Below are positions 1 to 64,000 of a stretch of 64,000 nucleotides of DNA, one piece after another. The stretch is from an archaeon (GTDB lineage Archaea > Nanobdellota > Nanobdellia > Pacearchaeales > GW2011-AR1), in the NCBI GenBank assembly GCA_018697035.1, contig JABHSE010000004.1, forward strand, positions 131,300 through 195,299. Direction: 5' to 3'. Positions within the stretch are counted from its first letter, which is position 1; the number at the start of each line of letters is the position of its first letter. A program made the translations under genes and the position numbers. The notes beneath the pieces are model-generated. The model worked only from the letters and a program-made list of their open reading frames with translations. It was not told the DNA's origin and did not search any database.

Positions 1-726
1 AGAGATTTGTTAAGCCGTGTAATTTCTGTAAACGTTTTTGAGCATCCACATTTAAAACCTTTACCAGGTATACCTCAGTATACTGTCAACAAAGAATCAG
101 AATCCAAAAAGGACAAGATGTTTGAAAAATCAAAAGACATGCTCTTAGATATATTTAATAGATTTGATGTTGCTTCAACTGTGAGAGCCAAAGATTTTGG
201 TCTCAGTGCATCTGCCGCTGATAAAATATTCAAATTCATTGAACAAGAGCAATTAGTTGACATTATCCGATTGAATTTAACAGGTGGCAGAGGCGGGACT
301 TCAAAATTTTATGTCATCACTAACCCTAAAGGGTATGAGGCGATTTCTAAAACACCACCAAAGAGATCAGGCGGAACAGGGGCAATGCATTTTTTCCTTG
401 AAAGATATTTGAAAAAACATCTTTCCGAAAAAGGGTTCTCTTGTTTGGAGATTGAAAAGAACATTGGGGGAAAGAGAATCGATTTGTTTGGAAAATATAA
501 TGAATTGAAAATTGGAATTGAGATTTGTGTAAGCACTATGAAGTCCGAGTTTATCAATTTTCAAAAAGACCAGGATAAGTGTGAAATCGTTATTATTACA
601 ACACCCGATAAAAAAACAAAAACTAAACTTGATAGTGAACTTATTAAAAAAATTGAACCTAATAAAAAATTAAAAACGTGTGTTGTTCATGAACTTTTAA
701 ATCATCCTGAAAAAATAATCACCTAA
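1..726 (+). CDS. 3' part of a gene running off the left edge: wHTH-like segment plus PD-(D/E)xK-type (Mrr/restriction-endonuclease fold) C-terminal domain
   Basis: The frame is open from base 1 (the track starts at a TTG at 7). The C-terminal ~110 aa (GAMHFFLERYL..GGKRIDLFGKYNELKIGIEICVS..CEIVIITT) align by eye with the C-terminus of the HerA-like ATPase at 34600-36792 (GVVHKFWKHKV..NGRPDIIVFKDGKKVAIEIETGKS..FDEVVCVAV). Confidence 0.5.
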   Translation, partial: RDLLSRVISVNVFEHPHLKPLPGIPQYTVNKESESKKDKMFEKSKDMLLDIFNRFDVASTVRAKDFGLSASAADKIFKFIEQEQLVDIIRLNLTGGRGGTSKFYVITNPKGYEAISKTPPKRSGGTGAMHFFLERYLKKHLSEKGFSCLEIEKNIGGKRIDLFGKYNELKIGIEICVSTMKSEFINFQKDQDKCEIVIITTPDKKTKTKLDSELIKKIEPNKKLKTCVVHELLNHPEKIIT

Positions 727-745
727 TTTTAATGGGAGGTATGCC

Positions 746-2086
746 ATGGCAGGATTTGCAATTAACGCTAACGCAATTAAAAATGAGTTGAATTTGTCAG
801 AAAAAGCAACAGATCAGGCAATGAATGAGAATCCCAAAACCGATGACACGGAACTGGATATCTACCAGCAAAACATTATTGATTCTGTCTCTAGTTCATT
901 AGTTGATTCACGTCATGCGGCCTTGGAAGAATTGAACCGGTTAGACTCAAACCGAAGAAATATTGAAAAAGATATTGAGGGATTTTCTCTTAATCAAATA
1001 TTAGAAACAGCTAAGAATAAAATTATTCGCTTGCGTGCAGAATGGCGTGAGATTTTGGATACTGCCAAACAGGAAGAAGGAGCTGTATTACGTAATTACA
1101 GGTACTTTATCTATCAAAATAAATTAAAAAGAGAAGCCTGCTATCCTGATTCAGCAGTGCTCCATTGGGCTATTATTATTTTAGCTGTCCTTTTGGAATC
1201 GGTCGTTAATAGTTTTTTCTTTGCAAATGCCAGTGATTTGGGGTTACTGGGAGGATTGTTCCAGGCCTTGTTTATTTCTATTTCAAATATTGGTTCAGCC
1301 TTGCTCATGGGCATTTACGTTCTTCCCTATAAAAATCATGTGGACATAAGAAAACAATTTAGAGCTAAAATTGCCACTGCATCTTACATCTTTTTTGTTT
1401 TTTTATTTAATCTGGGTGCGGCCCATTATAGGACATTACTTGAAGATGATCCTTTGAATGCTAAAGTAAACACAATCCCACACCTAATCCAGGACCCTTT
1501 GGGAATCAATTTTGAGGCATGGAATCTGCTGATAATAGGTATGCTGTTTGTTATTGTTGCTTTGTTAAAAGGATACAAGTCGGATGATGTGTACCCTGGA
1601 TTTGGCGATATGCACCGGAATCTCAAGAATGCTTCAAATCATCGCGGCAAAAGAATTGAAGCTATGAAATCAATTAATCGAACCATTGATGAATATAGCA
1701 GACAGGCAGTTTCTTCAGCCCAGAATGCCAGGCAAAAAATTAAAAACTATAAAGACTCTATTTTTCAAGCGGAAGAGGTTGTGTCGATGTTTGCAAAGGA
1801 GTTGGAGTCGGCTGAAAACGTCTGTAATAATGCATTGTGGGAATACCGGAGTGCCAATATGCGTGTAAGAAGCAGCAAGCCACCAACATATTTTTCAAAG
1901 AAGCATTCATTAAGCGAGTATCTGTTAGAAGCTGACCTGTCAGAAGAAAAATCGAACTGCAATAAAATTGAAGCTCTCTTTAATGAAATCCAAAATAATG
2001 AGGAACAAAATCTTCAGGATGGCTTGAGAGCGATCAATGAAAAAGCATTAGAAGATATTACGGAATTTTTTGGAAAAGCAACTTAA
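746..2086 (+). CDS. Integral membrane protein with N- and C-terminal coiled-coil-like regions (about 4 TM helices in the middle); function unknown
   Basis: 446-aa ORF with GGGAGG 6 nt upstream of the ATG. Hydrophobic stretches include AIIILAVLLESVVNSFFF, LFQALFISISNIGSALLMGIYVL, ASYIFFVFLFNLGAA and LLIIGMLFVIVALL. Flanking regions are charged and heptad-like. Confidence 0.6.
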   Translation: MAGFAINANAIKNELNLSEKATDQAMNENPKTDDTELDIYQQNIIDSVSSSLVDSRHAALEELNRLDSNRRNIEKDIEGFSLNQILETAKNKIIRLRAEWREILDTAKQEEGAVLRNYRYFIYQNKLKREACYPDSAVLHWAIIILAVLLESVVNSFFFANASDLGLLGGLFQALFISISNIGSALLMGIYVLPYKNHVDIRKQFRAKIATASYIFFVFLFNLGAAHYRTLLEDDPLNAKVNTIPHLIQDPLGINFEAWNLLIIGMLFVIVALLKGYKSDDVYPGFGDMHRNLKNASNHRGKRIEAMKSINRTIDEYSRQAVSSAQNARQKIKNYKDSIFQAEEVVSMFAKELESAENVCNNALWEYRSANMRVRSSKPPTYFSKKHSLSEYLLEADLSEEKSNCNKIEALFNEIQNNEEQNLQDGLRAINEKALEDITEFFGKAT

Positions 2087-2110
2087 TACAATAATTTTGC
2101 GGAGGTTAAG

Positions 2111-2896
2111 ATGAAAGCATTAAGCAAAGAAAATAAGACAGTTATTGGCTATATTATTATTGGGATTTGCCTTGTTACATTTGGCGCTTTAATTATATCT
2201 GCACTGGCCTTAAAGGGAGAGGCTTATGATCCAGAGACTTTTTGCCTGGATGAAGTTTCTGCGCATACTATGATTGTTTTGGATAAAACCGATTCTTTGA
2301 GCACCAGCCAGCAAAGGGTTATACTTAATTACATTAACAAGGAAAAAGATAAATTAAAAACGTTTGAAAAATTTTCAATTTTTATTCTAACTGAAAATAC
2401 TTATGTGAATCCTGAACCCATATTTTCAAAGTGTAATCCTGGAACCGGGAAAAATGCTAACCAACTTTATCAGAATCCCCGAAAAATACAGATGAGGTTT
2501 GATGAATTCTTTTCTAAACCGCTTAAAGAAAAAATGAACAATATGTTATCTGACAATACCGGGTCGAAATCACCAATTTTTGAAATGATCAGAGAACTAT
2601 CGCTTAGAGATGACTTTGGCGATGATGTTCAAAAAAGAACCCTTATAATCATTTCTGATATGATGCATCACACTTCGAAATACTCTCATTATAAAAATAG
2701 AAGTACTTATGAATATTTTTCTAAAAATTCATATGCATATGAAGTCGGGGCCAACCTGAATGCTGTAAACGTAAAAATTGTTTATCTGTTTCGGGATAAA
2801 TTGGTACCTTTTCAGGGGAAACGGCATTTGTCGTTTTGGAAAGATTATTTTGAAAATATGGGAGCAGAAGTGGCAGAGGTGAGGAAGGTCAGATGA
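2111..2896 (+). CDS. N-terminally membrane-anchored protein with a possible vWA-like (Rossmannoid, MIDAS-like DxTxS) domain
   Basis: 261-aa ORF with a GGAGG RBS and TM helix VIGYIIIGICLVTFGALIISALAL. It continues with a beta-strand plus MIVLDKTDSLS (DxTxS), and later LIIISDMMH. The vWA assignment is a weak by-eye call. Confidence 0.5.
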   Translation: MKALSKENKTVIGYIIIGICLVTFGALIISALALKGEAYDPETFCLDEVSAHTMIVLDKTDSLSTSQQRVILNYINKEKDKLKTFEKFSIFILTENTYVNPEPIFSKCNPGTGKNANQLYQNPRKIQMRFDEFFSKPLKEKMNNMLSDNTGSKSPIFEMIRELSLRDDFGDDVQKRTLIIISDMMHHTSKYSHYKNRSTYEYFSKNSYAYEVGANLNAVNVKIVYLFRDKLVPFQGKRHLSFWKDYFENMGAEVAEVRKVR

Positions 2897-2963
2897 GTGC
2901 CCGTTTAAAACAACTCTGGCAATCAATAGATAATTTTATAAATTCAAAAAGGCTATAAAAAAT

Positions 2964-3176
2964 ATGGAAACCGAATCAATGACAATTGACATAGAAAGAT
3001 TTAATCAACTTCTTCATGATGTTGCCTTGATAAAAGAAATTTTAGTTGCAAATCAAACTAATACAGAGGGCGAGCTCACTGACTGGGTCAAGAAAGAGTT
3101 GGCGGAAGCAAGACAAATTCCTGATTCGGAAAATATTTCTCTTGAAGAGCTTGAGGAACAAATTGTTGCAAGATGA
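2964..3176 (+). CDS. Putative antitoxin (small acidic protein) of a RelE/ParE-type TA pair
   Basis: 70-aa acidic ORF whose stop overlaps the start of the downstream toxin gene (ATGA at 3173-3176). Confidence 0.6.
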   Translation: METESMTIDIERFNQLLHDVALIKEILVANQTNTEGELTDWVKKELAEARQIPDSENISLEELEEQIVAR

Positions 3177-3424
3177 ATTATGAAATTGAAATTGGTCTGA
3201 AGGCTAAAAAAGTCTGTACTAAATTACCAAAGGAGACTGCATTGAGGTTAATGAAAAAATTACGTCAATTAAAAGAGAATCCGTTTCGGTATTTGGAGCA
3301 TTTTGAGGGTGGCGGCTATAAATTTCGTGTTGGTGATTATAGGGCGTTGATTGACGTTGATTTTACCAGAAAGGTTTTGGTTCTGAGAGTTTTGGATAAG
3401 AGGGGCAGAATATATAAGAGATAG
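3173..3424 (+). CDS. RelE/ParE-family type II toxin
   Basis: 83 aa. The C-terminal FRVGDYRALIDVDFTRKVLVLRVLDKRGRIY matches the hallmark (R/K)xGDYR(V/A)Ixxx..xxIxVxxVxxRxxxY pattern of RelE/ParE toxins. It is translationally coupled to the upstream ORF. Confidence 0.8.
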   Translation: MNYEIEIGLKAKKVCTKLPKETALRLMKKLRQLKENPFRYLEHFEGGGYKFRVGDYRALIDVDFTRKVLVLRVLDKRGRIYKR

Positions 3425-3472
3425 TTTTGAAAAAGTATAGGCAATATAAACATCCAATAAAAAGAGAATCAA

Positions 3473-3676
3473 ATGCCAACCAACTCTAAACATATCATTT
3501 TCAATAAAAGGCTCTACTCCATTAAGGAACTGGTTAGCCTCATCGGGGTGACGGAATGGTTCTGGAGAAGTCAGATATGGGATGGCAAGTTACCATTCGT
3601 TCAGGTTGGCAGAAAGATGTTGATTGACAGCAAAGACATTGAAGCATTTATTCAAAAATACAAAATGCACTATTAA
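3473..3676 (+). CDS. Excisionase/AlpA-like helix-turn-helix DNA-binding protein
   Basis: 67 aa. YSIKELVSLIGVTEWFWRSQIWDGKLPFVQVGRKMLIDSKDIEAFI is typical of excisionase-family HTH proteins. It sits directly upstream of the integrase. Confidence 0.7.
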   Translation: MPTNSKHIIFNKRLYSIKELVSLIGVTEWFWRSQIWDGKLPFVQVGRKMLIDSKDIEAFIQKYKMHY

Positions 3677-3731
3677 ATATTTTTTTATTCTTGATTGCAT
3701 AATTCATATATGAGATTCAATTTAAACCTAC

Positions 3732-3746
3732 TTGTGCCCGTCAAGG
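3732..3746. repeat. Left arm of a 15-bp perfect inverted repeat bracketing the integrase gene and tRNA-Phe fragment
   Basis: ttgtgcccgtcaagg at 3732-3746 is the exact reverse complement of ccttgacgggcacaa at 5124-5138. Confidence 0.8.
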
Positions 3747-3768
3747 CAAGACAAGACAAGGAGGTATT

Positions 3769-4872
3769 ATGGGAAGTTTATTTTTAAGAGGTAAAACTTG
3801 GTGGATCAAGTATTATCGCAATGGTAAGTGTTTTCGGGAAAGTAGCGAGAGCACTCTAAAAATGGTCGCAAAGAAAATGTTGGCCAGAAAGGAGGGAGAG
3901 ATAGCCCAGGGAAAGATTCCTGGAATTTTGTTTGATAGGGTGACTTTTGATGAGTTGGCAGAAGAATTCTTGAGAGATTATAGGATTAACCAAAAGAAGT
4001 CGCTACCCAAAGCAAAAAGAAGTGTTCAGCATTTGGGAAAAATCTTTAGGGGATTGAGCGTGACAAGTATAACAACATCAAAGATAAACGCTTTTATAGA
4101 AAACCGGATGCAGTCGGCTTGTGCTGAATGTAAACAAACATTCCCTTATCGAAGGACGTGTCCATACTGTGGTTCTGAGATTGTGAAAAAGGGTGCAGCA
4201 AACGCAACAATCAACCGAGAACTTGCTGCTTTAAAGCGTATGCTTAATCTTGGAGCACAGCAAACACCACCTAAAGTTGATCGTGTTCCTCAAATTAATA
4301 TGCTTAAAGAAAACAATATACGAGAGGGTTTCTTTGAGCATGACGAGTTTTTGGCTGTTCGTAAAAATCTTCCGGGGCATTTGAAACCGGTTGCAACTTT
4401 AGGTTACAGAAGTGGTTGGAGACTTGATGAAATTTTGAGTTTACCCTGGAGTCAGGTGGATAGACATAATGGATGTGCCCATTTGGAAACGGCTGATACC
4501 AAAAATAGTGAGGCCAGAACGATTTATTTTGATGATGAATTAACTGAAGTCTTTGATACGCTTTGGCTGAAGAGGAAGACAATCCGTTGTTTTTGCAAAT
4601 ACGTTTTTGTTAATACTAAAGGTATTGAGCGGATGTATCGGTTTGACAAGGCGTGGAAAACTGCTTGCAATAGGGCAGGGGTCCAAAGACTGTTTCATGA
4701 TTTCCGTCGTACCGCTGTTCGGAATATGGTTAGAGCCGGTGTCCCAGAGGGCGTGGCAATGAAGATAACAGGCCATAAGACTCGGTCTGTGTTTGAAAGA
4801 TATAATATTGTTAATGACAAGGATTTAAGGGAAGCTGCAAAGCGCCAGTCAGTATATCTTTCAGGGCAGTAA
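3769..4872 (+). CDS. Tyrosine recombinase / phage-type integrase with an internal Cys4 zinc-ribbon insertion
   Basis: 367 aa with a GGAGG RBS. Catalytic signature: GYRSGWRLDEIL (Arg), HDFRRTAVRNM (HxxR) and GHKTRSVFERYNI (His..Tyr). Zinc ribbon: CAECKQ..CPYCGSE. Confidence 0.9.
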   Translation: MGSLFLRGKTWWIKYYRNGKCFRESSESTLKMVAKKMLARKEGEIAQGKIPGILFDRVTFDELAEEFLRDYRINQKKSLPKAKRSVQHLGKIFRGLSVTSITTSKINAFIENRMQSACAECKQTFPYRRTCPYCGSEIVKKGAANATINRELAALKRMLNLGAQQTPPKVDRVPQINMLKENNIREGFFEHDEFLAVRKNLPGHLKPVATLGYRSGWRLDEILSLPWSQVDRHNGCAHLETADTKNSEARTIYFDDELTEVFDTLWLKRKTIRCFCKYVFVNTKGIERMYRFDKAWKTACNRAGVQRLFHDFRRTAVRNMVRAGVPEGVAMKITGHKTRSVFERYNIVNDKDLREAAKRQSVYLSGQ

Positions 4873-4883
4873 AAAATTGCCAT

Positions 4884-4901
4884 GGGCACAATTTAGGCAC
4901 A
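4884..4901. repeat. 18-nt perfect direct repeat, copy 1 (putative integrase arm-type site)
   Basis: gggcacaatttaggcaca at 4884-4901 recurs exactly at 5131-5148. The two copies flank the tRNA-Phe fragment. Further GGCAC(A/G) units lie at 5150-5170. Confidence 0.8.
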
Positions 4902-4972
4902 ATGGGGTGTTTTTAAAGCAAAAAAGGTTTTCAAGTGAAACTCGAAAACCCTTGCTGTTACTGGCTTTGTTG

Positions 4973-5020
4973 TGGTGCCCAGGGACAGAATTGAACTGCC
5001 GACACGGGGATTTTCAGTCC
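4973..5020 (-). tRNA. Partial tRNA-Phe(GAA): anticodon loop to CCA end only (att-core-like fragment)
   Basis: The reverse complement reads GGACTGAAAATCCCCGTGTCGGCAGTTCAATTCTGTCCCTGGGCACCA. This gives the anticodon loop CTGAAAA, the T-arm and a 3' acceptor with CCA. No D-arm or 5' acceptor follows. Confidence 0.75.
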
Positions 5021-5130
5021 TAAATTGAAAAAATCGAAATTTTCAATAATTTTAACATGTTGAAATGATTATGTTTTTACTTTTTACTTTTGGTTTTGTT
5101 TGGTAATGTTTGTAAATTTTTGACCTTGAC

Positions 5131-5148
5131 GGGCACAATTTAGGCACA
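5131..5148. repeat. 18-nt direct repeat, copy 2; overlaps the right arm of the 15-bp inverted repeat (5124-5138)
   Basis: Exact match to 4884-4901. 5124-5138 is the exact reverse complement of 3732-3746. Confidence 0.8.
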
Positions 5149-6021
5149 GTAGAGCACATGTTTGGGCACGGGGATTATTAGTCCCCGTGTTTACTAATCA
5201 AGAGCATCAATCATCCAATACAGTAAACATTAAATTATCTATTAAATTCCATCGGGAATCGAACTCCGGTTTCCGGCGTGAGAGGGCAGATAATAATATT
5301 TCTTTATTAGTGATATTGGAACGTATGTACTATTTTATTAGTCTATGCCGTTTTCTTCCTTCCAGTCATCAAAAGGGAACAAGACTGGCGAACTTCCTCG
5401 GATTTAACAGTATCTCAGACCAGTACATAAAATTTTGCATGTGAATAATTAAAAAGTCAAATTAGCTATAAAAGAATAATAGGATTCCGCGAAGCGGTTC
5501 AGTTCATGGTATCAATGAACAGGGTCAATTTACTATCGATTTAGGCTTATGGGCGTTGATAAGATTGGTCGAGAGTACAGTTGTGAATCCAAATTGAAAG
5601 GATAAATTTGAAAATTAAATTTAAAATTAAGAAATTGTTGAAAGATACACTTTTTTGGGCGGTTATATTGGAGTATTCTATATTGCCGGAAGTTCAAAAT
5701 CTTGGTGGTGTTTGCCATTTTAATTGTTTAGAACCAATCTCCAAGAGTATGAGATTTTTGTTTGTAAGGGATCAGTAGCTGTTGTTTTGGATGGATGAAA
5801 TCGGTTGTGAAATTAAAAATACGATCAAAATAAAAAAGCTTGACATGACTTTTTAAGTATGAGAGCTATACGGATAGTGATGAAAAATTCATCATTTTTT
5901 TGGTAACCATTGGAGAACACGCCTATATGAAATAGCCTATGAACGGTTGGACAAATTAACTTGAGATAAGATAGTTGCGTCTCAAGTTTGATTAATTTCC
6001 AACTATAACGGAGGCTATAGC

Positions 6022-6270
6022 ATGAAGATTGACACCAAAGAGATTTTTAACGCTTTTCCCCACCTCGCAAAAAATCCAATTTTAGCTGTATCGATCGCCG
6101 TATTGGTAATCCCTGTTGTAATGCTATGGGCTGCCACAAAATTTGCATCTTCATCTATTGAAGCTATTGTATCTTTTAGCATTCTTGGTGTATGTGCTCT
6201 TGGTTTTGCTGGGTGGGTCTTTTCTTTATTTATGGGAAGATCACGTGAAAATTCCTATGATGACAAATAG
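6022..6270 (+). CDS. Small membrane protein (2 TM helices), unknown function
   Basis: 82 aa with a GGAGG RBS (aacggaggctatagcATG). Hydrophobic segments: ILAVSIAVLVIPVVMLWAA and IVSFSILGVCALGFAGWVFSLF. Confidence 0.55.
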   Translation: MKIDTKEIFNAFPHLAKNPILAVSIAVLVIPVVMLWAATKFASSSIEAIVSFSILGVCALGFAGWVFSLFMGRSRENSYDDK

Positions 6271-6536
6271 TTGTGTCATGCTATGGTCTTTTGGGACCAT
6301 CATAGCAATGCGCCTTTTACAAGGCGAAAGACGTATTGCTATGATGATCGCATTTTGGAGAAATGTTTTATCAAGCCCCTATCCTTCCTTTCTTGTCAAG
6401 CCCAATCGGATAAAGAATTCAATTTCGACCTGTGCCGAATAAGCAGCTGAAAGATAGTCTGCTCTTCCTTCCATTTGATGAAGGCATCCGCTGCACGCTG
6501 GTAATCCTCATAAGTGTTCCAATCAACACATCCATT

Positions 6537-6657
6537 TGTGCTACATGCAAGCCAAGGCATATATATCTATATTGTGCATTTGTGCAAATGTGTGGGTGTG
6601 CATATGCGCAGGAGTGTAAGCATACGGAATGAAAAACATGGAGTGCACAAGTGTGCA
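6537..6657. repeat. Cluster of TGTGCA/TGTGCT hexamers
   Basis: TGTGCA occurs at 6573, 6581, 6597 and 6652. TGTGCT occurs at 6537, and GTGCAC at about 6643, all within about 120 nt. Confidence 0.6.
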
Positions 6658-6740
6658 AATGAAGAAATGGTGGTGTTACAGATACTAAAAAAGGCGGATC
6701 ATACAGACTCCGCCTTTAGGTGTGTTTTTATCCGGGGGAT

Positions 6741-6926
6741 TTATTTCCCGGATTTATGCTTGGTTGGGTCATCCAAGGTAAATTTCTGGCCGGATTTTGG
6801 TGTCGGCGGCAGAGGTTCACCTTTTGTCACGGTTCGCTCTTCATTAGTTTTTCCGCCACGAGGTCCAACGATACCATATTGTCCTGAGCGCGGTGCTTTT
6901 TGTCCGGGTTTAAATGTCTTTTTCAT
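6741..6926 (-). CDS. YjzC-like small protein
   Basis: 61 aa. FKPGQKAPRSGQYGIVGPRGG..VTKGEPLPPTPKSGQKFTL resembles the KPGQKAPxxGxY..G(D/E)xxPxT pattern I recall for YjzC-family proteins. It lies in a locally GC-richer patch. Confidence 0.55.
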   Translation of the reverse strand: MKKTFKPGQKAPRSGQYGIVGPRGGKTNEERTVTKGEPLPPTPKSGQKFTLDDPTKHKSGK

Positions 6927-7001
6927 TTTCTTTATCCTTTAAAACAATCATTGTTAAGTGGGTGGCGGATCAGTCAAGACCCGCCGGTTTTAAATCATCA
7001 G

Positions 7002-7289
7002 TTAATAAGTATGGCTTGTTACAGGATCATGCTTTTTGAGCCATTCCCAAACATCCTTACCGATCCACCCTTGCCGAGATTGCCCGGTGATATCAACGAT
7101 AAAAAGGTTATCATTTTTATCTATCACCGCCAGCAAACGGTCAGACCAAGTTTTAACTGACTCTGCTGAACTGATGAACCAGTAGCTGTCCATTGCTCTG
7201 ATGTAGCCAGGTGCAGTTTTAATTGTGTCGTAAAGATCAGTATAATTCTGACCATCCTTATTCAAGTCGTACGATATGCTCAGTATCAT
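7002..7289 (-). CDS. Hypothetical small alpha/beta protein
   Basis: I place the start at the ATG of MILSISYDLNK (AAGGA about 10 nt upstream) rather than the track start at 7373. No family recognised. Confidence 0.45.
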   Translation of the reverse strand: MILSISYDLNKDGQNYTDLYDTIKTAPGYIRAMDSYWFISSAESVKTWSDRLLAVIDKNDNLFIVDITGQSRQGWIGKDVWEWLKKHDPVTSHTY

Positions 7290-7801
7290 TTTGAACATCC
7301 TTTTTTCCATAAATTGAAGTACAGTTGTCCGCACAGACATTCCGCATGGACATATATGGAAAAGGGTCGCCAAGATATAGGTTCCCCTGAACTCAAGTAA
7401 ACTACGAGCCAGGGGTCATGCTGGTGGTGGTATGTATTGTGTCATCAAGACAGTCCCTCCTTTGTGCATTCTTACACAGCGGAGAAAGCTTGGGGGATTC
7501 CTTCAGTAGTCATATTTTTCTTGACATGGGGTGTCAATATGCTACGCTGAAGGTGCTTATAATCTACCAGCTTTCGGCTGTGTAGCTTTTTATAGAGAAC
7601 CCTTAGCGACCCTTGAACCATCAAGTTTTGTTGAGGGTTTTCTCATTTCTAAACTCTTTATATCATATATTCAGTTTAAAATCAAGCTTAATATGTTTAT
7701 GTGTTGCATCTTTAAAATGTTAGTCAAGTTAACATTTTGTTATAAATTAGGATCACTCAAAAATTTACAAAATGTAAACTTCATTGTATCGAATTATTAT
7801 T

Positions 7802-8203
7802 TTATGACAAAACGTCATCCTCTTGTGACCCCACTTCCGCCGTTGAATGTTCCTGGAGGTTGATCACAGCGATGCCATGTTCTTCCATCCATTCCACACT
7901 GAAGACCTGACTTTCTTCATAGCTTAAATTGTAATAATCTAAAAAAGACTTACCAGAAACAAAATAATTATTTTTTCTCTTAGCAAGTTTTCTTGCACCC
8001 TCCTCATCCTTATTATTTGTAAATTGGAAAGCGATCTGTGTTCTCTCTTTGTCAATAAATAGAACAACATAATCAAAGCCATCAATTTTAAACCTCTTGA
8101 TAGCACCGTTGTTAAACCCTATCTGACCCCGTTTACGAATCGATATCTTGGGGTTAAATGAGCGACCCTGTTGTGTGAATCTTTCGAAATTTTCTAATAC
8201 CAT
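7802..8203 (-). CDS. Hypothetical protein
   Basis: 133-aa ORF with a strong RBS (TAAGGAGGGA upstream of the ATG on the minus strand). No family recognised. Confidence 0.55.
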   Translation of the reverse strand: MVLENFERFTQQGRSFNPKISIRKRGQIGFNNGAIKRFKIDGFDYVVLFIDKERTQIAFQFTNNKDEEGARKLAKRKNNYFVSGKSFLDYYNLSYEESQVFSVEWMEEHGIAVINLQEHSTAEVGSQEDDVLS

Positions 8204-8558
8204 GAGAATATCCCTCCTTATTATATTAGATTTAATTTACATTATAGTGATTCGCACTTGTGTTGTCAAGTTTGTTGACTTACCTATACCCATATATTGA
8301 GTTTGTTCGCTCACGACGAAAAATTGTTCCACATGTTATGAGAAAATCATTCCATACATATGAGGTTTATTCCAATAAAGAATATATTCTTTTTTGGTTT
8401 ACATGCAGTTTAGTTACATCAACTGTTCTTGATATCCGCATTCGGAATCTATAAATAGACATTCCTTATCCACAATTAATTTTTTCATTATGCACCAGAA
8501 CACACCGTCTACGCGAAACATGAATATTTGCTTAATCGAAATTGCAATACTTCCTTTA

Positions 8559-9023
8559 CTAATGTGTATCAAAATCATTATACGGAGTCTTCAAAACAAC
8601 TGACACATATATTTCCAAAAGAGCTTGTCTAATTGGATGCGGTTCATGGACCCAACGAATATCCATCTTTTCAATGCGAGCCTTAGCGTTCTGATACGCT
8701 TGGGAGAATTCAGGATCTGCCAAAAGTTCTTTTCTGATATTTGCACCAGAGTACGAGACCTCTGTATTTCCTGTTGCCTCACGCGCCAACTTAAATGCGA
8801 GAGGACTGTCTTTAGATGATTTCTTTATGTGCCCTCGAAGTCTCGTATTCAATCGACGTTTTGATCTTCCGACATAAAGATAATTATCGTTTTCTGAAAA
8901 AAGATAGACACCTCCTGTTGGTGCACCAACAAGAGGCGTTTCCATGGTCACTGGACTCATATCTAATAGATGTTCCAGTTTCTCATGCACCTCGGATAAA
9001 TATTTTGTAAATTCTGAATCCAT
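8559..9023 (-). CDS. GIY-YIG nuclease-domain protein
   Basis: 154 aa. GGVYLFSENDNYLYVGRSKRRLNTRLRGH matches the GIY..YIG..R..H core. It begins 26 nt downstream of the HTH-GTPase gene on the same strand. Confidence 0.75.
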   Translation of the reverse strand: MDSEFTKYLSEVHEKLEHLLDMSPVTMETPLVGAPTGGVYLFSENDNYLYVGRSKRRLNTRLRGHIKKSSKDSPLAFKLAREATGNTEVSYSGANIRKELLADPEFSQAYQNAKARIEKMDIRWVHEPHPIRQALLEIYVSVVLKTPYNDFDTH

Positions 9024-9049
9024 AACAATATTTCAAAACCTCCACCAAT

Positions 9050-11179
9050 TTATGCGAAGACGCCGACAACCAGTTCTTCAAATTTTTCAAGCAATTCTTC
9101 CCACATACCAGCAATACGCTTGTGAATGATCGCATTTAACCGTTTAGTTTCTTTGTCTTTGAACCAATCCTCTGTTCTATCTGACACACGGACTTTATAT
9201 CCGGCTCCTCTACCCCACTGATCCTGCAGCCAGCGCCAAAGGCCTTCATTATCCTTGAGGGATTGTCGGTAAACTTCCTGACCAATCTTTTGGATATCCT
9301 GATACATTCGCTCTGATTCTGAGTCACAAAAGTACATGAGTTCTTTCAAGAATTCTTTTGCTGGCTCCATTCCCTCTTGTGATTCCAAGTTTTTGATCAC
9401 TGAATTTAGCTCACCAAACATTAAGGATATGGTTTTCACTGCTTTTGAACGGGTTCCAAATCCAATATGATAATAATAATCGAGGTTTCCCCAACTTCCT
9501 CTTCTATTCACGCTTGCCCTGACACTTGCGGCATAAGTTCCTCTATTCTGGATTGAACCGATAAGATCATTATGAATGTTTTCAATCTGTTCAATTTCTT
9601 TATGCTGATCTATCCATGCACTAATAGAATTTAGAACAGTCTTGAAAGCATTTTCAGCTATAGCACTTTCAATATTTTCAGCTACTTTATCTATTGTTTC
9701 AGCAACTTCAGCCATACGCCCTTCATGGAAACCCCTTAATTTTTCGATTCTTTTAATCAGGAAATTTCGGGTATCTTTAAAAGTCTCATTTTTTTCATTA
9801 TAAAACCTTACAGGGAGATCGCGCAGATTATAGCGAATAATGTCGGATTGGATTTCATCTGACTTTACCAGATAGCCTTCCTCAGCCTCCTCAACCTCTG
9901 AGCCATCAAGTGTATTGACATCCAAAGCTTCATCGTTCCTGGGGAGAACCAATATTGAAGTTTCTTTTGGCAGCCTATCCTTTATCCCAGATTCAATTGC
10001 TCTTTCAAGTAAGGTTCGGGTAGTCTCATCAGGTGCATCCGAAAAACGAGAGCAAAACACCGTAACTGTCCTGGGGTCATGCAGATGGCGTTCTAAATCC
10101 TCTCTTTTAGCGGTATCATCAACGCCCTTAGTGTCAACTATTTTTATCCCGAACTTGTCATAGCTCAACACTGGTTCGGGAATGTTGATGGTTATTCTTT
10201 TTGGGATGGTAAACTCTTTTTGCAGACCATGGTTTATTTCGAGATATATCTCCCGGAGCCATTGCAGTGCATTCTTATCTATTCCTTTAGGATACCAGAT
10301 TTCAGTTTTTTTCCTTGCTTCAAGGTTCATGTCCATGATCACCCTAATTTTGAAATCATCAGAGATATCATTAGAATTGTTTTCAGCCCTCATCTTTTTG
10401 ACGAGTTCGACGGCCTTGTCTTCTTGTTTATAGCCTTCCTCACTCTTGAACCTTTTAGTAGGTAGATCAGCCATATTACGGATACATCTATCTATTTCCG
10501 AACTCAGCTTGGGGCTCTCGGCATTGGAATCTTTATCAATCTTATGATTTTCTGCTGTTTTGATTAATATGTAATCACAGAAGTCATAGACATCTTTGTA
10601 GACTTCATCTTCTGATAGAGGATCTATAGTTATCCCCCATTCCGGCCCTTTCTGGATTTGCACTTCACAAACAGTGGTACGGCCACCACGTGTGTGTAGA
10701 ACTGGTTTTTTGCCATCTTTCAAGCCGAGGAAACCGCAGATGGCAGTAGTCTTCCCAACACCAACACTTCCAATACAGGCTATCGTATGCTCAGTTGAGG
10801 ACAGGTAATCTGCAAGTTTGCGGGTGGTTTCTTCATGCATTCGCAGTTGCTTGTAGAAGACACTTGTGCTTCCAATACCTTTTTTTAGCTTTTGAATTTT
10901 CTTAAGTGTTGATTCAGCCAACGAAAGCTGTTCTCTGCTTGGATTGAAGAAATCTGGTTTATCTATGTATTTCCATTGTTGTGTAATATGTTTTTTTGCA
11001 GCTTTTGATGTTGGGGTGTTTATTGTATCGAGGAACTTGTCAATCTCTACCTGATCCAGCGATACCTGGTCCTCCATTCTGGAAACCCGGCTCGGGCTAA
11101 AGCCCATCTTTTTTGCTAATTCTTTTTGACTAACCCCTGAATCTTCTCTGACTCGTGCAAGCATTTTTCCTGTTTTCAT
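9050..11179 (-). CDS. XRE-family HTH fused to a dynamin-like/P-loop GTPase domain and a long helical C-terminal region
   Basis: The start is moved to the ATG of MKTGKMLARV (AAAGGAGG RBS). HTH: SGVSQKELAKKMGFSPSRVSRME. G1: GSVGVGKTT. G3-like: IVDTKGVDD. Possible G4: LPRND. Confidence 0.8.
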   Translation of the reverse strand: MKTGKMLARVREDSGVSQKELAKKMGFSPSRVSRMEDQVSLDQVEIDKFLDTINTPTSKAAKKHITQQWKYIDKPDFFNPSREQLSLAESTLKKIQKLKKGIGSTSVFYKQLRMHEETTRKLADYLSSTEHTIACIGSVGVGKTTAICGFLGLKDGKKPVLHTRGGRTTVCEVQIQKGPEWGITIDPLSEDEVYKDVYDFCDYILIKTAENHKIDKDSNAESPKLSSEIDRCIRNMADLPTKRFKSEEGYKQEDKAVELVKKMRAENNSNDISDDFKIRVIMDMNLEARKKTEIWYPKGIDKNALQWLREIYLEINHGLQKEFTIPKRITINIPEPVLSYDKFGIKIVDTKGVDDTAKREDLERHLHDPRTVTVFCSRFSDAPDETTRTLLERAIESGIKDRLPKETSILVLPRNDEALDVNTLDGSEVEEAEEGYLVKSDEIQSDIIRYNLRDLPVRFYNEKNETFKDTRNFLIKRIEKLRGFHEGRMAEVAETIDKVAENIESAIAENAFKTVLNSISAWIDQHKEIEQIENIHNDLIGSIQNRGTYAASVRASVNRRGSWGNLDYYYHIGFGTRSKAVKTISLMFGELNSVIKNLESQEGMEPAKEFLKELMYFCDSESERMYQDIQKIGQEVYRQSLKDNEGLWRWLQDQWGRGAGYKVRVSDRTEDWFKDKETKRLNAIIHKRIAGMWEELLEKFEELVVGVFA

Positions 11180-11532
11180 GACGCCTCCTTTAGAATCGAT
11201 ACAACAAAACAATGCTATTATCTTTGCTTGTAATCTATACTATAGAACATGTATATCTGATGTCAATCACTTTTTTGATTTATTTTTCATGCACTGATTC
11301 ATAATTTTATATGAGTTAATATTGATCTGATTCAAAAAACCACCGCCATGCCGCATTATCAGGCATTATTGTATTTAGGATGCCCTTCTCACCCATATGT
11401 CAGAACACACTTACAAAATCCACCGTTCAACCCACTACCATTATAGAAGGTCTTGATATGGGAGAAATAGTCTCAACCTGAGACCATTATCTTAAAATCA
11501 AGGCTTAACCATTATATAAGGAGGAATTGGAT

Positions 11533-11775
11533 ATGCTGGTACATATTGGCCACAGGAATTATGCAATGGCGGACAAGATCCTGGTGGTGTTAGCATCTGA
11601 AGGATCTGCCGTGCGGCGGTTACGAGCCGAAGGAAAGAAAAAAGGTTGTTTAATAGATGCGACTGCAGGCGGTCGAACCAGGAGCGTGATTGTTGCAACC
11701 TCTGGGCAAGTGATCTTGTCAGGTGTGCAGCCGGAAACACTGTGGAAGCGGATGCGGGCTGTGGTTGGGGGATAA
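11533..11775 (+). CDS. remA: RemA/DUF370-family small DNA-binding regulator
   Basis: LVHIGHRNYAMADKILVVLASEGSAVRRL..KGCLIDATAGGRTRSVIVATSGQVILSGVQPETL matches the RemA pattern (INIGFGN..IVSPESAPIKR..LIDATYGRRTR..ILSAVQPET). GGAGG lies 9 nt upstream of the ATG at 11533. Confidence 0.85.
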   Translation: MLVHIGHRNYAMADKILVVLASEGSAVRRLRAEGKKKGCLIDATAGGRTRSVIVATSGQVILSGVQPETLWKRMRAVVGG

Positions 11776-11782
11776 TAAGCAG

Positions 11783-11816
11783 AAAAGCTCCTTGATATAA
11801 TTACCAAGGAGCTTTT
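11783..11816 (+). terminator. Rho-independent-type terminator after remA
   Basis: A perfect 12-bp stem (aaaagctccttg at 11783-11794 / caaggagctttt at 11805-11816) with a 10-nt loop; the 3' arm ends in TTTT. Confidence 0.7.
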
Positions 11817-12012
11817 ATTCTGGTTTGGTTTATTAAAAATTACTTCTCGATTCTGCCGCCTCCCTCACTGGATCAAGAGAAAGATAGGTCTGGTAGGATT
11901 TTTTTATTATTATAAAAAATAAGCTAGTTGTTGGCAGATTGTATTGAATTTTAAATATCTTCATATTTAATTATAAAAAACTCTTTACTTGGAGAATTAT
12001 ATATGATTATAT

Positions 12013-12048
12013 GCGTATAGTTTCTATATGGATATACTTTTTATACGC
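12013..12048. promoter_or_regulatory. Nested palindrome upstream of the WYL regulator gene (candidate operator)
   Basis: GCGTATA (12013-12019) pairs with TATACGC (12042-12048). These enclose TATATGGATATA (12025-12036). The element lies 20-55 nt upstream of the ATG at 12070. Confidence 0.3.
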
Positions 12049-12069
12049 TTGGGTGGTTTATAAAATACA

Positions 12070-12906
12070 ATGAAATGGGGAATTAAACAAAGGTTAGAGT
12101 TTCTTGAATATCGACTTTTCTGGGAAGGTACAATCAACAGAAAAGATTTAATTGATGTTTTTGGGGTTTCAGTACCTCAAGCATCGGCTGATATTAAACA
12201 ATACAAGCAGAACGCACCAGGTAATATTTATTATGACAAAAGTCAAAAAAAATATTTAGTAACTTCGAAGTTTAAACCGATTTTTGGTTCGATTGATTCT
12301 CACAATTATCTTTCAAAATTATCCATGTTATCTGAAGGCATAATAAAAGAGGATGAAACTTTTATGGGTTACATCCCCGAATATTCAGTTGTTCCTTCAT
12401 TTGACAGGGCTATAGATCCTTATGTTTTGAAAAAAATTATAAAGGTTCTAAAGGCGGGGAATTCAATTAATATTCAATATCAATCAATGAGCAGGCCATC
12501 TCCGGTATGGCGATGGATTTCACCACATGCTTTTGCGTTTGATGGATTCAGATGGCATGTTAGGGCCTATTGTGAGCTTACAAATGAATTTAGGGACTTT
12601 ATTTTAGGGCGTATCCTGGATGTTCAGACGGTCAAAGTTTCCAAGGTGAATTCTTCAGAGGATTCCAAATGGAATCATTTTGTGACATTAAAAATAGCTG
12701 CACATCCTAATTTAACTCCGGGTCAGCGTAAGATAATTGAAAAAGAATATAACATGAGTGATGGAGTTGTTCAGATAAAGGTCAGGGCTGCATTTATTTA
12801 TTATGTGCTGCTTAGGTTTAGGCTTGAAAACAAAGATGATCCAAGATTTTTAAAAAATAAAAATGCAATACTATTGAATTATGAAGAGATTGAAGAGTAT
12901 ATATAA
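12070..12906 (+). CDS. wHTH + WYL-domain transcriptional regulator (BrxR/CapW-like architecture)
   Basis: 278 aa. N-terminal HTH: RKDLIDVFGVSVPQASADIKQYKQ. WYL-type core: RWISPHAFAFDGFRWHVRAYCELTNEFRDFILGRI. Confidence 0.8.
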   Translation: MKWGIKQRLEFLEYRLFWEGTINRKDLIDVFGVSVPQASADIKQYKQNAPGNIYYDKSQKKYLVTSKFKPIFGSIDSHNYLSKLSMLSEGIIKEDETFMGYIPEYSVVPSFDRAIDPYVLKKIIKVLKAGNSINIQYQSMSRPSPVWRWISPHAFAFDGFRWHVRAYCELTNEFRDFILGRILDVQTVKVSKVNSSEDSKWNHFVTLKIAAHPNLTPGQRKIIEKEYNMSDGVVQIKVRAAFIYYVLLRFRLENKDDPRFLKNKNAILLNYEEIEEYI

Positions 12907-12926
12907 CAAATTTAAGGTAAGTGATT

Positions 12927-13859
12927 ATGTATTTTAATTCTAAAAAAGTTGCCTTCTCCCGGCATGAATCTTTTGTTCTTCGTTTTGGCTGGTTAACCAA
13001 AGGGTTTCGTGCTTTCGAAGAAGATCTAAATATTTTTAATAATAAGGATGCTGTTGTCACCTTGGGCGTTGGAAAGAATATGGTCAACTCGATCAGGCAT
13101 TGGCTTCGTGCATCTAAATTAATCATTTTCGATACTGATAAAAAAGAAACTACCTCAATTGGGAAGGCTATTTTTTCAAAAGAAGATGGTTGGGACCCTT
13201 TTTTAGAAGATGAAGCAACTATTTGGTTAATTCACTGGTTGATTTCAACCAATTCAGAGCATGCAACCGCATGGTATTGGTTTTTTAATCATTTCTATAA
13301 ACCTGAGTTTTCAACAGATGAAGTAGTATCTGCACTTTCCACTTTTGCAAAAGAAAAGATTAATGCTCGGTTTGCAATTAGTTCTATTAAGCAGGACGCA
13401 GCTGTTTTATTAAGGTCTTATGTTCGATCAAAGAAAAGCAAAAAAGCAGTTTATGAAGATGTTCTTGATTCTCCATTGTCTCTTTTAAAACTGATTTCGT
13501 ATTCAACTGCAACAAAATCATATCAATCAAAATTAGAAATACGTGAGAACTTACCAATAGGAATATTTGGTTATGCAATTTGTGATTATTTGAAACAGTT
13601 GAACATTTCACAAGTGCCTATCGAAGATTTGATCTATTGCAAAGAGGGAAGGGTTGCTCCTGGGCTTATTTTTCGTTTGACAGAAAATTCTTTGTTAACC
13701 AAATTAGAGCAATTAATACAGCTATTCCCTGAAAAGTTTGCTATAGATCAAACAGCAGGAATTCATCAATTTTTTGTATTAAATGAACTTGATAATCTTG
13801 ATCCTTTTGAAATGTTGAAATTTCATTATGATTCAAAAAACAAATACGAGGCTGCATGA
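12927..13859 (+). CDS. DUF4007-family protein
   Basis: The N-terminus FSRHESFVLRFGWLTKGF matches the RHE(T/S)F..R.GWL.KG signature I recall for DUF4007. The ATG at 12927 is preferred over the GTG at 12921. The stop overlaps the next gene (ATGA). Confidence 0.65.
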   Translation: MYFNSKKVAFSRHESFVLRFGWLTKGFRAFEEDLNIFNNKDAVVTLGVGKNMVNSIRHWLRASKLIIFDTDKKETTSIGKAIFSKEDGWDPFLEDEATIWLIHWLISTNSEHATAWYWFFNHFYKPEFSTDEVVSALSTFAKEKINARFAISSIKQDAAVLLRSYVRSKKSKKAVYEDVLDSPLSLLKLISYSTATKSYQSKLEIRENLPIGIFGYAICDYLKQLNISQVPIEDLIYCKEGRVAPGLIFRLTENSLLTKLEQLIQLFPEKFAIDQTAGIHQFFVLNELDNLDPFEMLKFHYDSKNKYEAA

Positions 13860-16800
13860 AACTAACGGATTATATCGATATTGATACAGTTTACACTCGA
13901 TCAATAAATATAGAGCGTGATTCAGATTCTGATGAGATTGTTAAAGCTTACATTCCAACGAGCCGAGCAGTAAACACTCTGTACCGTATTTCAGACACTT
14001 TTGACCAGGTAAACACACCAAGGTCGTGGGCATTGATTGGGCCTTATGGGTCTGGCAAATCTTCGTTTGCAGTTTTTTTGTCACATTTAATGAATAACAT
14101 TGATAAATCAGCAACGAAATCGGCATACGAAGTATTAAATCGTGTTGATAATGATCTTTGTGGCAAATTCAAGGATCATATTCAAGACACAAAAGGATAT
14201 GTACCAATACTGATCACCGGTGCACCAGAGCCTTTAGGTAACCGTTTCCTTTCAGGGATGTATGATGCCACACAAAAGTATTGGAATACAGTGGGTCGCA
14301 AGCCTTTAGTAATAAATAAGATCAAAGACAAGCTATCTCAAATTACAATTACAACTGCTGAAATTATTGAACTGCTTGAAGAATTGCAGGAAGCTGTCAA
14401 GAAGACCGGCAGTGGTATAATAATTATATTAGATGAATTTGGAAAGTTTTTAGAATATGAAGCAAGGCATTATGGTGCAAATGATATCTATCTTTTACAG
14501 CTTTTATCTGAATTAGCTGTAACTAAAAGCAATGCCAATTTATTCATATTTACATTAATGCATCAGGGCTTTGAAGAATATGCAAGGGGTTTGAGCCGAA
14601 CGCTTAGGAATGAATGGAGCAAGATTCAAGGCCGGTTTGAGACAGTTCCTTTTTTGGAATCTACAGAACAGACTATTCATATCTTGAGCAAAGCTTTTGT
14701 CAATAACTTTTCAGAAGAACAAAAAAATTCAATTTATGAGCTATGTTTAAAGGTTGCAACTGTTTTATCAAAAGAAGATGCTTTACCAGGTTCTATAGAG
14801 CCAAACAAGGCTGCTGATCTATTTGCAAAATGTTATCCTCTTCATCCTGTTTCAACCATATTACTTCCTGTCCTTTGCCAAAAGATGGCTCAAAATGAGA
14901 GGACGTTATTCAGTTATCTTGGGAGCCGGGAATCGTTTGGGTTTAAAGATAGTTTAAGCAAACTCGAATCAACTGATGAATGGATTCTACCCTGGCAGAT
15001 ATATGAGTATTTCATCCAAAATCAACCAGGGGTAATAACTGATCCTATAGCACATCGTCGGTGGGCTGAAGTTGTGACAGCTGTTGAACGGCTTGGTGAT
15101 GCACCTTCAAAAGATATTCAAATGCTTAAAACTATAGGTCTGCTGAATATTATTGGCGCACAAGCGGGGTTTAAGGCATCAAAAAAGATTGTTGAATCAT
15201 GCTCTTCAAACAAGAAAGCTGCAACGATTGCGACAAAAAGCCTTATTGAAAGGTCTGTTGTCCAATTCAGAAAGTTCAGTAATGAATTCAGGGTTTGGCA
15301 GGGTAGTGATTTTGATCTCGAACTGGCAGTGCAAGATGAAATGGGGCAAATTGGACGTTTTGATCTTCCTGAAACCTTAGAGACATTGAATCCATTACAG
15401 CCTATTGTCGCTCATCGTCACACTATCGAAAAGGTGACTTTACGGTACTTTGTTCCATTCTTTGTTGATGTGAACAATTACAAGATGCTCAAACCTAAAG
15501 GTAATCAGCAAAGACTCATTTTTTGTTTAACGGAGACTGCGGATGAAATTGAACTCGCAAAAAATGATGTAATTCCATATTTTGAAGAATTTGACATGAT
15601 TGCAATTTGTTCAAATGGAGATCAATTAAGACAAGCTGTAGGTGAAGTTCTTGCTCTTAAAAGAGTTGAACAAAATTGTCCTGAGTTGAATACTGATCCT
15701 ATAGCGAACAGAGAATTCAAAAATCGCCTTTTTGCTGCTGAAATTTTTCAGGATAACTTATTATCTGCGTTAATAGAATCTCCGCAAATCTCACATTGGT
15801 ATTGGAGAACCAAAAAAATATCAATAAGCAATAAGCGAGGATTACAACAACAGCTATCCACCATTCTTGACTCAATATATTCCAAATCCCCTATAATAAA
15901 GAATGAATTGATCAACAGAGAAAAGCCATCAGCACAAGCAGCAGCAGCCCGAAATAAATTAGTCTTTGCAATGCTGCATAACATCGAAAAGGAAGAATTA
16001 GGCATTGAAAAATTTCCTGCTGAAAAAGGTATTTATAAATCATTTTTACGGGCAACCGGATTACATCAATTAAATGGGGACAATAACTGGGAACTTGTTC
16101 CACCTAAGAAAAATAATCCTTACAATTTATATCCAGTCTGGATGTGCATACAAGATTTTTTAGAAACGACTCAAAAGACACCAAAATCTTTCATTGAGCT
16201 TAATGAAATTCTTCTTGCCCCTCCGTATGGGGTTAAAGCAGGCGTTCTACCTTTACTATATTTAACTGTTTTTTTATGTAAACAAAATGATCTGGCTTTT
16301 TATGAAAATGGCATTTATACGCCATATATTACTGATCAGCATATAGAAAGGTTCATGAAACGGCCTGATTTTTTTACAATACAATTATTAAAAATTAGTG
16401 GTATTAGAGCATCTTTATTTAACAGTTACTCAAAGGTTCTTTATGGTGATAATCCGAACCGAAAAATTAATTTATTGAGCATAGCACGGCCTCTTGCAAA
16501 GTTTGTTGCAGAATTAGAAGAGTATACTAAGCAAACGAATAGATTGTCGGATTCAAGCCAGAAGGCTTTGAAGGCATTTGATTTAGCAAATTCTCCAGCT
16601 GATCTCTTATTCAATAGATTACCAAAAGCTTGTTCATTTCCTGAAATTGATCCTGATGAGACAAATAAAAATAAGATCAAGGGTTTTACGAATGCTTTAA
16701 TTAGCGTTATCAAAGAATTACGTGACGCTTACACAAAAATGCTTGAGGAGTTCGCAGGATTGCTCTCGTATTCGTTATTGCCGGATTATAATGAAAAGTT

Positions 16801-17335
16801 AGAGTTGTCTAAGTTGCGATCCAAAATCCAAGCAAGATATGAAGGATTAGAAAACTTTACAGTAGACTCGGCAGGATTGAGGCCATTTGTTGTGCAGATA
16901 ACAGAAAAAGAAGCTGATGATAAGGTCTGGTTCAGCAGACTCTTATTGTTTCTTGGGGAAAAAACATCAAACAAATGGTCTGATATAGACAGGGATAATG
17001 CAGTTCTTAGACTAACTGGATTCTCTAAAAGGCTTATCGACCTAAGGATTATACAAGGTCATTTCATCAAAAACAAAGCGAAGTTCAAGGATTCTTTTGA
17101 AATTATTCGGTTAAGGTCAATGCGTTACGGTAAGACTGATAATGATGAAGTCATTACAATAGAACACTCTGAGAAAGAATATATCGATAATCAAAAAGAA
17201 CATTTTTATTCTCTACTATCACAATTGAACAGCGATAAATCACGCATTGCAATTTTAGCTGATATTCTTGATGAGTATTTGACTGAAAAAAAACAGAAGA
17301 GTGATAGCGAGAAAAACAAGGTATCAAATGGCTAA
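13856..17335 (+). CDS. Large (1159 aa) P-loop NTPase
   Basis: Walker A: LIGPYGSGKSSF. Walker B: IIIILDEFGKFLEY. The long helical remainder has no family recognised with confidence. Confidence 0.85.
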   Translation: MKLTDYIDIDTVYTRSINIERDSDSDEIVKAYIPTSRAVNTLYRISDTFDQVNTPRSWALIGPYGSGKSSFAVFLSHLMNNIDKSATKSAYEVLNRVDNDLCGKFKDHIQDTKGYVPILITGAPEPLGNRFLSGMYDATQKYWNTVGRKPLVINKIKDKLSQITITTAEIIELLEELQEAVKKTGSGIIIILDEFGKFLEYEARHYGANDIYLLQLLSELAVTKSNANLFIFTLMHQGFEEYARGLSRTLRNEWSKIQGRFETVPFLESTEQTIHILSKAFVNNFSEEQKNSIYELCLKVATVLSKEDALPGSIEPNKAADLFAKCYPLHPVSTILLPVLCQKMAQNERTLFSYLGSRESFGFKDSLSKLESTDEWILPWQIYEYFIQNQPGVITDPIAHRRWAEVVTAVERLGDAPSKDIQMLKTIGLLNIIGAQAGFKASKKIVESCSSNKKAATIATKSLIERSVVQFRKFSNEFRVWQGSDFDLELAVQDEMGQIGRFDLPETLETLNPLQPIVAHRHTIEKVTLRYFVPFFVDVNNYKMLKPKGNQQRLIFCLTETADEIELAKNDVIPYFEEFDMIAICSNGDQLRQAVGEVLALKRVEQNCPELNTDPIANREFKNRLFAAEIFQDNLLSALIESPQISHWYWRTKKISISNKRGLQQQLSTILDSIYSKSPIIKNELINREKPSAQAAAARNKLVFAMLHNIEKEELGIEKFPAEKGIYKSFLRATGLHQLNGDNNWELVPPKKNNPYNLYPVWMCIQDFLETTQKTPKSFIELNEILLAPPYGVKAGVLPLLYLTVFLCKQNDLAFYENGIYTPYITDQHIERFMKRPDFFTIQLLKISGIRASLFNSYSKVLYGDNPNRKINLLSIARPLAKFVAELEEYTKQTNRLSDSSQKALKAFDLANSPADLLFNRLPKACSFPEIDPDETNKNKIKGFTNALISVIKELRDAYTKMLEEFAGLLSYSLLPDYNEKLELSKLRSKIQARYEGLENFTVDSAGLRPFVVQITEKEADDKVWFSRLLLFLGEKTSNKWSDIDRDNAVLRLTGFSKRLIDLRIIQGHFIKNKAKFKDSFEIIRLRSMRYGKTDNDEVITIEHSEKEYIDNQKEHFYSLLSQLNSDKSRIAILADILDEYLTEKKQKSDSEKNKVSNG

Positions 17336-18119
17336 GAAAAATATCCGGCATGTTTGTGGGATCTCTGGTGGTAAAGATAGTGCTGCTTTGGCAATTTATC
17401 TGAAGCAACAGGGGAAATATCCTGATATGGAGTATTATTTCTCTGATACTGGGTGTGAGCTTCCTGAGACATATTTATTCCTGGATAAGCTTGAAGCTTA
17501 TCTTGGGAAAAAAATTGTTCGCCTGGGAAGTGAATCAACATTTGAGCATCATCTTTTCATGAGTGGAAACATGTTGCCCTCACCCCGGCAGAGATGGTGC
17601 ACAGTTAAAATGAAACTGGAGCCCTTTGAGAAGTTTGCGGGAACAAAGGAAGATGTTAAAAGTTTTATAGCTATTCGTGGAGATGAACATAGAGAAGGAT
17701 ATGTTAGTTCTAAGCCTAATATAAAACCGGAGTTTCCATTCGTTCATGATGGTATTGTCAGAAAAGATGTCTTTCGAATTTTAGAAGAAACTATTGGAGT
17801 CCCGAAATATTACAAATGGAGAAGCAGATCTGGATGTTATTTTTGTTTTTTCCAAAGACGTGAAGAGTGGCTTGGACTTTATGATCATCACCCTGATCTT
17901 TTCAAAAAAGCAATGGAACTTGAAAAAGTTGATGCTAATGAAAATGGTTACACTTGGATTGAGGGGATGACATTAAAAGAGTTATTGGAAAAAAAAGATT
18001 CAATCATCGAATACGCAGAAAACAGACGTAAGAACAACGACAATAGGACCTGGCAAGAGAAACTTCTTGAACAGGGTGATGATATGAATGACAAAGGGTG
18101 TTTAATTTGTAGTCTTTAA
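17328..18119 (+). CDS. PAPS-reductase/DndC-like PP-loop ATP pyrophosphatase family protein
   Basis: PP-loop ISGGKDSAALAIYL, then RQRWCTVKMK, with C-terminal cysteines (CYFCFF, GCLICS). The ATG at 17328 overlaps the upstream stop by 8 nt. Confidence 0.85.
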   Translation: MAKKNIRHVCGISGGKDSAALAIYLKQQGKYPDMEYYFSDTGCELPETYLFLDKLEAYLGKKIVRLGSESTFEHHLFMSGNMLPSPRQRWCTVKMKLEPFEKFAGTKEDVKSFIAIRGDEHREGYVSSKPNIKPEFPFVHDGIVRKDVFRILEETIGVPKYYKWRSRSGCYFCFFQRREEWLGLYDHHPDLFKKAMELEKVDANENGYTWIEGMTLKELLEKKDSIIEYAENRRKNNDNRTWQEKLLEQGDDMNDKGCLICSL

Positions 18120-18134
18120 ATTTTGGAGGTTGTG

Positions 18135-19817
18135 ATGAGTGTTAGTTTGGTGGAAAACGGTGCTGCCCTTCAATCAATGCGTAATTCTGATTTTGATGCA
18201 TATAGTGCCTACGGTGAAATAATTGATAACTCGATACAAGCAGATGCTAAAATTATTAGAGTTCATTTTGATTATGTACCTGCAACAACTAAACGTGATA
18301 AAGAAGGCCTCAAATATGTTGCGTTTGGTGATGATGGGGAGGGGATGGAACCTGATGTCCTTCATCGTTGTTTGCAATTAGGATATTCAAGTCGTTACAA
18401 TGATCGTTCAGGTATAGGTCGATTTGGTGTAGGAGGTATCTTAGCTGCAATCAATCAGTGCATGAAAATTGAAATGTATTCAAAAGTCGAAACCGGCGAT
18501 TGGTTGTATACTTATGTCGATTTAGGACAAATTATGAAAGGTGAGATGTCTCACATTCCAGAGCCTATCGTTCAAACACCTCCAGATGAATTTTTAAAGT
18601 TTTCGAATCCAGAACATGGAACTATTGCAATCTGGTCTAAGTATGATCGTCAACCAACAAATGCTTCAGAGATTGTATATGGAATGCATATTTGGACAGG
18701 TCGAACTTATAGATATTTTCTTTGGGAAGATACCAAAATAGTTATCAATGACAAAGATGTGTTAGCCATTGATCCGCTTTATTGCTGTGTCGAAAAAACA
18801 AAGCATCCTGAAACAGCTCCTGCTAATCTTTATGATCCAATAGAAATTTCATGGCCTATTGCTGAGGATGATAGGATTGATGGAGGACCTTCCGATTCTG
18901 AAATAACTATAAAGATGAGCTTATTGCCAGAAGAATTACGCCCTAATCGAGGTGCAGGAAATTCAAATAATGCTAAAGATAGATATATTGATAAAAATGA
19001 AGGTTTTTCAATTATCAGAAATAAAAGAGAAGTTTTTTTTGGGCGAATCCCATATTGGCCGGGAAAACCGATTCAAGAAATCGATAGATGGTGGGGGTGT
19101 GAAATATCTTTTGATGCTGTTTTAGATAAAGAGTTCACTGTTAAGAACATTAAAAGAGGTGCTGTCCCGGTTAAAGAATTAAAAAAAGCTTTAAAAGATA
19201 AAATTGAACCAACTAGAAACACCTGTCTTGGAAAAGTAAGAGAACATTGGGATGAGAATAAGGCAAAGTCAAAAATAAATGATAAAGACAATACAACTGA
19301 GACTGGTCATGAGAAAGCTGAAAAGGCTGCCCAAAAGACTAAAACTCCTAAGAATATAATTGATAAAAAGAAAAATATTAATGAAGAGGCTGAGAAAGTA
19401 TCTAACCAGTGGGCTGAACATGCTGACGAGCAACAAAGAAGGCGATGGGAAGAGAAATTTAAAAGCCAGCCTTTTTCTCTTCTTGATGATGAGTGGAAAG
19501 GCCCTGAGTTCTTCGAGACCACACATATGGGTGGCAGTAGTGTTTTAAAATATAATAAGCGACATGATTTTTTCAGAAAAATTGATGAAATAAGGGTATT
19601 ATTGCATGAAAAAAATGATGATAATGATGATGATGCTGCTGAACAATTGAAGGATTTGATTGATCTTCTATTAATCTCATATGCAAAAGCTGAGGCTATG
19701 TTTGATGATGAATTCGAAATGTCAGCTGAAAAATTTATCGAACAAATAAGGATGTCATGGGGCAACTATTTATCGAACTATATTGGAACATATGAAAAAC
19801 AAAATCAAACGGAATAA
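18135..19817 (+). CDS. GHKL (Bergerat-fold, MORC/HATPase_c_3-like) ATPase
   Basis: N-box: YGEIIDNSIQADAK. G1: FGDDGEGM. G2: GRFGVGG. GGAGG RBS before the ATG at 18135. The C-terminal ~110 aa are homologous to the C-terminus of the next gene product. Confidence 0.8.
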   Translation: MSVSLVENGAALQSMRNSDFDAYSAYGEIIDNSIQADAKIIRVHFDYVPATTKRDKEGLKYVAFGDDGEGMEPDVLHRCLQLGYSSRYNDRSGIGRFGVGGILAAINQCMKIEMYSKVETGDWLYTYVDLGQIMKGEMSHIPEPIVQTPPDEFLKFSNPEHGTIAIWSKYDRQPTNASEIVYGMHIWTGRTYRYFLWEDTKIVINDKDVLAIDPLYCCVEKTKHPETAPANLYDPIEISWPIAEDDRIDGGPSDSEITIKMSLLPEELRPNRGAGNSNNAKDRYIDKNEGFSIIRNKREVFFGRIPYWPGKPIQEIDRWWGCEISFDAVLDKEFTVKNIKRGAVPVKELKKALKDKIEPTRNTCLGKVREHWDENKAKSKINDKDNTTETGHEKAEKAAQKTKTPKNIIDKKKNINEEAEKVSNQWAEHADEQQRRRWEEKFKSQPFSLLDDEWKGPEFFETTHMGGSSVLKYNKRHDFFRKIDEIRVLLHEKNDDNDDDAAEQLKDLIDLLLISYAKAEAMFDDEFEMSAEKFIEQIRMSWGNYLSNYIGTYEKQNQTE

Positions 19818-19823
19818 TTTGGG

Positions 19824-20447
19824 ATGAAAACGAACTCTGAAAAACAAGTCGTTATGGGAAATAAAAAATACCCTATTGTTATTTCTTTAAGTGAATACAA
19901 AGGATCTCCATTGGTAGATATCCGAAAGTACTATTTCGATAAAAAATCAGAGGAGATCAAACCAAGTAAAAAAGGTATAGCACTCCAAAAAAACAGTTTC
20001 AATTTGTTGGCGCAAACACTTATTGATTCATCGCCAGAGATAAAAAAATGGTTTGAAGAAAAAAATGAGTATAGTGCCAAGAAAGCAACTCAGACTCTTC
20101 AGGTAAGAGCAGATGCTGTTGAAGAGAATAGACGTCAAGCACAAAACTTTGAAACTGATAAAGAAGGGTGGCAGGCTCCTAATTTTTTTGATGTGGAATC
20201 ATTAGGGGGTTCAGATAAGATTGTATATAACACAAAGCATAGTATGTATGAGTTGTTGAATCAGTTGTCTCAGGGTGATGATAAATCAGCCTCCGACCTT
20301 ATTAATGTCATCCTAATGTCTTATAAAAAAGCAAAAGATATTTTGGATGATGGTGAAGAATATTCTGCTGATGAGTTGTTCAAGTATTTAGAATTTGAAT
20401 GGGGGTTGATACTTTCAAATTACATTAAAACGGTAGGTAAAATATGA
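19824..20447 (+). CDS. PC4/YdbC-like ssDNA-binding domain protein with a C-terminal domain shared with the GHKL ATPase
   Basis: The N-terminus KYPIVISLSEYKGSPLVDIRKYYFDKKSEEIKPSKKGIALQ resembles the p15/PC4 fold signature. The C-terminus aligns with 18135-19817 (see findings). Confidence 0.6.
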   Translation: MKTNSEKQVVMGNKKYPIVISLSEYKGSPLVDIRKYYFDKKSEEIKPSKKGIALQKNSFNLLAQTLIDSSPEIKKWFEEKNEYSAKKATQTLQVRADAVEENRRQAQNFETDKEGWQAPNFFDVESLGGSDKIVYNTKHSMYELLNQLSQGDDKSASDLINVILMSYKKAKDILDDGEEYSADELFKYLEFEWGLILSNYIKTVGKI

Positions 20448-22078
20448 GTGTCTGGAAGTTTTTGGGCAAGTCAGACTTGCAAAAATATTTAGAGGATGAG
20501 CTTTTAGAGCGGTTAGAAGACTTGCTACCCATCTTTGATCCTAACATTGATGGATTCACTATACATTCTAAAAATACTTTAGCAAAAATATTTGAGTCTT
20601 TTATAGCTCCACGCCTTTTCTCTAAAAAAGAATTTCGTGCTCAATTGCTAAATTCTTTTCCAGAATCTAATTTAGATGATATCTGTATTTTGTTAGAAAT
20701 AAAGATAACTGGCCTAAGCTTCGATAAAAAAGTAAAGGCACTTTGCAAAATTCCATGGAAAGAATCTAAAAGGGTTGATCAGTTCTTAGAAGCATTGAAT
20801 TTACCTCTTGATTTCGGTCCTTCTGAAAAGCAATTGCCCGAGAAAGAAAAAATAATTTCATTAGATATAAAAAGGTATCTGACTTTAAAAGATTTTCAAG
20901 CATCTGTTTTCTATAAAGTAGTAGATGAATTAAAAAATCCAAGGGCCAGATTTATCGTCCAAATGCCAACTGGTTCAGGTAAAACAAGAACGGCAATGGA
21001 AATTATTTCATCTGTATTGAACGATAATGAAGAAAAAAGCATTGTTATATGGTTGGCACATTCAGAAGAACTTTGTGAGCAGGCTTATCAATGTTTTGAA
21101 GATACTTGGTATCATACCAAAAATAAGGATTTAAAATTAATTAGATCGTGGGGGGAAGGTGGAAGTTTACCTCAAGATGCTGACCAGAGTTGTATGATCA
21201 TAGGAGGCTTTCAGAAGCTTTATGCCATATTAAAAAAAGACCCTTCATATTTCGATAAATTACGTAGTCATGTTAAATTAATTGTTGTTGATGAAGCTCA
21301 TAAAGTTTTAGCTCCAACATACAAAAAAGTTACTGATTCTTTAATTGGCGATGATACTTGCATGATAGGTTTAACTGCAACGCCAGGCAGGAGTATAATT
21401 GATGAGGATCAAAATAAAGATCTCGCTAATTATTTTTTTCAAAAGATTATCAATATAGATACTGGCAAAGAACCTGTCATTAAATATCTAAGAGACAGGA
21501 AAATATTAGCCCGAACAAATTACCATCCAATTAAAACAAACCGAACTTATGAACTTACCAAGAAAGAACAAGAACATTTAGAGAAATTCTTCGACTTGCC
21601 TAAAGGCATCTTAAAAAGAATCGGTGCTGATGATGCAAGAAATATTGAAATCATAAAAATTTTACAGGATGATTGTGCTTTGAATAAGCAAATTTTATTT
21701 TTTGCTTGCAGTGTAGAGCATTCACAATTCATTACTGCATTGCTTAACATGCTTGGAATAAAGGCTGCCCATGTTGATGGAGAACTTCCTAAAGGAAGAA
21801 GGGCTGCAATAATTAATGAATTCAGAGAGAATAAAATTCAGGTTTTATGTAACTATGGTGTTTTGTCTACTGGTTTTGATGCTCCTAAAATCGATGTAGT
21901 ATTCATATCTCGACCTACTGGTTCAGTAGTTTTGTACAGTCAAATGATAGGCCGGGGACTCAGAGGTCCATCAATAGGCGGTACAGAAGAATGCAAAATT
22001 GTTGATTTGATTGATAATATTACCGGTTTTGGGAATGAAGATAAAGTCTATGAATATTTTGATGAATATTATTCGTAA
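20444..22078 (+). CDS. Superfamily-2 DEAH helicase (type III restriction Res-like)
   Basis: Motif I: QMPTGSGKT. Motif II: VVDEAHK. Motif III: LTATPGR. Motif VI: QMIGRGLRG. The start overlaps the upstream stop (ATGA). Confidence 0.85.
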   Translation: MSVWKFLGKSDLQKYLEDELLERLEDLLPIFDPNIDGFTIHSKNTLAKIFESFIAPRLFSKKEFRAQLLNSFPESNLDDICILLEIKITGLSFDKKVKALCKIPWKESKRVDQFLEALNLPLDFGPSEKQLPEKEKIISLDIKRYLTLKDFQASVFYKVVDELKNPRARFIVQMPTGSGKTRTAMEIISSVLNDNEEKSIVIWLAHSEELCEQAYQCFEDTWYHTKNKDLKLIRSWGEGGSLPQDADQSCMIIGGFQKLYAILKKDPSYFDKLRSHVKLIVVDEAHKVLAPTYKKVTDSLIGDDTCMIGLTATPGRSIIDEDQNKDLANYFFQKIINIDTGKEPVIKYLRDRKILARTNYHPIKTNRTYELTKKEQEHLEKFFDLPKGILKRIGADDARNIEIIKILQDDCALNKQILFFACSVEHSQFITALLNMLGIKAAHVDGELPKGRRAAIINEFRENKIQVLCNYGVLSTGFDAPKIDVVFISRPTGSVVLYSQMIGRGLRGPSIGGTEECKIVDLIDNITGFGNEDKVYEYFDEYYS

Positions 22079-22093
22079 TCCGACATTCTAAAA

Positions 22094-23053
22094 GTGATAA
22101 AAATGAATGGACTTCTTAAATCAATAATTTTTAATAAAGACTTTAACGATTCAATTCAAGAATCTTTATCTTCAGCATCTTACGTTTATATTTTTAGTGC
22201 ATTTGTCAAAACAGATGCATTAAAGTGGGTTGCAAATAATATTGGTGAAAATACACAAGTAAAAGTTATAGCTCGCTGGCAATTTAATGATTTAATTTCT
22301 GGGGCTTCAGATATTACCGCTTACAAATTCGCTAACCAGAATAATTGGGATTTTGCTATCAATACTAATATGCATTTCAAAATTTATTTGATTGATGAAA
22401 AAAAATTATATGTTGGTAGTGCGAATTTAACTAATTCTGGATTTCATTTAAGTGGTTTTGGGAATGATGAAGCAAGTGTTCAAGTAGTTCCAAGCTCAAT
22501 CGATATAATGCAATTAAGAAGGTATGCAGATTCATGCTGTATTATAACAGATGATCTTTATGAGAAGTTAATTGAATATTATAATAAAAGAGATAAACAG
22601 CAAATCAATCTAAAAAAAGATTGGCCTTCAGATTTAAAGAACAAAATTATAACAACACTTGATCAGCTTTGGGTTCATGACTTGTTTTTTAATTCACCTC
22701 AATCTTTAGAATCTGCTGAAGGTGAGCATCTTAGTCATGATCGTGCTTTATTGAATGTACAAGGAATTAATTTAAAACAAAAAGATGATTTACTAAATAG
22801 ATTCAAATCCACATTATTATGGGACTGGGTATATAGAACTGTTGGTAATAGCGAAGATAAGTATGTGAGGTTTGGAGAAATTACAGCTAAACTTCACAAT
22901 TCTTTATTAGATGATCCAAAGCCCTACAGGAAAACTGTAAAGAGTTTTGTCTCCAACATATTTGAATGGGTTCGATACTTAGACCCAGACGAAATAGGTA
23001 TTAAAAAGTTCAATCATACAGAAGCATTATTCTTAATCGAACAACAGGAATAA
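22094..23053 (+). CDS. Phospholipase-D-family (single HKD, Nuc-like) nuclease
   Basis: HFKIYLIDEKKLYVGSANLTNSG is an exact HxK(x)4D(x)6GSxN motif. The start is either the GTG at 22094 or the ATG at 22103. Confidence 0.8.
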   Translation: MIKMNGLLKSIIFNKDFNDSIQESLSSASYVYIFSAFVKTDALKWVANNIGENTQVKVIARWQFNDLISGASDITAYKFANQNNWDFAINTNMHFKIYLIDEKKLYVGSANLTNSGFHLSGFGNDEASVQVVPSSIDIMQLRRYADSCCIITDDLYEKLIEYYNKRDKQQINLKKDWPSDLKNKIITTLDQLWVHDLFFNSPQSLESAEGEHLSHDRALLNVQGINLKQKDDLLNRFKSTLLWDWVYRTVGNSEDKYVRFGEITAKLHNSLLDDPKPYRKTVKSFVSNIFEWVRYLDPDEIGIKKFNHTEALFLIEQQE

Positions 23054-23058
23054 TATAA

Positions 23059-23943
23059 ATGGATCTTCCAGGAAACTATTTAAAAAATGTCAGTGAAGGT
23101 ATGGACGTTGAGGTTAATCCTCAGAAAGATAGGACAAGAAAAAAGCGTGTAAAAGGAGTTGTGAAAAAAATTCTGAGCAGGACTCCTGAACACACACATG
23201 GAATTCTTGTTGAATTAGACAACGGTGAAATAGGCCGTATAAAAACAATACTGGATTTTTCATCAGGTTCTGTGAATGATCCCTCTTCCAAGGCTTCAAA
23301 TACTGTTGATGTCAAACCTCCAGATACTGAAGAGATCCATTCAAGTGACGAGTCTGTTAGCCAAAGCAAAACAAAGCCGAAATTCGATATCGAAAAGACT
23401 ATTGAAAATCCAAAAGAAGAGAATCACTTTGTTGAATTTAAAACGAGCAGCTTATGGAGTGTACGGTATAGCGATCAACAGATCCGGGAGTCATCCTCAT
23501 ATGAAATAAAAGAATATGGTCGCAATGCTTCAAAATTTATCATTGCAAAGACCATAGGAAGCTTTCTGAATTCTGATGGTGGACACTTAATTGTTGGTGT
23601 AAAAGAGAACAAAATCGGGGGAAATAATGAAGTCATTGGAATAGAATCCGAATTTTTCAAGCTTCAAGATCCTTGCCTTGACGGATACAGGAGAATGATA
23701 GTTGACCAGATCATTAAGTTATTTTTCCCGGCTGAAGTTTTCCATCATATCAATGATTATATGGAAATAAACTTTAAAGAAATTGATGAAAAAACTGTTT
23801 GTCACATCCTGGTTCGCCCAAGTAAAACGAAAGTTTTCATCAATTTTAAAAATAAGGGACATTTTTTCATTAGGATTGATGCAAGCTCAAGAGAATTACG
23901 TGGAGAAGATGTTGTTGATTATTGTCTTCGTAGATTTACTTGA
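23059..23943 (+). CDS. YwbE/DUF2196-like N-terminal domain fused to a Schlafen/AlbA_2-type DNA-binding domain
   Basis: The N-terminus GMDVEVNPQKDRTRKKRVKGVVKKILSRTPEHTHGILVELDNGEIGRI resembles B. subtilis YwbE. The C-terminus ENHFVEFKTSS..IAKTIGSFLNSDGGHLIVGV is typical of AlbA_2. Confidence 0.65.
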   Translation: MDLPGNYLKNVSEGMDVEVNPQKDRTRKKRVKGVVKKILSRTPEHTHGILVELDNGEIGRIKTILDFSSGSVNDPSSKASNTVDVKPPDTEEIHSSDESVSQSKTKPKFDIEKTIENPKEENHFVEFKTSSLWSVRYSDQQIRESSSYEIKEYGRNASKFIIAKTIGSFLNSDGGHLIVGVKENKIGGNNEVIGIESEFFKLQDPCLDGYRRMIVDQIIKLFFPAEVFHHINDYMEINFKEIDEKTVCHILVRPSKTKVFINFKNKGHFFIRIDASSRELRGEDVVDYCLRRFT

Positions 23944-23947
23944 GTAG

Positions 23948-25951
23948 CTAAGTCTCAATGTCAAAGCCTTTTATCAATATACCCTTATCTGCAATTCCTT
24001 CATCGAACTCATCGATGTTTGGCCCAAATCCGCTTAGATCAAGCCATTCAAAAGAAGAGAGTTGGACATCAAAAGAACGCTGATCCTTATATTTAGGGAA
24101 GCCGTCCTCAATATATTGAGATTTTAGATACAGCGGCTGCGGCTTGAATTTATCTCCATAGGTAAAAAAATCGATTCGTTGCTCTCTTAGATTGATTTTG
24201 ATCCTTTCCATGAGAAGAGGCAAAGGCTTATTTTCAAAATCATCATATTTCATCAGAGAAACTTTATTTGATTGCATATGGATTTTAATCATATCAACTT
24301 CATACAAATCACCATAGAGCTGTGTGGCACAACCGATATACGTTCTTAAAACTGGTGAGAGTTGGTTGATGTAATCTATATGAATGGTCCAGGAGTGATC
24401 ACCATCCATACGGCCAGTTTTAAGGTTTTCATCGGCTTTTTGGCATTCTGATTTAATCGTTTGAGTATTCCCTACTGAAAAAAGCAGGTCTGTGGATTCT
24501 TGGATGGTATCTGTATACTTGTTAAAAAAATGCTTAATATCTTTTTGAAGCACTCTCGGCATTGTTTTGTATGGCTTTCTCCGACTAAAAAGACCAAGGG
24601 CAAAGTGAACAAGAAGGTCTTTTCTTCTTTCAGATTCTGCCAGCTGAAAATTTAATTTGTCATAAATTTCCGTAGCAAGTGTGAATGCTTTTTGATGAGA
24701 CCCGCAGGTAGCCCGGAGTTCTTCTGATCTTTTATATTCTGAATTTAAAGGGAGGCGACCAAATTCTAAGCAAGTGTTCCAAAAGTCATTCAACAGATCT
24801 TTATGCCTTGTGTAAAATGCCTGTTGCTTGATTTTTAACCTATCCGGAGAATCTGTATAAGATATCCTTTTCCAGTTCTTTCTTCTTCCCTGCCGATTTA
24901 TTAGAAGCTGTTGTTCTTCAATTTTATCTTTAAAAATATAGAATACGCCAGGGCCGACCGCTATTGCTAATTCACCTAAAGATCCTTCAAGATATTCCCG
25001 AAACTCATTCTGCGTATAATATTTTTGAAAGGTGTTTCTTGAGGTTATAACTCCATCACCATATTGCTTGAACTTGCTTGTTATAGATTCACTGCCTAGC
25101 ATGACAGAAGCTACAAGAAATTTCTTTGAGAGAGTGTAAGCTTTTTTTAGAGTCTGGGTTCTTTCACTGGGAGATTCAATAATATTGATGACAAAGCCCA
25201 AATTTACAATATCAGCCTTTACGATTTTTGAATCACTTCGATAAACAGGGTCCCAACCGGATGCATTCACACCCAATTCATTTACAATATTAAGATCATC
25301 ACATTTGCCGCAACCATAGTCAAAAAAGGTATAATTTCCATTCAGATAATTATTCCTGTAAAGGGATTGTACCGGCGTTGAAAGGCTGTATCTATCAATT
25401 GCAGTCTTATGCCTCTCTATTCCATTATCAAAAACCCTTTTTTTAACAATTTCATGACCGATGATAGAAAGGCCTTTTTCTTTAAGGATTTCTTCCCATC
25501 TGTTTTTAAATCCTATGATACGCTTATTCTCAAACAGACCTTCATTTTCAGCCTGGGTTGTTAATTTCTTATAGTCAGGGATTAAAGGATTTGAAGGTTC
25601 TAATAATGTCTCTTTGCGATGCAGAATGGGCGGATTTTTTGAATTTGTATATTGAATCTTTTTACATGTTAAATTTTCCAGATCAATTGAATGGCTGCTT
25701 TTTAAAGATGGAAATGCAGCTGTGTAAAATTCAGGGTAATTTAATAATGAAATTTTGAATTCTCTTTTAAAGAATTTAATAAGGTTCCAGGTGATTGATT
25801 CAAATCCAAGTTCAATAACTTGTGATTCAAGGAAGTTTTTTAAGGGTAATGGCAAGCATTTCACGGCTGATTCATGTAGATAAATAGCATCAGGTAGATG
25901 TTTGCCTATTTTGATTTTTTTTATTGTTTTTAAATAATTTGGTTTATTCAT
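23948..25951 (-). CDS. SAM-dependent methyltransferase of the 'DNA phosphorothioation-associated putative methyltransferase' type
   Basis: 667 aa with SAM motif I FFDYGCGKCDDL..GWDP. The overall layout matches my recollection of the Dnd-related methyltransferase family. It is convergent with the nine-gene operon, separated by a 4-nt gap. Confidence 0.6.
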   Translation of the reverse strand: MNKPNYLKTIKKIKIGKHLPDAIYLHESAVKCLPLPLKNFLESQVIELGFESITWNLIKFFKREFKISLLNYPEFYTAAFPSLKSSHSIDLENLTCKKIQYTNSKNPPILHRKETLLEPSNPLIPDYKKLTTQAENEGLFENKRIIGFKNRWEEILKEKGLSIIGHEIVKKRVFDNGIERHKTAIDRYSLSTPVQSLYRNNYLNGNYTFFDYGCGKCDDLNIVNELGVNASGWDPVYRSDSKIVKADIVNLGFVINIIESPSERTQTLKKAYTLSKKFLVASVMLGSESITSKFKQYGDGVITSRNTFQKYYTQNEFREYLEGSLGELAIAVGPGVFYIFKDKIEEQQLLINRQGRRKNWKRISYTDSPDRLKIKQQAFYTRHKDLLNDFWNTCLEFGRLPLNSEYKRSEELRATCGSHQKAFTLATEIYDKLNFQLAESERRKDLLVHFALGLFSRRKPYKTMPRVLQKDIKHFFNKYTDTIQESTDLLFSVGNTQTIKSECQKADENLKTGRMDGDHSWTIHIDYINQLSPVLRTYIGCATQLYGDLYEVDMIKIHMQSNKVSLMKYDDFENKPLPLLMERIKINLREQRIDFFTYGDKFKPQPLYLKSQYIEDGFPKYKDQRSFDVQLSSFEWLDLSGFGPNIDEFDEGIADKGILIKGFDIET

Positions 25952-26000
25952 GAAAATATATAACCTACGGTCCCAATATAATTTTAGGAATCTAAATGCA

Positions 26001-26357
26001 TCACATTGTCCTCCAATTAACTATTTCACCTAAAGAAAAGGATCTAAATCTTCCTTTCCCTGCTTGACCATGAAGCAGTCCCCTTTTCTGTTTGGATCGT
26101 TTTTTATTTTTTTTCCATGATCCTCCCAAGCTTCCAAATGACATTTCAGCATCATCATCAAAAATACCATGACCATTATCTGAGACTTCTATTTTGTCGA
26201 TACCTTTGATTGGATTTTCATAAAAGCGAACAGAAACTTTCTCCGCATCAGCATCAAATGAATTCCAAATTAATTCAGCGATAGCTAAAATAGGTTTTTT
26301 TACTTTGGTCGTACGTTTTAAATGGTCATTTTTTACTTGAATTTTGACTTCTTTCAT
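26001..26357 (-). pseudogene. N-terminal fragment (118 aa) of a GHKL ATPase, probably truncated
   Basis: N-box AELIWNSFDADAEK and G1 VSDNGHGI are present, but the ORF stops just after the GSLGGSWKK region. Full-length relatives are several-fold longer. Confidence 0.45.
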
Positions 26358-26895
26358 TTTTATTCACCATTCATTTTGTTTTTGGAACCTATTAGAATAA
26401 AAAATATTGATTACTCCAATTATAGAGAATCGTAATGAATTATATTATACGAACTTAGACTGATTCCTATATGGATCAATAGCCACAATTCATTCGACTA
26501 ATCAATTTAAGAATCATGGTCAAGGGGAAAATTATTTTTACGCTTGAAATTAGTATATTTTGATTGACAAATTTTGATTATTTAAATTATATTAAAAAAA
26601 TAAACGGTACACTTTTCATCAGTTTGATGAACCTTTTTACAAATGACATACTCCTGGAATAGAGCTGATCTGTTTTAAATATTTCGATTTTTTGACGTGG
26701 AATAGCCTGAAGATAGGCTTATCGTGATTTTTTATGAATTTGCTAACAAGAAAGGACTGTTTTATATGCTGTTGGTTTACAAATTTTTATTGTGGAAAAT
26801 TTTTGTTGCATTCAATTGTTTTGTTCGAGGAGAAGTTACTGTTTTTGATAGATTTTTTATAAGAACGCTCAAAATAAGAAAGGTTCACTCTTCTG

Positions 26896-27549
26896 ATGAA
26901 AAGTAAACCATCGTCCAAAAAGAAAAACCAGAGAAACGTCTGGATAGTTGATGAAAGCAAGTGCCTTAGAAAAAGCGAAGTTAATAAACTCAAAAGATTT
27001 TGTCTTCAGTTAAAAATTAAAGGGCTGCAGAATAAGAAATTCACCGCTGTAAGAAACTGGTTTATGATTGAGCTTGGATTAAATACCGGCCTCAGAGTTC
27101 AGGAAATGGCCTCACTAAAACATTTCAATCTTTTTTTAGATGAGGGGCGATCTTCCATTTTATTTATAGGTAAAGGTAATAAGAAAAGATCAGTTTGGCT
27201 AAGTTCAGCTTTCAAAAAGAAATGCATTCATTATCTAAAATTCAAAAGCCGGTTTGGTTTTTCAACCGATCCAGACTCCTGTCTTCTGAATAATCTTAAA
27301 GATGAAGGGATTTCAAAAAGAGCATTGCAAAAATTTTTTAAAATCCTTGTAAAAAGAGCAGGACTCCCAGGACGTTACCATATTCACAATTTGCGACACA
27401 CTTATACAACCTTTCTACTTAAGGCCAGTCATTACAATTATAGATTTGTACAAAAACAGCTTGGACACGCCTCAATAACGACAACTCAGGTTTATGCTGG
27501 AGTCGTTGAATCTGAGGGAAGAAAAGCAATTGAAAAAATATACAAATAA
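26896..27549 (+). CDS. Tyrosine recombinase, catalytic domain only (217 aa)
   Basis: GLRVQEM (Arg), GKGNKKR (Lys), HNLRHTYTT (HxxR) and LGHASITTTQVYAGV (His..Tyr). No N-terminal core-binding domain. Confidence 0.85.
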   Translation: MKSKPSSKKKNQRNVWIVDESKCLRKSEVNKLKRFCLQLKIKGLQNKKFTAVRNWFMIELGLNTGLRVQEMASLKHFNLFLDEGRSSILFIGKGNKKRSVWLSSAFKKKCIHYLKFKSRFGFSTDPDSCLLNNLKDEGISKRALQKFFKILVKRAGLPGRYHIHNLRHTYTTFLLKASHYNYRFVQKQLGHASITTTQVYAGVVESEGRKAIEKIYK

Positions 27550-27566
27550 AATAAGGGAGAAATCTT

Positions 27567-28133
27567 ATGAATTATTTAAAAATTAAAATATTGTGTTTAG
27601 TAGGTTTTGCTATCCTATGTCTGGCTTTGTTTTCCGGTTGTTTAAGTGATTATGGCAATGCAGTTGTAAGAGACTGGGGCAATACGGCAGTTAAGCAGGC
27701 AATTGTGAGTGGAGTTCAAAATGAGATTGAAGGGCAGAGAGGGACAACAGTTAATGTAAATAATAGTTATGCTAAGCCGGTTATAATAGAAAAACCAGAA
27801 TTAAAGGCATGGAAATATAAGGATTTTAATGGGAATGGAAGACCGGACGAAGCCGAATTTATTGTGTTGCGGTATGATGAGCCTGTAAATATTGATAATT
27901 TTGATTTGGTGGTAGCATTTTATCCTGTGAGAAATGGTTCTGATATCACATATTCTATATTTAGTCCCGGCGGATACAAAATTTCAGGAGCGAATCTTAG
28001 ATATGATAAGGCGGTTGTAATTGGAAAGGATAAAAATCAATATTTCGATTACAAAACTGGAAAGCATATATTCACTGCGGAAAAAGATAATCACTTTTTG
28101 TCCAGAGAGATAATGATTCTGAAAAATAATTAA
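27567..28133 (+). CDS. Lipoprotein (lipobox LFSGC), unknown function
   Basis: 188 aa with signal peptide KILCLVGFAILCLALFSGCLSD. GGGAG RBS. Confidence 0.65.
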   Translation: MNYLKIKILCLVGFAILCLALFSGCLSDYGNAVVRDWGNTAVKQAIVSGVQNEIEGQRGTTVNVNNSYAKPVIIEKPELKAWKYKDFNGNGRPDEAEFIVLRYDEPVNIDNFDLVVAFYPVRNGSDITYSIFSPGGYKISGANLRYDKAVVIGKDKNQYFDYKTGKHIFTAEKDNHFLSREIMILKNN

Positions 28134-28180
28134 TTTTTCAACAGGGAACATTTTATAAATATCTTGTACCATAACTTCTG

Positions 28181-30259
28181 ATGGGGAAAGAGAGAGTTGG
28201 TATTAAGGAAAAAGCCGTTGCGAGCCTTCAGATTGTATCTTTGGTCGTATCATTTTTGGCTTTTAGTTATTTCATTTATTCTGTAGATATCGTTAGTGGC
28301 AGTATGCCAAGCACCATTTCTCTTGGAAACAAACCCCCTCAAATGTCTATTCCGTCTGGTGGATCTCATGGTCACAATCGTGATGATGGAAGTATGCCAA
28401 GCTCTATCAACTCCCCTGGTGGCTCTGTTCAAAATAAAGAATCAATTGGGTCTTCATATAGTTCAAATTTGTTGGGCTTCAGCAAAGGTGGCACTTCTGA
28501 TGCTCTTGCAAGCGGGTTGCAGTGGGCAGCGATTGCCTATTATGCCGGGACGATGCTTGGGGATATGTTTGGGATGACTGAAAAGAATTCGAAAGCTTTG
28601 GGGATGAGTTTGGCGGCTGGCCTTGGGACGTATAAGACGTTGGATACATTTGCCTTTGAAAACGAATTTGGCGCACAATATTTGGGGCAAAATTTTGGTG
28701 TAATTGGTCTCGGCGTCGGTGTTTTGATTTTTGTTTTGATGTATAAGGATGTTGAGACTCAAGTTGTGACTTTTGATTGTATGCCGTGGCAGGCGCCGAG
28801 TGGCGGAGATAGTTGTGATGTCTGTAATGATGCTGATTTGCCGTGTTCGGAATATAGGTGTAAGGCCTTGGGGCAGAGTTGTGAAATTGTGAACGAGGGA
28901 ACGGAAGAAGAAAAATGTGTTTATGTAAATCCGACTGATGTGAACCCGCCTATTATTAAGCCGAATTATGACGAGTTGTCGAAGGGGCATGAGTATAAGA
29001 ATGTTAAGAGTTCGCCGCCTGGGCCTGGGTTTAATATTGTGAATGTTGCTACGAAGGATGGATGCTTGAAGGCGTTCACACCTTTGGAAATGGGCCTCGT
29101 AACTGATGAGCCGGCGCAGTGTAAGATTGATTTTAATCATACTACGAAGTTTGATGATATGACTGCTTTCTTTGGTGGGAGTAATTTGTATAGTTATAAT
29201 CATAGTGAGGCGTTTAGTTTGCCTGAGGCGGCGGAGATTGAGGGTAGTGGTTTTGTTTTGGAGAATGGGAAGGATATGGTGTTTTATGTTCGGTGTAAGG
29301 ACAAGAATGGGAATGAGAATTCGGCTGAGTATGCTGTGAAGTTTTGTGTTGATCCAAGTCCTGACACGACAGCGCCGAGGATTGATGCTACTTCGATTTT
29401 GAATGGTGGGTGTGTTGCCGAGGATGTTGATAGCGCTGAGGTTGTGTTTTATGTGAATGAGCCTTCTGAATGTAAGTGGAGTTTTCAGGACCAGGATTAT
29501 GATTTAATGGAGAGTGATATGAGTTGCTCGAGTTCTTATCAGCAGGTTAATGCGTTGCAGTTGTTTGGATGTAGTGCTGAGTTGACTGGGATTCCGAGAG
29601 ATGGGACGAGTTATTATGTTCGATGTAAGGACCAGCCGAGGATAAATGAATCTGATAGAAATGAGAATAGGGAGAGTTTTGAGTTTAGTTCGAGGGGCAG
29701 TACTGCTTTGGTTTTGAAAAATCTGCAGCCTAATGGGAGTATCTCTGGAGGGGTGAGCCCTGTGCCGATTGAACTTTATGCTGAGACAATGTTTGGCTGT
29801 AATGAGGGTCGTTCTGTTTGTGGATGGTCTGGTGATGGGAGTAATTATATTCAGTTCTTTGATACGGATAAGGAAGACGGGATTCATACGCAGAGGTTGG
29901 ACTTGGTTGATGGGAAGCATAAGTATTATGTGAAGTGTGTTGATGAGGGTGGTAATCTGGTTGAAGATAGTGTGGAGTTTGAGGTTGATATTGATAGTAA
30001 CCCTCCTATGATTGCTCGGGTTTATGAGGAGGGTGATATGCTGAAGATTGTGACGATTCGGGATAGTGAGTGTTCGTATAGTTTTGATGATTGTGATTTT
30101 TCGGTTGCGCAGGGTGTTGAGATGCCTTATGGGAATACGACGATTCATATTGCGGAGTGGAATGAGGATAAGACTTATTATATCAAGTGTCGGGATGAGT
30201 TTTTGAATGAGGGGGCGGAGGGTTCTTTAGTGGTGCGGCCGACATCAAATTTTTTATAA
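28181..30259 (+). CDS. Membrane-anchored, Cys-rich surface protein with four ~100-aa repeats
   Basis: 692 aa with an N-terminal TM and a second TM (VIGLGVGVLIFVLMY). The recurring module ends in FYVRCKDKNGNEN, YYVRCKDQPRINE, YYVKCVDEGGNLV and YYIKCRDEFLNEG. No SD. The coding strand is strongly G/T-rich. Confidence 0.7.
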   Translation: MGKERVGIKEKAVASLQIVSLVVSFLAFSYFIYSVDIVSGSMPSTISLGNKPPQMSIPSGGSHGHNRDDGSMPSSINSPGGSVQNKESIGSSYSSNLLGFSKGGTSDALASGLQWAAIAYYAGTMLGDMFGMTEKNSKALGMSLAAGLGTYKTLDTFAFENEFGAQYLGQNFGVIGLGVGVLIFVLMYKDVETQVVTFDCMPWQAPSGGDSCDVCNDADLPCSEYRCKALGQSCEIVNEGTEEEKCVYVNPTDVNPPIIKPNYDELSKGHEYKNVKSSPPGPGFNIVNVATKDGCLKAFTPLEMGLVTDEPAQCKIDFNHTTKFDDMTAFFGGSNLYSYNHSEAFSLPEAAEIEGSGFVLENGKDMVFYVRCKDKNGNENSAEYAVKFCVDPSPDTTAPRIDATSILNGGCVAEDVDSAEVVFYVNEPSECKWSFQDQDYDLMESDMSCSSSYQQVNALQLFGCSAELTGIPRDGTSYYVRCKDQPRINESDRNENRESFEFSSRGSTALVLKNLQPNGSISGGVSPVPIELYAETMFGCNEGRSVCGWSGDGSNYIQFFDTDKEDGIHTQRLDLVDGKHKYYVKCVDEGGNLVEDSVEFEVDIDSNPPMIARVYEEGDMLKIVTIRDSECSYSFDDCDFSVAQGVEMPYGNTTIHIAEWNEDKTYYIKCRDEFLNEGAEGSLVVRPTSNFL

Positions 30260-30316
30260 TGAGATGAACTGATTAAATTGTTTTTTATATGTCTTCTCTG
30301 GTGTTTTCTCGTCCCC

Positions 30317-30343
30317 AATCCTTATACAATCCTTAAAATCTCT
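30317..30343 (+). promoter_or_regulatory. Copy A of the recurring TATA-like motif
   Basis: aatccttatacaatccttaaaatctct. The second A/T box lies about 25-30 nt upstream of the ATG at 30364. Confidence 0.45.
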
Positions 30344-30363
30344 TGCACTCCATAATAACAAAA

Positions 30364-30903
30364 ATGGAAAACAAATATTTATCCCCAGCAATATATCCAG
30401 ATGTAGTTTCCACTTCCTCGGGAGACTACGGCAAAACAGCGACCCCCTTTGTCCACAAAGAATTGAAAAAATCTTTGGAACTGGTTGTCTCAAACCCACA
30501 AGCCAAACAAAAAAGCTGTCCACTCGAAGACATGTTTTCCGACAAGGCCAAAACCCTGAAAGCATCTGTTAATGCATTATTAGAAGAAATAAAATTGCGT
30601 GAAGATCTGAACGCTTATCAGACCAAAAAAATTAATGGTGAGATATGCAGACAGCACACTGAACTGATGCAGTTAGAAAACCTTAAAGATCATTATCCGT
30701 TTAATCTGACAAAAGATCTCAGTGAGACAAAGGCAAATATTGAAACGAATGTGTTTGAGCTTGAGAAAGAGAAGCGGCAGGAAGGCTTGGAGTGTTGGCG
30801 AGATTTGATGTTTTTGAAAAAATATTTGATGGTTTCGTTGAAGGATTATTGGGAGTTGGCGAGAAAGCGGGGGGTGCTGAAAGGAGGTAGTTTGGAGAAA
30901 TAA
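30364..30903 (+). CDS. Coiled-coil protein, unknown function
   Basis: The start is moved from the TTG at 30343 to the ATG at 30364 (MENKYL) because of its spacing to the TATA-like box. The heptad-rich middle includes EIKLREDLNAYQTKKINGEICRQHTELMQLENL. Confidence 0.5.
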   Translation: MENKYLSPAIYPDVVSTSSGDYGKTATPFVHKELKKSLELVVSNPQAKQKSCPLEDMFSDKAKTLKASVNALLEEIKLREDLNAYQTKKINGEICRQHTELMQLENLKDHYPFNLTKDLSETKANIETNVFELEKEKRQEGLECWRDLMFLKKYLMVSLKDYWELARKRGVLKGGSLEK

Positions 30904-31302
30904 GAATTAATCATAAACTGATACAAAATTCAACCACTACGTTGCTGAAAATCCATAAAATGCTGTTGCGATTAAATCTTCTTCTTAGATTTTACATAAT
31001 GATCGATCTTCGAATTTGCAAATAATTTCATCCAAGGATAATTTCGGTGGATATAGACTTGGCCTATTTAACTTAAAGGATTGCCTTACTTCAACGCTGC
31101 AAGCAGCGGGGAGACAAAGGGATATCCATTGTCTTGAAAACGGAACTGTACTGGCAAATCGATTGAACGATTGGGATGATATATTTTTTCTAAAAAATGC
31201 AGCAAAAAAATTAAAAGAAATTGATTCTTTACCACCAAGACTGTCTTGGCTTCACTCGTGATCTGTACTTTCTGTGCGATTAATATTTTCTGACAAAATC
31301 CT

Positions 31303-31710
31303 TCATATGACTTTTTTTCTGAATGCGAGGTACGTTCTCCCCTTTTTGAATCCCAACTTTTTGAAAAAATCTTTTTGTTTAATGTCAGAATAGGTATCTA
31401 TAGTTAATGCTCCTTCTCTTTTTACTTTCCCCTCAAATTCTTTGACAAGGGCTCTCCCAATACCTTTTTTATGGAACTCAGGCTTTACTACAATTCCCAA
31501 AAGGTCAGACCAAGCTTCAAATTTATTATACTTTCCAAAACATACCCCCACTATATTTTTCTTTTCTTCTGCTATTAAAAGGATTCCTTCTTTTAACATC
31601 CTTTCATAAAAACTCTCCGGAAACGTATTTTCATCAACATCCATTTCTTCAAATGAATCAACGAATTTTTTAATTTGAGGGATCTCTTCAGGTTTTATAT
31701 CCCTTATCAT
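31303..31710 (-). CDS. GNAT-family N-acetyltransferase
   Basis: 135 aa. Acetyl-CoA motif A: VVKPEFHKKGIGRALV. Confidence 0.8.
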   Translation of the reverse strand: MIRDIKPEEIPQIKKFVDSFEEMDVDENTFPESFYERMLKEGILLIAEEKKNIVGVCFGKYNKFEAWSDLLGIVVKPEFHKKGIGRALVKEFEGKVKREGALTIDTYSDIKQKDFFKKLGFKKGRTYLAFRKKVI

Positions 31711-31826
31711 TCAATAATGAAAAATAGTGTTATTTTTATATGTTATGAATTTGCTATAACAGACAATGGAAAAACGAATTTGTTGAATAATTACTAAAGC
31801 CCAGGATGTGATTGAGATTCGATAAT

Positions 31827-32261
31827 TTACAGATTTAGCGACATTAAAATATATTCGTTATCATATCTTAATGTAATTTGCCTAAATCCCAAATGCTTAT
31901 AGAAAGACGGTGTTTTTGTAGATATAAGTATCATCTTCGCTTTAACATCTTTTGTCTCTTTAATTCTCTTAATTAAATCACATATCAGCATGCTTCCAAC
32001 TCCTCCTCTTCTGTATTTAGGATTTACATTTACCCAGAACACATTAAAGATCGCATTATCCAGCCACGATGAATTAAACCCACCAAAGGCAATGATTTTT
32101 TTCTTTTCTTCTGCAACAATATATATTGGTTTACATAAAGATTTAGAAAACATTTCTTGAATCTCCATAAGGGCCATCTGTTTAGCATATTTTGGGTTAT
32201 TACTTTTAATAATTTCTAAGATTTGAAAAATGTCTTTTTCCTTTGCCTTTCTGAATTCCAT
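31827..32261 (-). CDS. GNAT-family N-acetyltransferase
   Basis: Motif A: VNPKYRRGGVGSMLI. The ATG at 32261 is preferred over the TTG at 32270. Confidence 0.8.
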   Translation of the reverse strand: MEFRKAKEKDIFQILEIIKSNNPKYAKQMALMEIQEMFSKSLCKPIYIVAEEKKKIIAFGGFNSSWLDNAIFNVFWVNVNPKYRRGGVGSMLICDLIKRIKETKDVKAKMILISTKTPSFYKHLGFRQITLRYDNEYILMSLNL

Positions 32262-32800
32262 GGAGATCAATATTCGAATGGGTTTATAACTTTTCGCATG
32301 CTATTGCTACAGATAATTCCTGACCTATCTACATTGATCATCAATCCCATCTCATTTCGGCATTATTGTAGAAAACGGTAAAATTGAAGTACGCTGAAGT
32401 TTATATTCCCTCGTAGGAAACACAAAATGGTTTATATAAATTATTCCAACATGAGAAAGAGTTATTAGGCAGCGAGACTGCGACCGATATCTATATGTCC
32501 GACGGATTAAACGGGCTTGAGCAAGAGATGCATATGGAAGAATAATTATGAAACAACGACAAGAAACCTTTTAGTGTGGTGATAGAAAAGCATATAGCAT
32601 GACTGAAGGGATTTAATTGTAGTATAATATTGAACCGACAAGAAGCAACACGCTGGACGTATTGCCTCTTGCCGAATAAAGTATGCTTACCGCTTGCTCT
32701 TGCAAAAAATAATACAACTGCTTTTACGCGTTCCTTTCTTAACAACTTTCATATCGCATCTCACCTCCTTTCTATTTAAATCTAAAACTTCCTATATTTT

Positions 32801-34108
32801 TTACTGGATTTCACTTATGACCAACTTTGTTGAAACCTTTTCAAAATACTCTTTTTCACAGCAAAGGGCATCCGTATCACCTTTTTGTAAAATGGCTCCG
32901 ACTCTGCATCCACCACCACAAATAGGTACAAATTTACAATCTTTGCACTTCCTCCAAAGATTAGCGGTCATAATTTTCACATTGAGAGGATTAAAGCGAA
33001 CTTCCGTCGGATCATCTTTTATGTTACCTAAAGCGTATTCTTTTCTACCTGCCAATGTCACACAGTTGTATATGTCTCCGCTTGGATCAATACTATAGGT
33101 GTGATCTCGCATAGCTTCACAAGGACCTAACGCAATGTCTTTATATGGCTTGAATCCTCTTTTTTCGATCTCCTGGATGAGCCAGAAAATATCATCAACA
33201 TTGGTTTCTGAGAATGCACACGCTTTAATAGAATGGACTGATTGTTTCTTATGGCCCGGGAATCCCAAAATTGGTTTGAAACTCATTTTCTCGATTTCAT
33301 CATTAAACCCCATATTCTTCAAGTCATCCAACAAGATTGGAATATGTTTCTTGGTTGCATCATCATAGTTACCACCTATGGCTATAGGAATCTTTCCTTT
33401 TATTTGCAGTAAATTTTTTACTATATCCCTATAGGTACCCTTACCATTTTTACGAGGCCTCATACGGTCGTGACATGCTTCATCTCCATCTATAGTTACT
33501 TTAACCAATCTCAAGCCCAACGGTCTCAAGTAATCCACCAAATCTGGTGTAAGAAGAAGCCCATTAGTTATAATTTCTATATGTAGAGTAACACCCAGTA
33601 TTTTTGATTTAGAATAAAGAGTCTCACTTATAAATCTCACTGCTTCCGAATTCATAAGAGGTTCGCCTCCGAAAAATACGATGATCAACTCCTTAGGGCG
33701 TAGGTTTTCCATTTTGATAGAGAGCCATTTGCAAACATTTGAGGCCATCTCTTTACTCATTGACATATTGGATTTCACCCCCTGCTCAAAACAATAAACA
33801 CACTTCATATTGCATGCCAAAGTTGTGAGAATGTTCGCACTTATGATTGTGGAATTGAATTTTACTCCCTGAAACCAGTATTCAATTGCTCTGTCTTCAT
33901 CCACATTATCATCTAATACGATACCGAGCTCTTTTAGTTGACATAGCTGGCCTTTCTGTTTGTCATTCAGCAAATGGGGTTGGCCACAGTTTTTTATAGC
34001 ATCAATCGTTTCGCAATCGGCTATGACTCTAGAATCAGAGAAAGTATTAAAGATAACTTCTTTCTCATCACAGAAAGGTATAAATACATTGAATTTTGAC
34101 TTTTTCAT
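32801..34108 (-). CDS. Radical SAM enzyme with C-terminal SPASM domain (RiPP-maturase-like; about 100-aa N-terminal extension)
   Basis: CNMKCVYC is the CxxxCxxC motif. The C-terminal auxiliary-cluster motif is CKDCKFVPICGGGCR. The ~100 aa before the rSAM core are compatible with a peptide-recognition (RRE-like) domain. Confidence 0.85.
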   Translation of the reverse strand: MKKSKFNVFIPFCDEKEVIFNTFSDSRVIADCETIDAIKNCGQPHLLNDKQKGQLCQLKELGIVLDDNVDEDRAIEYWFQGVKFNSTIISANILTTLACNMKCVYCFEQGVKSNMSMSKEMASNVCKWLSIKMENLRPKELIIVFFGGEPLMNSEAVRFISETLYSKSKILGVTLHIEIITNGLLLTPDLVDYLRPLGLRLVKVTIDGDEACHDRMRPRKNGKGTYRDIVKNLLQIKGKIPIAIGGNYDDATKKHIPILLDDLKNMGFNDEIEKMSFKPILGFPGHKKQSVHSIKACAFSETNVDDIFWLIQEIEKRGFKPYKDIALGPCEAMRDHTYSIDPSGDIYNCVTLAGRKEYALGNIKDDPTEVRFNPLNVKIMTANLWRKCKDCKFVPICGGGCRVGAILQKGDTDALCCEKEYFEKVSTKLVISEIQ

Positions 34109-34508
34109 CACAAGCTTCCTTTCACCATTGCATTGTAAGTTGGTGCGATATGAATCATACTTTTTCCTTAAATATTCAACAATATTTATAGTTTGGTTTT
34201 TAATGGAAAACGTATGCTACAATCTTTACACATTAGTGGATAATCGCCAAATTTTTCTCCTGGCTTTTACCGATTGATTATTATTTACATCTGTGAAGGT
34301 TTTATTTGAATGAGAATCTGTTACCACAACATTTATTCTCACAACTTAATAGTAAATTAAACAGTAGTGTACATCATTTTCTGTATATTTGTAATTCCTC
34401 ATTGTCAAGTAAAATGATTAAATATTTTATGAGTTATTGCGTTTAATCAAAATGAGGATAGATATCTAATTGCTTATTTTAACTTTCCCTACTTTCAGCC
34501 TCATTCTT

Positions 34509-34535
34509 AATCCTTATACAACCAATATAAACTCC
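34509..34535 (+). promoter_or_regulatory. Copy B of the recurring TATA-like motif
   Basis: aatccttatacaaccaatataaactcc, 65 nt upstream of the ATG at 34600. Confidence 0.4.
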
Positions 34536-34599
34536 ATTTTACAACCAACCCCATATCCCCTATCTACGCATTCGCTCCCACAAAATCATCCACCCCAAA

Positions 34600-36792
34600 A
34601 TGAACCCCCAACAAGAAACCGAAACCCTCTGCAAAAAACTAAAACCCGTCATCGGCGATCAAGCAGACATGCTCTGGCACATGTATCTATCAGAAGACGA
34701 CCTTAACAGAAGAAAGTTTGCCCAGGATATCGAAATAATCGCTGAAAAATTCCTCAAAGAACAGCCTTTGGAAAACAGACAAATCCTTCTTGAACCCCCA
34801 AGCAAAGAAAACTCAAAAGGAACATACCTTCTTGGAGATGTTATCTACAATAAAAAGAAACTCCATCCCCTTTACCTCAAACAAGAAGACTTCCTAAAAC
34901 AAGTCGGAATTTTCGCAATCACCGGAGAAGGTAAAACCAATCTTGCATATCTTCTTGCATTACAGCTTTTAGAATCAAAGACACCATTCATGGTCATTGA
35001 CTGGAAGCGGTCATGGAGGAATCTTCTTTCATTAGAAAACAAACATCCTGAATTAAAAAATGTGCAGGTTCTAACAATCGGAAGAGATACACTTCCCTTC
35101 TTATGGAATGTATTCAGAGAGCCGCCAGGCACAGATAAAAATTTCTGGGTTGGGACAATATCAGATGCACTCGAAAGGTCTCACCTCTCAGGCCCGGGAG
35201 TCGCTTATTATTTTAATAAAATTTATTCAAAACTATACAAAGGTCTTCCTGATGACTTTTACCCGAATTTCTTTGACGGTATTAGAGAACTTCGAAATAT
35301 CAAGGTATTTGGTCGAGAGGCAAATTGGAAACAGACTGCCCAAAGAATTTTTCAATCTTTTACTCTTGGAAGAGCCTCAAAGGTTTTCAATGCAAGAAAT
35401 CCAATCAAACTTGAAGAGTTGTTAGATAAACCGGTCATTCTTGAACTGGATTTGGAAATGCCAAAAGCACTCAGAATGTTTTTTTCTGAAATGATTTTGA
35501 GATGGATTCATCTTTATAGACTGAGCCGTGGAGAAACTGATAATTTGAAGCATGTTTTGTTTTTAGAGGAGGTGCATAACCTTTTTGCACAAACTTCCTT
35601 TAATAAAGATAATTCAAGTCTTGAAAATCTGTACAGGGAAATTAGAGGTTTTGGGCAGGGGATTGTTAGTATTACCCAACACCCCAGCCTATTACCAATT
35701 GAGCTTTTAGGGAACTGTCATACGCAGATTTATCTTGGACTCCAACACGCTGATGATATCACAATGGCCAGAAAGTCTCTCTTTTTAGATTATGAGGAGG
35801 ATGAATATTTGAATATTCTTAATGTCGGGGAGTGTATTGTTAAGATTAAGAATAGAGTTGAACCTTGCCTTGTTAAAACGCCTCTGGTGCATGTTCAAAA
35901 GGAGTTGGTGACAGATGAATGGTTGAAAGCGTTTAGCCTGGGTTCTCAGTTTTGGGAGTATTCCTGGAAAAAGGATGAAAATAACTTTGCATCCTTGAAA
36001 AATAATATTCAGGATATTTTGGATGGGAAAGTTCCTTTGACTGAAAATTTGAAACAGGAGAATACCCTGGACAAGAGACAAAAGAATACCCCTGGGTATT
36101 CTCCGGGTAATTCGGGAGGGAGCACATCAATTTCAACGGGGAATAAGTTAGAAAAGGAATCTGAGGGGGGTCTTTTATCGTCTGTTAATATAAAGAAGAA
36201 TAAAAGAAAATACCCCGATAAATCATGGCCTCAACATAGACTCCTTATCGATATTTTAAAGTATCCATTTTCAACTATAACCCAGAGATACAAGAGATTA
36301 AAATTATATGTGAAGCTTGGAAATAAATACAGGAAGGATTTGATTTCGGGAAAGTGTGTTCAGCCGAGAAAAATTATTACTGGGAAAGGTTGGATTACGC
36401 TTTTTGAGTTGACGCGGAAGGGGAAGATGGTTTTGGACGATTTGGGTTACGAATTTAAAAATGAAAGCGAAGGGGTTGTCCATAAATTTTGGAAACATAA
36501 GGTTAGCGAATTTTACAAGAATGAGGGATTGGATGTTCGAGTTGAGGAGTATTATGTGAATGGCAGGCCGGATATTATTGTTTTTAAGGATGGTAAAAAG
36601 GTTGCTATTGAGATTGAAACCGGGAAGTCTGATTATGTTAGGAATGTTGAGAGGGCACTTGCGGCTGGATTTGATGAGGTTGTGTGTGTCGCGGTGAATC
36701 GGTTTGTTGAGGATAAGATTTCGCGGGTTTTGAGGGAGAAAGGGGTTCGGGATGAGAGGGTTCGGGTTGTTGGGGTTCGGGGGTTTGGGTGA
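34600..36792 (+). CDS. HerA/FtsK-like (DUF87-type) P-loop ATPase fused to wHTH and a PD-(D/E)xK-like nuclease domain
   Basis: Walker A: FAITGEGKTNL. Walker B: HVLFLEEVHNLF. The C-terminus is wHTH-like (ITGKGWITLFELTRKG) followed by GRPDIIVFKDGKKVAIEIETGKS. It is a paralogue of the C-terminal fragment at 1-726. Confidence 0.8.
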   Translation: MNPQQETETLCKKLKPVIGDQADMLWHMYLSEDDLNRRKFAQDIEIIAEKFLKEQPLENRQILLEPPSKENSKGTYLLGDVIYNKKKLHPLYLKQEDFLKQVGIFAITGEGKTNLAYLLALQLLESKTPFMVIDWKRSWRNLLSLENKHPELKNVQVLTIGRDTLPFLWNVFREPPGTDKNFWVGTISDALERSHLSGPGVAYYFNKIYSKLYKGLPDDFYPNFFDGIRELRNIKVFGREANWKQTAQRIFQSFTLGRASKVFNARNPIKLEELLDKPVILELDLEMPKALRMFFSEMILRWIHLYRLSRGETDNLKHVLFLEEVHNLFAQTSFNKDNSSLENLYREIRGFGQGIVSITQHPSLLPIELLGNCHTQIYLGLQHADDITMARKSLFLDYEEDEYLNILNVGECIVKIKNRVEPCLVKTPLVHVQKELVTDEWLKAFSLGSQFWEYSWKKDENNFASLKNNIQDILDGKVPLTENLKQENTLDKRQKNTPGYSPGNSGGSTSISTGNKLEKESEGGLLSSVNIKKNKRKYPDKSWPQHRLLIDILKYPFSTITQRYKRLKLYVKLGNKYRKDLISGKCVQPRKIITGKGWITLFELTRKGKMVLDDLGYEFKNESEGVVHKFWKHKVSEFYKNEGLDVRVEEYYVNGRPDIIVFKDGKKVAIEIETGKSDYVRNVERALAAGFDEVVCVAVNRFVEDKISRVLREKGVRDERVRVVGVRGFG

Positions 36793-36794
36793 GG

Positions 36795-36860
36795 AATATT
36801 ATTATAAATATGAAGAATAATATTATTATAAATAAGTATTGACATATAAATATGAAGAAT
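36795..36860. repeat. Interleaved AT-rich direct repeats (iteron-like)
   Basis: aatattattataaata occurs at 36795-36810 and 36819-36834. tataaatatgaagaat occurs at 36803-36818 and 36845-36860. Confidence 0.7.
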
Positions 36861-36913
36861 GATATTAGTATTAATACTTATATAATAACTAATAAAATCA
36901 TTGGAGTTTATAT

Positions 36914-37162
36914 ATGGCATTAAATAATAATTATTTGGGACCTGGAGAGGTGTTAGAAATTGTTGAAGGACTTAAGAGGGACAAACTTGCATACTGGACG
37001 AATAAAAACTATATTCCCAGAGAAATTGAGCAACGGGGCAAGCGAGATTATACCTATTACCATAAAAAAGATATAAAGCTAATTCAAAACGCATACCAAT
37101 TAATCGTTGTAGGAGGAATGAAGGACAAAGAGGCTTTTGAACGGTTAAAAAAGAGTCTATAA
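36914..37162 (+). CDS. Small MerR-like HTH protein
   Basis: 82 aa. LGPGEVLEIVEGLKRDKLAYWTNKNYIP..YYHKKDIKLIQNAYQL resembles a MerR/excisionase-type HTH followed by a helix. Confidence 0.5.
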   Translation: MALNNNYLGPGEVLEIVEGLKRDKLAYWTNKNYIPREIEQRGKRDYTYYHKKDIKLIQNAYQLIVVGGMKDKEAFERLKKSL

Positions 37163-37299
37163 ATGGTTGCAAATTTTACTTGTAATATAGATAAGTTAGT
37201 GTTAGAAAGGCTTTTATTTGTTCATATCGAATTTGGTTCAGTTTAAGAGTCTTGGTATGTTAGAAATTTTTTTATGTTTGGATTAAGGTAAATTTTTAT

Positions 37300-38760
37300 A
37301 TGCTTGATAATAAGCTAATAATAATTAATAAAAATGAACTTAGTTCTAATGAATTTTGGCAAACAGTTACTAAATATTCTCCTAATTTATCAGATTGGGG
37401 AGTTGCCAGATTATCCGAAACATTAGATAAAGAAATTAAGACACTTGTCATAGAAAAGAAATATATTTGTAAAGATTTTCGAAACTTATACTCAAATTAT
37501 TATTCTAAAAAATTTAAAGAATCATCTTTTTATTGTGATAGGTTGCATTTTTTTTCATGTGATATTAAAAAGGAATTTGAACTAAAAATAAATCCGGAAA
37601 ATTATCGAAACAACTATCTTGGGTTCTCTGTGATCCGTCCAGTTCCAGGAAGATGTATTGGAAGAACTGTAATTGACCCATACAAGATTGGTAAAAGTTT
37701 CTCCAACGGATATTATTGCTTAAGAACAGAATTTAGAGTTAATATTTGCGGTGCTAATTATCTTGTGAGCGGATTTCCATACGCGTCTCAAGATACCGAA
37801 GTCACAGTATGTGCGCAAACTGCTTTATGGGGTGTTTGCAGATATTTCTCTGAAAGATATTCTTCTTATAAAGAAATATATCCTTTTGATTTGGTTTTAT
37901 TGACTGGGAACTCAAATGGTAGGACTTTCCCCTATAGGGGCATGAGTTATTCTGATTATTCAAAAATACTATCTGAATTTGGTGTTTTCCCGCAAATAAT
38001 TAAATTTGATAAAAATAAGAAGAATATTGCCTTGGAAGATAAATTCAAGGATGTATGTGCTTATGTTGAATCTGGTTTCCCAATATTAGCAAGTTTGGGG
38101 GGACATGTTGTTACTTTAATAGGCCATACACTGAATTATGAAAGAAAGATTCAATATGATTCGGACGGTTTCGGGCATAGCTCTGATTTAATAGATAATT
38201 TTATTGTCATTGATGACAATAAACAGCCTTATAGTTTATTGCCAATGAAAAAATGTAATTTATTGTCTATGAAAAAGAATGATTCAAATCTTTTCATAGA
38301 TTCAATACAAACGGCTGTTTGTCCTTTGCCAGAAAAAGTCTTTTTAACTGCAAAAAAAGCAAGGCTTATTGCATGTGAAAGCTTGCTAAAACTAAAAAAG
38401 GATCTTACTATAAAAGAAGATGGAGAGAAATGGATTACTCGATTATATTTGACAACATGCTCTGCGTTTAAGACTTTTAAATTAAAGGCAGCTGTTGAGA
38501 ATAAAGATAAATTATCTTATTTCGTATCGAATTTAGATTTACCACATTTTGTTTGGGTTATGGAAGTAAGTACGATTGATAATTATAAAAATAATACGTG
38601 TGTCGCAGAAATAATTTTAGATGCGACCTCTGGGATAAAAGATAAAGGACAGTTATATTTGCGTTTTGGTAAGCAGTTTTGGGTAAATGACATTGGGAAA
38701 AAAATTGATACTGCACCAAAGACATTTGATCTTTTTACACATAACTTAGGAGGGCCATGA
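37300..38760 (+). CDS. Putative papain-fold (C39/BtrH-like) cysteine peptidase domain protein
   Basis: 486 aa. Candidate Gln/Cys: SQDTEVTVCAQTALWGV. Candidate His: GGHVVTLIGHT. This is followed by VIDDN. By-eye assignment only. Confidence 0.5.
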   Translation: MLDNKLIIINKNELSSNEFWQTVTKYSPNLSDWGVARLSETLDKEIKTLVIEKKYICKDFRNLYSNYYSKKFKESSFYCDRLHFFSCDIKKEFELKINPENYRNNYLGFSVIRPVPGRCIGRTVIDPYKIGKSFSNGYYCLRTEFRVNICGANYLVSGFPYASQDTEVTVCAQTALWGVCRYFSERYSSYKEIYPFDLVLLTGNSNGRTFPYRGMSYSDYSKILSEFGVFPQIIKFDKNKKNIALEDKFKDVCAYVESGFPILASLGGHVVTLIGHTLNYERKIQYDSDGFGHSSDLIDNFIVIDDNKQPYSLLPMKKCNLLSMKKNDSNLFIDSIQTAVCPLPEKVFLTAKKARLIACESLLKLKKDLTIKEDGEKWITRLYLTTCSAFKTFKLKAAVENKDKLSYFVSNLDLPHFVWVMEVSTIDNYKNNTCVAEIILDATSGIKDKGQLYLRFGKQFWVNDIGKKIDTAPKTFDLFTHNLGGP

Positions 38761-38761
38761 T

Positions 38762-38962
38762 ATGCCAAGAACTTTAGAAGAAGAAATATCCCTAACCGTT
38801 GTTGAATTTAAAAATGGTGCTATTAAAAATACACTTTTTGAGGATGTAAATAATAAAATAATTTCTGATTCGGAAGCAAAGGATATAGATGAGGACTATT
38901 TGCAGTATGAGCGCGATTGGAATTCTATCGCCAATACAACGGTTGGCACGGAAGAGCGATAG
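38762..38962 (+). CDS. Small acidic protein
   Basis: 66 aa. The ATG lies 1 nt after the upstream stop, with a GGAGGG RBS inside the end of the upstream gene. Confidence 0.4.
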   Translation: MPRTLEEEISLTVVEFKNGAIKNTLFEDVNNKIISDSEAKDIDEDYLQYERDWNSIANTTVGTEER

Positions 38963-38965
38963 CAT

Positions 38966-39262
38966 ATGTTTATTTTTACTCTTTGTTTAGCCACGGTTAT
39001 TTATCTTGTTGTATTTAATATTATTCTAAAACCAAAAATAATTTCTCTACCAGGCGATAGCACTCTTGATTTTGGTTCTCAAAAAAGTGGTAATCAAGCA
39101 AATCCTAATTTGCGGCTTATTTTAAAATTTTTTATTTCACTAATCTTGTTAATATCTGCTCTTTTTATAGTATTCTTCCCATCAGCTAATCTTAGTCCGG
39201 AAGTCGAAAAGCTTGCCAGTGGGATTATTGGAGCAATAGTATCAAGCTGGATAAGCAGATAA
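38966..39262 (+). CDS. Small membrane protein (2-3 TM helices)
   Basis: 98 aa, starting 3 nt after the previous stop. Hydrophobic segments: FIFTLCLATVIYLVVFNIIL, FFISLILLISALFIVFF and IIGAIVSSWI. Confidence 0.45.
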   Translation: MFIFTLCLATVIYLVVFNIILKPKIISLPGDSTLDFGSQKSGNQANPNLRLILKFFISLILLISALFIVFFPSANLSPEVEKLASGIIGAIVSSWISR

Positions 39263-39264
39263 AA

Positions 39265-39540
39265 TTAATCCAAATAACAAACCGGCTTATCCCATAATTT
39301 GGAGATATCTTGTTGCTCTTTAATATAATCAGCTCTGCAAGTTGATGCTTTTACGGAATTATATTCTTTTTCGGTGCACATTCTTGGAACCATTTCTTTT
39401 TTAGAATAAATTTCTTTCAGGTCAGCGATTTCAATGTCTCGTTGAACTCTTTGAAATAAATCGTTATTAGTTGCATCCTTTACAAAATAATCGATAGATA
39501 AATAGATTTCACTTTCCAGACAACTTTTTCTATTACTCAT
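39265..39540 (-). CDS. Hypothetical protein
   Basis: 91-aa ORF convergent with the preceding operon. No family recognised. Confidence 0.4.
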   Translation of the reverse strand: MSNRKSCLESEIYLSIDYFVKDATNNDLFQRVQRDIEIADLKEIYSKKEMVPRMCTEKEYNSVKASTCRADYIKEQQDISKLWDKPVCYLD

Positions 39541-39657
39541 TTTATTTTAACCTTCCTGATACATGGATGTTTTAATACTTTGCTATACCGGTAGTTATGT
39601 TGGAAATCCCCCAATTCTAAAATATGCACGATTACCCTCGAATATGACTCCGCTCCT

Positions 39658-39684
39658 AATCCTTATACAACTCCTATAAACCCC
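39658..39684 (+). promoter_or_regulatory. Copy C of the recurring TATA-like motif
   Basis: aatccttatacaactcctataaacccc. It is followed by about 370 nt with several hairpins and no convincing ORF. Confidence 0.4.
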
Positions 39685-40057
39685 TTCCACCTAAACCTCC
39701 CAGAATAAAAGATCAAAAAACAATAACCTCAAACCAAAGGAGGAAAACGATTTAAAGCAAGGCAACAAATTCAACCCTTGCATACAACAGAACAAGTTCT
39801 GTTTTAAAAAATGAAGTCAAGAACTTCATCCAAAATCAGTTAAGAAATCTGAAAAAAACGGCAAGGCCCAGAATAAATCGAACCTTCTTAGCTGAGCCTC
39901 TATTAAAATTAACCGACCTGGTTTTTTTATTCAGACGTATTCCACGCCAAAATCTATTATCAAGCCTAAAGCTGACCTTTTCCAGGCAGCTTTTTTTATT
40001 TTCCCAAAAAGGAGATCCTCGTGAAAAACTAACCCATAACAAAAGGAGGCATCAATT

Positions 40058-40429
40058 ATGCCAATAGATTTTTTTGAAAAAGAACTCGGCAGGATTCAGG
40101 ACAGGTTCAATCAAACTTTTGGAGTTATGCCATTGTGCAATCCAAAAGTCAGAACCAGGATCATATTTGCAATTGTACAGATGTGCATTTTGCAAAGGAA
40201 AATCCTGAGAGAAAAACAAAAGGAGGATATCAACAGGTTTGTAAAAACCAAAGACAAACTGAACAAGATTTTCTCAACATTAACCAAAGAATCAGAAAGG
40301 AGACAACATGACACCAAAACTAAAAACCGAAACCCTCAGATTCATGAATCAGGTAATGGAAGATCTGGAGACATGTGCCTGCCAGAAGTGCGGAACAGTT
40401 TATCAAATCGGATTTGTAAAACCGGGTGA
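40058..40429 (+). CDS. Hypothetical protein (3' end uncertain; overlaps the next gene by 122 nt)
   Basis: Very strong RBS (AAAGGAGGcatcaattATG). The last ~40 codons overlap the well-supported gene at 40308. Confidence 0.35.
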   Translation: MPIDFFEKELGRIQDRFNQTFGVMPLCNPKVRTRIIFAIVQMCILQRKILREKQKEDINRFVKTKDKLNKIFSTLTKESERRQHDTKTKNRNPQIHESGNGRSGDMCLPEVRNSLSNRICKTG

Positions 40430-40742
40430 AAATTACAATGATTTTGGAATCTGGTTTTGTCCCTATTGTGGAGACTTAACTGAAAGCATTCCTGACTGGG
40501 TAAAAGATAGAACACATAAACTGGAACCCAACTATGTTTTGTTCACGATATCAGGAGGGCTTATTGATCAGGTAAAATTTTATGCTGAGCCGATAACTGC
40601 CGTAACCGCTTTATTGGATTTTGTTAAAACAATGGATGTAGAAAACGGGGATGCCGGAATTTATGGCAAATATGGATTGATTGCAAACGCCAAAGATTTC
40701 CTGGATGAAAATGATGAGGTTACAAAAAACCCAGGGGTGTGA
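40308..40742 (+). CDS. Zinc-ribbon protein
   Basis: 144 aa with an AAAGGAG RBS. Two CxxC pairs: CQKCG...CPYCG. Confidence 0.55.
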   Translation: MTPKLKTETLRFMNQVMEDLETCACQKCGTVYQIGFVKPGENYNDFGIWFCPYCGDLTESIPDWVKDRTHKLEPNYVLFTISGGLIDQVKFYAEPITAVTALLDFVKTMDVENGDAGIYGKYGLIANAKDFLDENDEVTKNPGV

Positions 40743-40864
40743 ATATGGGATACAATAGCTCTATCCTGGGAAGACGGCGAATTATGTTTAGAAGGAAAGG
40801 TTCGTCGCTGTATTTTTGCGGTAAACCAGAATAGTATTTACATAAATATCCAAACCAAACATAG

Positions 40865-40900
40865 GCTTTCTTGAGATTTCTCAAGGGGGCTTTTTATTTT
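40865..40900 (+). terminator. Intrinsic terminator, copy 1 of a repeated terminator-RBS unit
   Basis: gctttcttgaga-tt-tctcaagggggc followed by tttttattttt and then AGGAGG. It is nearly identical to 41513-41546. Confidence 0.65.
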
Positions 40901-40914
40901 TCAGGAGGTAATCT

Positions 40915-41451
40915 ATGAAAGAATATACTAACAACCCAGGCAAAAGAAATGAAACAGCCATCTTTTGGGAAGATTTAAAATCAGGGCGTTTTGCTTCAAT
41001 GATTAAAGAATCATCTAAAGGAAACGCGCTTTCAAATGCTTTGGAAGTATGCAACATCATGAAACCTTTTTTTGCCCGACATGAAGATGTAGAAAAGATG
41101 TACTGTATTTTTCTTGATGCAAAAAATAAAATCATTGCTATTGAAAAGATGTTTTCAGGTTCAATCAGAAGTTCAGCGGTATACCCCAGAGAAATCGTCA
41201 AACTGGTGTTGGAAAAAAAAGCGGCGGCAGTAATTTTGACACATAATCATCCTTCAGGTTGCGAAACACCATCATCTGAAGATTTCATGATTACAGCAAG
41301 AATTACTATTGCTCTTTCAAGCATTGAAGTTGCCTTGCATGATCATCTGATCATTGGTGAGAATTTTTACAGTTTCGCTGACCAGGGATGGCTAGCCAAA
41401 GCAAAACAAAGGTATGATGAATTCATATCATCCAGTAAACACATAATGTGA
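40915..41451 (+). CDS. radC: RadC-like JAB/MPN domain protein
   Basis: AVILTHNHPSGCETPSSEDFMITARI carries the HxHPSG..PSxxD JAMM-like signature of RadC. Confidence 0.85.
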   Translation: MKEYTNNPGKRNETAIFWEDLKSGRFASMIKESSKGNALSNALEVCNIMKPFFARHEDVEKMYCIFLDAKNKIIAIEKMFSGSIRSSAVYPREIVKLVLEKKAAAVILTHNHPSGCETPSSEDFMITARITIALSSIEVALHDHLIIGENFYSFADQGWLAKAKQRYDEFISSSKHIM

Positions 41452-41512
41452 AGAATGTGGCAACGCAGGTACTTTCCACAATAAATTAAATCGGTTCAAT
41501 TATAAATCAGGG

Positions 41513-41546
41513 GCTTTCTTGAGATTTCTCAAGAGGGCTTTTTTTA
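41513..41546 (+). terminator. Intrinsic terminator, copy 2 of the repeated unit
   Basis: gctttcttgaga-tt-tctcaagagggc followed by tttttttattttt. Confidence 0.65.
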
Positions 41547-41582
41547 TTTTTGGAGCAATAGAAAAATGAAAGGAGCATTAAA

Positions 41583-41954
41583 ATGAATAATGTAGTGGCA
41601 ATGTTTAAAAATAATTCCCAGAACCATTTAACACATCAGGGGATTAAAAGTATTCGGGATCTTCAAATTCATCTTCAGGAAATTTTTGAAAAATCAGATC
41701 ATCAGGACTCAGTTATAGTCAAACTCTACAAAATGCTGTTTCCGGACTGGGAAAAAATCCAGAGGATTGAAGGTTTTCCAGAAGTTGGACAGACTTTGTG
41801 GGATTATATCTGCAATTTGTTTATTGAGTTTGACAGAGAGCATCATCCTGGATGTTTTAAAGGCGGCGCATGGATTAACCGGGGCTTTTCATCAAGCTAT
41901 AAGCTTGAGCCCTGGGAGATCAATCTTGAAGACTGTAAAGTTATCTATTCTTAG
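41583..41954 (+). CDS. Hypothetical protein
   Basis: 123 aa with RBS AAAGGAGcattaaaATG. Confidence 0.5.
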   Translation: MNNVVAMFKNNSQNHLTHQGIKSIRDLQIHLQEIFEKSDHQDSVIVKLYKMLFPDWEKIQRIEGFPEVGQTLWDYICNLFIEFDREHHPGCFKGGAWINRGFSSSYKLEPWEINLEDCKVIYS

Positions 41955-42071
41955 TATTCTATCGCAAAAGTAATCCCGCCAGAAAACCAATCTTATAAAT
42001 TAACCAAAGAAGCCGGTAAGAAACCTTTTTCAGGGTTTTCGCCGGTTTCTTTATTTTTGAAAGGAGTTCTT

Positions 42072-42260
42072 ATGACTAAAGAACAAAGGCAATCATACCA
42101 GGAACCGGAGAAACTGCGAGAAATCTTAAGGCAACTCAAAGGCAAAAAATTCAAACTGGACTGCGGCCATCACGTCATTTTCGGGCACTATCTGGGGAGT
42201 GACATTACCATCAGAAATGGCGCAAACCCTGAAATCACCTGCTCACTATGCGGGTATTAA
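42072..42260 (+). CDS. Small Cys/His-containing protein
   Basis: The start is moved to the ATG at 42072 (GAAAGGAG RBS). Sequence includes ..FKLDCGHHVIFGHY..EITCSLCGY. Confidence 0.45.
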   Translation: MTKEQRQSYQEPEKLREILRQLKGKKFKLDCGHHVIFGHYLGSDITIRNGANPEITCSLCGY

Positions 42261-42276
42261 AAAAAGGAGAAAATCA

Positions 42277-43686
42277 ATGGATATTACAAATTATATGAAA
42301 GCCGGCTATCCGGCAATTTATATCAATACAACGGAAACTGACAGGGCAATCGAATCAATCCATGCAGATGGATATGAATCCTTTGCATGGGACTGCCTGC
42401 GAGGAATTATATCACCTGAAACAAACCGCACGGTTGAAGATGTTATTGACCCATTAGGAGCTTTACAATGGCTTTCAGACAGGCAGGAGTCAATACTGAT
42501 TGTCCAAAATTTTCATCATTTCCTGGGCTCGGTTGAAATCCTTCAGGCTATTGCAAATAATATTCATATATATAAAGGCCAGGGATCTTGCCTTATCATG
42601 GCAGGACCACATCTGACCCTGCCCCAAGAGATTGAAAAATATTTTACAGTCCTGGACTTTGCACTGCCTTCAACACAAGATCTCACAGGTATCATGCAGG
42701 AGCTTGGTGAGGCGGTAGGGGTTGATATCAATCCAACAGCTGTTGAAGCTGCAAAAGGTTTGACTGAATTTGAAGCAGAAACCGCTTTTGCCCTGAGTCT
42801 GGTAGAAACTAAGAGTTTTGATCCTGAGATCATCACAAAGCAAAAAAGGATGATGATCCGGCGGACCGGTTTGATGGAATTTTTTCCACCAGTTCCCATG
42901 GATCAGGTTGGAGGTCTTGAACCTTTCAAACAATACCTAGGCAACAGGATCAAAGCGTTTGAATTGGGCAATGAATATTTGCCAAAACCCAAAGCTCTCT
43001 TGCTTGTGGGGATACCCGGGACTGGGAAATCCCTATCCTGCAAAGCGGCGGCATCGATTTTGAACTGGCCTTTGATCCGGCTGGATATATCAGCCCTTAA
43101 AGGATCTCTGGTTGGTGAGTCTGAAAAGAAAATGCGTCAGGCCACAGCAACCATTGATGCATTTGGCAAAGCCGTGGTCTGGCTTGATGAAATTGAGAAA
43201 TCCTTTTCAGGGATTAAATCATCGGGTCAGTCCGACGGCGGAACCACTGCAGGTATGTTTGGACATTTTCTGACATGGATACAGGAAACAAGCTCACCAA
43301 TCCTTGTCATGGCAACTGCCAATGATATCTCAAGTCTGCCTCCTGAATTCATGAGAGCGGGAAGATTTGATGCAATGTTTTTTGTTGATATCCCAACCAC
43401 AAAAGAACGCTTGGAAATTATCCGAATCATGAATGAACGCTATAATTCTTTGATTCCGGAAGATCAGGTTCAGGCATTGCAGGGGTGGACAGGGGCTGAG
43501 ATTGAGCAGCTTGCAAAAGACAGTCTCTTTGACGGGCTTGATACTGCAATTGCTAACATCGTGCCGCTTTCAAAAACAATGAAAGAAGATATCGGATCTC
43601 TTCGTGACTGGGCAAAATCAAGGGCCAGGCGCGCAAACGATTACACGGAAAATGAAGTTCAACTAAAAGTAAGGAGGATCTCATGA
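42277..43686 (+). CDS. AAA+ ATPase (Ycf46-like)
   Basis: The start is moved to the ATG at 42277 (AAAAAGGAG RBS). Walker A: LLVGIPGTGKSLS. Walker B: VVWLDEIEK. A sensor/arginine-finger region includes RAGRFD. Confidence 0.85.
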   Translation: MDITNYMKAGYPAIYINTTETDRAIESIHADGYESFAWDCLRGIISPETNRTVEDVIDPLGALQWLSDRQESILIVQNFHHFLGSVEILQAIANNIHIYKGQGSCLIMAGPHLTLPQEIEKYFTVLDFALPSTQDLTGIMQELGEAVGVDINPTAVEAAKGLTEFEAETAFALSLVETKSFDPEIITKQKRMMIRRTGLMEFFPPVPMDQVGGLEPFKQYLGNRIKAFELGNEYLPKPKALLLVGIPGTGKSLSCKAAASILNWPLIRLDISALKGSLVGESEKKMRQATATIDAFGKAVVWLDEIEKSFSGIKSSGQSDGGTTAGMFGHFLTWIQETSSPILVMATANDISSLPPEFMRAGRFDAMFFVDIPTTKERLEIIRIMNERYNSLIPEDQVQALQGWTGAEIEQLAKDSLFDGLDTAIANIVPLSKTMKEDIGSLRDWAKSRARRANDYTENEVQLKVRRIS

Positions 43687-44054
43687 GTCATATTGCAAAG
43701 ATTGAATTGGAAGTCACAGACCTTGATTCATTATCCAAGGCCTGCCAGCAAATCGGGTTAAACCTGGTACGTGGTAAGACAAGCTTTAAATGGTACAACG
43801 GGAACGGCAATTGCGATCATGCAATTGAAATCCCCGGCGCCAGCTATGAAATAGGTCTTGTCTTAAAAGAAGATAAATACGAACTGCAAACCGATTTCTG
43901 GGATAAAGGAATAGAATCTGCCATTGGTAAAAATGGCGGATTTCTAAAACAAAGGTATGCAGTTGAACGAACCCGGTCTGAAGCACTCAAAAAAGGTTAC
44001 CGGGTTATTGAAAAACAAACCGATAACGGTATCCGGCTTCATGTCCGGATGTAA
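43683..44054 (+). CDS. DUF1257-family protein
   Basis: The MSHIAKIELEVTDLDSLSKACQQIGL N-terminus is typical of DUF1257 (Ycf35-like). ATGA overlap with the AAA+ gene. Confidence 0.7.
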   Translation: MSHIAKIELEVTDLDSLSKACQQIGLNLVRGKTSFKWYNGNGNCDHAIEIPGASYEIGLVLKEDKYELQTDFWDKGIESAIGKNGGFLKQRYAVERTRSEALKKGYRVIEKQTDNGIRLHVRM

Positions 44055-44077
44055 TTTTTTAAAAAGGAGCTATAATT

Positions 44078-44275
44078 ATGAAAGAGATCATTATAGACAT
44101 CTCTAATGATGGAGAAGTGAAGATTGAAACTCGTGGGTTTCAGGGCAAATCATGTATCGCTGAAAGTCAGTTTATTAAGGATCTGCTCGGAACAGAAATT
44201 CAAAAGCAGCTCACGCCCGCATATTATCATGAAAACAAAGTGCCGGTTAGAAAGTATCTTCCGATCTGCGGATAA
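44078..44275 (+). CDS. DUF2997-family protein
   Basis: IIIDISNDGEVKIETRGFQGKSCIAESQFIKDLLG matches the DUF2997 pattern (I.pdG.V..e..G..G.sC). Confidence 0.7.
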   Translation: MKEIIIDISNDGEVKIETRGFQGKSCIAESQFIKDLLGTEIQKQLTPAYYHENKVPVRKYLPICG

Positions 44276-44373
44276 GTTCTAAATTCCTAAACATTTTTCA
44301 AATTTACAATATTAATTGCAAAGCCTCAGTACCTCATGGTTCTGGGGCTTTCTTATTTAAAAAGGAGTATGTC

Positions 44374-45255
44374 ATGACAGAAAACATTTTTCAAAAAGGT
44401 TGTCTGGTTCAAATGTCTGTATCCAAGTGGGGCGGAGTAAAGAAAATAGATAAATCAAAACTCTCAAACATGGTGGATCAAGCAGAATATGACTGGGTGA
44501 CTGCAACAAAAAAACTGGTTGATCCAGAAAGCCTTAAACCCATCTGCAAGATTAATAATTTTGCCAGAAACTGGCTTACAACAATAAGCCTGCCTTTCCC
44601 AATAACCGGAATGGTGTTTGTTCCAAAAGATTTGATCAATTGTGTAGATGAGAAACTCGGTGAATTTAAAATCAAATTTAATGAGGCTGTCCAGGATTTT
44701 ATTCAGGATTACAGCTGGCTTCGTGAAACCGCAAAAACCTATCTTGGGGATCTGTTCAATGAGATTGATTACCCGGTTGATATTGGTGGCAAATTCAATT
44801 TCAACTGGCGTTTTATCATCCTTGATGTTCCCAATGGCGATACCAGGCTTTTGGCTCCTGAAGTCTATGCCCGGGAAAAAGAAAAATTCATCCAGACCAT
44901 GGAAGAAGCAAGGGGCATGGCAATAGATGCTCTCAGGGAAGAATTCGCTCAGATGGTTGAAAGAATCACCGATCGATTTGTGCAAAATGAAAACGGTAAG
45001 TCCAAAATATTCAAAAACACGACGGTTGAGAGTTTTTATGACTATTTTCAGACGTTCAAGGATCGAAATATTTTCCAGGACCATGAGCTTACAACTCTTG
45101 TAAACCGTGCCCAGGCTGTTTTGAACGGCAGCAATGTTGAGCAGATTCGATCAAGCGACAACCTGAAAGAAAATATCAGGTCGGGCATGACGGATATTGA
45201 AAATACACTTACCCAAATTTTTAACCGACCACGAAGAAAGATTGTTATAGATTGA
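44374..45255 (+). CDS. DUF3150-like protein (assignment from memory, uncertain)
   Basis: 293 aa. The N-terminus CLVQMSVSKWGGVKKIDKSKL resembles the 'isiWsGrkkL' start I associate with DUF3150. RBS AAAAAGGAG. Confidence 0.5.
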   Translation: MTENIFQKGCLVQMSVSKWGGVKKIDKSKLSNMVDQAEYDWVTATKKLVDPESLKPICKINNFARNWLTTISLPFPITGMVFVPKDLINCVDEKLGEFKIKFNEAVQDFIQDYSWLRETAKTYLGDLFNEIDYPVDIGGKFNFNWRFIILDVPNGDTRLLAPEVYAREKEKFIQTMEEARGMAIDALREEFAQMVERITDRFVQNENGKSKIFKNTTVESFYDYFQTFKDRNIFQDHELTTLVNRAQAVLNGSNVEQIRSSDNLKENIRSGMTDIENTLTQIFNRPRRKIVID

Positions 45256-45303
45256 TGGAATACACACTTGTGTAAATGTGGTGAAATTGTTGGTATCTGA
45301 TTT

Positions 45304-45343
45304 AGAAGCCCTCTTTTGCCTCGAAGAGGGCTTCTATTTTTTT
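45304..45343 (+). terminator. Rho-independent terminator
   Basis: A perfect 12-bp stem (agaagccctctt at 45304-45315 / aagagggcttct at 45324-45335), followed by atttttttt. Confidence 0.8.
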
Positions 45344-45418
45344 ATCAGCTCAAGATTTTTTCTGCCTGGAAATTCTTTTTATCCCATCTATTCTATAATC
45401 CCATTTCCTTTAAATCCG

Positions 45419-45445
45419 AATTCTTATACAACCCCTATAAGCCCC
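45419..45445 (+). promoter_or_regulatory. Copy D of the recurring TATA-like motif
   Basis: aattcttatacaacccctataagcccc. The downstream gttaccattccataattaaacacaATG is closely similar to copy E. Confidence 0.45.
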
Positions 45446-45475
45446 CATTCCGTTACCATTCCATAATTAAACACA

Positions 45476-45651
45476 ATGGCAAAAGATAATTTAGAAACAA
45501 GAGTAAAAAAATCCGTGCTTAAAATAGAGAAGAGTCTCTCCGGTGTCTACAATATACTGACTGATTTTAGTCTTAAACTCTGCCACATAATTGAAAGGAT
45601 GGGAGATCATTACCGGGGTAACGGCGCGAATCCTTATTATACCGGTTCGTA
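45476..45651 (+). CDS. Small ORF (58 aa) below the track cutoff
   Basis: The ATG at 45476 sits in the same position relative to motif D as the ATG at 49229 does to motif E. Product: MAKDNLETRVKKSVLKIEKSLSGVYNILTDFSLKLCHIIERMGDHYRGNGANPYYTGS. Confidence 0.3.
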
Positions 45652-45693
45652 AAGTTGTACAATGTTATAAAGCGGTTTTCTGCTTACAAAAAT

Positions 45694-45888
45694 ATGACAT
45701 GTAAATTTTGTGGTGAAAAAGATAAATCAAGGCTTGGTATGAGAAGCAGCGTTGTGAATGGAAAGGTTGAAACCGTTGAGATTTGCTCTTCATGTTTGGG
45801 GGAAAAGCTGATGTTTGGTGAAATTGAAAGTGGAAAGTTATTATCAGAAGAAAAACAATTTGCGAGAGAAACAGCCAAGAATAAATGA
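45694..45888 (+). CDS. Small zinc-ribbon protein
   Basis: MTCKFCGEKD...ICSSCLGEK contains two CxxC pairs. The start could also be the TTG at 45655. Confidence 0.4.
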   Translation: MTCKFCGEKDKSRLGMRSSVVNGKVETVEICSSCLGEKLMFGEIESGKLLSEEKQFARETAKNK

Positions 45889-46275
45889 TGTTTATATTCC
45901 GAATTGGGCAAGGACGTTGATTGATTTATATACTTCGCCTTTGAAGTATGAGGTAATGTATGAGATGAGGGCACCCCCGGCACATTAAAAGGTAAAGGGT
46001 GGCCCAATGAAAAAAAATAAACACAATACAGTTGATCAGACTGCATTATTGATAATATATCATATTTTTTTCTTTATTCAAAAAAGTTTTACAACCTTAT
46101 ATTTCGGGGAAAAAGCCCGATCATTTATTTAGCACTAAAATGTGATCTATATAAAGTTGAATGTGAAAGAATGACATTTGATGCTATCTAAGGTCCATAT
46201 AGCTTAACACCTCAAATCAGCCGATGCGCTTTTTAGCTATCGGTTGCATTTACATGGTTAACCACAAGTTATTGT

Positions 46276-46791
46276 TTATCTTCTCTTTCCAAAAAATTGT
46301 CGCACAAATCGAAACAATTTATTAAGGTCCAATCCAAGCCCAAATAGATTCGGCTTCAATTCTATTGGAAAGGAGTCTGACCTTTTTTCTAACGCAATTT
46401 TATTGAGAGCCTCCAATTGACGTTTCATACGTGCTGTCAATTTTAACTTAGTCCGCTGAAACATTGGACCCTGCTTGGTAAGTTCTTTTTCCCATTCAAA
46501 TTCACCCCCACCTCTTGGTATTCGGATAAAACTATGCTTATCCCTTGGATGTCTATAGTAGAAAAGCTCAACTTCATTTATTAATATTGAACCATCTTTA
46601 TTTGCTTTCATGAGCAGCGAATTAGGTTTGCTATTTTTTTCAGTAAAGACGTAGAAATCCCTTTCTGGATGATCAAACATAAGAGATATTAGTTCGTTCA
46701 GTGCTCCTTCTGATTGGATATCCTTGTTTTCAAATCTGTGATACTTAATTACTTCCACTTTGTCTGGAAGAATATCAAAATCAGTAGACAT
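46276..46791 (-). CDS. Hypothetical protein
   Basis: 171-aa ORF, no family recognised. First of three co-directional minus-strand genes. Confidence 0.5.
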   Translation of the reverse strand: MSTDFDILPDKVEVIKYHRFENKDIQSEGALNELISLMFDHPERDFYVFTEKNSKPNSLLMKANKDGSILINEVELFYYRHPRDKHSFIRIPRGGGEFEWEKELTKQGPMFQRTKLKLTARMKRQLEALNKIALEKRSDSFPIELKPNLFGLGLDLNKLFRFVRQFFGKRR

Positions 46792-46873
46792 AGGACGTCC
46801 TTTTAAAATTAGAACTTGACATTAGCAGCAGACAACAACTTGCTTGCTTGTGCCTATCCGCTCGATGTAAGGG

Positions 46874-47305
46874 TTAGGTGGGGTTTTTATATTTCCCCAC
46901 TATGCAGTCACTCGGTCTTGTTTTATCCCAGACGTCAATAAGCCTGGGTTTTGCCTTTTGCCACCAAAACTTTATAGCCAATTCTTCTTTTCTACTTATA
47001 GAACCAATCATTTTATTACAGTTATCAATTCTAAAAGAAGCATCCACATTTGTTGACGTTACATGAAAATGCGGCGGGGTATGCTCTTTCAGGTAAATTT
47101 CTATCCTCAGCCCATGAACAACCTCAATTAACTGACGTTGTTCGACAAGGATGAGTTCCCCATTTCTTTCCAAAACATAACAGTCGCCGTGTAGTATGGA
47201 ATCCAAGTATTCGGCCCAATCATTTACAGATTCCAGAGTTTCTATATCCACAAGGTAAAACTTGCTGGAACCTCTAAGGATTTTTTTGAGTCTATATTTA
47301 TCCAT
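46874..47305 (-). CDS. DUF4160-domain protein with an N-terminal extension
   Basis: LRIEIYLKEHTPPHFHV is the H.PPHFH signature of DUF4160. The ATG at 47305 is preferred over the GTG at 47311. Confidence 0.6.
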   Translation of the reverse strand: MDKYRLKKILRGSSKFYLVDIETLESVNDWAEYLDSILHGDCYVLERNGELILVEQRQLIEVVHGLRIEIYLKEHTPPHFHVTSTNVDASFRIDNCNKMIGSISRKEELAIKFWWQKAKPRLIDVWDKTRPSDCIVGKYKNPT

Positions 47306-47554
47306 ATACACCCACAGTTAAGTTCCCCAGTTTTTTTCTGTATAACTCCGTTTGACGGAGAACATTCAATGGCTACCAAAAAAATGGACATGACAACGTC
47401 ATACTTAATAAAAATCCATTTGCGCCCCGTTTAATTTAAAAATTTTATTCGCTTACGGGAAACATTCCTTTTCCTTTAAAATCCTCAATTTCAGCCAAAG
47501 CCTTCTCAAAAATCCTTTCGGCTCGCTCTTTCTCTTCTTTTTCTCTACGCTCGT

Positions 47555-48571
47555 CTATGCTAAATACACTTTAAAGCTACCGCCCATGGCAACTTTTAAA
47601 TCTATTTCTTGAAATGTAAGCAAGGCATTGAATTTCCCATGAAATTTATTCCCTTCTAAATATCCAGTTGCGATTGTTTGAGATTCAATGCTCATATTCA
47701 TTAGAAATGGTGTTTCTTCCCATGTTACCAAATTAAGAGCCATTTCTCCCTTTGGGATGATATGGGTCGTTATCGCCGAACACACTGTGGGGATTTCTGG
47801 ATTGGTTGATACGACTTCATGATCGCTGAACAGACGCAAGGAATGTAATCCTAATTTTTCATTTAGTTTTTGAAGTGATTGATACGGCACCTGTGTTTCA
47901 ATATATGTTTCCAACTTACCATTTTCATTTCGTTCTATCGACCCTTCAGTTATAGCCATCGTCAAGCCAATTAATGGTTTTAAACCTAAAGTATTATTGA
48001 TGTAATTTATCGATCCGCTGGTTATTCGAACTATAGACCGCAATCCAGGCCCAATAGGCAACCCTTTGTCGACCTTGTACTTCGGGTGGTCACGAAGTAT
48101 TCCTTCTGGTGATAATATGTTCATGATAATATCAAGAGACTCCTCCATGTTTTCATAATTGCATTGAAAAAATGGTTTTGCACCTGGATCTCTATCTGTT
48201 TGAAAAATTTGAAAATCCAGACCATTGGATAAACAGAAATACACAGCACGAATTTCTGGATGATTAGCGTAAGTCCATGATTGCTCTACTGCATCATTAT
48301 CTAATGCCTCACTTGGGGCTTTTGCCTCAATTACCCAGTTTATTTGCCCCTTCACATTGCATATATAATCCGCCCGACCACGTAATATGGGGTCAGTTTT
48401 TTTCTTTCTACCTAAAGAACTCTTTGGATATGTTAATGGTTGCTCCCTGATTACGTTATTTTCTGTGCCGGATCTGTACCCAAGGTGCCGCAACAGAGGA
48501 GCAATTATTTCCTCCCGAATATCTGTTTCGTTTAAACTGGCAAAATCGTATTGAGGGAAATCCATTCTCAT
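47555..48571 (-). CDS. Protein with an HsdR-N-terminal-like PD-(D/E)xK nuclease domain
   Basis: ETDIREEIIAPLLRHLGY...RADYICNVKGQINWVIEAKAP fits the type I restriction R-subunit N-terminal domain pattern (E..v...LGY ... DY.. ..vEaK). Confidence 0.6.
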   Translation of the reverse strand: MRMDFPQYDFASLNETDIREEIIAPLLRHLGYRSGTENNVIREQPLTYPKSSLGRKKKTDPILRGRADYICNVKGQINWVIEAKAPSEALDNDAVEQSWTYANHPEIRAVYFCLSNGLDFQIFQTDRDPGAKPFFQCNYENMEESLDIIMNILSPEGILRDHPKYKVDKGLPIGPGLRSIVRITSGSINYINNTLGLKPLIGLTMAITEGSIERNENGKLETYIETQVPYQSLQKLNEKLGLHSLRLFSDHEVVSTNPEIPTVCSAITTHIIPKGEMALNLVTWEETPFLMNMSIESQTIATGYLEGNKFHGKFNALLTFQEIDLKVAMGGSFKVYLA

Positions 48572-48903
48572 TTCCTTTATCTATTTATGGCATAACTAAA
48601 AGCGTTTTATCCGACCTGAAATGATTTAAAATTTTGATCTGGAAATTATTACCAATATTTCAAATTTGTGTAAAGGGATATTCAATTATATTTGTCCAAA
48701 CAAAATCACGCAACAAAATAAACTCGCTACATAATTGGAGACAGTGGTCTCTTTCAATTGAAAATTGCCACAAAATATAGAGGTTGAGAGATATTGCTGT
48801 TTAATGAGACTCGTATAATTAACTTTAAAAAAACCAATTACCACCTACTCTTGATTGGCCAGATCCAGAAAACAACTTTTTCTAAGTCTGGGACAAAATC
48901 AAA

Positions 48904-48918
48904 GATCCTGTAGCTCAG
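48904..48918 (+). repeat. 15-nt copy of the 5' end of the tRNA-Ile gene
   Basis: gatcctgtagctcag is identical to 52174-52188 (acceptor 5' strand plus D-stem). What follows is not tRNA-like. Confidence 0.7.
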
Positions 48919-49006
48919 CCTCTTACCGAGAATAGCTGACCTCAAGATTTATATACTTCTTGGCCTGTTCAAGATCGGAAAAACAAAAAGCTTTGAGACA
49001 TTAAAA

Positions 49007-49147
49007 ATGAAGGAATCTCATAGAACAAAAGGCGGATTTGAAATGAATAAGGATGTATATGTTCCTATTTGGGCGCAGACGTTGATTGATTTGTATACTT
49101 CTCCCTTGAAAGACGAAGTCCTTCGCGAGATGAAAAAGGATAAATAA
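49007..49147 (+). CDS. Small ORF (46 aa) encoding a conserved DVYxPxWAxTLIDLYTSPLK peptide
   Basis: MKESHRTKGGFEMNKDVYVPIWAQTLIDLYTSPLKDEVLREMKKDK. A second, start-less copy about 82% identical over 60 nt lies at 45887-45988. Confidence 0.35.
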   Translation: MKESHRTKGGFEMNKDVYVPIWAQTLIDLYTSPLKDEVLREMKKDK

Positions 49148-49169
49148 ATTGATTTCTTCTATTCTCCTC

Positions 49170-49196
49170 AATCTTTGTACAATACATATAAACTCC
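49170..49196 (+). promoter_or_regulatory. Copy E of the recurring TATA-like motif
   Basis: aatctttgtacaatacatataaactcc, then gttaccattatataattaaacaaaatATG. Confidence 0.45.
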
Positions 49197-49228
49197 AATC
49201 CTGTTACCATTATATAATTAAACAAAAT

Positions 49229-49447
49229 ATGGATGAAAAAGCTAACAAGAGTATGTCAAGATATTATCAAGAGAAAAAGCAGTTCCAAGAGAGTTGGCAG
49301 CAAAGTGCTGAAAAATACAACTATCAATGTTTCTTGCCCGATTGTTTGAATGAGTTTAGCCAAGAGGAAAGGACGAAAATATTTAATGATGTTTATTCTT
49401 GCATCAATAAGTTTTATCAATTAGTTAATAATCGTACAGGATGTTAA
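49229..49447 (+). CDS. Hypothetical small protein
   Basis: The ATG at 49229 is preferred over the TTG at 49175, which lies inside the promoter-like motif. 72 aa, no family recognised. Confidence 0.4.
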   Translation: MDEKANKSMSRYYQEKKQFQESWQQSAEKYNYQCFLPDCLNEFSQEERTKIFNDVYSCINKFYQLVNNRTGC

Positions 49448-49509
49448 CTGACCACACAAAGTTGACAATAGTTTGATTCCTGATCTGGGGTTGGAACATT
49501 TTTATCAAA

Positions 49510-49582
49510 CGCTCCGACCGGGATTTGAACCCGGGTCTCATGCGTGAAAGGCATGAATCCTTGGCCACTAGACTATCGGAGC
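49510..49582 (-). tRNA. tRNA-Glu(UUC), no encoded CCA
   Basis: The reverse complement folds as a cloverleaf. Acceptor GCTCCGA/TCGGAGC; anticodon arm CATGC-CTTTCAC-GCATG; T-arm CCGGG-TTCAAAT-CCCGG. Confidence 0.9.
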
Positions 49583-49746
49583 ACAATATTAGTTTATGGT
49601 TTTTGGTTTTTAAAGGTAATGACAGAACGCCCGCGGAGAACACGCTTTAATGAATTATATTTCTACCTCATTAACTTTAAATATTCATTTTCCCTTCCAG
49701 TTTCAGCCAGCTGAAACTGGATATGAATCTTTGAAAATACCTTATT

Positions 49747-49779
49747 AATTAACCATTTTTATAAAAAAGCTATTAAAAT
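49747..49779. repeat. ~31-nt direct repeat, copy 1, centred on the palindrome TTTTTATAAAAA (immediately downstream of the Fic stop)
   Basis: aattaaccatttttataaaaaagctattaaaat compared with aattaaccttttttataaaaaagttataaaat at 50965-50996. Confidence 0.7.
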
Positions 49780-50936
49780 TAATCATTTTTAACCAATTCT
49801 TCATGATAAATTACATGAAGTAAAAAATTCCTTAACTCATCATCACTTCTTATCTTAGACATCTTAGTAAGTGACATGTATTTTTCAAACGCACCTTTTT
49901 TCAAAATTAAAATTGGCAACTTAAGTCTCATTAAAAACCAATTTACAATTAAACGAGTAGTCCTGCTATTCCCATCTGAAAATGGATGGATATATTGAAA
50001 CTCATTATGAATATAGCCAACTTCTCTTAGCGCCTCGCTTCTCGATCTGACAGAATTAAATTTTTCACAAAAATTGTGCAACAGAGGAACAACATCTTTA
50101 GGATGAGCAGTTTTGAATTTGGGATTACCAGCTATTTTGTTATACGTTTTCTTTAATTTCCCTGCTGCCTTATGTAAAGAAAATAAACAGATTTTATTCA
50201 ACTCTTTGATATGCTCAATTGTAATATCATCATCAAGATGTTCAAGAATATAACTAAAAGCCTCGTTAAGATTTTTAACCATCTGAATATCTTTGGCCGG
50301 CTTATCTGGATAAATATCCTTTGTTAAAATTTCGATCGTTTCACCAATCGTTACAGTCCCACCTTCAAGCTGAGCAGAACCAGTCAAAAATTCAAAAAGT
50401 TTTAATTCAAAGGGACTTATTTCCCTCCTCTTAGTTTTTAAAACCAATTTTTTAATCTTTTGAAAAGGTAAATATTTTTCATTAATTTTTACTTTTTGTT
50501 CATGATAATCTTGTAAAAAGGTAAGCATGCTGTGATTAAGCAATGTCCCCAATTTAGGACTTTTTTGATAAATTAAAATAAATTGATCTATAACAAGAAA
50601 ATCTATTATTAACTTATTCCTTGCATTAGCTGAAAGTTTCTTCGGATTTATCTTAGAACTTTTTTTTGTAAGCTCCTTTAGTATTTTTTTAAAATTCTCA
50701 CTAAACCAAAGATTCGGATCAACATTATTTTTCAAAGACCATTTTATTATTTCAAATGCTTCTTTGGTTTTTCTATTCAATATTGGAGTCAAGACTCCCT
50801 GTTCGTTTTTTTTTACCCACCCTGCTTTTTTTAAAGAATCAACATGAACATAGATTGGAGTTTTAAATCCCAAATCTTTCGGTTTACATGGAGCTTCTTC
50901 AATTATTTTAGCGAATACATCATATTTTGTTGGCAT
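49779..50936 (-). CDS. Fic/DOC-family protein with N-terminal wHTH-like region
   Basis: HPFSDGNSRTTRLIVNW matches the Fic motif HxFx(D/E)GN(G/S)RxxR. The ATG at 50936 is preferred over the TTG at 50939. Confidence 0.85.
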   Translation of the reverse strand: MPTKYDVFAKIIEEAPCKPKDLGFKTPIYVHVDSLKKAGWVKKNEQGVLTPILNRKTKEAFEIIKWSLKNNVDPNLWFSENFKKILKELTKKSSKINPKKLSANARNKLIIDFLVIDQFILIYQKSPKLGTLLNHSMLTFLQDYHEQKVKINEKYLPFQKIKKLVLKTKRREISPFELKLFEFLTGSAQLEGGTVTIGETIEILTKDIYPDKPAKDIQMVKNLNEAFSYILEHLDDDITIEHIKELNKICLFSLHKAAGKLKKTYNKIAGNPKFKTAHPKDVVPLLHNFCEKFNSVRSRSEALREVGYIHNEFQYIHPFSDGNSRTTRLIVNWFLMRLKLPILILKKGAFEKYMSLTKMSKIRSDDELRNFLLHVIYHEELVKND

Positions 50937-50964
50937 CAAATAAGAACAAATTCTTACTTTAAAT

Positions 50965-50996
50965 AATTAACCTTTTTTATAAAAAAGTTATAAAAT
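50965..50996. repeat. ~31-nt direct repeat, copy 2 (likely Fic promoter/TATA region)
   Basis: See 49747-49779. It lies 30-60 nt upstream of the Fic start codon. Confidence 0.7.
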
Positions 50997-51057
50997 CTGA
51001 TCATTACAAGCTTTATCTATATGTCTTATATTCAGGGCAGTGAACCCAAAAGGTGTA

Positions 51058-51103
51058 GTGCCCTTTCACGGCAGTGACCCGGGTTCAAATCCCGGTGGGC
51101 GCG
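51058..51103 (+). tRNA. tRNA-Glu-like 3' fragment (anticodon arm to 3' acceptor strand; no 5' half)
   Basis: GTGCC-CTTTCAC-GGCAG TGAC CCGGG-TTCAAAT-CCCGG TGGGCGC G. No complementary GCGCCCA acceptor strand or D-arm lies upstream. Its stems differ from the intact tRNA-Glu at 49510-49582. Confidence 0.5.
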
Positions 51104-51179
51104 TATTTCTTTTAAAATTATCAACTCATCTTATTTCCAAAATACAAACAAATAAAAACCGAAAATCATCATAAACTCT

Positions 51180-52136
51180 ATGGCAGAAAAACCAGGCCAA
51201 CAGATCAACGACTTAATCTTCCGTGAACTTATCAAACGAGGCTATTCTCTAGAAGGCAACACAAGAATTTGGAACATCGCCGATTCAAAGCTATGGTATC
51301 TAACTCCAGACCAAGCACAATCATATTTAGATCTAGAAGACGAAGAAGAATACAAGAAAACAGTAACCCAACAAGAAATAGATTTGATAAATAATAATGC
51401 CAAAGAAATTCTAGACAAATTCGGAGACGAACCAATAAACATAATCGACATAGGATGCGGCGATGGAAGAAAGGCCTCAATGTTAATAGAGAAATTCAAA
51501 GGAACAAAAATAAGGTATTGCCCAATCGATATTAGTAGTTACATGGTAAATAAAGCAATCGAAAGAGTAAAAGAGGCAAACACCGTAGATGAAGTAGTAG
51601 AGTTCCAATGGAACATATCCGATTTCGAAAACATCAGCAATATCTCAACACTACTAAGACAAGGCAAATACAAAAAAACTATCTTCTTACTATTAGGAAA
51701 CACACTGGGCAACTTCGAAATAAACGAACTACTCTACGAAATAAGAAGCTCTATGAAAGGCGGAGATTTACTCCTAATCGGAAACGGACTAGATCACAGA
51801 AAACCAAAAGAAATTATAAAATCATATAACTCGGAATATTTTAATAGATTCTCAATCCACCCCCTACTTCAATTAGGAATGAAAAAAGAGGATCTAGAAT
51901 TCGGAGTCCGATTCAAAAACTCAAGAATAGAATCTTTCTACACAATAAAAAAACCAAAAGAAATATCATTCCTAGGAAGGTCTGTAAAATTTGAAACTGG
52001 AGATCAGGTAATAGTAATAGTTTCATACAAATATAACAAAGAAGATTTTGTAAGTTTCATGAACCTATATTTCGACGATGTAATAGTCAAACCATCCGAA
52101 GACGGATCCTACGCACTAGCCCTCTGCAAAAAATAA
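51180..52136 (+). CDS. SAM-dependent methyltransferase of the EgtD-like (histidine-specific, Methyltransf_33-type) family
   Basis: Motif I IIDIGCGDGRKASMLIE, then YCPIDIS, then LLLGNTLGNF, which resembles the EgtD LGSxIGNF motif. A TATA-like box lies about 25 nt upstream. No SD. Confidence 0.7.
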   Translation: MAEKPGQQINDLIFRELIKRGYSLEGNTRIWNIADSKLWYLTPDQAQSYLDLEDEEEYKKTVTQQEIDLINNNAKEILDKFGDEPINIIDIGCGDGRKASMLIEKFKGTKIRYCPIDISSYMVNKAIERVKEANTVDEVVEFQWNISDFENISNISTLLRQGKYKKTIFLLLGNTLGNFEINELLYEIRSSMKGGDLLLIGNGLDHRKPKEIIKSYNSEYFNRFSIHPLLQLGMKKEDLEFGVRFKNSRIESFYTIKKPKEISFLGRSVKFETGDQVIVIVSYKYNKEDFVSFMNLYFDDVIVKPSEDGSYALALCKK

Positions 52137-52173
52137 CCCCAATCTTTTTATATCCAATTCATTCCATAATATA

Positions 52174-52345
52174 GATCCTGTAGCTCAGTCTGGTCAGAGC
52201 GCTAGTCTTATATGGCCACAATGTCTACGGAAATTGTGAACAGCTTTCAGGTAAATTCGTAAGAATTTATCAGAAAGAAACATCCTCGATGTTACTTTCG
52301 CCTAAGAAAGCTAGAGGTTCCTGGGTTCAAATCCCAGCAGGATCA
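52174..52345 (+). tRNA. tRNA-Ile(UAU) interrupted by a 96-nt canonical bulge-helix-bulge intron (52213-52308)
   Basis: Acceptor GATCCTG/CAGGATC, D-arm GCTC..GAGC, anticodon stem CTAGT/GCTAG, T-arm CTGGG-TTCAAAT-CCCAG. BHB structure: exon CTTA (52207-10) pairs with intron TAAG (52303-06). It is flanked by 3-nt bulges TAT (52211-13) and AAA (52307-09), and by an outer helix GGC/GCC. Confidence 0.85.
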
Positions 52346-52431
52346 TTTGAACTCCTTGGGGTTTAAAGTAAATCTTCAGATTTTCTTTAGGAATCTATGA
52401 TTCCGTGTCCGAGCTTCTTTGAAGTGAAGGT

Positions 52432-52448
52432 AAATCCCAGCAGGATCA
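52432..52448 (+). repeat. 17-nt duplicate of the tRNA-Ile 3' end
   Basis: aaatcccagcaggatca is identical to 52329-52345. It lies 86 nt downstream of the tRNA. Confidence 0.75.
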
Positions 52449-52455
52449 CTTAAGC

Positions 52456-52836
52456 CTACAAAGAAAGATGGTAAACAACGGAGTCTTTTCCAGTAAGATA
52501 TTTAGCATAAGCCTCTCCTGTGTTAAAATAATGCGTCGCGACAACCACCTTTTCATAAGAGTCTTTCAGAGAAGAGATTTCTCGAGGCATATCCGAGCTC
52601 ACTCCATCTAGAAGAATTGTATCCCCTAAAGACAACTTACCGAGTCCAACATCAAGAGGATTATCCACTTCACCAACATGATTAACCTTAAGCCCCAAGG
52701 CACATGCAATTTCTTCCAATGATACAGTCTTTCCAGAACCAGGACTTCCACTTATAACTACAGCCTCGTTATTCTTTAAATCATTCAGAATAACATCCAC
52801 CGCATTATCTCTATTGATACTAATTACTTTTTTCAT
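52456..52836 (-). CDS. Small P-loop NTPase
   Basis: 126 aa. Walker A: VISGSPGSGKTVS. Confidence 0.55.
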   Translation of the reverse strand: MKKVISINRDNAVDVILNDLKNNEAVVISGSPGSGKTVSLEEIACALGLKVNHVGEVDNPLDVGLGKLSLGDTILLDGVSSDMPREISSLKDSYEKVVVATHYFNTGEAYAKYLTGKDSVVYHLSL

Positions 52837-52928
52837 TCATCCTTTTAAAATATTCAACTTATAAATCTTCTTAATACAACAAAACATCTACAATAAACAT
52901 ATAAAAACCTCCAAGCTCTAAAAAATTC

Positions 52929-54110
52929 ATGCTACTAGGACTCGTCGGAAAACCATCATGCGGAAAATCAACATTCTTCAAAGCAGCTTCGCTATCTGAC
53001 GTCCTAATCGCATCCTACCCCTTCGCAACAATTGAACCAAATCACGGAATGGGCTACGTCAGAGTAGAGGCCTTATGTAAAGAGTTGAACACAAAATGCA
53101 ACCCAAGAACCGGATTCTGCACAGGGGAAACAAGATTCGTCCCAGTCGAGCTAATGGACGTAGCAGGATTAGTAAAAGGCGCAAGCGAAGGAAAAGGATT
53201 GGGCAACAAATTCTTAGATACTCTCCGACAAGCCGACATGTTTATTCAAATCGTAGACATCTCAGCAACAACAACACTCGAAGGACAAGAAGGAAAAGGC
53301 GATCCAATAGCAGACGTCGAAATGCTAGAAGGCGAACTCAACAAATGGTATGAACAAATATTTGCAAAAGTCTGGGAAAAATTATCCCGAACAATTCAGT
53401 CCACTAAAACCGATTTCGCAAAATCCGTAGCCAAACAATTCTCAGGACTTCGAGTAAAAGAAGTCGACGTCAACAAAGTTTTAACAATTCTAAAACTAGA
53501 CCCAACTCAGCCAACATCATGGTCAAAGCAAGACCTAAAGGATTTCACAAGAGTATTAAGATACTCAACAAAACCAATGCTAATCGCAGCAAACAAGGCA
53601 GACAAACCAAACTCCCAAGAAAATCTAGCAAAGCTAAAACAAGCTTTCCCAGACATGAAAATCATCCCCTGCTCAGCCGATGCAGAATTATCCCTAAGAC
53701 AAGCCGCAAACGCAGGACTAATTGAATACATCCAAGGAGAATCCACCTTCAAAATAATCGAAAACAAAATAAGCGACAAACAAAAAGAAGCTTTAGAATC
53801 AATCCAAAAGAACGTCCTAGATAAATTCGGTTCAGCAGGTATCCAAGATGTCCTAGACAAATCCGTATTCGACCTCCTAAAATACATCGCAATCTTTCCA
53901 GCCGGATCAAAACTCGCAGACTCAAAAGGCAACGTCCTCCCAGACTGCTTTCTCCTCCCAAACAAAACAACAGCTCTAGATTTCGCATACTCCCTTCACA
54001 CTGACATCGGGGACAAATTTATCAAAGCAATTGACGTCAGAACAAAACAACCAGTAGGAAAAGATTATCCATTAAAGCATCGAGATGGAATAGAGATTAT
54101 GACCAGTTAA
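52929..54110 (+). CDS. ychF: YchF/OLA1-type (archaeal form) GTPase/ATPase with C-terminal TGS domain
   Basis: G1: LVGKPSCGKSTFF. Then YPFATIEPNHG, and G3 DVAGLVKGASEGKGLGNKFLD. TATAAAA lies 22-28 nt upstream of the ATG. No SD. Confidence 0.85.
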   Translation: MLLGLVGKPSCGKSTFFKAASLSDVLIASYPFATIEPNHGMGYVRVEALCKELNTKCNPRTGFCTGETRFVPVELMDVAGLVKGASEGKGLGNKFLDTLRQADMFIQIVDISATTTLEGQEGKGDPIADVEMLEGELNKWYEQIFAKVWEKLSRTIQSTKTDFAKSVAKQFSGLRVKEVDVNKVLTILKLDPTQPTSWSKQDLKDFTRVLRYSTKPMLIAANKADKPNSQENLAKLKQAFPDMKIIPCSADAELSLRQAANAGLIEYIQGESTFKIIENKISDKQKEALESIQKNVLDKFGSAGIQDVLDKSVFDLLKYIAIFPAGSKLADSKGNVLPDCFLLPNKTTALDFAYSLHTDIGDKFIKAIDVRTKQPVGKDYPLKHRDGIEIMTS

Positions 54111-54139
54111 TTTTTATACTAACCTGAGTTAATTTAATC

Positions 54140-54535
54140 ATGAAATACAAACTCCTCCTAACCCTCTTTGCAATATCCCTAGCATTTTCAATCCTACTAG
54201 CCTTCACCCCAACCGACAAACTCTGCGGCCCCGAAACATCATCCTGCTCAATCGTTCAAAACTCCGAATACAAAGAAATACTAGGAATCAACAACGCTAT
54301 TCTCGGGATAACAGCATTCACAATCCTAATCGCAATAACAATCCTCCACATCAAAAACCCAAGAAAAGAAACAAAAACCTTCCTGGCACTAGGAGTCCTC
54401 TTCTCAACAATCGGAGCCCTCTACTTCATCTATCTCCAACTCTTCGTCATCAAAGCCCTCTGCCCCTACTGCATGGCAATCGACATCTCGACAATCCTCG
54501 CTCTAATAATTCTAGCCACAAAGAAGGAACTATGA
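54140..54535 (+). CDS. Vitamin K epoxide reductase (VKOR) family membrane protein
   Basis: A Cys pair in CGPETSSCSIVQNSEY, a CPYC redox motif, and about four TM helices. Confidence 0.7.
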   Translation: MKYKLLLTLFAISLAFSILLAFTPTDKLCGPETSSCSIVQNSEYKEILGINNAILGITAFTILIAITILHIKNPRKETKTFLALGVLFSTIGALYFIYLQLFVIKALCPYCMAIDISTILALIILATKKEL

Positions 54536-54744
54536 GATTAACAATTAAAGTTCAGCCAAATTCCTCCAAGCAAGAAATACAAAAAGACATCGACGGCACA
54601 ATATCAAAAGTCTATCTCCAAAAACCAGCTAAAGAAAACAAGGCAAACACCGAGCTAGAAAAGTTTCTAACAAAACATTTTGGCAAGAAAGCAAAGATAA
54701 TAAAAGGTCACACCTCCAAAACAAAGGTAATAGAGGTAAAATAA
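54532..54744 (+). CDS. DUF167 (YggU-like) protein
   Basis: LTIKVQPNSSKQEI...KPAKENKANTELEKFLTKHFGKKAKIIKGHTSKTKVIEV fits the YggU pattern (v.P.a....i......apP..GkAN..l..fL...........G..sr.K.i.i). Confidence 0.7.
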   Translation: MRLTIKVQPNSSKQEIQKDIDGTISKVYLQKPAKENKANTELEKFLTKHFGKKAKIIKGHTSKTKVIEVK

Positions 54745-54746
54745 AA

Positions 54747-55151
54747 ATAGTAATAAAATATCATCAAGCTCCAGACATAAAAGAAGAGGCGAAAAAAGTA
54801 ATTGAAACTCTCGGGCTAAACCACGTTCTTCTCGAACACGTCGCCTTCCTAAGAAGCACAGGTTCCAAGGCCAGATATACAATAGCCAGATGCCACGCCC
54901 TCGGAAAAGCGATGCAAATAGGAATGGGAAGAAAAAAAGGATTCTATCTAATTGAAGTCATTTCAGAAAGATTCGACAAGCTCTCAAGCGAAGAACAAAC
55001 CAAGGTCATAATTCACGAGCTAATGCACATCCCAAAAGCATTCGGTGGCGGCTTCATTCACCACGACAAAGTACACGAAAAGTCTGTCAAGGAAATGTAT
55101 AAAAAATATTGCGAGTTAAAAAAAGGAGATCATTCAATAGAATGGCTTTAG
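54747..55151 (+). CDS. Putative zinc metallopeptidase (HExxH); 5' end unresolved
   Basis: HELMH motif in IIHELMHIPKAFGGGFIHH. The frame is open back to 54633 and encodes protein-like sequence (KYHQAPDIKEEAKKVIETLGLNHV..RSTGSKARYTIARCHALGK). There is no ATG, GTG or TTG before 54912. Confidence 0.5.
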   Translation: MVIKYHQAPDIKEEAKKVIETLGLNHVLLEHVAFLRSTGSKARYTIARCHALGKAMQIGMGRKKGFYLIEVISERFDKLSSEEQTKVIIHELMHIPKAFGGGFIHHDKVHEKSVKEMYKKYCELKKGDHSIEWL

Positions 55152-55441
55152 AAAAAATAACCTACTATATCGACGGTAAAAGGAAAACAATCTTTGCTAA
55201 AAAATTAAAATCATCGTGGGAAATGGGAACAGGATTAATGTTTAAAAAAAATTCTCCACCATTATTTTTCACGTCAAAGATCAAATGGAATCCAATCACA
55301 TCTATTTTTTGCAAACCCTTCAAAGCCATTTGGCTCGACGATAAATTCCATTCTACAAAAGTTCTCGATGTCAAAACCTGGAAACTCAATATTTCAGGCC
55401 GCGGAAGATATCTCTTGGAGATACCTTTAACTACTAAATAG
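55142..55441 (+). CDS. Possible DUF192-family protein
   Basis: The ATG at 55142 has GGAG upstream. EMGTGLMFKK..PLFF.. weakly resembles the DUF192 GLM..GMLF pattern. Confidence 0.4.
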   Translation: MALEKITYYIDGKRKTIFAKKLKSSWEMGTGLMFKKNSPPLFFTSKIKWNPITSIFCKPFKAIWLDDKFHSTKVLDVKTWKLNISGRGRYLLEIPLTTK

Positions 55442-55546
55442 TGCAAATCTCCGTCGACAAATTCATTATTATTAATAGAAACATTTAAATAGAAAATCAA
55501 CTCTAAAAAAATTAAGTTTACAAAGAGGTAAAAAGGAGGTTAAAAA

Positions 55547-55744
55547 ATGGGAAAAATTATCGCAAAAAATGTTGTTGAACGGAAATCCGGATTTCTATAT
55601 TATGTAGATGGAAAGGGTAACGTTTGCGAAGCTAAGATGGCTCGAGGCGGAAAGAAGAAAAAGAAAGTAGCTAAGAAAGTAGCTAAAAAGAAAGTAGCTA
55701 AAAAGCCAGTTAAGAAAAAAGTAGCTAAGAAAAAGAAGAAGTAA
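55547..55744 (+). CDS. Small lysine-rich basic protein with a (V)AKK-repeat tail
   Basis: 65 aa with RBS AAAAGGAGG. An ordered N-terminal ~30 aa (GFLYYVDGKGNVCEAKM) is followed by KKKKKVAKKVAKKKVAKKPVKKKVAKKKKK. Confidence 0.6.
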   Translation: MGKIIAKNVVERKSGFLYYVDGKGNVCEAKMARGGKKKKKVAKKVAKKKVAKKPVKKKVAKKKKK

Positions 55745-55912
55745 ATCTTCATTATAAATTATTTTTTTTATTAAATCATATTCAATGAATCTCCCTTGTT
55801 AGGGAGCTTGGGAGATTCATTATAATTTTGCCGAGCTTGTTTGATTCATCAAATGCCCCCTAGGCATGAGGTACACCCTTGGGTGCCAAAACCAAATTCT
55901 ATCCTTTTCTAA

Positions 55913-58459
55913 CTATTTCAACCGCTTCCTCAGCTCCCCAACCCTTCCCCTCAAAAATATAGCCCTCTCAAAGTCAAGAAGCTCCGCAGCCTCTTTCATA
56001 TCCGCCTCCAACTCAATAATCACATTCTTAATTTCCGCCTTAGGAATACTCTTAACATCCTTAATCTCAACCTGCTTATCCCGAATCGGCTTAACAATCG
56101 TCTTCGGAGTAATCCCATGCTTCTCATTATAAGCAACCTGAATCTTCCGACGCCTAGTAGTCTCCCCCATCGCCTTCTTAATACTCCCCGTAACATTATC
56201 AGCATAAAGCACAACCCGAGCCTCCGAATTTCTAGCAGCCCTTCCAATAATCTGAATCAAGCTCCGAGCATCTCGCAAGAACCCTTCCTTATCCGCATCC
56301 AACACCCCAACAAACCCAATCTCCGGAATATCAATCCCCTCCCGGAGCAAATTAATCCCAACCAAAACATCAAACTTCCCCAGCCTAAGCTCCCGCAAAA
56401 TCTCTGTCCTCTCAAACGTATCAATCTCCGAATGCATATACCGACACTTCACACCATTCTCCCCCAAAAAATCCGTCAACTCCTCCGCCATCCTCTTAGT
56501 AAGCGTAGTAAGCAAAACCCTCGAACCACTCTTAACAGCCTTATCAATCTCAACTAAACAATCTCTAACCTGACCTCCATAACTTTCAATATCTCTTCTT
56601 CCAACTACTTCTTCAACCAACTCTGGAAACTCTTTATTCCCACAACCAAAATGCTTCCTATCTTCAAGTTCAATATACCTCCCACCCAACTTCTCATAAA
56701 AGAGCTTAGCACTCTTAACAATATGATCCTTATCATTAGAAACAAAAATAATCATCTCCTCAATCCTATCTTTAATACTTTCATCAATCTCAAAATCTTT
56801 AAACTTATGAAAACAACTAGGACTATCCTTAAAAGGAAATCTAGAAGGAGCAACAAAAATCAGCTTCTTTATCTTTCTTTTAGTTTCTCCAAGCCATCTT
56901 GTCAAAAAAACAGCTCCATTACTATGCCCAATCAAAATACTATCCTCATTAACTTCTATTTTTTCAAACTCCTTTTTCCAATCTTCATACTTCGGACAAT
57001 AGTTTTTAGGCATCAAAGGGATATCTATTCTTACGTTTTCTTTCTTCAATTCTTTTCCAAACCAAGTATACCAATTCCTTTCATTTATAGGGCGCCTACC
57101 AGCCTTAATTTTTTCCTTATCCCTAAGAGCAGAGCCATGAACCAAAACAATATTTCCCTTCTCTACCGGACTAATCCTCCGAATCTCAACCTCCGGATCA
57201 ACCAACCCAGTAGGCCGAATAATCTGCTCAACAACCCCCTCACTCTTTCCCCCTTCATAATCTCCAGGAGTAGCCGAAACAAAAACAGCTGAATTACTTT
57301 TCAAGTATTTCTCAAATTCCTTAAACATCAAAGGCCGATTGTCATATGCACTAGTCAACCGAAATCCATAATCAATCAAATTCTTCTTCCGAGCTTTATC
57401 TCCATTAAACATCCCACTAACTTGAGGAATGGTCCTATGCGATTCATCAATAATCATAAGAAAATCATTCTTAGGAAAATAATCAAGCAAACAAAACGCC
57501 TGCTCCCCTTCCTTCCGTCCATCAAAATGCCGCGAATAGTTCTCAATCCCCTTACAGGTCCCAGTTTCCTGCATCATTTCAACATCAAAATTCGTCCTCT
57601 GCTTCAGCCGGTGCGCAATCAATTCATCATCATGCATATTCAAATCAATCTTCAACTGATCCCGAATCTCACCAACAGCACGATCAAAGACCTCCTCCGG
57701 CACAACATAATTCCGAGCAGGCCAAACATAAAAATACTTCATCCTTTCAACCACTTCCCCAGTATTCTTATCAATCTCAGCTATACGTTCAATCTCATCC
57801 CCAAAAAATTCAATCCTAATAATATTGTCCGAATACCCCGGCACAAAATCCACAACATCCCCCTTAACTCTAAACTTCCCAGATTTTAAATCCAAATCAT
57901 TCCTCTCAAAAGTCATTCCAACTAACTTTCCAATAAAATCTTTCCGGCCAATACTATCCCCGACATTCAAATCACACCCCATCTTCTTGTAAGTCTTAGG
58001 GCTCCCCAACCCGTAAATACAGCTAACACTCGCAACAACAATCACATCATTTCGACTAAGTAAACTAGCAGTAGTCGCATGCCTCATCTGCTCAATCCTA
58101 GGATTTATAGCACTATCCTTCTCAATAAACTGATCCTTAGCAGGAAGATAGCTCTCAGGCTGATAATAATCATAATAAGAAATAAAATATTCAACCCGAT
58201 TCTCAGGAAAAAACTCCCGCATCTCCTCATACAACTGCGCCGCCAAAGTCTTATTATGAGCAAGAACAAGAGTAGGCTTCCCAACCTTAGCAATAACATT
58301 AGCCATAGTAAAAGTCTTCCCCGACCCAGTCACCCCAAGCAAAGTCTGCATATTCTTTCCCGATTTCATCCCGCTAATCAATCCCTTAATAGCAGCGGCT
58401 TGGTCACCTGCAGGCTTAAACTTACTCTTCAATTTAAATTTCTTCTTCTCAATATCCAT
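55913..58459 (-). CDS. uvrB: Excinuclease ABC subunit B with an inserted ~200-aa alpha/beta-hydrolase domain
   Basis: GVTGSGKTFT, IIDESH, IRPTGLVDPEVEIR and LVGINLLREGIDIPE..DADKEGFLR..IGRAARN are all UvrB hallmarks. The product is 848 aa versus about 660-670 aa typical. The insert spans residues ~428-628 (nt ~56576-57178). Confidence 0.95.
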   Translation of the reverse strand: MDIEKKKFKLKSKFKPAGDQAAAIKGLISGMKSGKNMQTLLGVTGSGKTFTMANVIAKVGKPTLVLAHNKTLAAQLYEEMREFFPENRVEYFISYYDYYQPESYLPAKDQFIEKDSAINPRIEQMRHATTASLLSRNDVIVVASVSCIYGLGSPKTYKKMGCDLNVGDSIGRKDFIGKLVGMTFERNDLDLKSGKFRVKGDVVDFVPGYSDNIIRIEFFGDEIERIAEIDKNTGEVVERMKYFYVWPARNYVVPEEVFDRAVGEIRDQLKIDLNMHDDELIAHRLKQRTNFDVEMMQETGTCKGIENYSRHFDGRKEGEQAFCLLDYFPKNDFLMIIDESHRTIPQVSGMFNGDKARKKNLIDYGFRLTSAYDNRPLMFKEFEKYLKSNSAVFVSATPGDYEGGKSEGVVEQIIRPTGLVDPEVEIRRISPVEKGNIVLVHGSALRDKEKIKAGRRPINERNWYTWFGKELKKENVRIDIPLMPKNYCPKYEDWKKEFEKIEVNEDSILIGHSNGAVFLTRWLGETKRKIKKLIFVAPSRFPFKDSPSCFHKFKDFEIDESIKDRIEEMIIFVSNDKDHIVKSAKLFYEKLGGRYIELEDRKHFGCGNKEFPELVEEVVGRRDIESYGGQVRDCLVEIDKAVKSGSRVLLTTLTKRMAEELTDFLGENGVKCRYMHSEIDTFERTEILRELRLGKFDVLVGINLLREGIDIPEIGFVGVLDADKEGFLRDARSLIQIIGRAARNSEARVVLYADNVTGSIKKAMGETTRRRKIQVAYNEKHGITPKTIVKPIRDKQVEIKDVKSIPKAEIKNVIIELEADMKEAAELLDFERAIFLRGRVGELRKRLK

Positions 58460-58502
58460 AGTATATCACGATAAAACCCAATTATAACATTTTCGTTAGT
58501 AG

Positions 58503-60065
58503 TCACTCCCTCAACTTCTTACTCCTCAACAACCTCTGATAAGCAATCGCAAACCGATGTGCCTCATCACGAATCTCAATCAAAAGTTTCAAAGCCTTCC
58601 CTCGCCTATCTAATTTAACACCACTAGACCTCCCAGGCAAAAATACCTCCTCCTCTCTCTTCGCAATCCCCAAAACCGGAATCTTCAACCTCAACTCTTC
58701 CAAAACATCCAACACAACCCCAAGCTGCCCCTTCCCTCCATCAACAACAATCAAATCCGGCATCACCTGCTCCTTACTCCCAACCTCTAACCCCGAACCC
58801 CTAACCAGGCGCGAGTACCTCCGCCTCACAACCTCACTCATAGCAGCATAGTCATCATTAACATCCCCGCCCCGAATCCGAAACTTCCGATAGTTACTCT
58901 TATCTGCCTTCCCATCTCGAAACTGCACCATACTCGCAACAACATCCGTCCCATTCAAATGAGAAACATCAAAACACTCAATCACCCTAGGCAAAAAATT
59001 CAAATTCAACTTATCTCGCAAATCCTTAATCTTATCACTATCTCCAAAAACAGCAATCTCAACATTCTTCTTAACAAGCTCAAGCAACTTCATCTTCTCT
59101 CCAACCTTAGGAACAACAACCCTAGCGCCTTTATCCTTAAGAAAGTTCTTCAACCCCGAATCAACATTCACAGGCAAAACAACTTCACGCGGAACATCAT
59201 AGTCCGAATAAAACTGGACCAAAAACTCTTCCAAGAAATTAGGCGTCCATTCAAATTCAAAACTCTGCTTATTCTCAAGTATACCCTTCCGAGCATTAAA
59301 CAAAATAAGGTATACAGTACCATCATGCACTATCCAATTAATAAAATCCTCATCATACGTTTTATCCCTCTCCATCTTCTGCCTGTCTCCCAGTTCTTTA
59401 ACACTTCGAATCTGCTCCCGAATCTCTAGCGCCCTCTCAAACTCCTTATCCCGAGAAAACATCTTCATCCTCTTGTCCAATATCTCAACAACCCCACGAG
59501 TCTTACCCTTCAACACCATCTCAGCACTTTTAACATCCGCCAAATAATCCGCCTTAGAAATATGCCCCTCGCACGGCCCAGAGCAAAGCCCAATATCAAA
59601 CCTCATACATCTCCTCTTAGGCAACCTCTTGCAAGTCCGAATCTTAAAAGTTTTCCGGAGCGCATGAAGCACATAGTCTCTAGACATCCCCGAAACAAAC
59701 GGCCCATAAAACTTACCCTTACCCTCACGCTTCCGAGCAACAAGCATCCTCGGAAACTCATCATCAGTTCTCTCAATATACGCATACCGCTTACTATCTT
59801 TCAAGTCAATATTATATCTAGGTTTAAACTTCTTAATCAAATTATTCTCCAAAATCAAAGCCTCAACCTCCGAATCCGTCACAACAAAATCAACATCCTT
59901 AATTTTAGAAACAAGAATATTTGTTTTAATATCCTCATGCTCCTTAAAGTAACTCTTAACTCGTTTGTCTAGACTCTTTGCCTTCCCAACATAAATCACT
60001 TTGTCTTTAGAGTCCTTAAATAAATAGCATCCAGGATTTTTTGGGATATGACTTAGATTTATCAT
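58503..60065 (-). CDS. uvrC: Excinuclease ABC subunit C, short form (520 aa; apparently no C-terminal (HhH)2 domain)
   Basis: N-terminal GIY-YIG: PGCYLFKDSKDKVIYVGKAKSLDKRVKSYF. The ORF ends at IRDEAHRFAIAYQRLLRSKKLRE, i.e. just after the RNase-H-like endonuclease domain. Confidence 0.9.
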   Translation of the reverse strand: MINLSHIPKNPGCYLFKDSKDKVIYVGKAKSLDKRVKSYFKEHEDIKTNILVSKIKDVDFVVTDSEVEALILENNLIKKFKPRYNIDLKDSKRYAYIERTDDEFPRMLVARKREGKGKFYGPFVSGMSRDYVLHALRKTFKIRTCKRLPKRRCMRFDIGLCSGPCEGHISKADYLADVKSAEMVLKGKTRGVVEILDKRMKMFSRDKEFERALEIREQIRSVKELGDRQKMERDKTYDEDFINWIVHDGTVYLILFNARKGILENKQSFEFEWTPNFLEEFLVQFYSDYDVPREVVLPVNVDSGLKNFLKDKGARVVVPKVGEKMKLLELVKKNVEIAVFGDSDKIKDLRDKLNLNFLPRVIECFDVSHLNGTDVVASMVQFRDGKADKSNYRKFRIRGGDVNDDYAAMSEVVRRRYSRLVRGSGLEVGSKEQVMPDLIVVDGGKGQLGVVLDVLEELRLKIPVLGIAKREEEVFLPGRSSGVKLDRRGKALKLLIEIRDEAHRFAIAYQRLLRSKKLRE

Positions 60066-60105
60066 AATTGTATTAAGTGTAGTATAGATTTAAGGTTTGT
60101 GGATA

Positions 60106-60261
60106 ATGAATTACATGAGAAACGTCCGAGCAAAAAACATCGGCTGGCGAATAGATTATTTTCTGCTTTCTAAATCTTTGAAAGACAAGATTAAGAAGGC
60201 ATATATTTTAACAGAAGTCATGGGCTCTGATTATAGTCCGGTTTTATTAGAAATATTTTAG
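60106..60261 (+). pseudogene. xth: Remnant of an exodeoxyribonuclease III (xth/ExoIII-family) C-terminus
   Basis: The 51-codon ORF ..RAKNIGWRIDYFLLSKSLKDKIKKAYILTEVMGSDYSPVLLEIF matches the ExoIII C-terminal motif GWRIDY...GSDHxPV, with the catalytic His replaced by Tyr. No upstream part of the gene is present. Confidence 0.55.
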
Positions 60262-60266
60262 ACGCC

Positions 60267-60284
60267 CCAACCGATACTAGTGAG
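60267..60284. repeat. 18-nt direct repeat, copy 1, flanking a 1.15-kb AT-rich two-gene insert
   Basis: ccaaccgatactagtgag compared with ccaaccgatagtagtgag at 61429-61446 (1 mismatch). Confidence 0.75.
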
Positions 60285-60301
60285 GGAGTTTGATTATTTT
60301 A

Positions 60302-61123
60302 TTAATCGGTAGATATTTCTTCTATCTTGGTATTTCTTCCTTTTATGCCCATGTCGGAACAAAAATATTCATGAGAAATAATTATTTGATATTCTTGTTG
60401 CAAAATTGGAATAGCATCATCTACTTTTTTAATATTTTCATCTCCTAACGCATGTACAATAATATATGGTATATTCTCAATGCCAAGTCTTTTACTTATC
60501 TCCCTAAATATTATCCTATTATTTGTGTCATTATTTACAAAAACAGCTGTTGGGAAAAAATGTAATAATGATTCAAGGTATTTATTAAAATTTTTATCTG
60601 TATTTGGAAATTTTTCTAATTCTATTAAGGTTGGTATTATCAAAGAATCAAAATACTTCGCGGTCATAAGGTTTAACATCTTTTTCCCATCTTTTGGAAA
60701 TTTTTTATCAAGCTGAAGAATAAGTTTTGAGATTAATCCCCTTTTGTATTTATTATTATTTGAGAGCATTGCTTTATGTACGGCCCTAGCCATGAATATT
60801 GCTTTCATGTATTTTTTATTTGTATATTTATCCAAAAAATTCAAATCTTTACTTCCAACAGCTGCCTCCTTTATGGTACTAAAAGAGTCCTGCAAATCTT
60901 CATGTATTATGTTATGAGGGTATGAATCATGTGCAATACCGAGATAATTTTCTGCATTTATGGCCTCTAATATTTTTGCCTTTTCTTTTGGATCTGTTAT
61001 TTTTTTGCCGTTTATAGCTACATTATTATCCTTACCTGTGACATTAACAGTTACACTTTTATCTATTTTAACTAAAGATAAAGATGGAATAGCTCCAAGT
61101 AATGCTAAAAGACCCATAATCAA
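60302..61123 (-). CDS. Hypothetical protein with N-terminal signal/TM segment
   Basis: 273-aa ORF beginning MIMGLLALLGAIPSLSL. Its composition (AT-rich, no C>G skew) differs from the flanking uvr genes. Confidence 0.5.
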   Translation of the reverse strand: MIMGLLALLGAIPSLSLVKIDKSVTVNVTGKDNNVAINGKKITDPKEKAKILEAINAENYLGIAHDSYPHNIIHEDLQDSFSTIKEAAVGSKDLNFLDKYTNKKYMKAIFMARAVHKAMLSNNNKYKRGLISKLILQLDKKFPKDGKKMLNLMTAKYFDSLIIPTLIELEKFPNTDKNFNKYLESLLHFFPTAVFVNNDTNNRIIFREISKRLGIENIPYIIVHALGDENIKKVDDAIPILQQEYQIIISHEYFCSDMGIKGRNTKIEEISTD

Positions 61124-61126
61124 AAC

Positions 61127-61366
61127 CTATTTATCTAATGTTCTTAGAAAAAATTGCACAAGCTCAGAAGTATCCTTTCTTATAAAAACCTTAGACCCTT
61201 TTAGTACACCACCAAATTCTTTTTCTTTTATTGCCTTATTATCTACCAGGGACACTATTGGTTTATCTATGTCGATAAGACTTCTTTTGTTCTTAGTTAT
61301 GCCTATAGAATTTAATACAAAGTCCCTTGAATCGTTATCAAAAGTAATTGTTATTTCCGGTGCCAT
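61127..61366 (-). CDS. Hypothetical small protein
   Basis: 79-aa ORF ending 3 nt upstream of the next gene's start, on the same strand. Confidence 0.45.
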   Translation of the reverse strand: MAPEITITFDNDSRDFVLNSIGITKNKRSLIDIDKPIVSLVDNKAIKEKEFGGVLKGSKVFIRKDTSELVQFFLRTLDK

Positions 61367-61428
61367 CTTCTCTTAATACAATTCACATTTACTATTTAAA
61401 AGTTTTGTGTATCTTGGATTTCTATTAT

Positions 61429-61446
61429 CCAACCGATAGTAGTGAG
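61429..61446. repeat. 18-nt direct repeat, copy 2 (immediately downstream of the uvrA stop)
   Basis: See 60267-60284. Confidence 0.75.
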
Positions 61447-61447
61447 C

Positions 61448-64000
61448 TCACAAAACCCGCCCCAAATACTCCCCAGTAGCACTCGCCCTTACCTTAGCCA
61501 CTTCCTCAGGACTCCCCTTCGCAACAACACGACCTCCACCCTCCCCACCCTCAGGCCCCAAGTCAATAATATAATCCGCACTCTTAACAACATCCAAATT
61601 ATGCTCAATCACAACCATAGTATTCCCCTTCTCAACCAATGAATCAAGCACTCTCAAAAGCTTCTTAACATCAGCAAAATGAAGCCCAGTAGTCGGCTCA
61701 TCCAAAATATAAAGCGTCTGCCCAGTCCCCCTCTTAGCAAGTTCCTTAGTGAGCTTAATCCGCTGACTCTCCCCTCCACTGAGAGTAGTAGCACTTTGCC
61801 CAAGCTTAATATATTCCAACCCCACTCGTTTCAAAGTCTCAAGCTTCCGATAGATACTAGGTACATTCTCAAACACCTCCAAAGCCTCTTCAACACTCAA
61901 ATCCAAAACATCCGCAACATTCTTCCCCTTATACATAATATCCAAAGTATCCCGGTTATACCGCTTCCCCTTGCACTCATCACACTGGACATAAACATCA
62001 GGCAAAAAATGCATCTCAATTTTCTCAACTCCATCCCCCCGACACTTCTCACATCGCCCCCCAGGCACATTAAACGAAAACCTCCCAGGCATGTATCCTC
62101 GAATCTTCGACTCCTTAACCCCACTAAACAGTTTCCGAATCTCATCAAACACCCCAACATAAGTCGCAGGGTTCGACCTAGGAGTCTTCCCAATCGGACT
62201 CTGATTAATCACAATCACCTTATCAATTCGCTCATCAAGCGTTATCTCTTTATGCTTCCCCGGACGAATCTTACTATCCCGACCAAGCTTCTTCGCCATC
62301 CCCTTATACAAAATCTCATTCATCAACGTAGACTTACCACTCCCACTAACCCCAGTTATACAATTCATCACCCCAATCGGAACCTTCACATTAATATTCT
62401 TCAAATTATTTTCCCGAGCACCCCTGATATTAATATATTTATTACTAGCCCGCCGCCTCATCGGAGTCTCAATTTTCATCTCACCCGAAAGATACTTCCC
62501 AGTCAAAGAATCCTTATTCTTCTCAATTTGTTTAGGAGTCCCGGCAGCAACAATCTCACCCCCATGAACCCCAGCCCCAGGTCCAATGTCAACAACAAAG
62601 TCCGCAGCCCGAATCGTATCCTCATCATGCTCAACAACAATCAAAGAGTTCCCAAGATCCCGAAGCCTATGAAGCGTACTAATCAACTTAGCATTATCCC
62701 GCTGATGAAGCCCAATACTAGGCTCATCCAAAACATACATCACACCCATAAGATTAGCCCCAATCTGCGTAGCAAGCCGTATACGTTGTGCCTCACCTCC
62801 ACTAAGAGTCCCAGCCTTACGAGACAAATTAAGATACCCAAGCCCAACCGAATTCAAAAAACTCAGCCGCTCGCGAATCTCCTTCAAAATCAACTTAGCA
62901 ATCTCCATCTCCTTAGAAGTCAGTTTCAACTTCTCGAAAAATTCCGAGCACCGAATAATGGACATCTCTGTGATATCGTTAATATTGTGCTTAGCAACCT
63001 TCACCGACAAAATCTTCTCCTGCAACCGCTTCCCCTCGCACTCAGGACAAGTCCTAGCCCTCTGAAACTTCTCAAGCAACCGACGACGATAGTCCGACTC
63101 GGTCTTCTTATACAACCTCTCACTCTGCGGAATCAACCCCTCCCATCCGTCCTCCATATTCATACTAGCTCCACTCGACCATTTCCCATGAATCGGACGC
63201 TCAGACCCATACATCAAAACCTCGTATTGCTCTTCACTCATGTCACCAACCGGTTCCATAATATCAAACCCAAAACTCTTGCCCACAGCCCCTAGCTGCT
63301 GAATCCTCCAAGAATTATCCATTTTCCCATAAAGCTTAATCGCCCCGTCAACGATAGTATCCTCCTCATCCGGAATAATCAACTCAGGATCAAACTCAGT
63401 CTTAACTCCAAGCCCATGACATTCCTCACAAGCACCAAACGGACTATTAAACGAAAACATCCTAGGCTGCAATTCCTCAAAAGCCAACCCACACTCAGGA
63501 CAAGCCATAATTGTAGAGTAAACATGTAACTTCTCACCAGAGTCCATAACCTCAATCATCCCCCCTTCACTCACCCGAGCCGCATTCTCAACAGCCTCAC
63601 TCAACCGTCCAGAGTCGCTAACATTCACCCGATCAACAACAACCGCAATATCATGCTTCTTATACCGGGCCATCTTAATAGTTTCATCAGTTCTATAGAT
63701 AACACCATCAACCCGAACCCGCGCCCATCCGTCCCGATTCAATCCCAAAACAACCTGCTCATGCGTCCCTTTCTTCTGAGAAACGATAGGAGCCAAAATA
63801 GTCACATTCCCCTCAACCTCATTCCCAATCCTGTCACTAATCCTCTGCGGCGAACTACTCTCAATCTTACATCCATGCTCAGGGCAATAAGCAGTCCCAA
63901 CCCGAGCAAACAACAACCTCAAATAATCATAAATCTCAGTAACCGTCCCAACAGTAGATCTAGGATTCTTACTCGTCGTCTTCTGCTCAATCGAAATCGC
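61448..64000 (-). CDS. uvrA: Excinuclease ABC subunit A, 5' end beyond the right edge of the window
   Basis: LRLLFARVGTAYCPEHG, zinc modules, two ABC cassettes (GVSGSGKSTL, LSGGEAQR/LSGGESQR, YVLDEPSIGLH/YILDEPTTGLH). The frame stays open past the first Met at 63922 to base 64000. Confidence 0.95.
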   Translation of the reverse strand, partial: AISIEQKTTSKNPRSTVGTVTEIYDYLRLLFARVGTAYCPEHGCKIESSSPQRISDRIGNEVEGNVTILAPIVSQKKGTHEQVVLGLNRDGWARVRVDGVIYRTDETIKMARYKKHDIAVVVDRVNVSDSGRLSEAVENAARVSEGGMIEVMDSGEKLHVYSTIMACPECGLAFEELQPRMFSFNSPFGACEECHGLGVKTEFDPELIIPDEEDTIVDGAIKLYGKMDNSWRIQQLGAVGKSFGFDIMEPVGDMSEEQYEVLMYGSERPIHGKWSSGASMNMEDGWEGLIPQSERLYKKTESDYRRRLLEKFQRARTCPECEGKRLQEKILSVKVAKHNINDITEMSIIRCSEFFEKLKLTSKEMEIAKLILKEIRERLSFLNSVGLGYLNLSRKAGTLSGGEAQRIRLATQIGANLMGVMYVLDEPSIGLHQRDNAKLISTLHRLRDLGNSLIVVEHDEDTIRAADFVVDIGPGAGVHGGEIVAAGTPKQIEKNKDSLTGKYLSGEMKIETPMRRRASNKYINIRGARENNLKNINVKVPIGVMNCITGVSGSGKSTLMNEILYKGMAKKLGRDSKIRPGKHKEITLDERIDKVIVINQSPIGKTPRSNPATYVGVFDEIRKLFSGVKESKIRGYMPGRFSFNVPGGRCEKCRGDGVEKIEMHFLPDVYVQCDECKGKRYNRDTLDIMYKGKNVADVLDLSVEEALEVFENVPSIYRKLETLKRVGLEYIKLGQSATTLSGGESQRIKLTKELAKRGTGQTLYILDEPTTGLHFADVKKLLRVLDSLVEKGNTMVVIEHNLDVVKSADYIIDLGPEGGEGGGRVVAKGSPEEVAKVRASATGEYLGRVL

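Follow-up and report, generated by a model that had tools for sequence, protein, structure and literature searches.

The closest described relatives of the locus reported here are the systems that pair SspABCD with SspE or with SspFGH, in which a phosphorothioation (PT) writer stands beside a swappable effector (Xiong 2020; Wang 2021, PMC8092258). SspE is composed of DUF262 and DUF1524/HNH, and SspFGH consists of SspF (a Walker-A protein), SspG and SspH, whose C-terminus is FtsK/SpoIIIE-like (PMC8092258). In the same work, 84% of sspBCD clusters were found to carry neither SspE nor SspFGH, and further restriction partners were predicted (Wang et al. 2021, PMC8092258). A second PT-linked system, PbeABCD or CxC-ABC-ATPase-DndE (Xiong 2019, PMC6459918; re-annotated in PMC10853773), contains a PLD (HKD) domain and a ResIII-type SF2 helicase in the single chain PbeA, the PLD part being N-terminal and followed by ResIII and Helicase_C, together with the CxC ABC ATPase PbeC, the small PbeB and the DndE-like PbeD. 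Prokaryotic MORC/paraMORC operons, for which an R-M-like role with DNA looping has been predicted, combine a GHKL + S5 ATPase, an SF2 helicase (Rad25/ResIII-like) and a nuclease that is occasionally an HKD enzyme, and their modification partners are cytosine or adenine methylases (Iyer, Abhiman & Aravind 2008, PMC2292703). Finally, SauUSI and the type I/III ATP-dependent restriction enzymes combine a PLD-family nuclease domain with an SF2 translocase.

Within the window (the whole 64,000-nt stretch of archaeal DNA that was analysed), we found nine co-directional plus-strand ORFs spanning 12070-23943, at the coordinates given by the initial annotation, and one convergent gene directly behind them:

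12070..12906, plus strand: BrxR-family WYL transcriptional regulator, 278 aa, the first gene of the cluster (Pfam)
12921..13859, plus strand: SspB (DUF4007), DNA-binding/target-recognition subunit of the Ssp PT writer (Pfam, PADLOC)
13856..17335, plus strand: SspC, 1159-aa BrxC-like P-loop ATPase of the Ssp writer (PADLOC, motifs)
17328..18119, plus strand: SspD, PP-loop (PAPS-reductase-like) sulfurtransferase of the Ssp writer (PADLOC, Pfam, motif)
18135..19817, plus strand: MORC-like GHKL ATPase with GHKL + S5 transducer, long helix and C-terminal helical domain (Pfam, AlphaFold, Foldseek)
19824..20447, plus strand: PC4-like ssDNA-binding protein, 207 aa (Pfam, PDB, BLASTP)
20444..22078, plus strand: SF2 helicase/translocase of the DEAH type (ResIII + Helicase_C), whose N-terminal ~140 aa form an unannotated domain (Pfam)
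22103..23053, plus strand: predicted single-HKD PLD-family nuclease with a winged-helix-like C-terminal domain (Pfam, AlphaFold, Foldseek)
23059..23943, plus strand: YwbE (DUF2196) + AlbA_2 (Schlafen-type) protein (Pfam)
23948..25951, minus strand: TIGR04096 'DNA phosphorothioation-associated putative methyltransferase', 667 aa, convergent (NCBIfam)

Recomputing the junctions from the ATG starts of the public gene calls confirmed the packing of the nine genes. SspB follows the regulator after 14 nt, SspB and SspC overlap by 4 nt (ATGA at 13856) and SspC and SspD by 8 nt (ATG at 17328), and the GHKL gene begins 15 nt behind sspD (3 nt if the TTG at 18123 is used). The PC4 gene lies 6 nt further on and overlaps the helicase gene by 4 nt (ATGA at 20444), the PLD gene is separated from the helicase gene by 24 nt (15 nt if the GTG at 22094 is used), and the AlbA gene from the PLD gene by 5 nt. 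Since this tight co-directional packing recurs, with the operon intact, on 23 or more contigs that come from different samples, it is not a chance arrangement. Pfam reproduced the domain calls made earlier for all nine proteins: WYL (E 1.3e-10), DUF4007 (E 7e-82, full length), P-loop NTPase, PAPS_reduct, HATPase_c_3 (E 1e-16), PC4 (E 8e-13), ResIII (E 6.5e-28) with Helicase_C (E 2e-16), PLDc_2 along with PLDc, and DUF2196 (E 6e-14) with SLFN_AlbA_2 (E 5e-14).

Judged by their sequences, genes two to four encode SspB, SspC and SspD. These make up the named Ssp writer, which places PT on a single DNA strand (for example 5'-CpsCA-3'). The PADLOC models cover SspB (profile positions 2-294 of 295, E 6.6e-90, 299 bits), SspC (positions 1-1062 of 1064, E 0, 1372 bits) and SspD (E 5e-98, 326 bits) over their full length, and no catalytic motif is disrupted: SspC has GPYGSGKS as Walker A and IIILDE as Walker B, and SspD has SGGKDS at residue 13. 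The earlier statement that the window holds no sspABCD genes was thus wrong, and the triad described there as PbeA/B/C-like is SspB/SspC/SspD, PbeA being the fused PLD-helicase that resembles genes seven and eight. BREX type 4 was rejected as well, as the Ssp models far outscore BrxC (455 bits only for SspC) and BrxP (27-31 bits; 25-31 bits only for SspD against the DndC and BrxP models together), and the scanned window ORFs include neither a PglZ nor a Lon-like protein. No Aminotran_5 protein, as expected for the cysteine desulfurase SspA, was present among these ORFs, so that PT writing here would rely on an unlinked desulfurase; 15 related loci do carry an Aminotran_5 desulfurase. Because IscS or SspA encoded elsewhere in the genome is accepted in the literature for Ssp systems, the missing SspA does not exclude Ssp membership, and the desulfurase of the Vibrio anguillarum FF-93 Ssp system likewise lies outside the operon.

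Genes five to eight encode a second set of proteins with intact catalytic motifs. The GHKL protein retains EIIDNS, DDGEG and GRFGVG, and its Bergerat motifs are invariant among 15 homologues. Its AlphaFold model, confident for residues 1-385, best matches MORC2/MORC4/MORC3 in Foldseek (E 1e-13 to 1e-11 over ~420-500 alignment columns), and MORC3/4 also rank first in a PDB profile search. The PC4 protein matches PC4/p15 in the PDB (E 7e-7), and its segment 85-206 shares homology with the C-terminus of the GHKL protein (BLASTP, 32% identity, E 2e-19). In the helicase, GSGKT, DEAH, TAT and QMIGRGLR are intact; it matches the PADLOC PbeA model partially (positions 247-467 of 672, E 2.6e-27), and the NCBIfam models RadD and TIGR04095 dnd_restrict_1 below threshold. 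The PLD protein carries HFKIYLID followed by GSAN, with H94, K96, G108, S109 and N111 invariant among 25 homologues. Its model (pLDDT 87) matches Nuc, NucT, Zucchini, SauUSI and NgoAVII in Foldseek and aligns structurally with the nuclease domain of SauUSI (E 3e-6, rmsd 3.5 Å); its C-terminal domain, which has no sequence match in PDB or Pfam, is conserved with an invariant PKPYRK. The modelled effector folds match the MORC ATPase and Nuc/SauUSI/NgoAVII-type nucleases, with all catalytic residues conserved.

Neither PADLOC-DB v2 nor NCBIfam assigns the GHKL/PC4/helicase/PLD module, or the complete gene set, to a named defence system, in line with the initial annotation, and we found no published description of the module. 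The window shares with the SspE and SspFGH systems the pairing of a PT writer with an adjacent effector, but this effector is neither of the two: all nine proteins leave the PADLOC SspE models and Pfam GmrSD_N/C unmatched, and genes five to nine are set apart from SspFGH by profiles and published description, with no FtsK/HerA-like domain and no PADLOC SspF/G/H match. Pfam and PADLOC also detected neither the canonical sulfur-binding domain (PF26340) nor an SspE/DndI-type DUF262 in the proteins of the window. The helicase and PLD pair corresponds to PbeA; here, however, each has a gene of its own and the order is reversed, their partner ATPase is MORC-like GHKL instead of PbeC, and there is neither a DndE-like PbeD nor a PbeB. 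Membership in PbeABCD was rejected on the separate downstream PLD gene, the partial PbeA match and the lack of PADLOC matches to PbeB, PbeC and PbeD. Compared with the MORC/paraMORC operons, we found the GHKL + S5 ATPase and the linked helicase and nuclease but no linked DNA methylase; in nearly all loci the partner of the module is instead a PT writer of the Ssp, the Dnd or a third type, and the PC4 adaptor and the C-terminal domain it shares with the GHKL protein do not appear in that description (PMC2292703). SauUSI differs in being a single, modified-cytosine-dependent chain with neither a GHKL partner nor a PT link. DISARM (22 bits for the PLD protein against NCBIfam DrmC, cutoff 133; no DrmA/DrmB match) and Mza (34-41 bits only for the GHKL protein against MzaB, 41 bits against a cut-off of 850; no MzaA/C/D/E equivalents) were likewise rejected.

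The proposed nine-gene unit held in its core, as the pairing of GHKL/helicase/PLD with a PT writer is conserved, but not in its entirety, since the PC4 gene occurs in only about half of the related loci and both outer genes are lineage-specific. The first gene, whose identical protein has precomputed Pfam matches to WHD_BrxR, WYL and BrxR_CTD, has homologues in one of 80 SspD loci and none of 43 GHKL loci and is a lineage-specific accessory; the YwbE-AlbA_2 gene, found in only three of the 43 GHKL loci (L016, L018, L024) and always directly 3' of the PLD gene, is an occasional one. The bounds of 12070-23943 do enclose the nine genes, but the PT-associated convergent gene at 23948-25951 lies just outside. 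Its product matches TIGR04096 in NCBIfam (E 1.5e-190, 634 bits, cutoff 150) and nothing in Pfam, PADLOC or PDB; this sole methyltransferase-like gene encodes, as read from the sequence, a SAM motif of the small-molecule type and none of the recognised motifs of DNA methylases. Homologues adjoin the module in four loci (L001, L012, L016, L025) and occur in 10 of 43 SspD loci flanked by 4 kb or more; the gene probably belongs to this PT gene pool as an accessory.

Taken together, we consider it likely that the locus is a PT-based restriction-modification-type defence system with two modules in one operon, in which the MORC-like ATPase/helicase/PLD set probably serves the PT mark as a new restriction partner. 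This supports the composite of a DNA-marking (PP-loop) half and a GHKL/helicase/PLD half that had been suggested before. SspB-SspC-SspD would write single-strand PT with a desulfurase (SspA/IscS) supplied from elsewhere in the genome, while the GHKL ATPase, the optional PC4 adaptor, the type I/III-like SF2 DEAH translocase and the PLD nuclease would form an effector complex for phage defence. In such a complex, the helicase and the MORC-type clamp would spend ATP on loading onto and scanning DNA, PC4 may keep the complex on unwound or single-stranded intermediates, and the PLD nuclease, which with its single HKD motif would need to dimerize for one active site, would nick or cut DNA without the host PT pattern. 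Host PT marks might be sensed through one of the ATPases, whose modulation would make the complex stall or dissociate, as has been shown for DndFGH, DndI and SspE. Expression in this lineage would be under the BrxR-type WYL regulator.

It is unlikely that, instead of classical cutting of unmodified DNA, PT activates the module in the manner of SspE, or that the module cleaves host DNA in abortive infection. WYL/BrxR regulators typically restrain such defence systems, which would fit an activated or suicidal effector. The NTPase and nickase of SspE need PT stimulation, suicide has been proposed by the Aravind group as an option for HKD-SF2 effectors of PT-linked systems, and one locus (L050) combines GHKL-PC4-helicase with SspE (612 bits, PADLOC) and no PLD gene, suggesting that the ATPase parts can feed other nucleases. 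Sequence alone does not distinguish PT activation from inhibition, and against this reading the translocase and PLD set is closest to ATP-dependent restriction enzymes (SauUSI, type I/III R subunits).

That two independent systems merely lie side by side, an orphan SspBCD and a self-contained, PT-free MORC/helicase/PLD system, e.g., a modification-independent or type IV-like nuclease, is rather unlikely. The surroundings of the operon in the window are indeed a defence/mobile island (integrases, HerA-like, HSDR_N, Fic, RadC and DUF3150 genes), one study argues that DndFGH is standalone and often decoupled from dndABCDE (PMC10853773), only ~16% of the sampled SspD loci contain the module, so that SspBCD does not need it, and GHKL shows no co-divergence with SspD (r = 0.04). 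However, PT or PT-like genes are found no more than 10 kb from the module in 25 of the 26 genomic loci with GHKL, helicase and usable flanks, in all six metagenomic loci and in the one plasmid locus, and the two modules are not accidental neighbours, in line with the composite proposed by the initial annotation. Three writer types are involved: 20 of the 26 have Ssp genes, four have dndBCDE and/or dndA, and one is in a third PP-loop/desulfurase/SBD-HNH context; in the remaining locus, L018, the 10 kb available on one side contain no PT gene and the contig ends right after the module on the other. No ordinary methyltransferase R-M genes replaced the PT writer beside the module in the examined loci. 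Relative to the writer, the module differs in gene order and orientation (upstream, downstream or convergent) among the Clostridia, Planctomycetota, Bacteroidota, Verrucomicrobiota, Proteobacteria, Thaumarchaeota and further groups, hence a single vertically inherited arrangement cannot explain the linkage, and with sspBCD in only ~3% of genomes (PMC12914056), chance adjacency is negligible. Moreover, the sspD-GHKL junction of 3-15 nt in the window has no terminator-like gap, and GHKL co-diverges with SspC (r = 0.51) and SspB (r = 0.34; p <= 0.0025). Within the module, the helicase is present in 28-29 and the PLD protein in 26 of the 43 GHKL loci, with co-divergence with GHKL of r = 0.82 (27 loci) and r = 0.36, respectively.

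Very unlikely, finally, is a mismatch-repair-like processing or maintenance of PT-modified DNA (nicks, turnover at PT sites): a MutL/MORC-type GHKL protein with helicase, ssDNA binder and nuclease does parallel mismatch-repair excision by analogy (PMC2292703), and accompanying three unrelated writers fits a generic function, but most SspBCD and Dnd clusters function without the module, its loci show the patchy distribution and mobility typical for defence genes (with an ICE at L052, a plasmid for H1 and islands in other cases), the pairing of PLD with an SF2 helicase is an established type of restriction module (SauUSI, PbeA), and the module co-occurs with SspE, SBD-HNH, SIR2 and GmrSD-type defence genes.

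In conclusion, the SspBCD writer of this archaeal locus is known, and what is new is its probable restriction partner, a widespread and so far unnamed effector set found nearly always beside sulfur-modification genes.

The nine-gene operon on the plus strand (12070-23943) is confirmed, with all nine ORFs found where the initial annotation had placed them. Measured from the ATG starts of the public gene calls for an identical locus, the junctions are +14, -4, -8, +15, +6, -4, +24 and +5 nt, which agrees with the reported ATGA overlaps at 13856 and 20444 and the 8-nt overlap at 17328. Every domain call was reproduced by Pfam, namely WYL, DUF4007, P-loop NTPase, PAPS_reduct and HATPase_c_3, followed by PC4, ResIII plus Helicase_C, PLDc_2, and DUF2196 plus SLFN_AlbA_2, and the catalytic motifs as read from the sequence are intact. 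The gene order is unchanged on at least 23 contigs recovered from different marine samples, among them Saanich Inlet (200 m) and an ENA contig of 546 kb. The first gene encodes a BrxR-family WYL regulator (WHD_BrxR, WYL and BrxR_CTD).

The interpretation initially given to this operon is partly supported. The statement that the window contains no sspABCD genes was wrong, because PADLOC profiles identify genes 2-4 as SspB (299 bits), SspC (1372 bits, full length) and SspD (326 bits), with the BrxC, BrxP and DndC models scoring far below the Ssp models on the same genes. The tentative name PbeA/B/C-like for the DUF4007/ATPase/PAPS-reductase triad was likewise misplaced, a PbeABC identity being ruled out by the SspBCD matches and by PbeA being a PLD-helicase. 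Together with a cysteine desulfurase, SspBCD installs single-strand DNA phosphorothioate (PT) marks; no desulfurase was found among the scanned ORFs of the window, and SspA or IscS encoded elsewhere is accepted for Ssp writers (PMC8092258; PMC12914056). Apart from the desulfurase, the PT-writer core in the window is complete, and this writer is a member of the Ssp systems.

We then considered whether the effector module, i.e., the GHKL ATPase, PC4-like, helicase and PLD genes, is linked to PT writers in general. Among 43 genomic loci with GHKL homologues (10-kb flanks each), whose contents were mapped by tblastn and unbiased ORF clustering, 26 had both GHKL and helicase genes and adequate flanks. 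SspB/C/D were present in 20 of these 26, dndB-C-D-E plus dndA in three (L009, L027 and L031), DndD and a desulfurase in L024 (Dnd assignments verified) and a third writer context in L002; at L018 no PT gene was seen, and the contig ends just past the module. This third context, represented by the metagenomic homologues L048 and L049, comprises a ScoMcrA-type SBD-HNH gene, genes resembling the PADLOC candidates PDC-M33A/B, a 423-aa PP-loop protein and a cysteine desulfurase. L002 as a counter-example devoid of PT genes is ruled out, as Pfam shows that it shares the L048/L049 layout, down to the flanking genes and the initial members of the set. PT contexts were also found in six out of six metagenomic homologues and on plasmid pSC52_2. 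The writer may precede the module on the same strand, follow it or be convergent with it, and the module-bearing taxa span many bacterial phyla and archaea. Since PT contexts accompany the module in nearly all loci, the Ssp half and the GHKL half are a conserved pairing and not accidental neighbours, and the proposed composite logic of modification plus effector is supported. sspBCD and dndCD are found in only about 3-4% of genomes (PMC12914056), and we infer that the linkage lies far beyond chance.

The genes of the third context (L048 14572-21618; L049 14484-21542; L002 16108-18994) possibly form a third sulfur-insertion set adjoining GHKL-helicase-PLD. Besides the SBD-HNH protein and the desulfurase, they encode proteins of about 616-650 aa (PDC-M33A, with a weak HATPase_c_3 match), 287 aa (PDC-M33B match) and 284 aa, and the PP-loop protein resembles the SspD N-terminus.

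In mirror-tree comparisons, GHKL co-divergence was strong with the helicase (r = 0.82), weaker with SspC (0.51), PLD (0.36) and SspB (0.34), and absent with SspD (0.04), ruling out tight co-evolution with the SspD sulfurtransferase. This pattern fits a cohesive effector module that would be partly co-inherited with its writers and partly shuffled among them. Its conserved core consists of GHKL, helicase and PLD, while about half of the loci have PC4, three loci besides the window have the YwbE-AlbA_2 gene, and the WYL regulator has essentially no homologues at the other loci examined. A paralogous subtype with the order helicase-GHKL-PLD and 27-38% identity to the window proteins adjoins SspBCD at L057, L061, L076 and L112, and L017 (4438-8578) has both subtypes in tandem. 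At two unrelated loci a Schlafen group-3 helicase (PF09848) is located directly upstream of the GHKL module (L050 7693-9828; L018 5170-7437), a hint, with the AlbA_2 accessory of the window, that Schlafen-related domains may repeatedly accompany the module. Clustered at 50% identity (E ≤ 1e-30), the GHKL family falls into about 794 clusters. In a sample of 80 metagenomic SspD loci, biased to SspDs resembling module-adjacent ones, a GHKL homologue was present in 7 out of 43 loci with at least 4 kb of flank (16%) and SspE in one, these frequencies being lower bounds with many flanks short.

Two further genes adjoin the operon, just outside the coordinates initially assigned to it:

23948-25951, minus strand, convergent: TIGR04096 'DNA phosphorothioation-associated putative methyltransferase', 667 aa, a full-scoring NCBIfam member
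26001-26357, minus strand: 118-aa GHKL fragment (HATPase_c_3, E 9e-15; N, G1 and G2 boxes), 50 nt upstream of the TIGR04096 gene

TIGR04096 homologues adjoin the module in four other loci, and the gene was found beside SspBCD in 10 of the same 43 SspD loci, compared with the counts of 7 for the GHKL module and 1 for SspE; SspD loci with such homologues include L057, L061, L068, L078, L107, L115 and L121. In the protein a small-molecule-type SAM motif (FDYGCGKCDD) is present, and about 350 residues at the C-terminus are without annotation. The 118-aa ORF is the N-terminal part only of a different GHKL ATPase, ending right past the G2 box, and none of the frames continues it; it looks like a truncated remnant, although one kept on all sampled copies of the locus. 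A function as partner of TIGR04096 is ruled out, because the fragment stops after G2 and is missing beside TIGR04096 homologues elsewhere.

Regarding the effector proteins, the GHKL protein is MORC-like. With a profile of 15 homologues, MORC3 and MORC4 rank first among PDB sequences, and the AlphaFold model, confident at residues 1-385, has its best structural matches in MORC2, MORC4 and MORC3, spanning the GHKL and S5 domains. A C-terminal domain of about 120 aa in the PC4-like protein (residues 85-206) shows homology to the C-terminus of GHKL (32% identity, E 2e-19), suggesting a common docking or oligomerisation domain. The DEAH SF2 helicase resembles RadD, type I R subunits, the TIGR04095 'dnd restriction enzyme' and PbeA, all below the family thresholds. 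The PLD protein has one HKD motif, invariant among homologues, and its model (pLDDT 87) matches Nuc, NucT, Zucchini, the SauUSI nuclease domain and NgoAVII. Its last 90 or so residues show winged-helix-like secondary structure in the model and an invariant PKPYRK; a profile of this domain, in which a sulfur-binding domain was sought, matches no relative in PDB sequences or Pfam. The MORC-type ATPase, the SF2 translocase and the PLD nuclease of the effector set all look active.

The initial view that the whole set is without a name holds, as no protein of genes 5-9 could be assigned to a named family in PADLOC-DB v2 or NCBIfam. For these genes, SspE, SspFGH, DndFGH, DndI, DISARM, Mza and BREX type 4 are ruled out by profile scores and domain content, and the effector does not belong to PbeABCD either. 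On an annotated plasmid copy the only descriptive label among the four module genes is 'DEAD/DEAH box helicase', the other three being called 'hypothetical protein'; the identical GHKL protein in NCBI (HN903_02620) is labelled 'archaeon'. Papers up to 2025-26 give only SspE and SspFGH as Ssp effectors (PMC8092258 and PMC12914056 among them), and detailed re-analyses of Dnd and BREX neighbourhoods (PMC10853773 among them) do not mention GHKL or MORC proteins. No description of the module was found in the PT, MORC and BREX literature, in a search of mostly open-access papers, so that a prior description is possible. The new part would be the effector module, the known part a PT-based R-M system. 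The effector matches the theme of the prokaryotic MORC operons of Iyer et al. 2008 (PMC2292703), and we regard these comparisons as a solid comparative-genomics lead to a widespread PT-linked MORC/helicase/PLD module, the conceptual frame of which was already anticipated.

The operon looks to be inside a large mobile/defence island (3769-49583), with the following features in and next to it:

3769-4872 and 26896-27549: tyrosine integrases
32801-34111: radical SAM gene
34600-36792: HerA-like ATPase
40915-41451: RadC
42199-43686: AAA ATPase
44374-45255: DUF3150
47555-48571: HSDR_N
49509-49583: tRNA-Glu
49779-50939: Fic

Upstream of the brxR gene we observed a small RemA-like ORF (11533-11775, plus strand; PF04025, E 1e-21), directly 3' of it a 20-nt inverted repeat of 85% complementarity (11778-11821), and about 25 nt before the brxR ATG a TTTATA element that would suit a leaderless archaeal transcript. 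Divergently upstream (8559-11212, minus strand), one gene encodes a protein of 720 aa, matched only at its N-terminus (HTH_3/HTH_31), and another a GIY-YIG protein of 154 aa; both are without a PADLOC match and might be another defence or regulatory pair. The 692-aa ORF at 28181-30259 (plus strand) has no Pfam or PADLOC match; the surrounding segment is unusual in composition (GC 0.42, GC skew +0.38), and long ORFs overlap the gene on the opposite strand. A 172-nt tRNA (52174-52345, plus strand; model positions 1-71), found by Rfam and missed by ARAGORN, probably contains an intron, consistent with an archaeal host. The 848-aa UvrB homologue (55913-58459, minus strand) carries a Ser_hydrolase domain (PF06821, residues 459-605) inserted between the helicase lobes and is followed by uvrC (58503-60065) and uvrA (61448-63922), in a region of very strongly negative GC skew (-0.5).

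Single-HKD proteins such as Nuc and BfiI must dimerise for their active site. We propose that the effector would act like the ATP-dependent restriction enzymes pairing a PLD nuclease with an SF2 motor (SauUSI, PbeA), and that a MORC-type dimer may clamp or loop the DNA, as proposed for prokaryotic MORC operons (PMC2292703). The characterised PT effectors have an ATPase modulated by PT marks, and self-protection here most likely follows their example. PT represses DndFGH translocation and stimulates the DndI and SspE NTPases, upon which the protein leaves the DNA. No canonical SBD or DUF262 was found in the effector proteins of the window; candidate PT readers are the PKPYRK domain of PLD, the domain common to GHKL and PC4, and the helicase N-terminus. 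On balance, we consider it slightly more likely than not that GHKL-(PC4)-helicase-PLD is a widespread restriction module specific to PT genomes that fits any PT writer, whether Ssp, Dnd or the third PP-loop/desulfurase set.

About 84% of sspBCD clusters are without a known restriction partner (Wang et al. 2021, PMC8092258), and likewise many dnd clusters occur uncoupled from DndFGH (PMC10853773). Present at approximately one in six sampled SspD loci and at Dnd clusters, the module would explain part of this gap; because its genes are not flagged by current defence-system finders, carrier genomes are annotated as 'orphan' Ssp or Dnd modification. It would also offer a tractable system for the reading of a backbone sulfur mark without a known sulfur-binding domain. 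If the PT-specific restriction module is real, it would add a third major class to the PT-dependent effectors, next to DndFGH/SspFGH and the SspE/DndI type, and would contain the first prokaryotic MORC-type ATPase with a link to a defined epigenetic mark, which might be read via the novel winged-helix PKPYRK domain of PLD or the GHKL/PC4 common domain. In eukaryotes, MORC-type ATPases are epigenetic silencers. They would thereby be linked to an epigenetic DNA mark in prokaryotes, which would support the 2008 proposal of a MORC origin in R-M-like conflict systems (PMC2292703).

Follow-up and report, generated by a model that had tools for sequence, protein, structure and literature searches.

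Strand-skew sign changes in a 64-kb stretch of a DPANN archaeal genome: a likely palimpsest of segments with different residence histories

Replication origins are known to lie within initiator genes, as in the O gene of phage λ, and R-loops are favoured by G-rich RNA, so that a skew could reinforce itself. Both precedents enter the interpretation of the locus described here, a stretch of 64,000 nucleotides (the window) of contig JABHSE010000004.1 from a DPANN archaeon of the Woese/Pacearchaeota type. Skew flips in the window have several sources: a lopsided host chromosome, an imported island of ~60 kb and two mobile genes that carry internal gradients. It is likely that the skew of the window as a whole is a palimpsest of segments with different residence histories, in a lineage with an extremely strand-asymmetric mutation process.

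A first-pass annotation, made by reading the letters, had claimed extreme G/C and T/A strand skew that flips sign repeatedly, and computation confirms the claim. All seven of its plus-strand hand counts on 60-nt lines are exact (G and C, respectively: 24 and 4 at 29401, 4 and 18 at 30301, 19 and 3 at 30781, 4 and 24 at 34561, 31 and 5 at 36721, 7 and 24 at 54181, and 4 and 16 at 61561). In the window, |G−C| is ≥ 14 in 93 of 1067 such lines, whereas 50 shuffles yielded 4.2 such lines on average and 9 at most. Plotting in 200-nt windows, the check named beforehand, recovers the sign changes: GC skew is +0.4 to +0.68 at 28.5–30.2 kb, −0.33 at 30.3 kb and +0.61 at 30.7 kb, and it passes from −0.55 at 34.4–34.7 kb to +0.68 at 36.6–36.8 kb within a single ORF. 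GC skew and AT skew are mirror images of each other across the window; keto skew, (G+T−A−C)/N, was therefore adopted, a metric that separates the signal from the usual purine bias of coding strands. At 31.3–34.1 kb, GC skew is moderately negative and keto skew is near 0; the negative GC skew there is only the ordinary purine-rich coding strand of minus-strand genes. The skew is located chiefly at synonymous sites. One strand shows A→G and C→T shifts, both transitions, so purines trade with purines and pyrimidines with pyrimidines while purine:pyrimidine remains at ~1:1; this base signature fits the earlier suggestion of strand-specific deamination.

Table 1. Features of the window (positions in nt; gene assignments for the left part of the island, the cargo and the 51000..59800 block are from Pfam).
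Feature	Position	Strand	Description
Left part of island	1..28180	.	Keto skew near 0; integrases (3769–4872 and 26896–27549), DUF4007, BrxC-like ATPase, PAPS-reductase, MORC-like ATPase, helicase, PLD nuclease, Schlafen-like protein
Displaced copy of DPANN cell-surface-cluster gene	28181..30259	+	Strongly G/T-rich, opposite to local host background
Unit A	30318..30903	+	Conserved motif ATCCTTATACAA and gene of 179–186 aa (small gene, 30343–30903)
Cargo between units A and B	30904..34508	-	Unskewed; two GNAT acetyltransferases, radical-SAM enzyme
Unit B	34509..36792	+	Motif, 78-nt G-poor leader, HerA/DUF87-like ATPase fused to PD-(D/E)xK-like nuclease
Unit C start	39659..40057	+	Same motif, then ~390-nt C/A-rich non-coding leader; downstream ORFs unskewed
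Fourth motif copy	45420..45431	+	One mismatch; heads short C/A-rich stretch
tRNA-Glu	49509..49583	-	Close to right edge of island
Native host chromosome	51000..59800	.	Plus strand C/A-rich, keto skew −0.15 to −0.41 throughout; His-type methyltransferase, intron-containing tRNA, Obg-like GTPase, VKOR, uvrB, uvrC
Insertion between uvrC and uvrA	59800..61200	-	Unskewed, 29 % GC; gene 60302–61123
Native host chromosome (uvrA)	61200..64000	.	Sign matches 51000..59800

In the right-hand block, plus-strand genes at 51180–54535 have GC3 skews of −0.57 to −0.80 and AT3 skews of +0.55 to +0.75, and the minus-strand uvrA, uvrC and uvrB have coding-strand values of +0.8 and −0.6 to −0.7; the corresponding third-position keto skews, also on the coding strand, are −0.55 to −0.64 and +0.70. 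The sign on the plus strand is equal for genes on both strands, confirming the earlier claim that the skew here is strand-linked and not transcript-linked. At 4-fold sites, the GTPase gene has 64 % A, 26 % C, 8.5 % T and 1.6 % G. Its ortholog in the related locus L025 has the opposite sign (+0.75 vs −0.64), and 4-fold sites that differ by A↔G or C↔T outnumber those that differ by A↔T or C↔G (69 vs 36). Synonymous sites of native host genes lie close to either of two equilibria that mirror each other, one G/T-rich and one C/A-rich, and the equilibrium of a gene is set by the DNA strand, not by coding direction. The skew of the uvrA segment persists for ~5 kb past the right end of the window (L001/L002 profile), and the third-position sign agrees inside the window, past its right end and in one host gene past the left end of the island. 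Most of 24 related loci profiled share the skew, at varying strength, and skewed and unskewed genes alternate in the eight examined gene by gene. The proposed comparison with the wider genome and relatives, which reached ~±10 kb around known genes, revealed extreme skew as a lineage-wide trait, and within that reach no sign switch of an origin or terminus appeared; the accompanying argument that chromosome replication does not generate sign changes over kb distances is correct. Host skew may arise from replication-associated single-stranded exposure of one strand together with inefficient repair of deaminated C and A. The insertion next to uvrA, found in all assemblies, has a third-position keto skew of −0.01, vs +0.70 to +0.76 in its neighbours, and a Pfam search with its gene returned no match.

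The first 51 kb of the window are part of the ~60 kb integrated mobile/defence island, which holds three integrases and many defence-type genes in total. It reaches 9.3 kb beyond the left end of the window, where another integrase lies; past it, the nearest host gene has the negative sign of the host, and both host flanks have the same sign. Of the explanations first offered, integrated small replicons with their own origins or termini fit in one respect, as all of this DNA is integrated and mobile; however, 1–51 kb is mostly unskewed and no sign of internal origins was found there. The island may have arrived too recently for drift toward host composition.

Gene 28181–30259 has a different history. 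Its GC3 skew is +0.61 and its AT3 skew −0.66, and third-position keto skew climbs from +0.23 to +0.91 along it. It has 803 homologs, the organism-named ones mostly from Pace-/Nanoarchaeota. Native copies, at +0.58 to +0.66, share 78–81 % nucleotide identity with the copy in the window and lie in a conserved cluster adjoining an S-layer gene. Homology to these copies begins only at ~28500, leaving the first ~320 nt without a counterpart, and the gene is thus chimeric. Its G/T-rich state is retained from the chromosomal context in which it originated. A second early explanation, host-derived fragments recombined in both orientations, holds for this copy of a lineage-typical chromosomal gene, with its native skew kept, and for this gene only.

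The two gradient-bearing genes belong to units A and B. The HerA-like family has 488 homologs, and the stretch that it shares with other contigs begins at the motif or at the ATG and extends to the stop codon, give or take a few bases. A homolog of unit A directly precedes the HerA-like gene in L009, L010 and L019, whereas in the window and in L007 the two are split by different cargo (3.6 kb with a third-position keto skew of +0.06 in the window; TIR, methyltransferase, HhH-GPD and guanylate-kinase-like genes in L007). The small gene and the HerA-like ATPase–nuclease gene therefore form a mobile module that is cargo-split in the window. Further motif-headed stretches of the island recur in L010, where 13775–14118 is 75 % identical to the start of unit C and 15828–16037 is homologous to the region of the fourth motif.

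A drift from A/C-rich to G/T-rich inside 34600–36792 had been claimed from the letters and is real: third-position keto skew rises from −0.55 to +0.80, separately visible in 4-fold, 2-fold-purine and 2-fold-pyrimidine codons. The like drift claimed for the small gene (then read as 30364-30903) is also a synonymous-site gradient, from −0.43 to +0.61. Among 196 ORFs drawn from the window and related genomes (mean slope 0.016), 34600–36792 has the steepest slope (z ≈ 3.8), and no native gene has a comparable gradient. From end to end of the gradient, G/(A+G) moves from 0.20 to 0.64 and T/(C+T) from 0.38 to 0.84; the host equilibria are 0.14/0.28 and 0.75/0.93, and the unskewed baseline is 0.40/0.68. 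The two ends of each module gene approach the two opposite equilibria of the lineage. Skew changes gradually from negative to positive inside each unit and flips sharply from positive to negative at the A–B junction, exactly where the cargo sits. The ORFs of unit C, RadC, an AAA ATPase and DUF3150 are unskewed despite the same motif. With the gradient so rare, whatever makes it is specific to the A–B module, and the motif alone is no explanation.

The window comes from the assembly of an uncultured organism and its composition changes abruptly, as would be seen with a chimeric metagenome assembly or with hypermutation at this locus in the window genome only. Twelve contigs carrying the HerA-like gene were read, and 10 further places with DNA were collapsed because most of their neighbouring proteins were the same. 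The arrangement is identical on contigs from independent assemblies, which excludes the misassembly of 34600-36792 that had been raised as a concern. Flanking host and island genes also recur across ENA, JGI and NCBI data, on many contigs with lengths of up to 784 kb, and homologs elsewhere carry the gradient. An artefact has practically no chance of being the explanation.

For those homologs, a fit of third-position keto skew along the HerA-like gene gave the change from end to end, which was set against amino acid identity to the window copy. The change is 1.00 in the window copy, 0.81 at 94 % identity, 0.77 at 86 %, 0.60 at 85 %, 0.64 at 80 %, 0.73 at 76 %, 0.44 at 71 % and 0.28 at 70 %; at ≤67 % it ranges from −0.35 to +0.35 without a consistent gradient. 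The question whether homologues share the gradient is thus answered with yes at ≥70 % identity and no beyond. The contexts in which these homologs lie are unrelated and their flanks are unskewed, and one host has 50–58 % GC. The gradient is an inherited property of a module sub-clade, not of the window host. The reported protein drift is present as well, as a C-terminal shift (I→V, K→R/E, N→D) that sets the sub-clade apart from distant homologs and is conserved across it. Directional substitution counts, which are small and derive from parsimony that is biased under skewed composition, suggest decay of the gradient in L007, L009 and L013 and show no trend on the window branch.

Conservation of N- and C-terminal compositions within the sub-clade could indicate that selection, not mutation, keeps the gradient, for example for an unstructured C/A-rich 5′ mRNA, long-range 5′–3′ RNA pairing or amino-acid requirements. 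A C/A-rich leader follows the motif in most element-type occurrences examined, across units and hosts, and 120-mers from the 5′ and 3′ ends can form a duplex of −70 kcal/mol. However, this duplex is no stronger than those of shuffles (z between −2.0 and +0.9) and therefore reflects composition only. The synonymous-site gradient is missing in distant homologs and in motif-bearing homologs at 70–71 % identity, polarised substitutions point to its decay in other hosts, and every synonymous class moves toward the host mutational equilibria. Selection is a most improbable cause.

Another reading of the 40-codon profile has three to five steps, with blocks at approximately −0.45, −0.05, +0.38, +0.15 and +0.55. 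The apparent gradient could then be a patchwork, in which homologous recombination made both genes mosaics of alleles long resident in opposite orientations or in unskewed genomes. In favour of this, the HerA-like family is abundant and the chimeric gene at 28181 is a close neighbour. Yet protein identity to 119 homologs co-varies smoothly from segment to segment, no single segment has a close relative of its own, a uniformly C/A-type DNA is absent from the 13 homologs sampled, and it would be a coincidence that both genes run from 5′-negative to 3′-positive. Recombination of this kind is unlikely.

Since the gradient restarts with each gene, with a conserved promoter-like motif and leader at the start of the negative phase and the stop codon at the end of the positive phase, damage linked to transcription must also be considered. 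R-loops or bubbles in a repair-poor host would expose the non-template strand increasingly toward the 3′ end where transcription is strong, and a negative baseline or antisense transcription would set the 5′ end. Against this, host genes have no 5′→3′ trend across the 196 ORFs, strand and not transcript governs host skew, and ORFs in other units with the same motif are unskewed. Exposure of the template strand at the 5′ end requires an extra, unsupported assumption. Transcription-linked damage is decidedly unlikely.

It is possible, and is proposed here only tentatively, that the gradient was made by end-polarised deamination of exposed 3′-ended strands at cassette boundaries. The deamination process put forward for the host could have acted on each cassette with a strand polarity that differs between its ends. 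With the sharp flip at the A–B junction and the gradual change inside each unit, repeated exposure of 3′-ended strands at cassette ends gives the best geometric fit, and such exposure may follow 5′→3′ resection at breaks or at linear ends, in either case at cassette boundaries. A sign of breaks, linear intermediates or resection was not found. The cassette boundaries are also the sites at which foreign cargo is inserted.

Finally, the A–B module may be compared with replicons that initiate within a gene. If an episomal form, now integrated, had its bidirectional origin or initiation zone in the module, the two negative-to-positive ramps and the positive-to-negative flip in <100 nt would call for a pair of origins plus a fixed terminus within 2.8 kb. 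The remaining element is unskewed, no repeats or iterons were found, and no relatives were found in viral contigs. A small replicon is accordingly a highly improbable source of the gradient. In favour of a replicon are the integrases of the island, the known cases of origins inside initiator genes, and polarity, as a switch from negative to positive is to be expected at an origin if the leading strand is G/T-rich.

The strand asymmetry is real and far above chance. All seven of the G and C counts made by hand in the first-pass annotation were exact on recount, and the claimed sign changes of GC skew were reproduced over 28-37 kb in 200-nt windows, with values from -0.56 to +0.69 and AT skew opposite in direction. 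A |G-C| of at least 14 occurs in 93 of the 1067 60-nt lines (shuffles: mean 4.2, maximum 9). Since G and T vary in step, keto skew, (G+T-A-C)/N, was chosen as the measure; it removes the ordinary purine richness of coding strands. Between 31.3 and 34.1 kb GC skew is negative, yet keto skew is near 0, and the negative GC skew there is the ordinary coding-strand bias of minus-strand genes. Most of the sign flips find their explanation in stretches of native, captured and recently imported DNA that lie side by side, in a lineage whose strand-asymmetric mutation bias is exceptionally strong. What stands out is the size of that bias in an archaeal chromosome, together with an inherited, sign-changing gradient in a mobile ATPase-nuclease module.

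Keto skew along the window, and positions of the genes and elements discussed in the text
Position	Strand	Feature	Keto skew
1-28.2 kb			about 0
28.2-30.2 kb			strongly positive
30.2-34.4 kb			about 0
34.4-35.0 kb			strongly negative
35.0-36.4 kb			about 0 to weakly positive
36.4-36.8 kb			strongly positive
36.8-39.4 kb			about 0
39.4-40.4 kb			negative
40.4-51 kb			about 0
51-59.8 kb and 61.2-64 kb			strongly negative
59.8-61.2 kb		low GC	unskewed
3769-4872		integrase	
26896-27549		integrase	
12070-23943	one strand	defence cluster	
30343-30903		small gene (unit A)	
30904-34508		cargo: two GNATs, radical-SAM enzyme	unskewed
34600-36792		HerA-like gene (unit B)	
30318, 34510, 39659, 45420	+	motif CCAATCCTTATACAAC-N-TATAAA	
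36804-36870		two direct copies of ATAAATATGAAGAAT(A/G)ATATTA	
39671-40057		conserved non-coding C/A-rich stretch	
51180-54535	+	methyltransferase, GTPase, VKOR	
52174-52345	+	tRNA gene, 172 nt	locally unskewed
55913-58459	-	UvrB, 848 aa	
60302-61123		29 % GC gene without Pfam match	unskewed

In the host block at the right of the window, the minus-strand genes uvrA, uvrC and uvrB have a coding-strand GC3 skew of about +0.8 and an AT3 skew of -0.6 to -0.7, and the plus-strand genes named by Pfam as methyltransferase, GTPase and VKOR have values of -0.57 to -0.80 and +0.55 to +0.75. Because the coding-strand signs of plus and minus genes are opposite, the plus strand is C/A-rich whichever strand codes. 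The skew had been proposed to be linked to the strand and not to the transcript, and the genes of both strands at 51-64 kb do share one plus-strand sign. Transcription-associated skew was rejected for this block, as the sign does not depend on the coding strand: plus genes are C/A-rich and minus genes G/T-rich on their coding strands. GC skew is 0.8 at codon position 3, 0.4-0.5 at position 1 and 0.15-0.26 at position 2, and the skew runs on for about 5 kb past the window's right end.

Orthologs of the GTPase, 74-86 % identical, are found in genomes named Woesearchaeota, Pacearchaeota or Nanoarchaeota, and most of their loci have an equal kind of synonymous-site skew, up to |0.8|. A gene-by-gene check of relatives' loci revealed a sign common to the genes of both strands in L023, L025, L027, L033, L037 and L043, and skewed genes adjoin unskewed ones. 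The window GTPase has a skew of -0.64 and its L025 ortholog one of +0.75. The 4-fold sites common to both are 64 % A, 26 % C, 8.5 % T and 1.6 % G in the window copy; its A is paired in L025 with G 49 times and T 25 times, and its C with T 20 times and G 11 times. The ratios flip within purines and within pyrimidines, and the purine:pyrimidine ratio holds near 1:1, the signature expected if C and A were deaminated on one exposed strand. The host skew is a lineage-wide, strand-linked mutational bias of transition type, as opposed to gene-specific selection. A description of such extreme skew in Woese- or Pacearchaeota was not found in the literature searched, an absence that is no proof of novelty.

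Further features of the host block were noted. UvrB carries an inserted serine-hydrolase domain (PF06821, residues 459-605) between its helicase lobes, an architecture present in all assemblies of this population. A tRNA gene with a long intron (Rfam, 51.8 bits), missed by ARAGORN, points to an archaeal host and is locally unskewed despite the skewed block around it; Rfam found two tRNAs and no further RNA family in the window. The unskewed gene between uvrC and uvrA, within 59800-61200, looks like a recent single-gene insertion into an extremely skewed core block.

The DNA at 1-51 kb belongs to a horizontally acquired island, with integrases, defence-type Pfam matches and host genes at both sides. 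In addition to the two integrases in the window, the island reaches 9.3 kb further left to a third (734-1966 of the neighbouring locus L052), and it encodes RadC, an AAA ATPase, DUF3150, an HSDR_N protein and Fic (Pfam). The next host gene to the left, for an aromatic amino-acid lyase, has the host's negative plus-strand sign. Host DNA has the same sign on both sides of the island, over stretches that end short of any origin or terminus, so that the island of roughly 60 kb sits within a same-sign stretch of the chromosome. The concern that the intragenic transition might be an assembly join was not borne out. Many contigs from independent ENA, JGI and NCBI assemblies, the longest 784 kb, carry the proteins looked up, for the most part among the same neighbours, and the contigs read for this population agree in this; an assembly join is thereby excluded. 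For the HerA-like gene 12 contigs were read, its other places having been collapsed because most of their neighbouring proteins were the same.

The island's defence cluster comprises a WYL/BrxR-like regulator, DUF4007, a 1159-aa BrxC-like ATPase, a PAPS-reductase-domain protein, a MORC-like HATPase, a PC4-like protein, a ResIII helicase, a PLD nuclease and a Schlafen/AlbA_2 protein. In its make-up the cluster is similar to the Ssp/Dnd-like systems that sense phosphorothioate modification.

The protein encoded at 28181-30259 has 803 homologs, and most of those with an organism name are from Pace- or Nanoarchaeota. Native copies, 78-81 % identical in nucleotides, lie in a conserved cluster adjoining an S-layer gene; every gene of the cluster has one plus-strand sign, and the homolog's third-position keto skew is +0.58 to +0.66. 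The window copy, at +0.64, is like the native copies and has thus kept the skew of its native context, opposed to its present background. The first ~320 nt lack homology to native copies and have a weaker skew, which accounts for most of the apparent gradient in the gene. The earlier suggestion of host-derived fragments recombined in both orientations therefore holds for this gene in a modified form, as native skew retained. In L059 (1-17882) and L061 (1-15851) a conserved DPANN cluster consists of about ten co-oriented genes without Pfam match that end at an S-layer (S_layer_C) gene, and the homolog of 28181-30259 is one member.

The protein of the HerA-like gene matches PF01935 (HerA central, DUF87) with 27.5 bits against a cut-off of 23.2, and the PADLOC HerA models at 2.4e-08. 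A CoiA_nuc match (18.7 bits) lies under its cut-off of 20.3, and an invariant D...EIETGKS in alignments is suggestive of a PD-(D/E)xK-like C-terminal domain. The smooth drift claimed for this gene is present at third positions, where keto skew moves from -0.55 to +0.80. Over successive quarters, G/(A+G) at 2-fold purine sites is 0.20, 0.34, 0.51 and 0.64, and T/(C+T) at 2-fold pyrimidine sites is 0.38, 0.77, 0.83 and 0.84; counts of A/C/G/T at 4-fold sites change from 27/20/3/19 in the first quarter to 8/6/25/30 in the last. The corresponding values for G/(A+G) and T/(C+T) are 0.40/0.68 in the unskewed cargo, and 0.14/0.28 and 0.75/0.93 at the host equilibria. Thus, each end of the gene tends toward one of the two opposite equilibria of the lineage. 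The small gene drifts equally, as claimed, from -0.43 to +0.61 over 560 nt. A general 5'->3' gradient in the lineage's genes was rejected (mean slope 0.016, SD 0.18, 196 ORFs); the slope of the HerA-like gene is the largest of the 196 (z ≈ 3.8), and native genes lack such a trend.

The gradient is inherited with the gene, whose HerA-like family numbers 488 homologs. Among the 13 homologous DNA sequences to which a metagenome scan yielding 10 loci limited the sample, the fitted end-to-end third-position change, 1.00 in the window copy, is 0.81 at 94 % amino-acid identity to that copy, 0.77 at 86 %, 0.60 at 85 %, 0.64 at 80 %, 0.73 at 76 %, 0.44 at 71 % and 0.28 at 70 %. Homologs of at most 67 % identity range from -0.35 to +0.35. 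The check proposed on homologues thus found the gradient common to those at least 70 % identical and no consistent gradient in distant ones. The flanks of gradient-bearing homologs in other contigs are unskewed, one context having 50-58 % GC. The protein-level drift noted at first reading is conserved in the sub-clade and so is no local accident; relative to distant homologs, the sub-clade's C-terminus has I->V, K->R/E and N->D shifts, which indicate a pressure strong enough to alter the protein. A viral origin was rejected: no relatives were found in IMG/VR, and PHROGs and PADLOC gave generic HerA/ATPase matches only. No description of intragenic skew gradients in mobile genes was found in the literature searched, which does not prove novelty. 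An intragenic gradient moving between hosts together with a mobile ATPase-nuclease module is not known to have been described before.

The small gene lies directly upstream of the HerA-like gene in three other loci (L009, L010 and L019), and the two genes belong together as the A-B module. In the window they are parted by 3.6 kb of cargo, and at the same junction in L007 (4209-9915) the cargo is a TIR-domain protein, a methyltransferase, an HhH-GPD protein and a guanylate-kinase-like protein. The junction is a cargo hot spot. Homology among contexts starts at the motif CCAATCCTTATACAAC…TATAAA or at the ATG, and breaks off at the stop codon or a few bases from it.

The bipartite motif CCAATCCTTATACAAC-N-TATAAA also occurs in L007, L010, L013 and L056-L058. 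It is on the coding strand every time and stands at the head of separate segments that resemble transcription units; a G-poor, C/A-rich leader of about 100-400 nt comes after it. Its role may be that of a promoter or of a recombination site. A gradient in every motif-headed unit was rejected, since the ORFs of unit C (which starts at 39659), RadC, the AAA ATPase and DUF3150 are unskewed, and models from the motif alone are weakened accordingly. The C/A-rich stretch at 39671-40057, roughly 390 nt and 75 % identical to L010 13775-14118, has small hairpins followed by T-runs; it had no match in Rfam and may represent a small RNA, or else a long leader. Directly 3' of the HerA-like stop codon, the two copies of ATAAATATGAAGAAT(A/G)ATATTA coincide with the point where homology to other contigs stops. 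Motif-bearing elements come from contigs labelled archaeal and Patescibacteria. At P0013, P0023 and P0137 (NCBI names), several close homologs of genes known otherwise from DPANN genomes bear the label 'Pseudomonadota/Proteobacteria bacterium' in metagenome-assembled genomes of NCBI. Either the cassettes truly cross domains or the bins are contaminated, and synonymous-site keto skew may help to decide between the two.

A model for the gradient has to explain ramps from negative to positive within each unit, a sharp flip at the A|B junction, transition-type shifts toward the lineage equilibria, restriction to the A-B module and cargo insertion exactly at the flip. Skew changes from positive to negative within <100 nt at the junction and flips sharply also at 30259/30318. 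Together with the gradual negative-to-positive change inside each unit, these flips have the form of an opposite-strand pattern on the two sides of a fixed point, decaying with distance. Recombination could produce such a profile as a patchwork, and steps are compatible with the third positions of the HerA-like gene; however, the 119 homologs have no protein-level mosaic. Exposure in R-loops or during transcription is an alternative at odds with the flat host genes among the 196 ORFs, and an internal replication origin is unlikely given two ramps within 2.8 kb. Selection on RNA is a further alternative, against which the 5'-3' pairing is merely compositional, with duplex energy equal to shuffles, and distant homologs lack the gradient. 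Terminal inverted repeats or specific 5'-3' pairing were rejected, the best pair of ORF ends being 14 nt at 86 %.

The leading idea, still a tentative one, is exposure of the 3'-ended strand by 5'->3' resection on each side of a break or linear end, a strand arrangement known from break-associated mutation clusters. It seems unlikely, if conceivable, that the A-B module is a mobile cassette repeatedly broken, or linear, exactly at its boundaries and scarred at both ends by resection. In such a cassette, 5'->3' resection would expose the 3'-ended strand at each end, and in DPANN cells poor in deamination repair this would leave a mirror-image A->G / C->T scar fading inward from both ends. The gradient would then be an evolutionary, kataegis-like footprint of the mechanism by which the cassette is transferred or captures cargo. 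In this connection, it was noted that the window and L007 carry different cargo at one and the same A/B junction. Parsimony-polarised substitutions give weak hints that the gradient is decaying in other hosts, from small counts, with an unrooted L010 branch and a parsimony biased under skewed composition. In kataegis, according to what Roberts et al. 2012 and Taylor et al. 2013 reportedly found, the 3'-ended strand is exposed beside a break and C->T changes fall on opposite strands to its left and right. The strand switch at the breakpoint is like the positive-to-negative flip at the cassette boundaries, decaying away from it. However, kataegis is somatic, single-event, enzyme-driven and C-only, whereas the pattern here is close to an evolutionary equilibrium at synonymous sites, includes A->G as well as C->T, and lies in a prokaryotic mobile cassette with a putative break.

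A synonymous-site asymmetry matching that of animal mitochondria on a free chromosome would show mutation-driven skew in archaea, and would suggest that a large uncultured DPANN clade has a specific deficit in repair or replication. In such genomes skew tags genes as native or recent and gives the orientation in which each evolved, a marker that helps, in metagenome-assembled genomes, to detect horizontal transfer, mis-binning and rearrangements. If the gradient reflects DNA-end processing, it would offer a handle, from sequence only, on defence-gene cassette movement and cargo capture. If the cassette is indeed broken or linear, third-position keto skew would record residence time, orientation and break history.

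The host skew can be compared with several known asymmetries. In vertebrate mitochondria, C->T and A->G deamination of the heavy strand follows a gradient set by single-stranded time. The host has the identical transition pair on one strand and a similar extremity at 4-fold sites. Positional gradients exist in vertebrate mitochondria, but with one sign genome-wide; here the host skew is flat, and a gradient is found only in two mobile genes, changing sign inside each.

Typical bacteria have skews below about 0.2, and Borrelia around 0.3-0.4. Bacterial replication-associated asymmetry is like the host skew in a sign that follows the strand, a third-position maximum and joint enrichment of G and T. 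It differs in extent, as host GC3 is about 0.6-0.8, AT3 about 0.55-0.75 and G 1.6 % at 4-fold sites, and in domain, the present host being an archaeon. Co-enrichment of G and T on one strand, independent of gene direction and strongest at third codon positions, has been described together with a cytosine-deamination model (PMC2031905), and archaeal skews were ascribed to gene orientation, not mutation, in a 2023 preprint (10.1101/2023.11.15.567178). A Microgenomates bacterium (candidate phyla radiation) has 29.8 % C versus 15.0 % G without A/T disparity (Kadnikov et al. 2020, PMC7143001), a disparity that runs monotonically along the entire chromosome. Like the host, it is ultra-small and uncultured, with a strong disparity common to relatives and independent of gene distribution. 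Unlike in Microgenomates, the A/T skew of the host is as strong as the G/C skew at synonymous sites, and skewed and unskewed genes are interleaved. The G/C-only disparity of Microgenomates is nonetheless the nearest precedent for the host skew. Finally, this island is like ameliorating acquired islands in that a differing foreign composition reveals its origin and integrases and defence genes mark it. Unlike the usual cases of amelioration, the signal here is synonymous-site strand skew instead of GC content or codon usage, and it records the history of orientation too.

Follow-up and report, generated by a model that had tools for sequence, protein, structure and literature searches.

A repeated motif as the probable core of an element-specific promoter module in an integrated archaeal element

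Five copies of a motif of about 27 nt were studied in a 64,000-nt stretch of archaeal DNA (the window). Each was found to head one of five transcription units in a single integrated element, which extends from approximately 26.9 to 49.5 kb. The motif is best explained, with a probability of about 0.6, as the conserved core of an element-specific promoter/operator module that starts each backbone transcription unit. It is unique in the genome, is conserved in the family of related elements, is oriented toward the gene that follows it, has the geometry of a TATA promoter and coincides with homology breakpoints. Transcription would start at the motif, and its first part, box 1, would be bound by a dedicated factor.

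The five copies and the element that carries them

The initial annotation placed five plus-strand copies at 30317, 34509, 39658, 45419 and 49170, and these coordinates and the strand were all confirmed. A 27-nt matrix was built from the five copies and, as the annotation had proposed, used to scan the 808,832-bp genome on both strands. The copies scored 33.7-39.9 bits, the next-best genome site scored 19.7 bits, and top scores in block-shuffled genomes were 18.6-21.1 bits, so that only the five copies stood above the shuffled controls. After refinement on 64 sites of the family, a 31-nt matrix gave the copies 31.9-39.6 bits, and the next genome matches scored 20.7 (C3:83354) and then 14.1 bits. 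The site at C3:83354, judged by eye to lie in the coding sequence of a minus-strand gene, is probably a chance match. No sixth copy above shuffled controls was found by the matrix scans of both strands of the 809-kb genome. Since no other gene in the genome carries the motif, it does not precede most genes as a generic promoter would, and its proposed promoter-like, element-specific character was upheld. "Looser relatives" had also been noted at approximately 28150, 51140 and 52871. These scored -23, -15 and -12 bits with the family matrix and had only the generic host TATA half in common with the motif; the sites upstream of the methyltransferase gene and ychF were therefore rejected as members on matrix scores. 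All three sites (near 28.15, 51.14 and 52.87 kb) represent host TATA promoters of the ordinary kind.

The G-poor tract described initially is real and common to the family: the G content was 2-3% within the motif, at most 10% from about -30 to +45 and approximately 14-22% further out. The motif regions had practically no single-strand structure (MFE 0 to -2.5 kcal/mol, z -0.5 to +0.8). The distance from the end of the 27-mer to the ATG was 21 nt for copy A, 65 nt for B, 31 nt for D and 33 nt for E, and copy C was followed by approximately 370 nt without an ORF. An extension shared by copies D and E was also verified (76% identity across 59 nt); its GTTACCATT portion is a third box, present in many relatives.

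Table 1. Features of the integrated element and its right flank (window coordinates)
Feature	Coordinates	Strand	Description
Tyrosine integrase	26896..27549	+	Pfam Phage_integrase, E = 1.2e-25; 217-aa generic tyrosine recombinase; without motif
Motif copy A	30315..30345	+	Heads gene A; 31-mer CCAATCCTTATACAATCCTTAAAATCTCTTG; family matrix 36.1 bits
Gene A	30364..30903	+	179-aa helical-hairpin coiled-coil protein; conserved partner of ATPase
Cargo, modules A-B	31303..34111	-	Two GNAT-like ORFs and radical-SAM enzyme; without motif
Motif copy B	34507..34537	+	Heads HerA/FtsK-like ATPase gene; family matrix 33.8 bits
HerA/FtsK-like ATPase	34600..36792	+	730 aa; Pfam DUF87, HerA_C, CoiA_nuc; C-terminal nuclease-like domain
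Motif copy C	39656..39686	+	Heads long conserved leader and C operon; family matrix 39.6 bits
Non-coding leader after copy C	39687..40057	+	Conserved; several hairpins, the last a hairpin plus T-run
C operon	40058..45255	+	Two small ORFs, RadC, unknown ORF, AAA+ ATPase, DUF1257, DUF2997, DUF3150; Pfam matches
Motif copy D	45417..45447	+	Heads D1, D2, D3; family matrix 34.0 bits
D module	45476..45988	+	Small genes D1 (58 aa), D2, D3
Cargo, modules D-E	46276..48571	-	Three genes including HSDR_N protein (Pfam HSDR_N); without motif
Motif copy E	49168..49198	+	Heads E1, last gene before tRNA-Glu; family matrix 31.9 bits
E1	49229..49447	+	72-aa ORF from ATG at 49229; led by copy E
tRNA-Glu(UUC)	49509..49583	-	Beside right end of element, 3' end facing it; ARAGORN and Rfam

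The units had been taken for a family of small integrated cassettes. They proved instead to form a single integrative element, in which the order integrase, gene A, ATPase, C operon and D is kept in relatives. In three bacterial copies of the element, integrase homologs with 62-64% identity precede gene A. The gene A product was predicted by AlphaFold (mean pLDDT 77) to contain two long helices (53-110 and 116-174), and none of its 147 homologs had an informative name. In relatives, gene A adjoins the ATPase gene, homologs of which occurred in 43 metagenome loci at 44-94% identity; for a winged helix suggested before its nuclease-like domain, no Pfam or PDB match was obtained. The leader of copy C shared 78-82% DNA identity with related loci G004 and L051, and the consensus fold of four sequences had compensatory changes in only 2 of 53 pairs. 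The C operon proteins were 60-94% identical to those of G004. A strong hairpin plus T-run lies at 45303-45346, with copy D approximately 75 nt downstream. Motif-led homologs of D1 and D3 were found in G004 and G499, and those of D1 and D2 in L086; no motif was found before the D1 homolog of G001 C1. In the fetched relatives, no E1 homolog was found. In relatives of the same genus, tRNA-Glu lies beside the methyltransferase gene, and synteny is lost to its left.

The cargo between modules A and B is absent from relatives, which carry different cargo there. Box 1 is missing from cargo and flanking genes, most of which have a plain TATA near -30; host-type TATA boxes were seen near -30 for GNAT1 and GNAT2, and no clear TATA was seen before the radical-SAM start. 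The D-E cargo is flanked by two copies of the 3' end of D3 (45884-45968 and 49049-49133, 75% identical). In the closest relative, L049 (86-91% DNA identity), homology stops at 30890 and restarts exactly at 34509, that is, at copy B. At copy C, it restarts at 39654 relative to G004 and at 39649 relative to L051. Thus, at both copies the homology of relatives resumes within 9 nt of the motif after variable cargo. Where gene A and the ATPase gene are adjacent, one motif serves both, and where cargo separates them, the ATPase gene has its own copy. The earlier suggestion that the motif marks cassette boundaries was borne out at the cargo/backbone boundaries of copies B and C, with the qualification that the blocks are units of one element. 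The motif would be the junction where the cargo of relatives differs because the same stretch of approximately 30-45 nt opens every backbone block.

Conservation of the motif in related elements

The 43 metagenome loci were retrieved via the ATPase alone. In 367 kb of family DNA, 66 matrix matches were obtained, versus 0-1 in shuffles; with three further elements added, the set comprised 74 unique motif copies across approximately 45 related loci. Their consensus was CC(A/T)ATCCTTRTACAA-N3-TTATAAA-cYCC. Positions A2, T3, C4, T7, T9, A10, C11, A12, T18, A21 and A22 were at least 96% conserved, while the family ATPases dropped to 48% identity. The matrix that detected every instance was ungapped, so the spacing between boxes 1 and 2 is fixed in them. 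Box 1 (ATCCTTRTACAA) is private to the element, being absent from cargo and host genes. It often contains G, and with G at position 8 its TTGTACAA core becomes a perfect 8-bp palindrome. Together, the boxes form a direct repeat, CCTTATAMA, with 11-nt spacing.

Every motif copy checked was oriented toward its downstream gene. In the 43 ATPase-oriented loci, no opposite-strand match above 17 bits was found, and the rare opposite-strand copies (G001 C1 at 28886 and 29617; G499 at 29385) are followed, at the same spacing, by ORFs on that strand. The motif co-occurs with gene A and the ATPase form having the C-terminal nuclease-like domain. ATPase relatives with approximately 45% identity (only the N-terminal ~440 aa aligned) or approximately 30% identity lacked it.

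The element is carried by two archaeal genomes of different families. Multi-Mb Desulfatiglandales contigs contain three intact, diverged copies (mutual ATPase identity 77-92%), with the same motif at the same module heads. Gene A homologs mostly bear Desulfobacterota labels, including that of the isolate Desulfocicer niacini. The exact gene A protein of the window was found on 27 contigs of up to 784 kb. The occurrence of one element with its motifs in both archaea and sulfate-reducing bacteria was unexpected.

Promoter geometry and alternative explanations

The host is an archaeon, as the contig of the window carries TBP and no sigma-70 was detected. Upstream of host start codons, TTTATAAA, CTTATAAA and TTATAAAC were enriched 5-6-fold (median start -28 to -30), and only 21% of host genes had a Shine-Dalgarno-like sequence. 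Box 2 (TWWAAA) matches the host's own TATA box, and aligned host promoters showed an A peak at positions equivalent to motif A12 and A13. Of the 66 sites with a downstream ATG-ORF, 21 had a T18-to-ATG distance of 27-30 nt and 40 had one of 26-45 nt, a range into which 11% of random positions fall. One site had a distance of 21 nt, none 22-26 nt and nine exactly 27 nt; this sharp lower limit of 27 nt is the leaderless geometry of the host. Copy A agrees with this geometry, its T18 being 30 nt from the ATG at 30364. The long leaders at copies B and C mean that it fits only part of the sites. Both A/T boxes had initially been considered TATA elements: only box 2 behaves like one, and box 1 is probably a specific recognition sequence.

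According to the promoter/operator reading, TBP would bind box 2 (T18-W-W-A-A-A) as its TATA box, the ACAA directly upstream would occupy the position of the host's A-rich BRE, and transcription would start approximately 27 nt past T18. Gene A would then be leaderless, the leaders of D1 and E1 would be approximately 10-15 nt long, and those at B and C would be longer. Box 1, at about -45 to -34 and at a fixed distance from box 2, would bind an element-specific activator or repressor, which may switch all backbone operons together and leave the cargo genes on ordinary promoters. Among the element genes examined, no candidate box-1-binding protein was identified. The gene A product is a plain coiled coil, relatives do not conserve the small MerR-like HTH at 36914, and no fold could be recognised for D1 and E1. 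One point against the promoter/operator reading is that box 2 also forms the second half of the box-1 direct repeat and, instead of being a TATA box, could be another protein-binding site. Moreover, the motif is kept in Desulfatiglandales chromosomes that contain sigma-70 and lack TBP; therefore, the archaeal TATA reading is not the whole story.

The module may instead belong to a bacterial host, with RNA polymerase and an element-encoded activator at box 1, the archaeal TATA match being coincidental and the archaeal copy silent or accidentally used. This is possible but unlikely. Counted from the ATG as +1, the centre of box 1 falls near -40, a class II activator position, and CATAAT or TATAAT occurs 5-7 nt before the ATG in A-type leaders. 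The C operon has GGAGG ribosome-binding sites and hairpin plus T-run terminators, family source labels are mostly bacterial, and the three diverged intact copies share their contigs with sigma-70 genes. However, a sigma-70-type -35/-10 pair was present at none of the copies, the region showed no enrichment of such pairs (65 versus 69 expected), and no common TAnnnT was found at -12 to -7 in the 21 leaderless-class sites. The 27-nt minimum suits archaeal geometry and not a -10 element, and the two archaeal genomes and 27 contigs mentioned above also argue against a bacterial host. It is improbable that the motif serves primarily as a recombination site that delimits cassettes or modules and lets the tyrosine recombinase of the element, or short-homology recombination, exchange modules and bring in cargo, with promoter activity secondary or absent. 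At B and C, homology does break at the left edge of the motif or within 9 nt of it, and the cargo upstream is unrelated; a second copy appears exactly where cargo parts gene A from the ATPase gene, and copy E directly follows a duplicate of the D3 3' end. Nevertheless, the motif lacks the layout of tyrosine-recombinase core sites (inverted repeats about a spacer), is unable to form a single-strand hairpin like attC, and bounds cargo on one side only. Such a role would leave the fixed start-codon distance and the TATA-like box unexplained, and other module changes use other repeats, for example, the 51-nt repeats around RadC.

FtsK KOPS and the Streptomyces TraB clt repeats are the model for a quite improbable role of box 1 as a polar loading or recognition sequence for the HerA/FtsK-like DNA motor, contacted by the C-terminal DNA-binding region of the ATPase and directing DNA transfer or packaging. 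The common direction of the five window copies, the co-occurrence of the motif with gene A and the nuclease-like ATPase form, and its absence from the ATPase relatives described above agree with such a role. Orientation is, however, set by the downstream gene and not by the element axis, as seen for the three opposite-strand copies; the copies are always intergenic, keep a set start-codon distance and are rigidly joined to the TATA-like box, and just 4-5 occur per 20-40 kb. A role at the RNA level appears highly improbable. Transcription would then start upstream, and the motif would be a G-free, unstructured 5' leader or intercistronic element for ribosome loading in any host without a Shine-Dalgarno sequence. 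The G-poor tract of approximately 75 nt is unable to fold, copies A, D and E have no Shine-Dalgarno sequence, and copy E begins just 23 nt past the stop of the preceding ORF. No conserved upstream promoter was found, though; the sequences upstream of B and C are unrelated between relatives, and a strong terminator-like hairpin precedes copy D. The 27-nt minimum is predicted by a transcription start and not by a leader element, and near-invariant conservation over 12 nt is unusual for a merely unstructured leader.

Comparison with known systems

Archaeal BRE/TATA promoters with an adjacent factor site include those of the Ptr2 activator and the SSV1 F55 regulator. Shared with them would be a TATA box placed approximately 27 nt ahead of the start, BRE positions rich in A, leaderless genes and a specific site that directly adjoins the core promoter. 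However, the conservation of box 1 far exceeds that of any BRE, its extent reaches about -47, and the module is also kept in bacterial copies without TBP or TFB. Some phage promoters use dedicated machinery, such as the 23-nt T7-type promoters and the T4 late promoter (TATAAATA) with gp55/gp33. As in these, a long directional sequence (~27-45 nt), nearly the same from copy to copy, lies ahead of each transcription unit, and an upstream specificity part is followed by a TATA-like melting part. In contrast, the ORFs of the element included no recognised gene for an RNA polymerase or a sigma-like factor, and the downstream box has the sequence and spacing of the host's TATA box.

In T4-type PeSL promoter/stem-loop cassettes, promoter repeats occur at module junctions of mosaic phage genomes. 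A repeated promoter sequence at variable-block borders, a possible short-homology crossover point, is common to both systems. Unlike PeSLs, the motif has no stem-loop and flanks backbone blocks rather than small hyperplastic ORFs, and recombination at it is suggested by the breakpoints only. Integrons, with their attC sites and gene cassettes, include archaeal ones (bioRxiv 10.1101/2022.02.06.479319). They share with the element a site that recurs where gene blocks meet, the nearby tyrosine recombinase and possible cross-domain traffic. The motif differs from attC in that it is not a hairpin-forming imperfect palindrome; moreover, attC follows promoterless cassettes at their 3' end, and the motif precedes conserved genes. 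The integrase here is a generic tyrosine recombinase.

In pSM19035, the omega heptad repeats are short direct repeats next to the core promoter, and the site described here is likewise a short direct repeat beside a core promoter. KorA and KorB operators are described at many RK2 (IncP) backbone promoters (PMC11790492). As in the Kor and omega systems, a short specific sequence stands at most backbone promoters and is absent from host and cargo. Apart from the cognate regulator, not identified here, the element differs from both systems in that its site is directional and at a fixed distance from a TATA-like box, and that it resides in an archaeal host and has relatives in two domains.

Specificity and structure of the motif

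The initial annotation had described five copies of a motif. These copies, A to E, head gene A, an ATPase gene, the C operon, the D genes and gene E1. A 27-nt matrix was built from these copies, and the 808,832-bp genome was scanned with it. All five proved real, on the plus strand and at the positions first reported, with scores of 33.7-39.9 bits. They stood apart from the best non-member site, which reached 19.7 bits, a level that shuffled genomes also attain (maxima 18.6-21.1). A 31-nt matrix, refined across the family, gave 31.9-39.6 bits for the five copies and 20.7 for the next site, which by eye appeared to lie within a minus-strand gene. The motif was clearly not present upstream of most genes; therefore, it is not generic, and its reading as a generic host promoter was ruled out, the genome holding no further copy. 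The looser relatives suggested at about 28150, 51140 and 52871 scored -23 to -12 bits and shared only a generic TATA box with the motif. The motif is a real, highly specific cis-element.

The family sites, all detected by ungapped matching, gave the consensus CC(A/T)ATCCTT(A/G)TACAA-N3-(T)TATAAA-cYCC. The upstream half (box 1) was nearly invariant, even between elements whose ATPases are just 48% identical, and variation in the TATA-like downstream half (box 2) was confined to A/T (TATAAA, TTTAAA, TAAAAA). The two boxes form a direct repeat spaced 11 nt (CCTTATACA / CCTTATAAA); a third, looser box (GTTACCAYT-like) lies downstream in many copies, and almost no G occurs from about -30 to +45. 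Single-strand structure at the motif regions (MFE 0 to -2.5 kcal/mol) was no better than in shuffles.

Coordinates of the motif copies and of features associated with the element family (positions in the window unless a locus is named)
Feature	Position	Strand	Remarks
Motif copy A	30317	+	heads gene A
Motif copy B	34509	+	heads the ATPase gene
Motif copy C	39658	+	heads the C operon
Motif copy D	45419	+	heads the D genes
Motif copy E	49170	+	heads E1
Tyrosine integrase	26896-27549		one side of the motif-bearing stretch
tRNA-Glu	49509-49583	-	other side of the motif-bearing stretch; 3' end towards it
Second tyrosine recombinase, 462 aa	L043 7452-8840 (G001 C1, far end of the bacterial copy)	-	own opposite-strand motif, same spacing
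Winged-helix protein, 183 aa	L043 9020-9571 (G001 C1, far end of the bacterial copy)	-	own opposite-strand motif, same spacing
Desulfatiglandales copy G001 C1	L042/L043
Desulfatiglandales copy G001 C2	L109/L110
Desulfatiglandales copy G499 C4	L111/L112

Evidence for a promoter and competing readings

In every instance checked, including three opposite-strand copies in bacterial elements, the motif faced the downstream gene; in the Desulfatiglandales copy G001 C1, two opposite-strand motifs stand ahead of the genes for another recombinase and for a winged-helix protein. The distance from the reference T of box 2 (T18) to the first ATG-ORF was 21 nt in one outlier, 22-26 nt in no case and exactly 27 nt in nine. 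It was 27-30 nt in 21 of the 66 sites that have an ATG-ORF downstream and 26-45 nt in 40 of them, a range into which 11% of random positions fall. In an archaeal promoter, the A/T-rich TATA box is expected some 26-30 nt before transcription starts, with a purine-rich BRE directly 5' of it. Box 2 (TWWAAA) occupies the TATA-box position relative to the transcription start deduced from the ATG.

The same spacing rule was found in the host genes, where TTTATAAA-type octamers were enriched 5-8-fold, starting at -28 to -30 from start codons. Because only about 21% of these genes, as crudely called, carried a Shine-Dalgarno-like sequence, most host mRNAs appear to be leaderless. In aligned host promoters, an A-rich BRE peak (57% and 76% A) fell where the motif has A12 and A13; motif positions 14-16 are C-rich and the corresponding host positions A/T-rich. 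A strong hairpin plus T-run precedes copy D. Host and cargo promoters possess box-2-like TATA boxes and never box 1, and the motif was found at the heads of backbone modules, with 4-5 copies per element, and at no cargo or host gene, which is the operator distribution of a plasmid-type global backbone regulon. Considering the orientation, the distance, the host rule, the unit boundary and the private box 1 together, box 2 is read, from its sequence and position, as the probable TATA box. Box 1 would be an element-specific site tying all backbone operons to a single factor. Most likely, the motif serves an uncharacterised family of integrative elements as the private promoter/operator of their backbone operons.

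Several other readings were weighed. A bacterial sigma-70 promoter consists of -35 and -10 hexamers 16-18 nt apart; a consensus scan gave no such pair at any of the five copies, pairs were not over-represented in the region (65 found, 69 expected), the leaderless-class sites had no common -10 hexamer, and the sigma-70 reading was rejected on that scan. An attC site, located at the 3' end of a promoterless cassette, is an imperfect palindrome able to form a hairpin when single-stranded. The motif formed no hairpin beyond the level of shuffles and lies 5' of conserved genes, so it does not fit a gene-cassette system; a single-strand promoter was likewise rejected. Nor could the five copies be treated as five independent cassettes, as had been proposed earlier, since there is a single integrase and relatives keep the modules in the same order.

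Polar translocase signals of the KOPS or clt type follow the DNA axis independently of genes; the motif does not, its opposite-strand copies preceding opposite-strand genes with the same spacing. The string TATAGGGG on the complementary strand suggested a T7-like promoter, a reading that was dropped because scans of most larger element ORFs gave no polymerase gene and because the complementary strand is directed away from the genes.

Proteins that might act at box 1 were sought within the element. A promoter read by a dedicated RNA polymerase of the element, single-subunit or other, would call for a polymerase or sigma-like gene there, and Pfam and PHROG scans of most larger element ORFs yielded none. 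Relatives have in common the integrase, the ATPase, RadC, the coiled-coil protein and the small D proteins. The product of gene A was set aside as the factor, its structure being a plain antiparallel coiled coil for which Foldseek returned generic coiled-coil matches only, none at E <= 0.001. The C-terminal domain of the ATPase gave no informative match to solved structures, and the MerR-like HTH at 36914 was not conserved in relatives. These two and the small D proteins are the candidate regulators.

Setting of the element and boundaries of its cargo

The host is an archaeon; a TBP gene lies on the same 394-kb contig, and sigma-70 was not found in the genome. The motif leads the coiled-coil gene A, the gene for a HerA/FtsK-like ATPase of 730 aa whose C-terminal domain is nuclease-like, an operon encoding RadC, AAA+, DUF1257, DUF2997 and DUF3150 proteins, and the small D and E genes. 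The minus-strand blocks at 31.3-34.1 kb and 46.3-48.6 kb are without it. Rfam found no family in the window besides tRNAs, one of which, a 172-nt match at 52174-52345, implies an intron of about 100 nt.

In four same-genus genomes, only the methyltransferase beside ychF was syntenic, and nothing matched left of about 51.1 kb. Therefore, the motif copies are internal to a variable island, and the comparison with host synteny breakpoints proposed in the initial annotation did not place them at such breaks. The tRNA-Glu was also present in three of the four fetched same-genus stretches. Near the integrase, no tRNA-Glu-derived repeat that could represent attL or attR was found; the one fragment detected lies at 51076-51096, is 21 nt long and is inverted. 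The tRNA-Glu locus (window 49509-51180, and the same-genus stretches L114-L116) resembles a hot spot for insertions: ahead of the methyltransferase, the window has an intact tRNA-Glu, a repeat-flanked Fic gene and the inverted fragment. The methyltransferase lies within about 0.7 kb of the tRNA in two of the three same-genus genomes carrying it and about 5 kb away in the third.

Homology with the closest relative, L049 (86-91% DNA identity), stops at the end of gene A (30890) and resumes exactly at motif copy B (34509), the cargo between these points being different in the two. In the relatives G004 and L051, homology resumes at 39654 and 39649, just before copy C. As a description, therefore, the earlier suggestion of a boundary marker holds. 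It is most simply explained if sequence constraint in each backbone block begins with the promoter; recombination within the ~30 nt that the copies share may contribute. The motif has neither the core-site form of a recombinase target nor a hairpin.

Other variable spots were observed. The end of a 692-aa ORF just upstream of motif copy A is one of them, L049 having an extra 2.9 kb there (L049 658-3531 against window 30229-30235). The 3' end of D3 is duplicated (45884-45968 and 49049-49133, 75% identical) around a 3-kb minus-strand cargo, which suggests cargo gain through recombination within D3; the second copy closes a 46-aa ORF just before motif copy E. RadC (40915-41451) lies between 51-nt direct repeats (40857-40907 and 41505-41555, 84% identical), each comprising a hairpin and T-run ahead of a ribosome-binding site. 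G004 is otherwise collinear but lacks the entire RadC segment, which looks like a small cassette insertion without involvement of the motif.

An ORF-free stretch of about 370 nt after copy C (39687-40057) is 78-82% conserved in G004 and L051, and a similar leader was aligned from L075. It contains several hairpins, the final one with a T-run just before a GGAGG site. Of its 53 predicted pairs, only two were compensatory among four sequences, and no Rfam match was found. This stretch may act as a regulatory leader, or it may be a small RNA.

Distribution of the family in Archaea and Bacteria

In an exact-pattern scan, several MAG contigs yielded full-length motif copies whose leaders are similar. 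In the genome-contig collection, the true relatives were only L004, L005, L009, L016/L027 and L021, most of the other matches being isolated and unrelated; the four pattern matches in IMG/VR were chance. A conserved AATCCTTATACAATCTTTATAAC, corresponding to the 5' part of the pattern, recurs in many Rheinheimera genomes and in a few unclassified gammaproteobacterial MAGs (L001, L003, L011-L014, L020, L022-L025); because its flanks have no similarity to the motif leaders, it appears unrelated. The ATPase by itself, used as the query, gave 43 metagenome loci at 44-94% identity and no relatives in IMG/VR or among PLSDB plasmids. The refined matrix detected 66 sites in 367 kb of family DNA, against 0-1 in shuffles, and unique sites numbered 74 after three more elements were added.

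The order of modules was int, motif and gene A, cargo, motif and ATPase, cargo, motif and an operon usually with RadC, and motif and D1-D3. It was common to the window element, the 39-kb contig G004 and three copies in two Desulfatiglandales genomes, with the exceptions that G004 is without the integrase and a detectable RadC homolog, that no D-type motif was found in G001 C1, and that G001 C2 yielded no D1 homolog and no D-type motif. In one clade, gene A adjoins the ATPase gene and a single motif serves both; where cargo lies between them, the ATPase gene has its own copy. ATPase relatives of about 45% and about 30% identity in which gene A is absent were without the motif as well. Literature searches returned the motif strings only in unrelated, mostly eukaryotic papers; in the literature searched, the family and its motif appear undescribed.

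Of 401 genomes sampled from the window's phylum, two had close ATPase homologs, as did two of 201 Desulfatiglandales genomes, the latter with three copies. These bacterial copies are intact; the contigs that bear them (1.15, 4.14 and 6.48 Mb) have sigma-70 genes and lack TBP. Their ATPases are 77-92% identical mutually and about 70% identical to that of the window, their integrases are 62-64% identical to the window's, and the module order is the same. Gene A homologs were labelled mostly Desulfobacterota, including the isolate Desulfocicer niacini. The exact gene A protein of the window occurred on 27 contigs, the longest of 784 kb; this speaks against a one-off chimera. Apparently, the family (window 26896-49447 compared with the Desulfatiglandales copies) spans Archaea and Bacteria.

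The bacterial copies may use an activator at box 1, the signal may serve the two transcription machineries alike, or one set of copies may be poorly expressed. It seems unlikely that the integrative family moves between Bacteria (Desulfobacterota) and ultra-small archaea with a portable expression signal of its own, a ~45-nt G-free promoter in which a private recognition box and a TATA-like box precede mostly leaderless genes, and that this signal works in either domain, by way of an element-encoded initiation factor so far unrecognised or through use by both machineries. If true, it would be a natural solution to gene expression across the domain boundary.

The motif delimits the backbone regulon of an uncharacterised but widespread integrating element family with a core of tyrosine integrase, coiled-coil protein and HerA/FtsK-like ATPase. 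It offers a simple sequence handle for finding such elements in metagenomes and for telling backbone from cargo. The same signal in Desulfatiglandales and in small archaeal genomes makes it testable how genes are expressed after crossing between domains, and this cross-domain retention is the part worth an experiment. If active only in archaea, the motif would represent ordinary, if neat, element-specific promoter control. As a kind of thing it is known, since plasmids and phages have such regulons.
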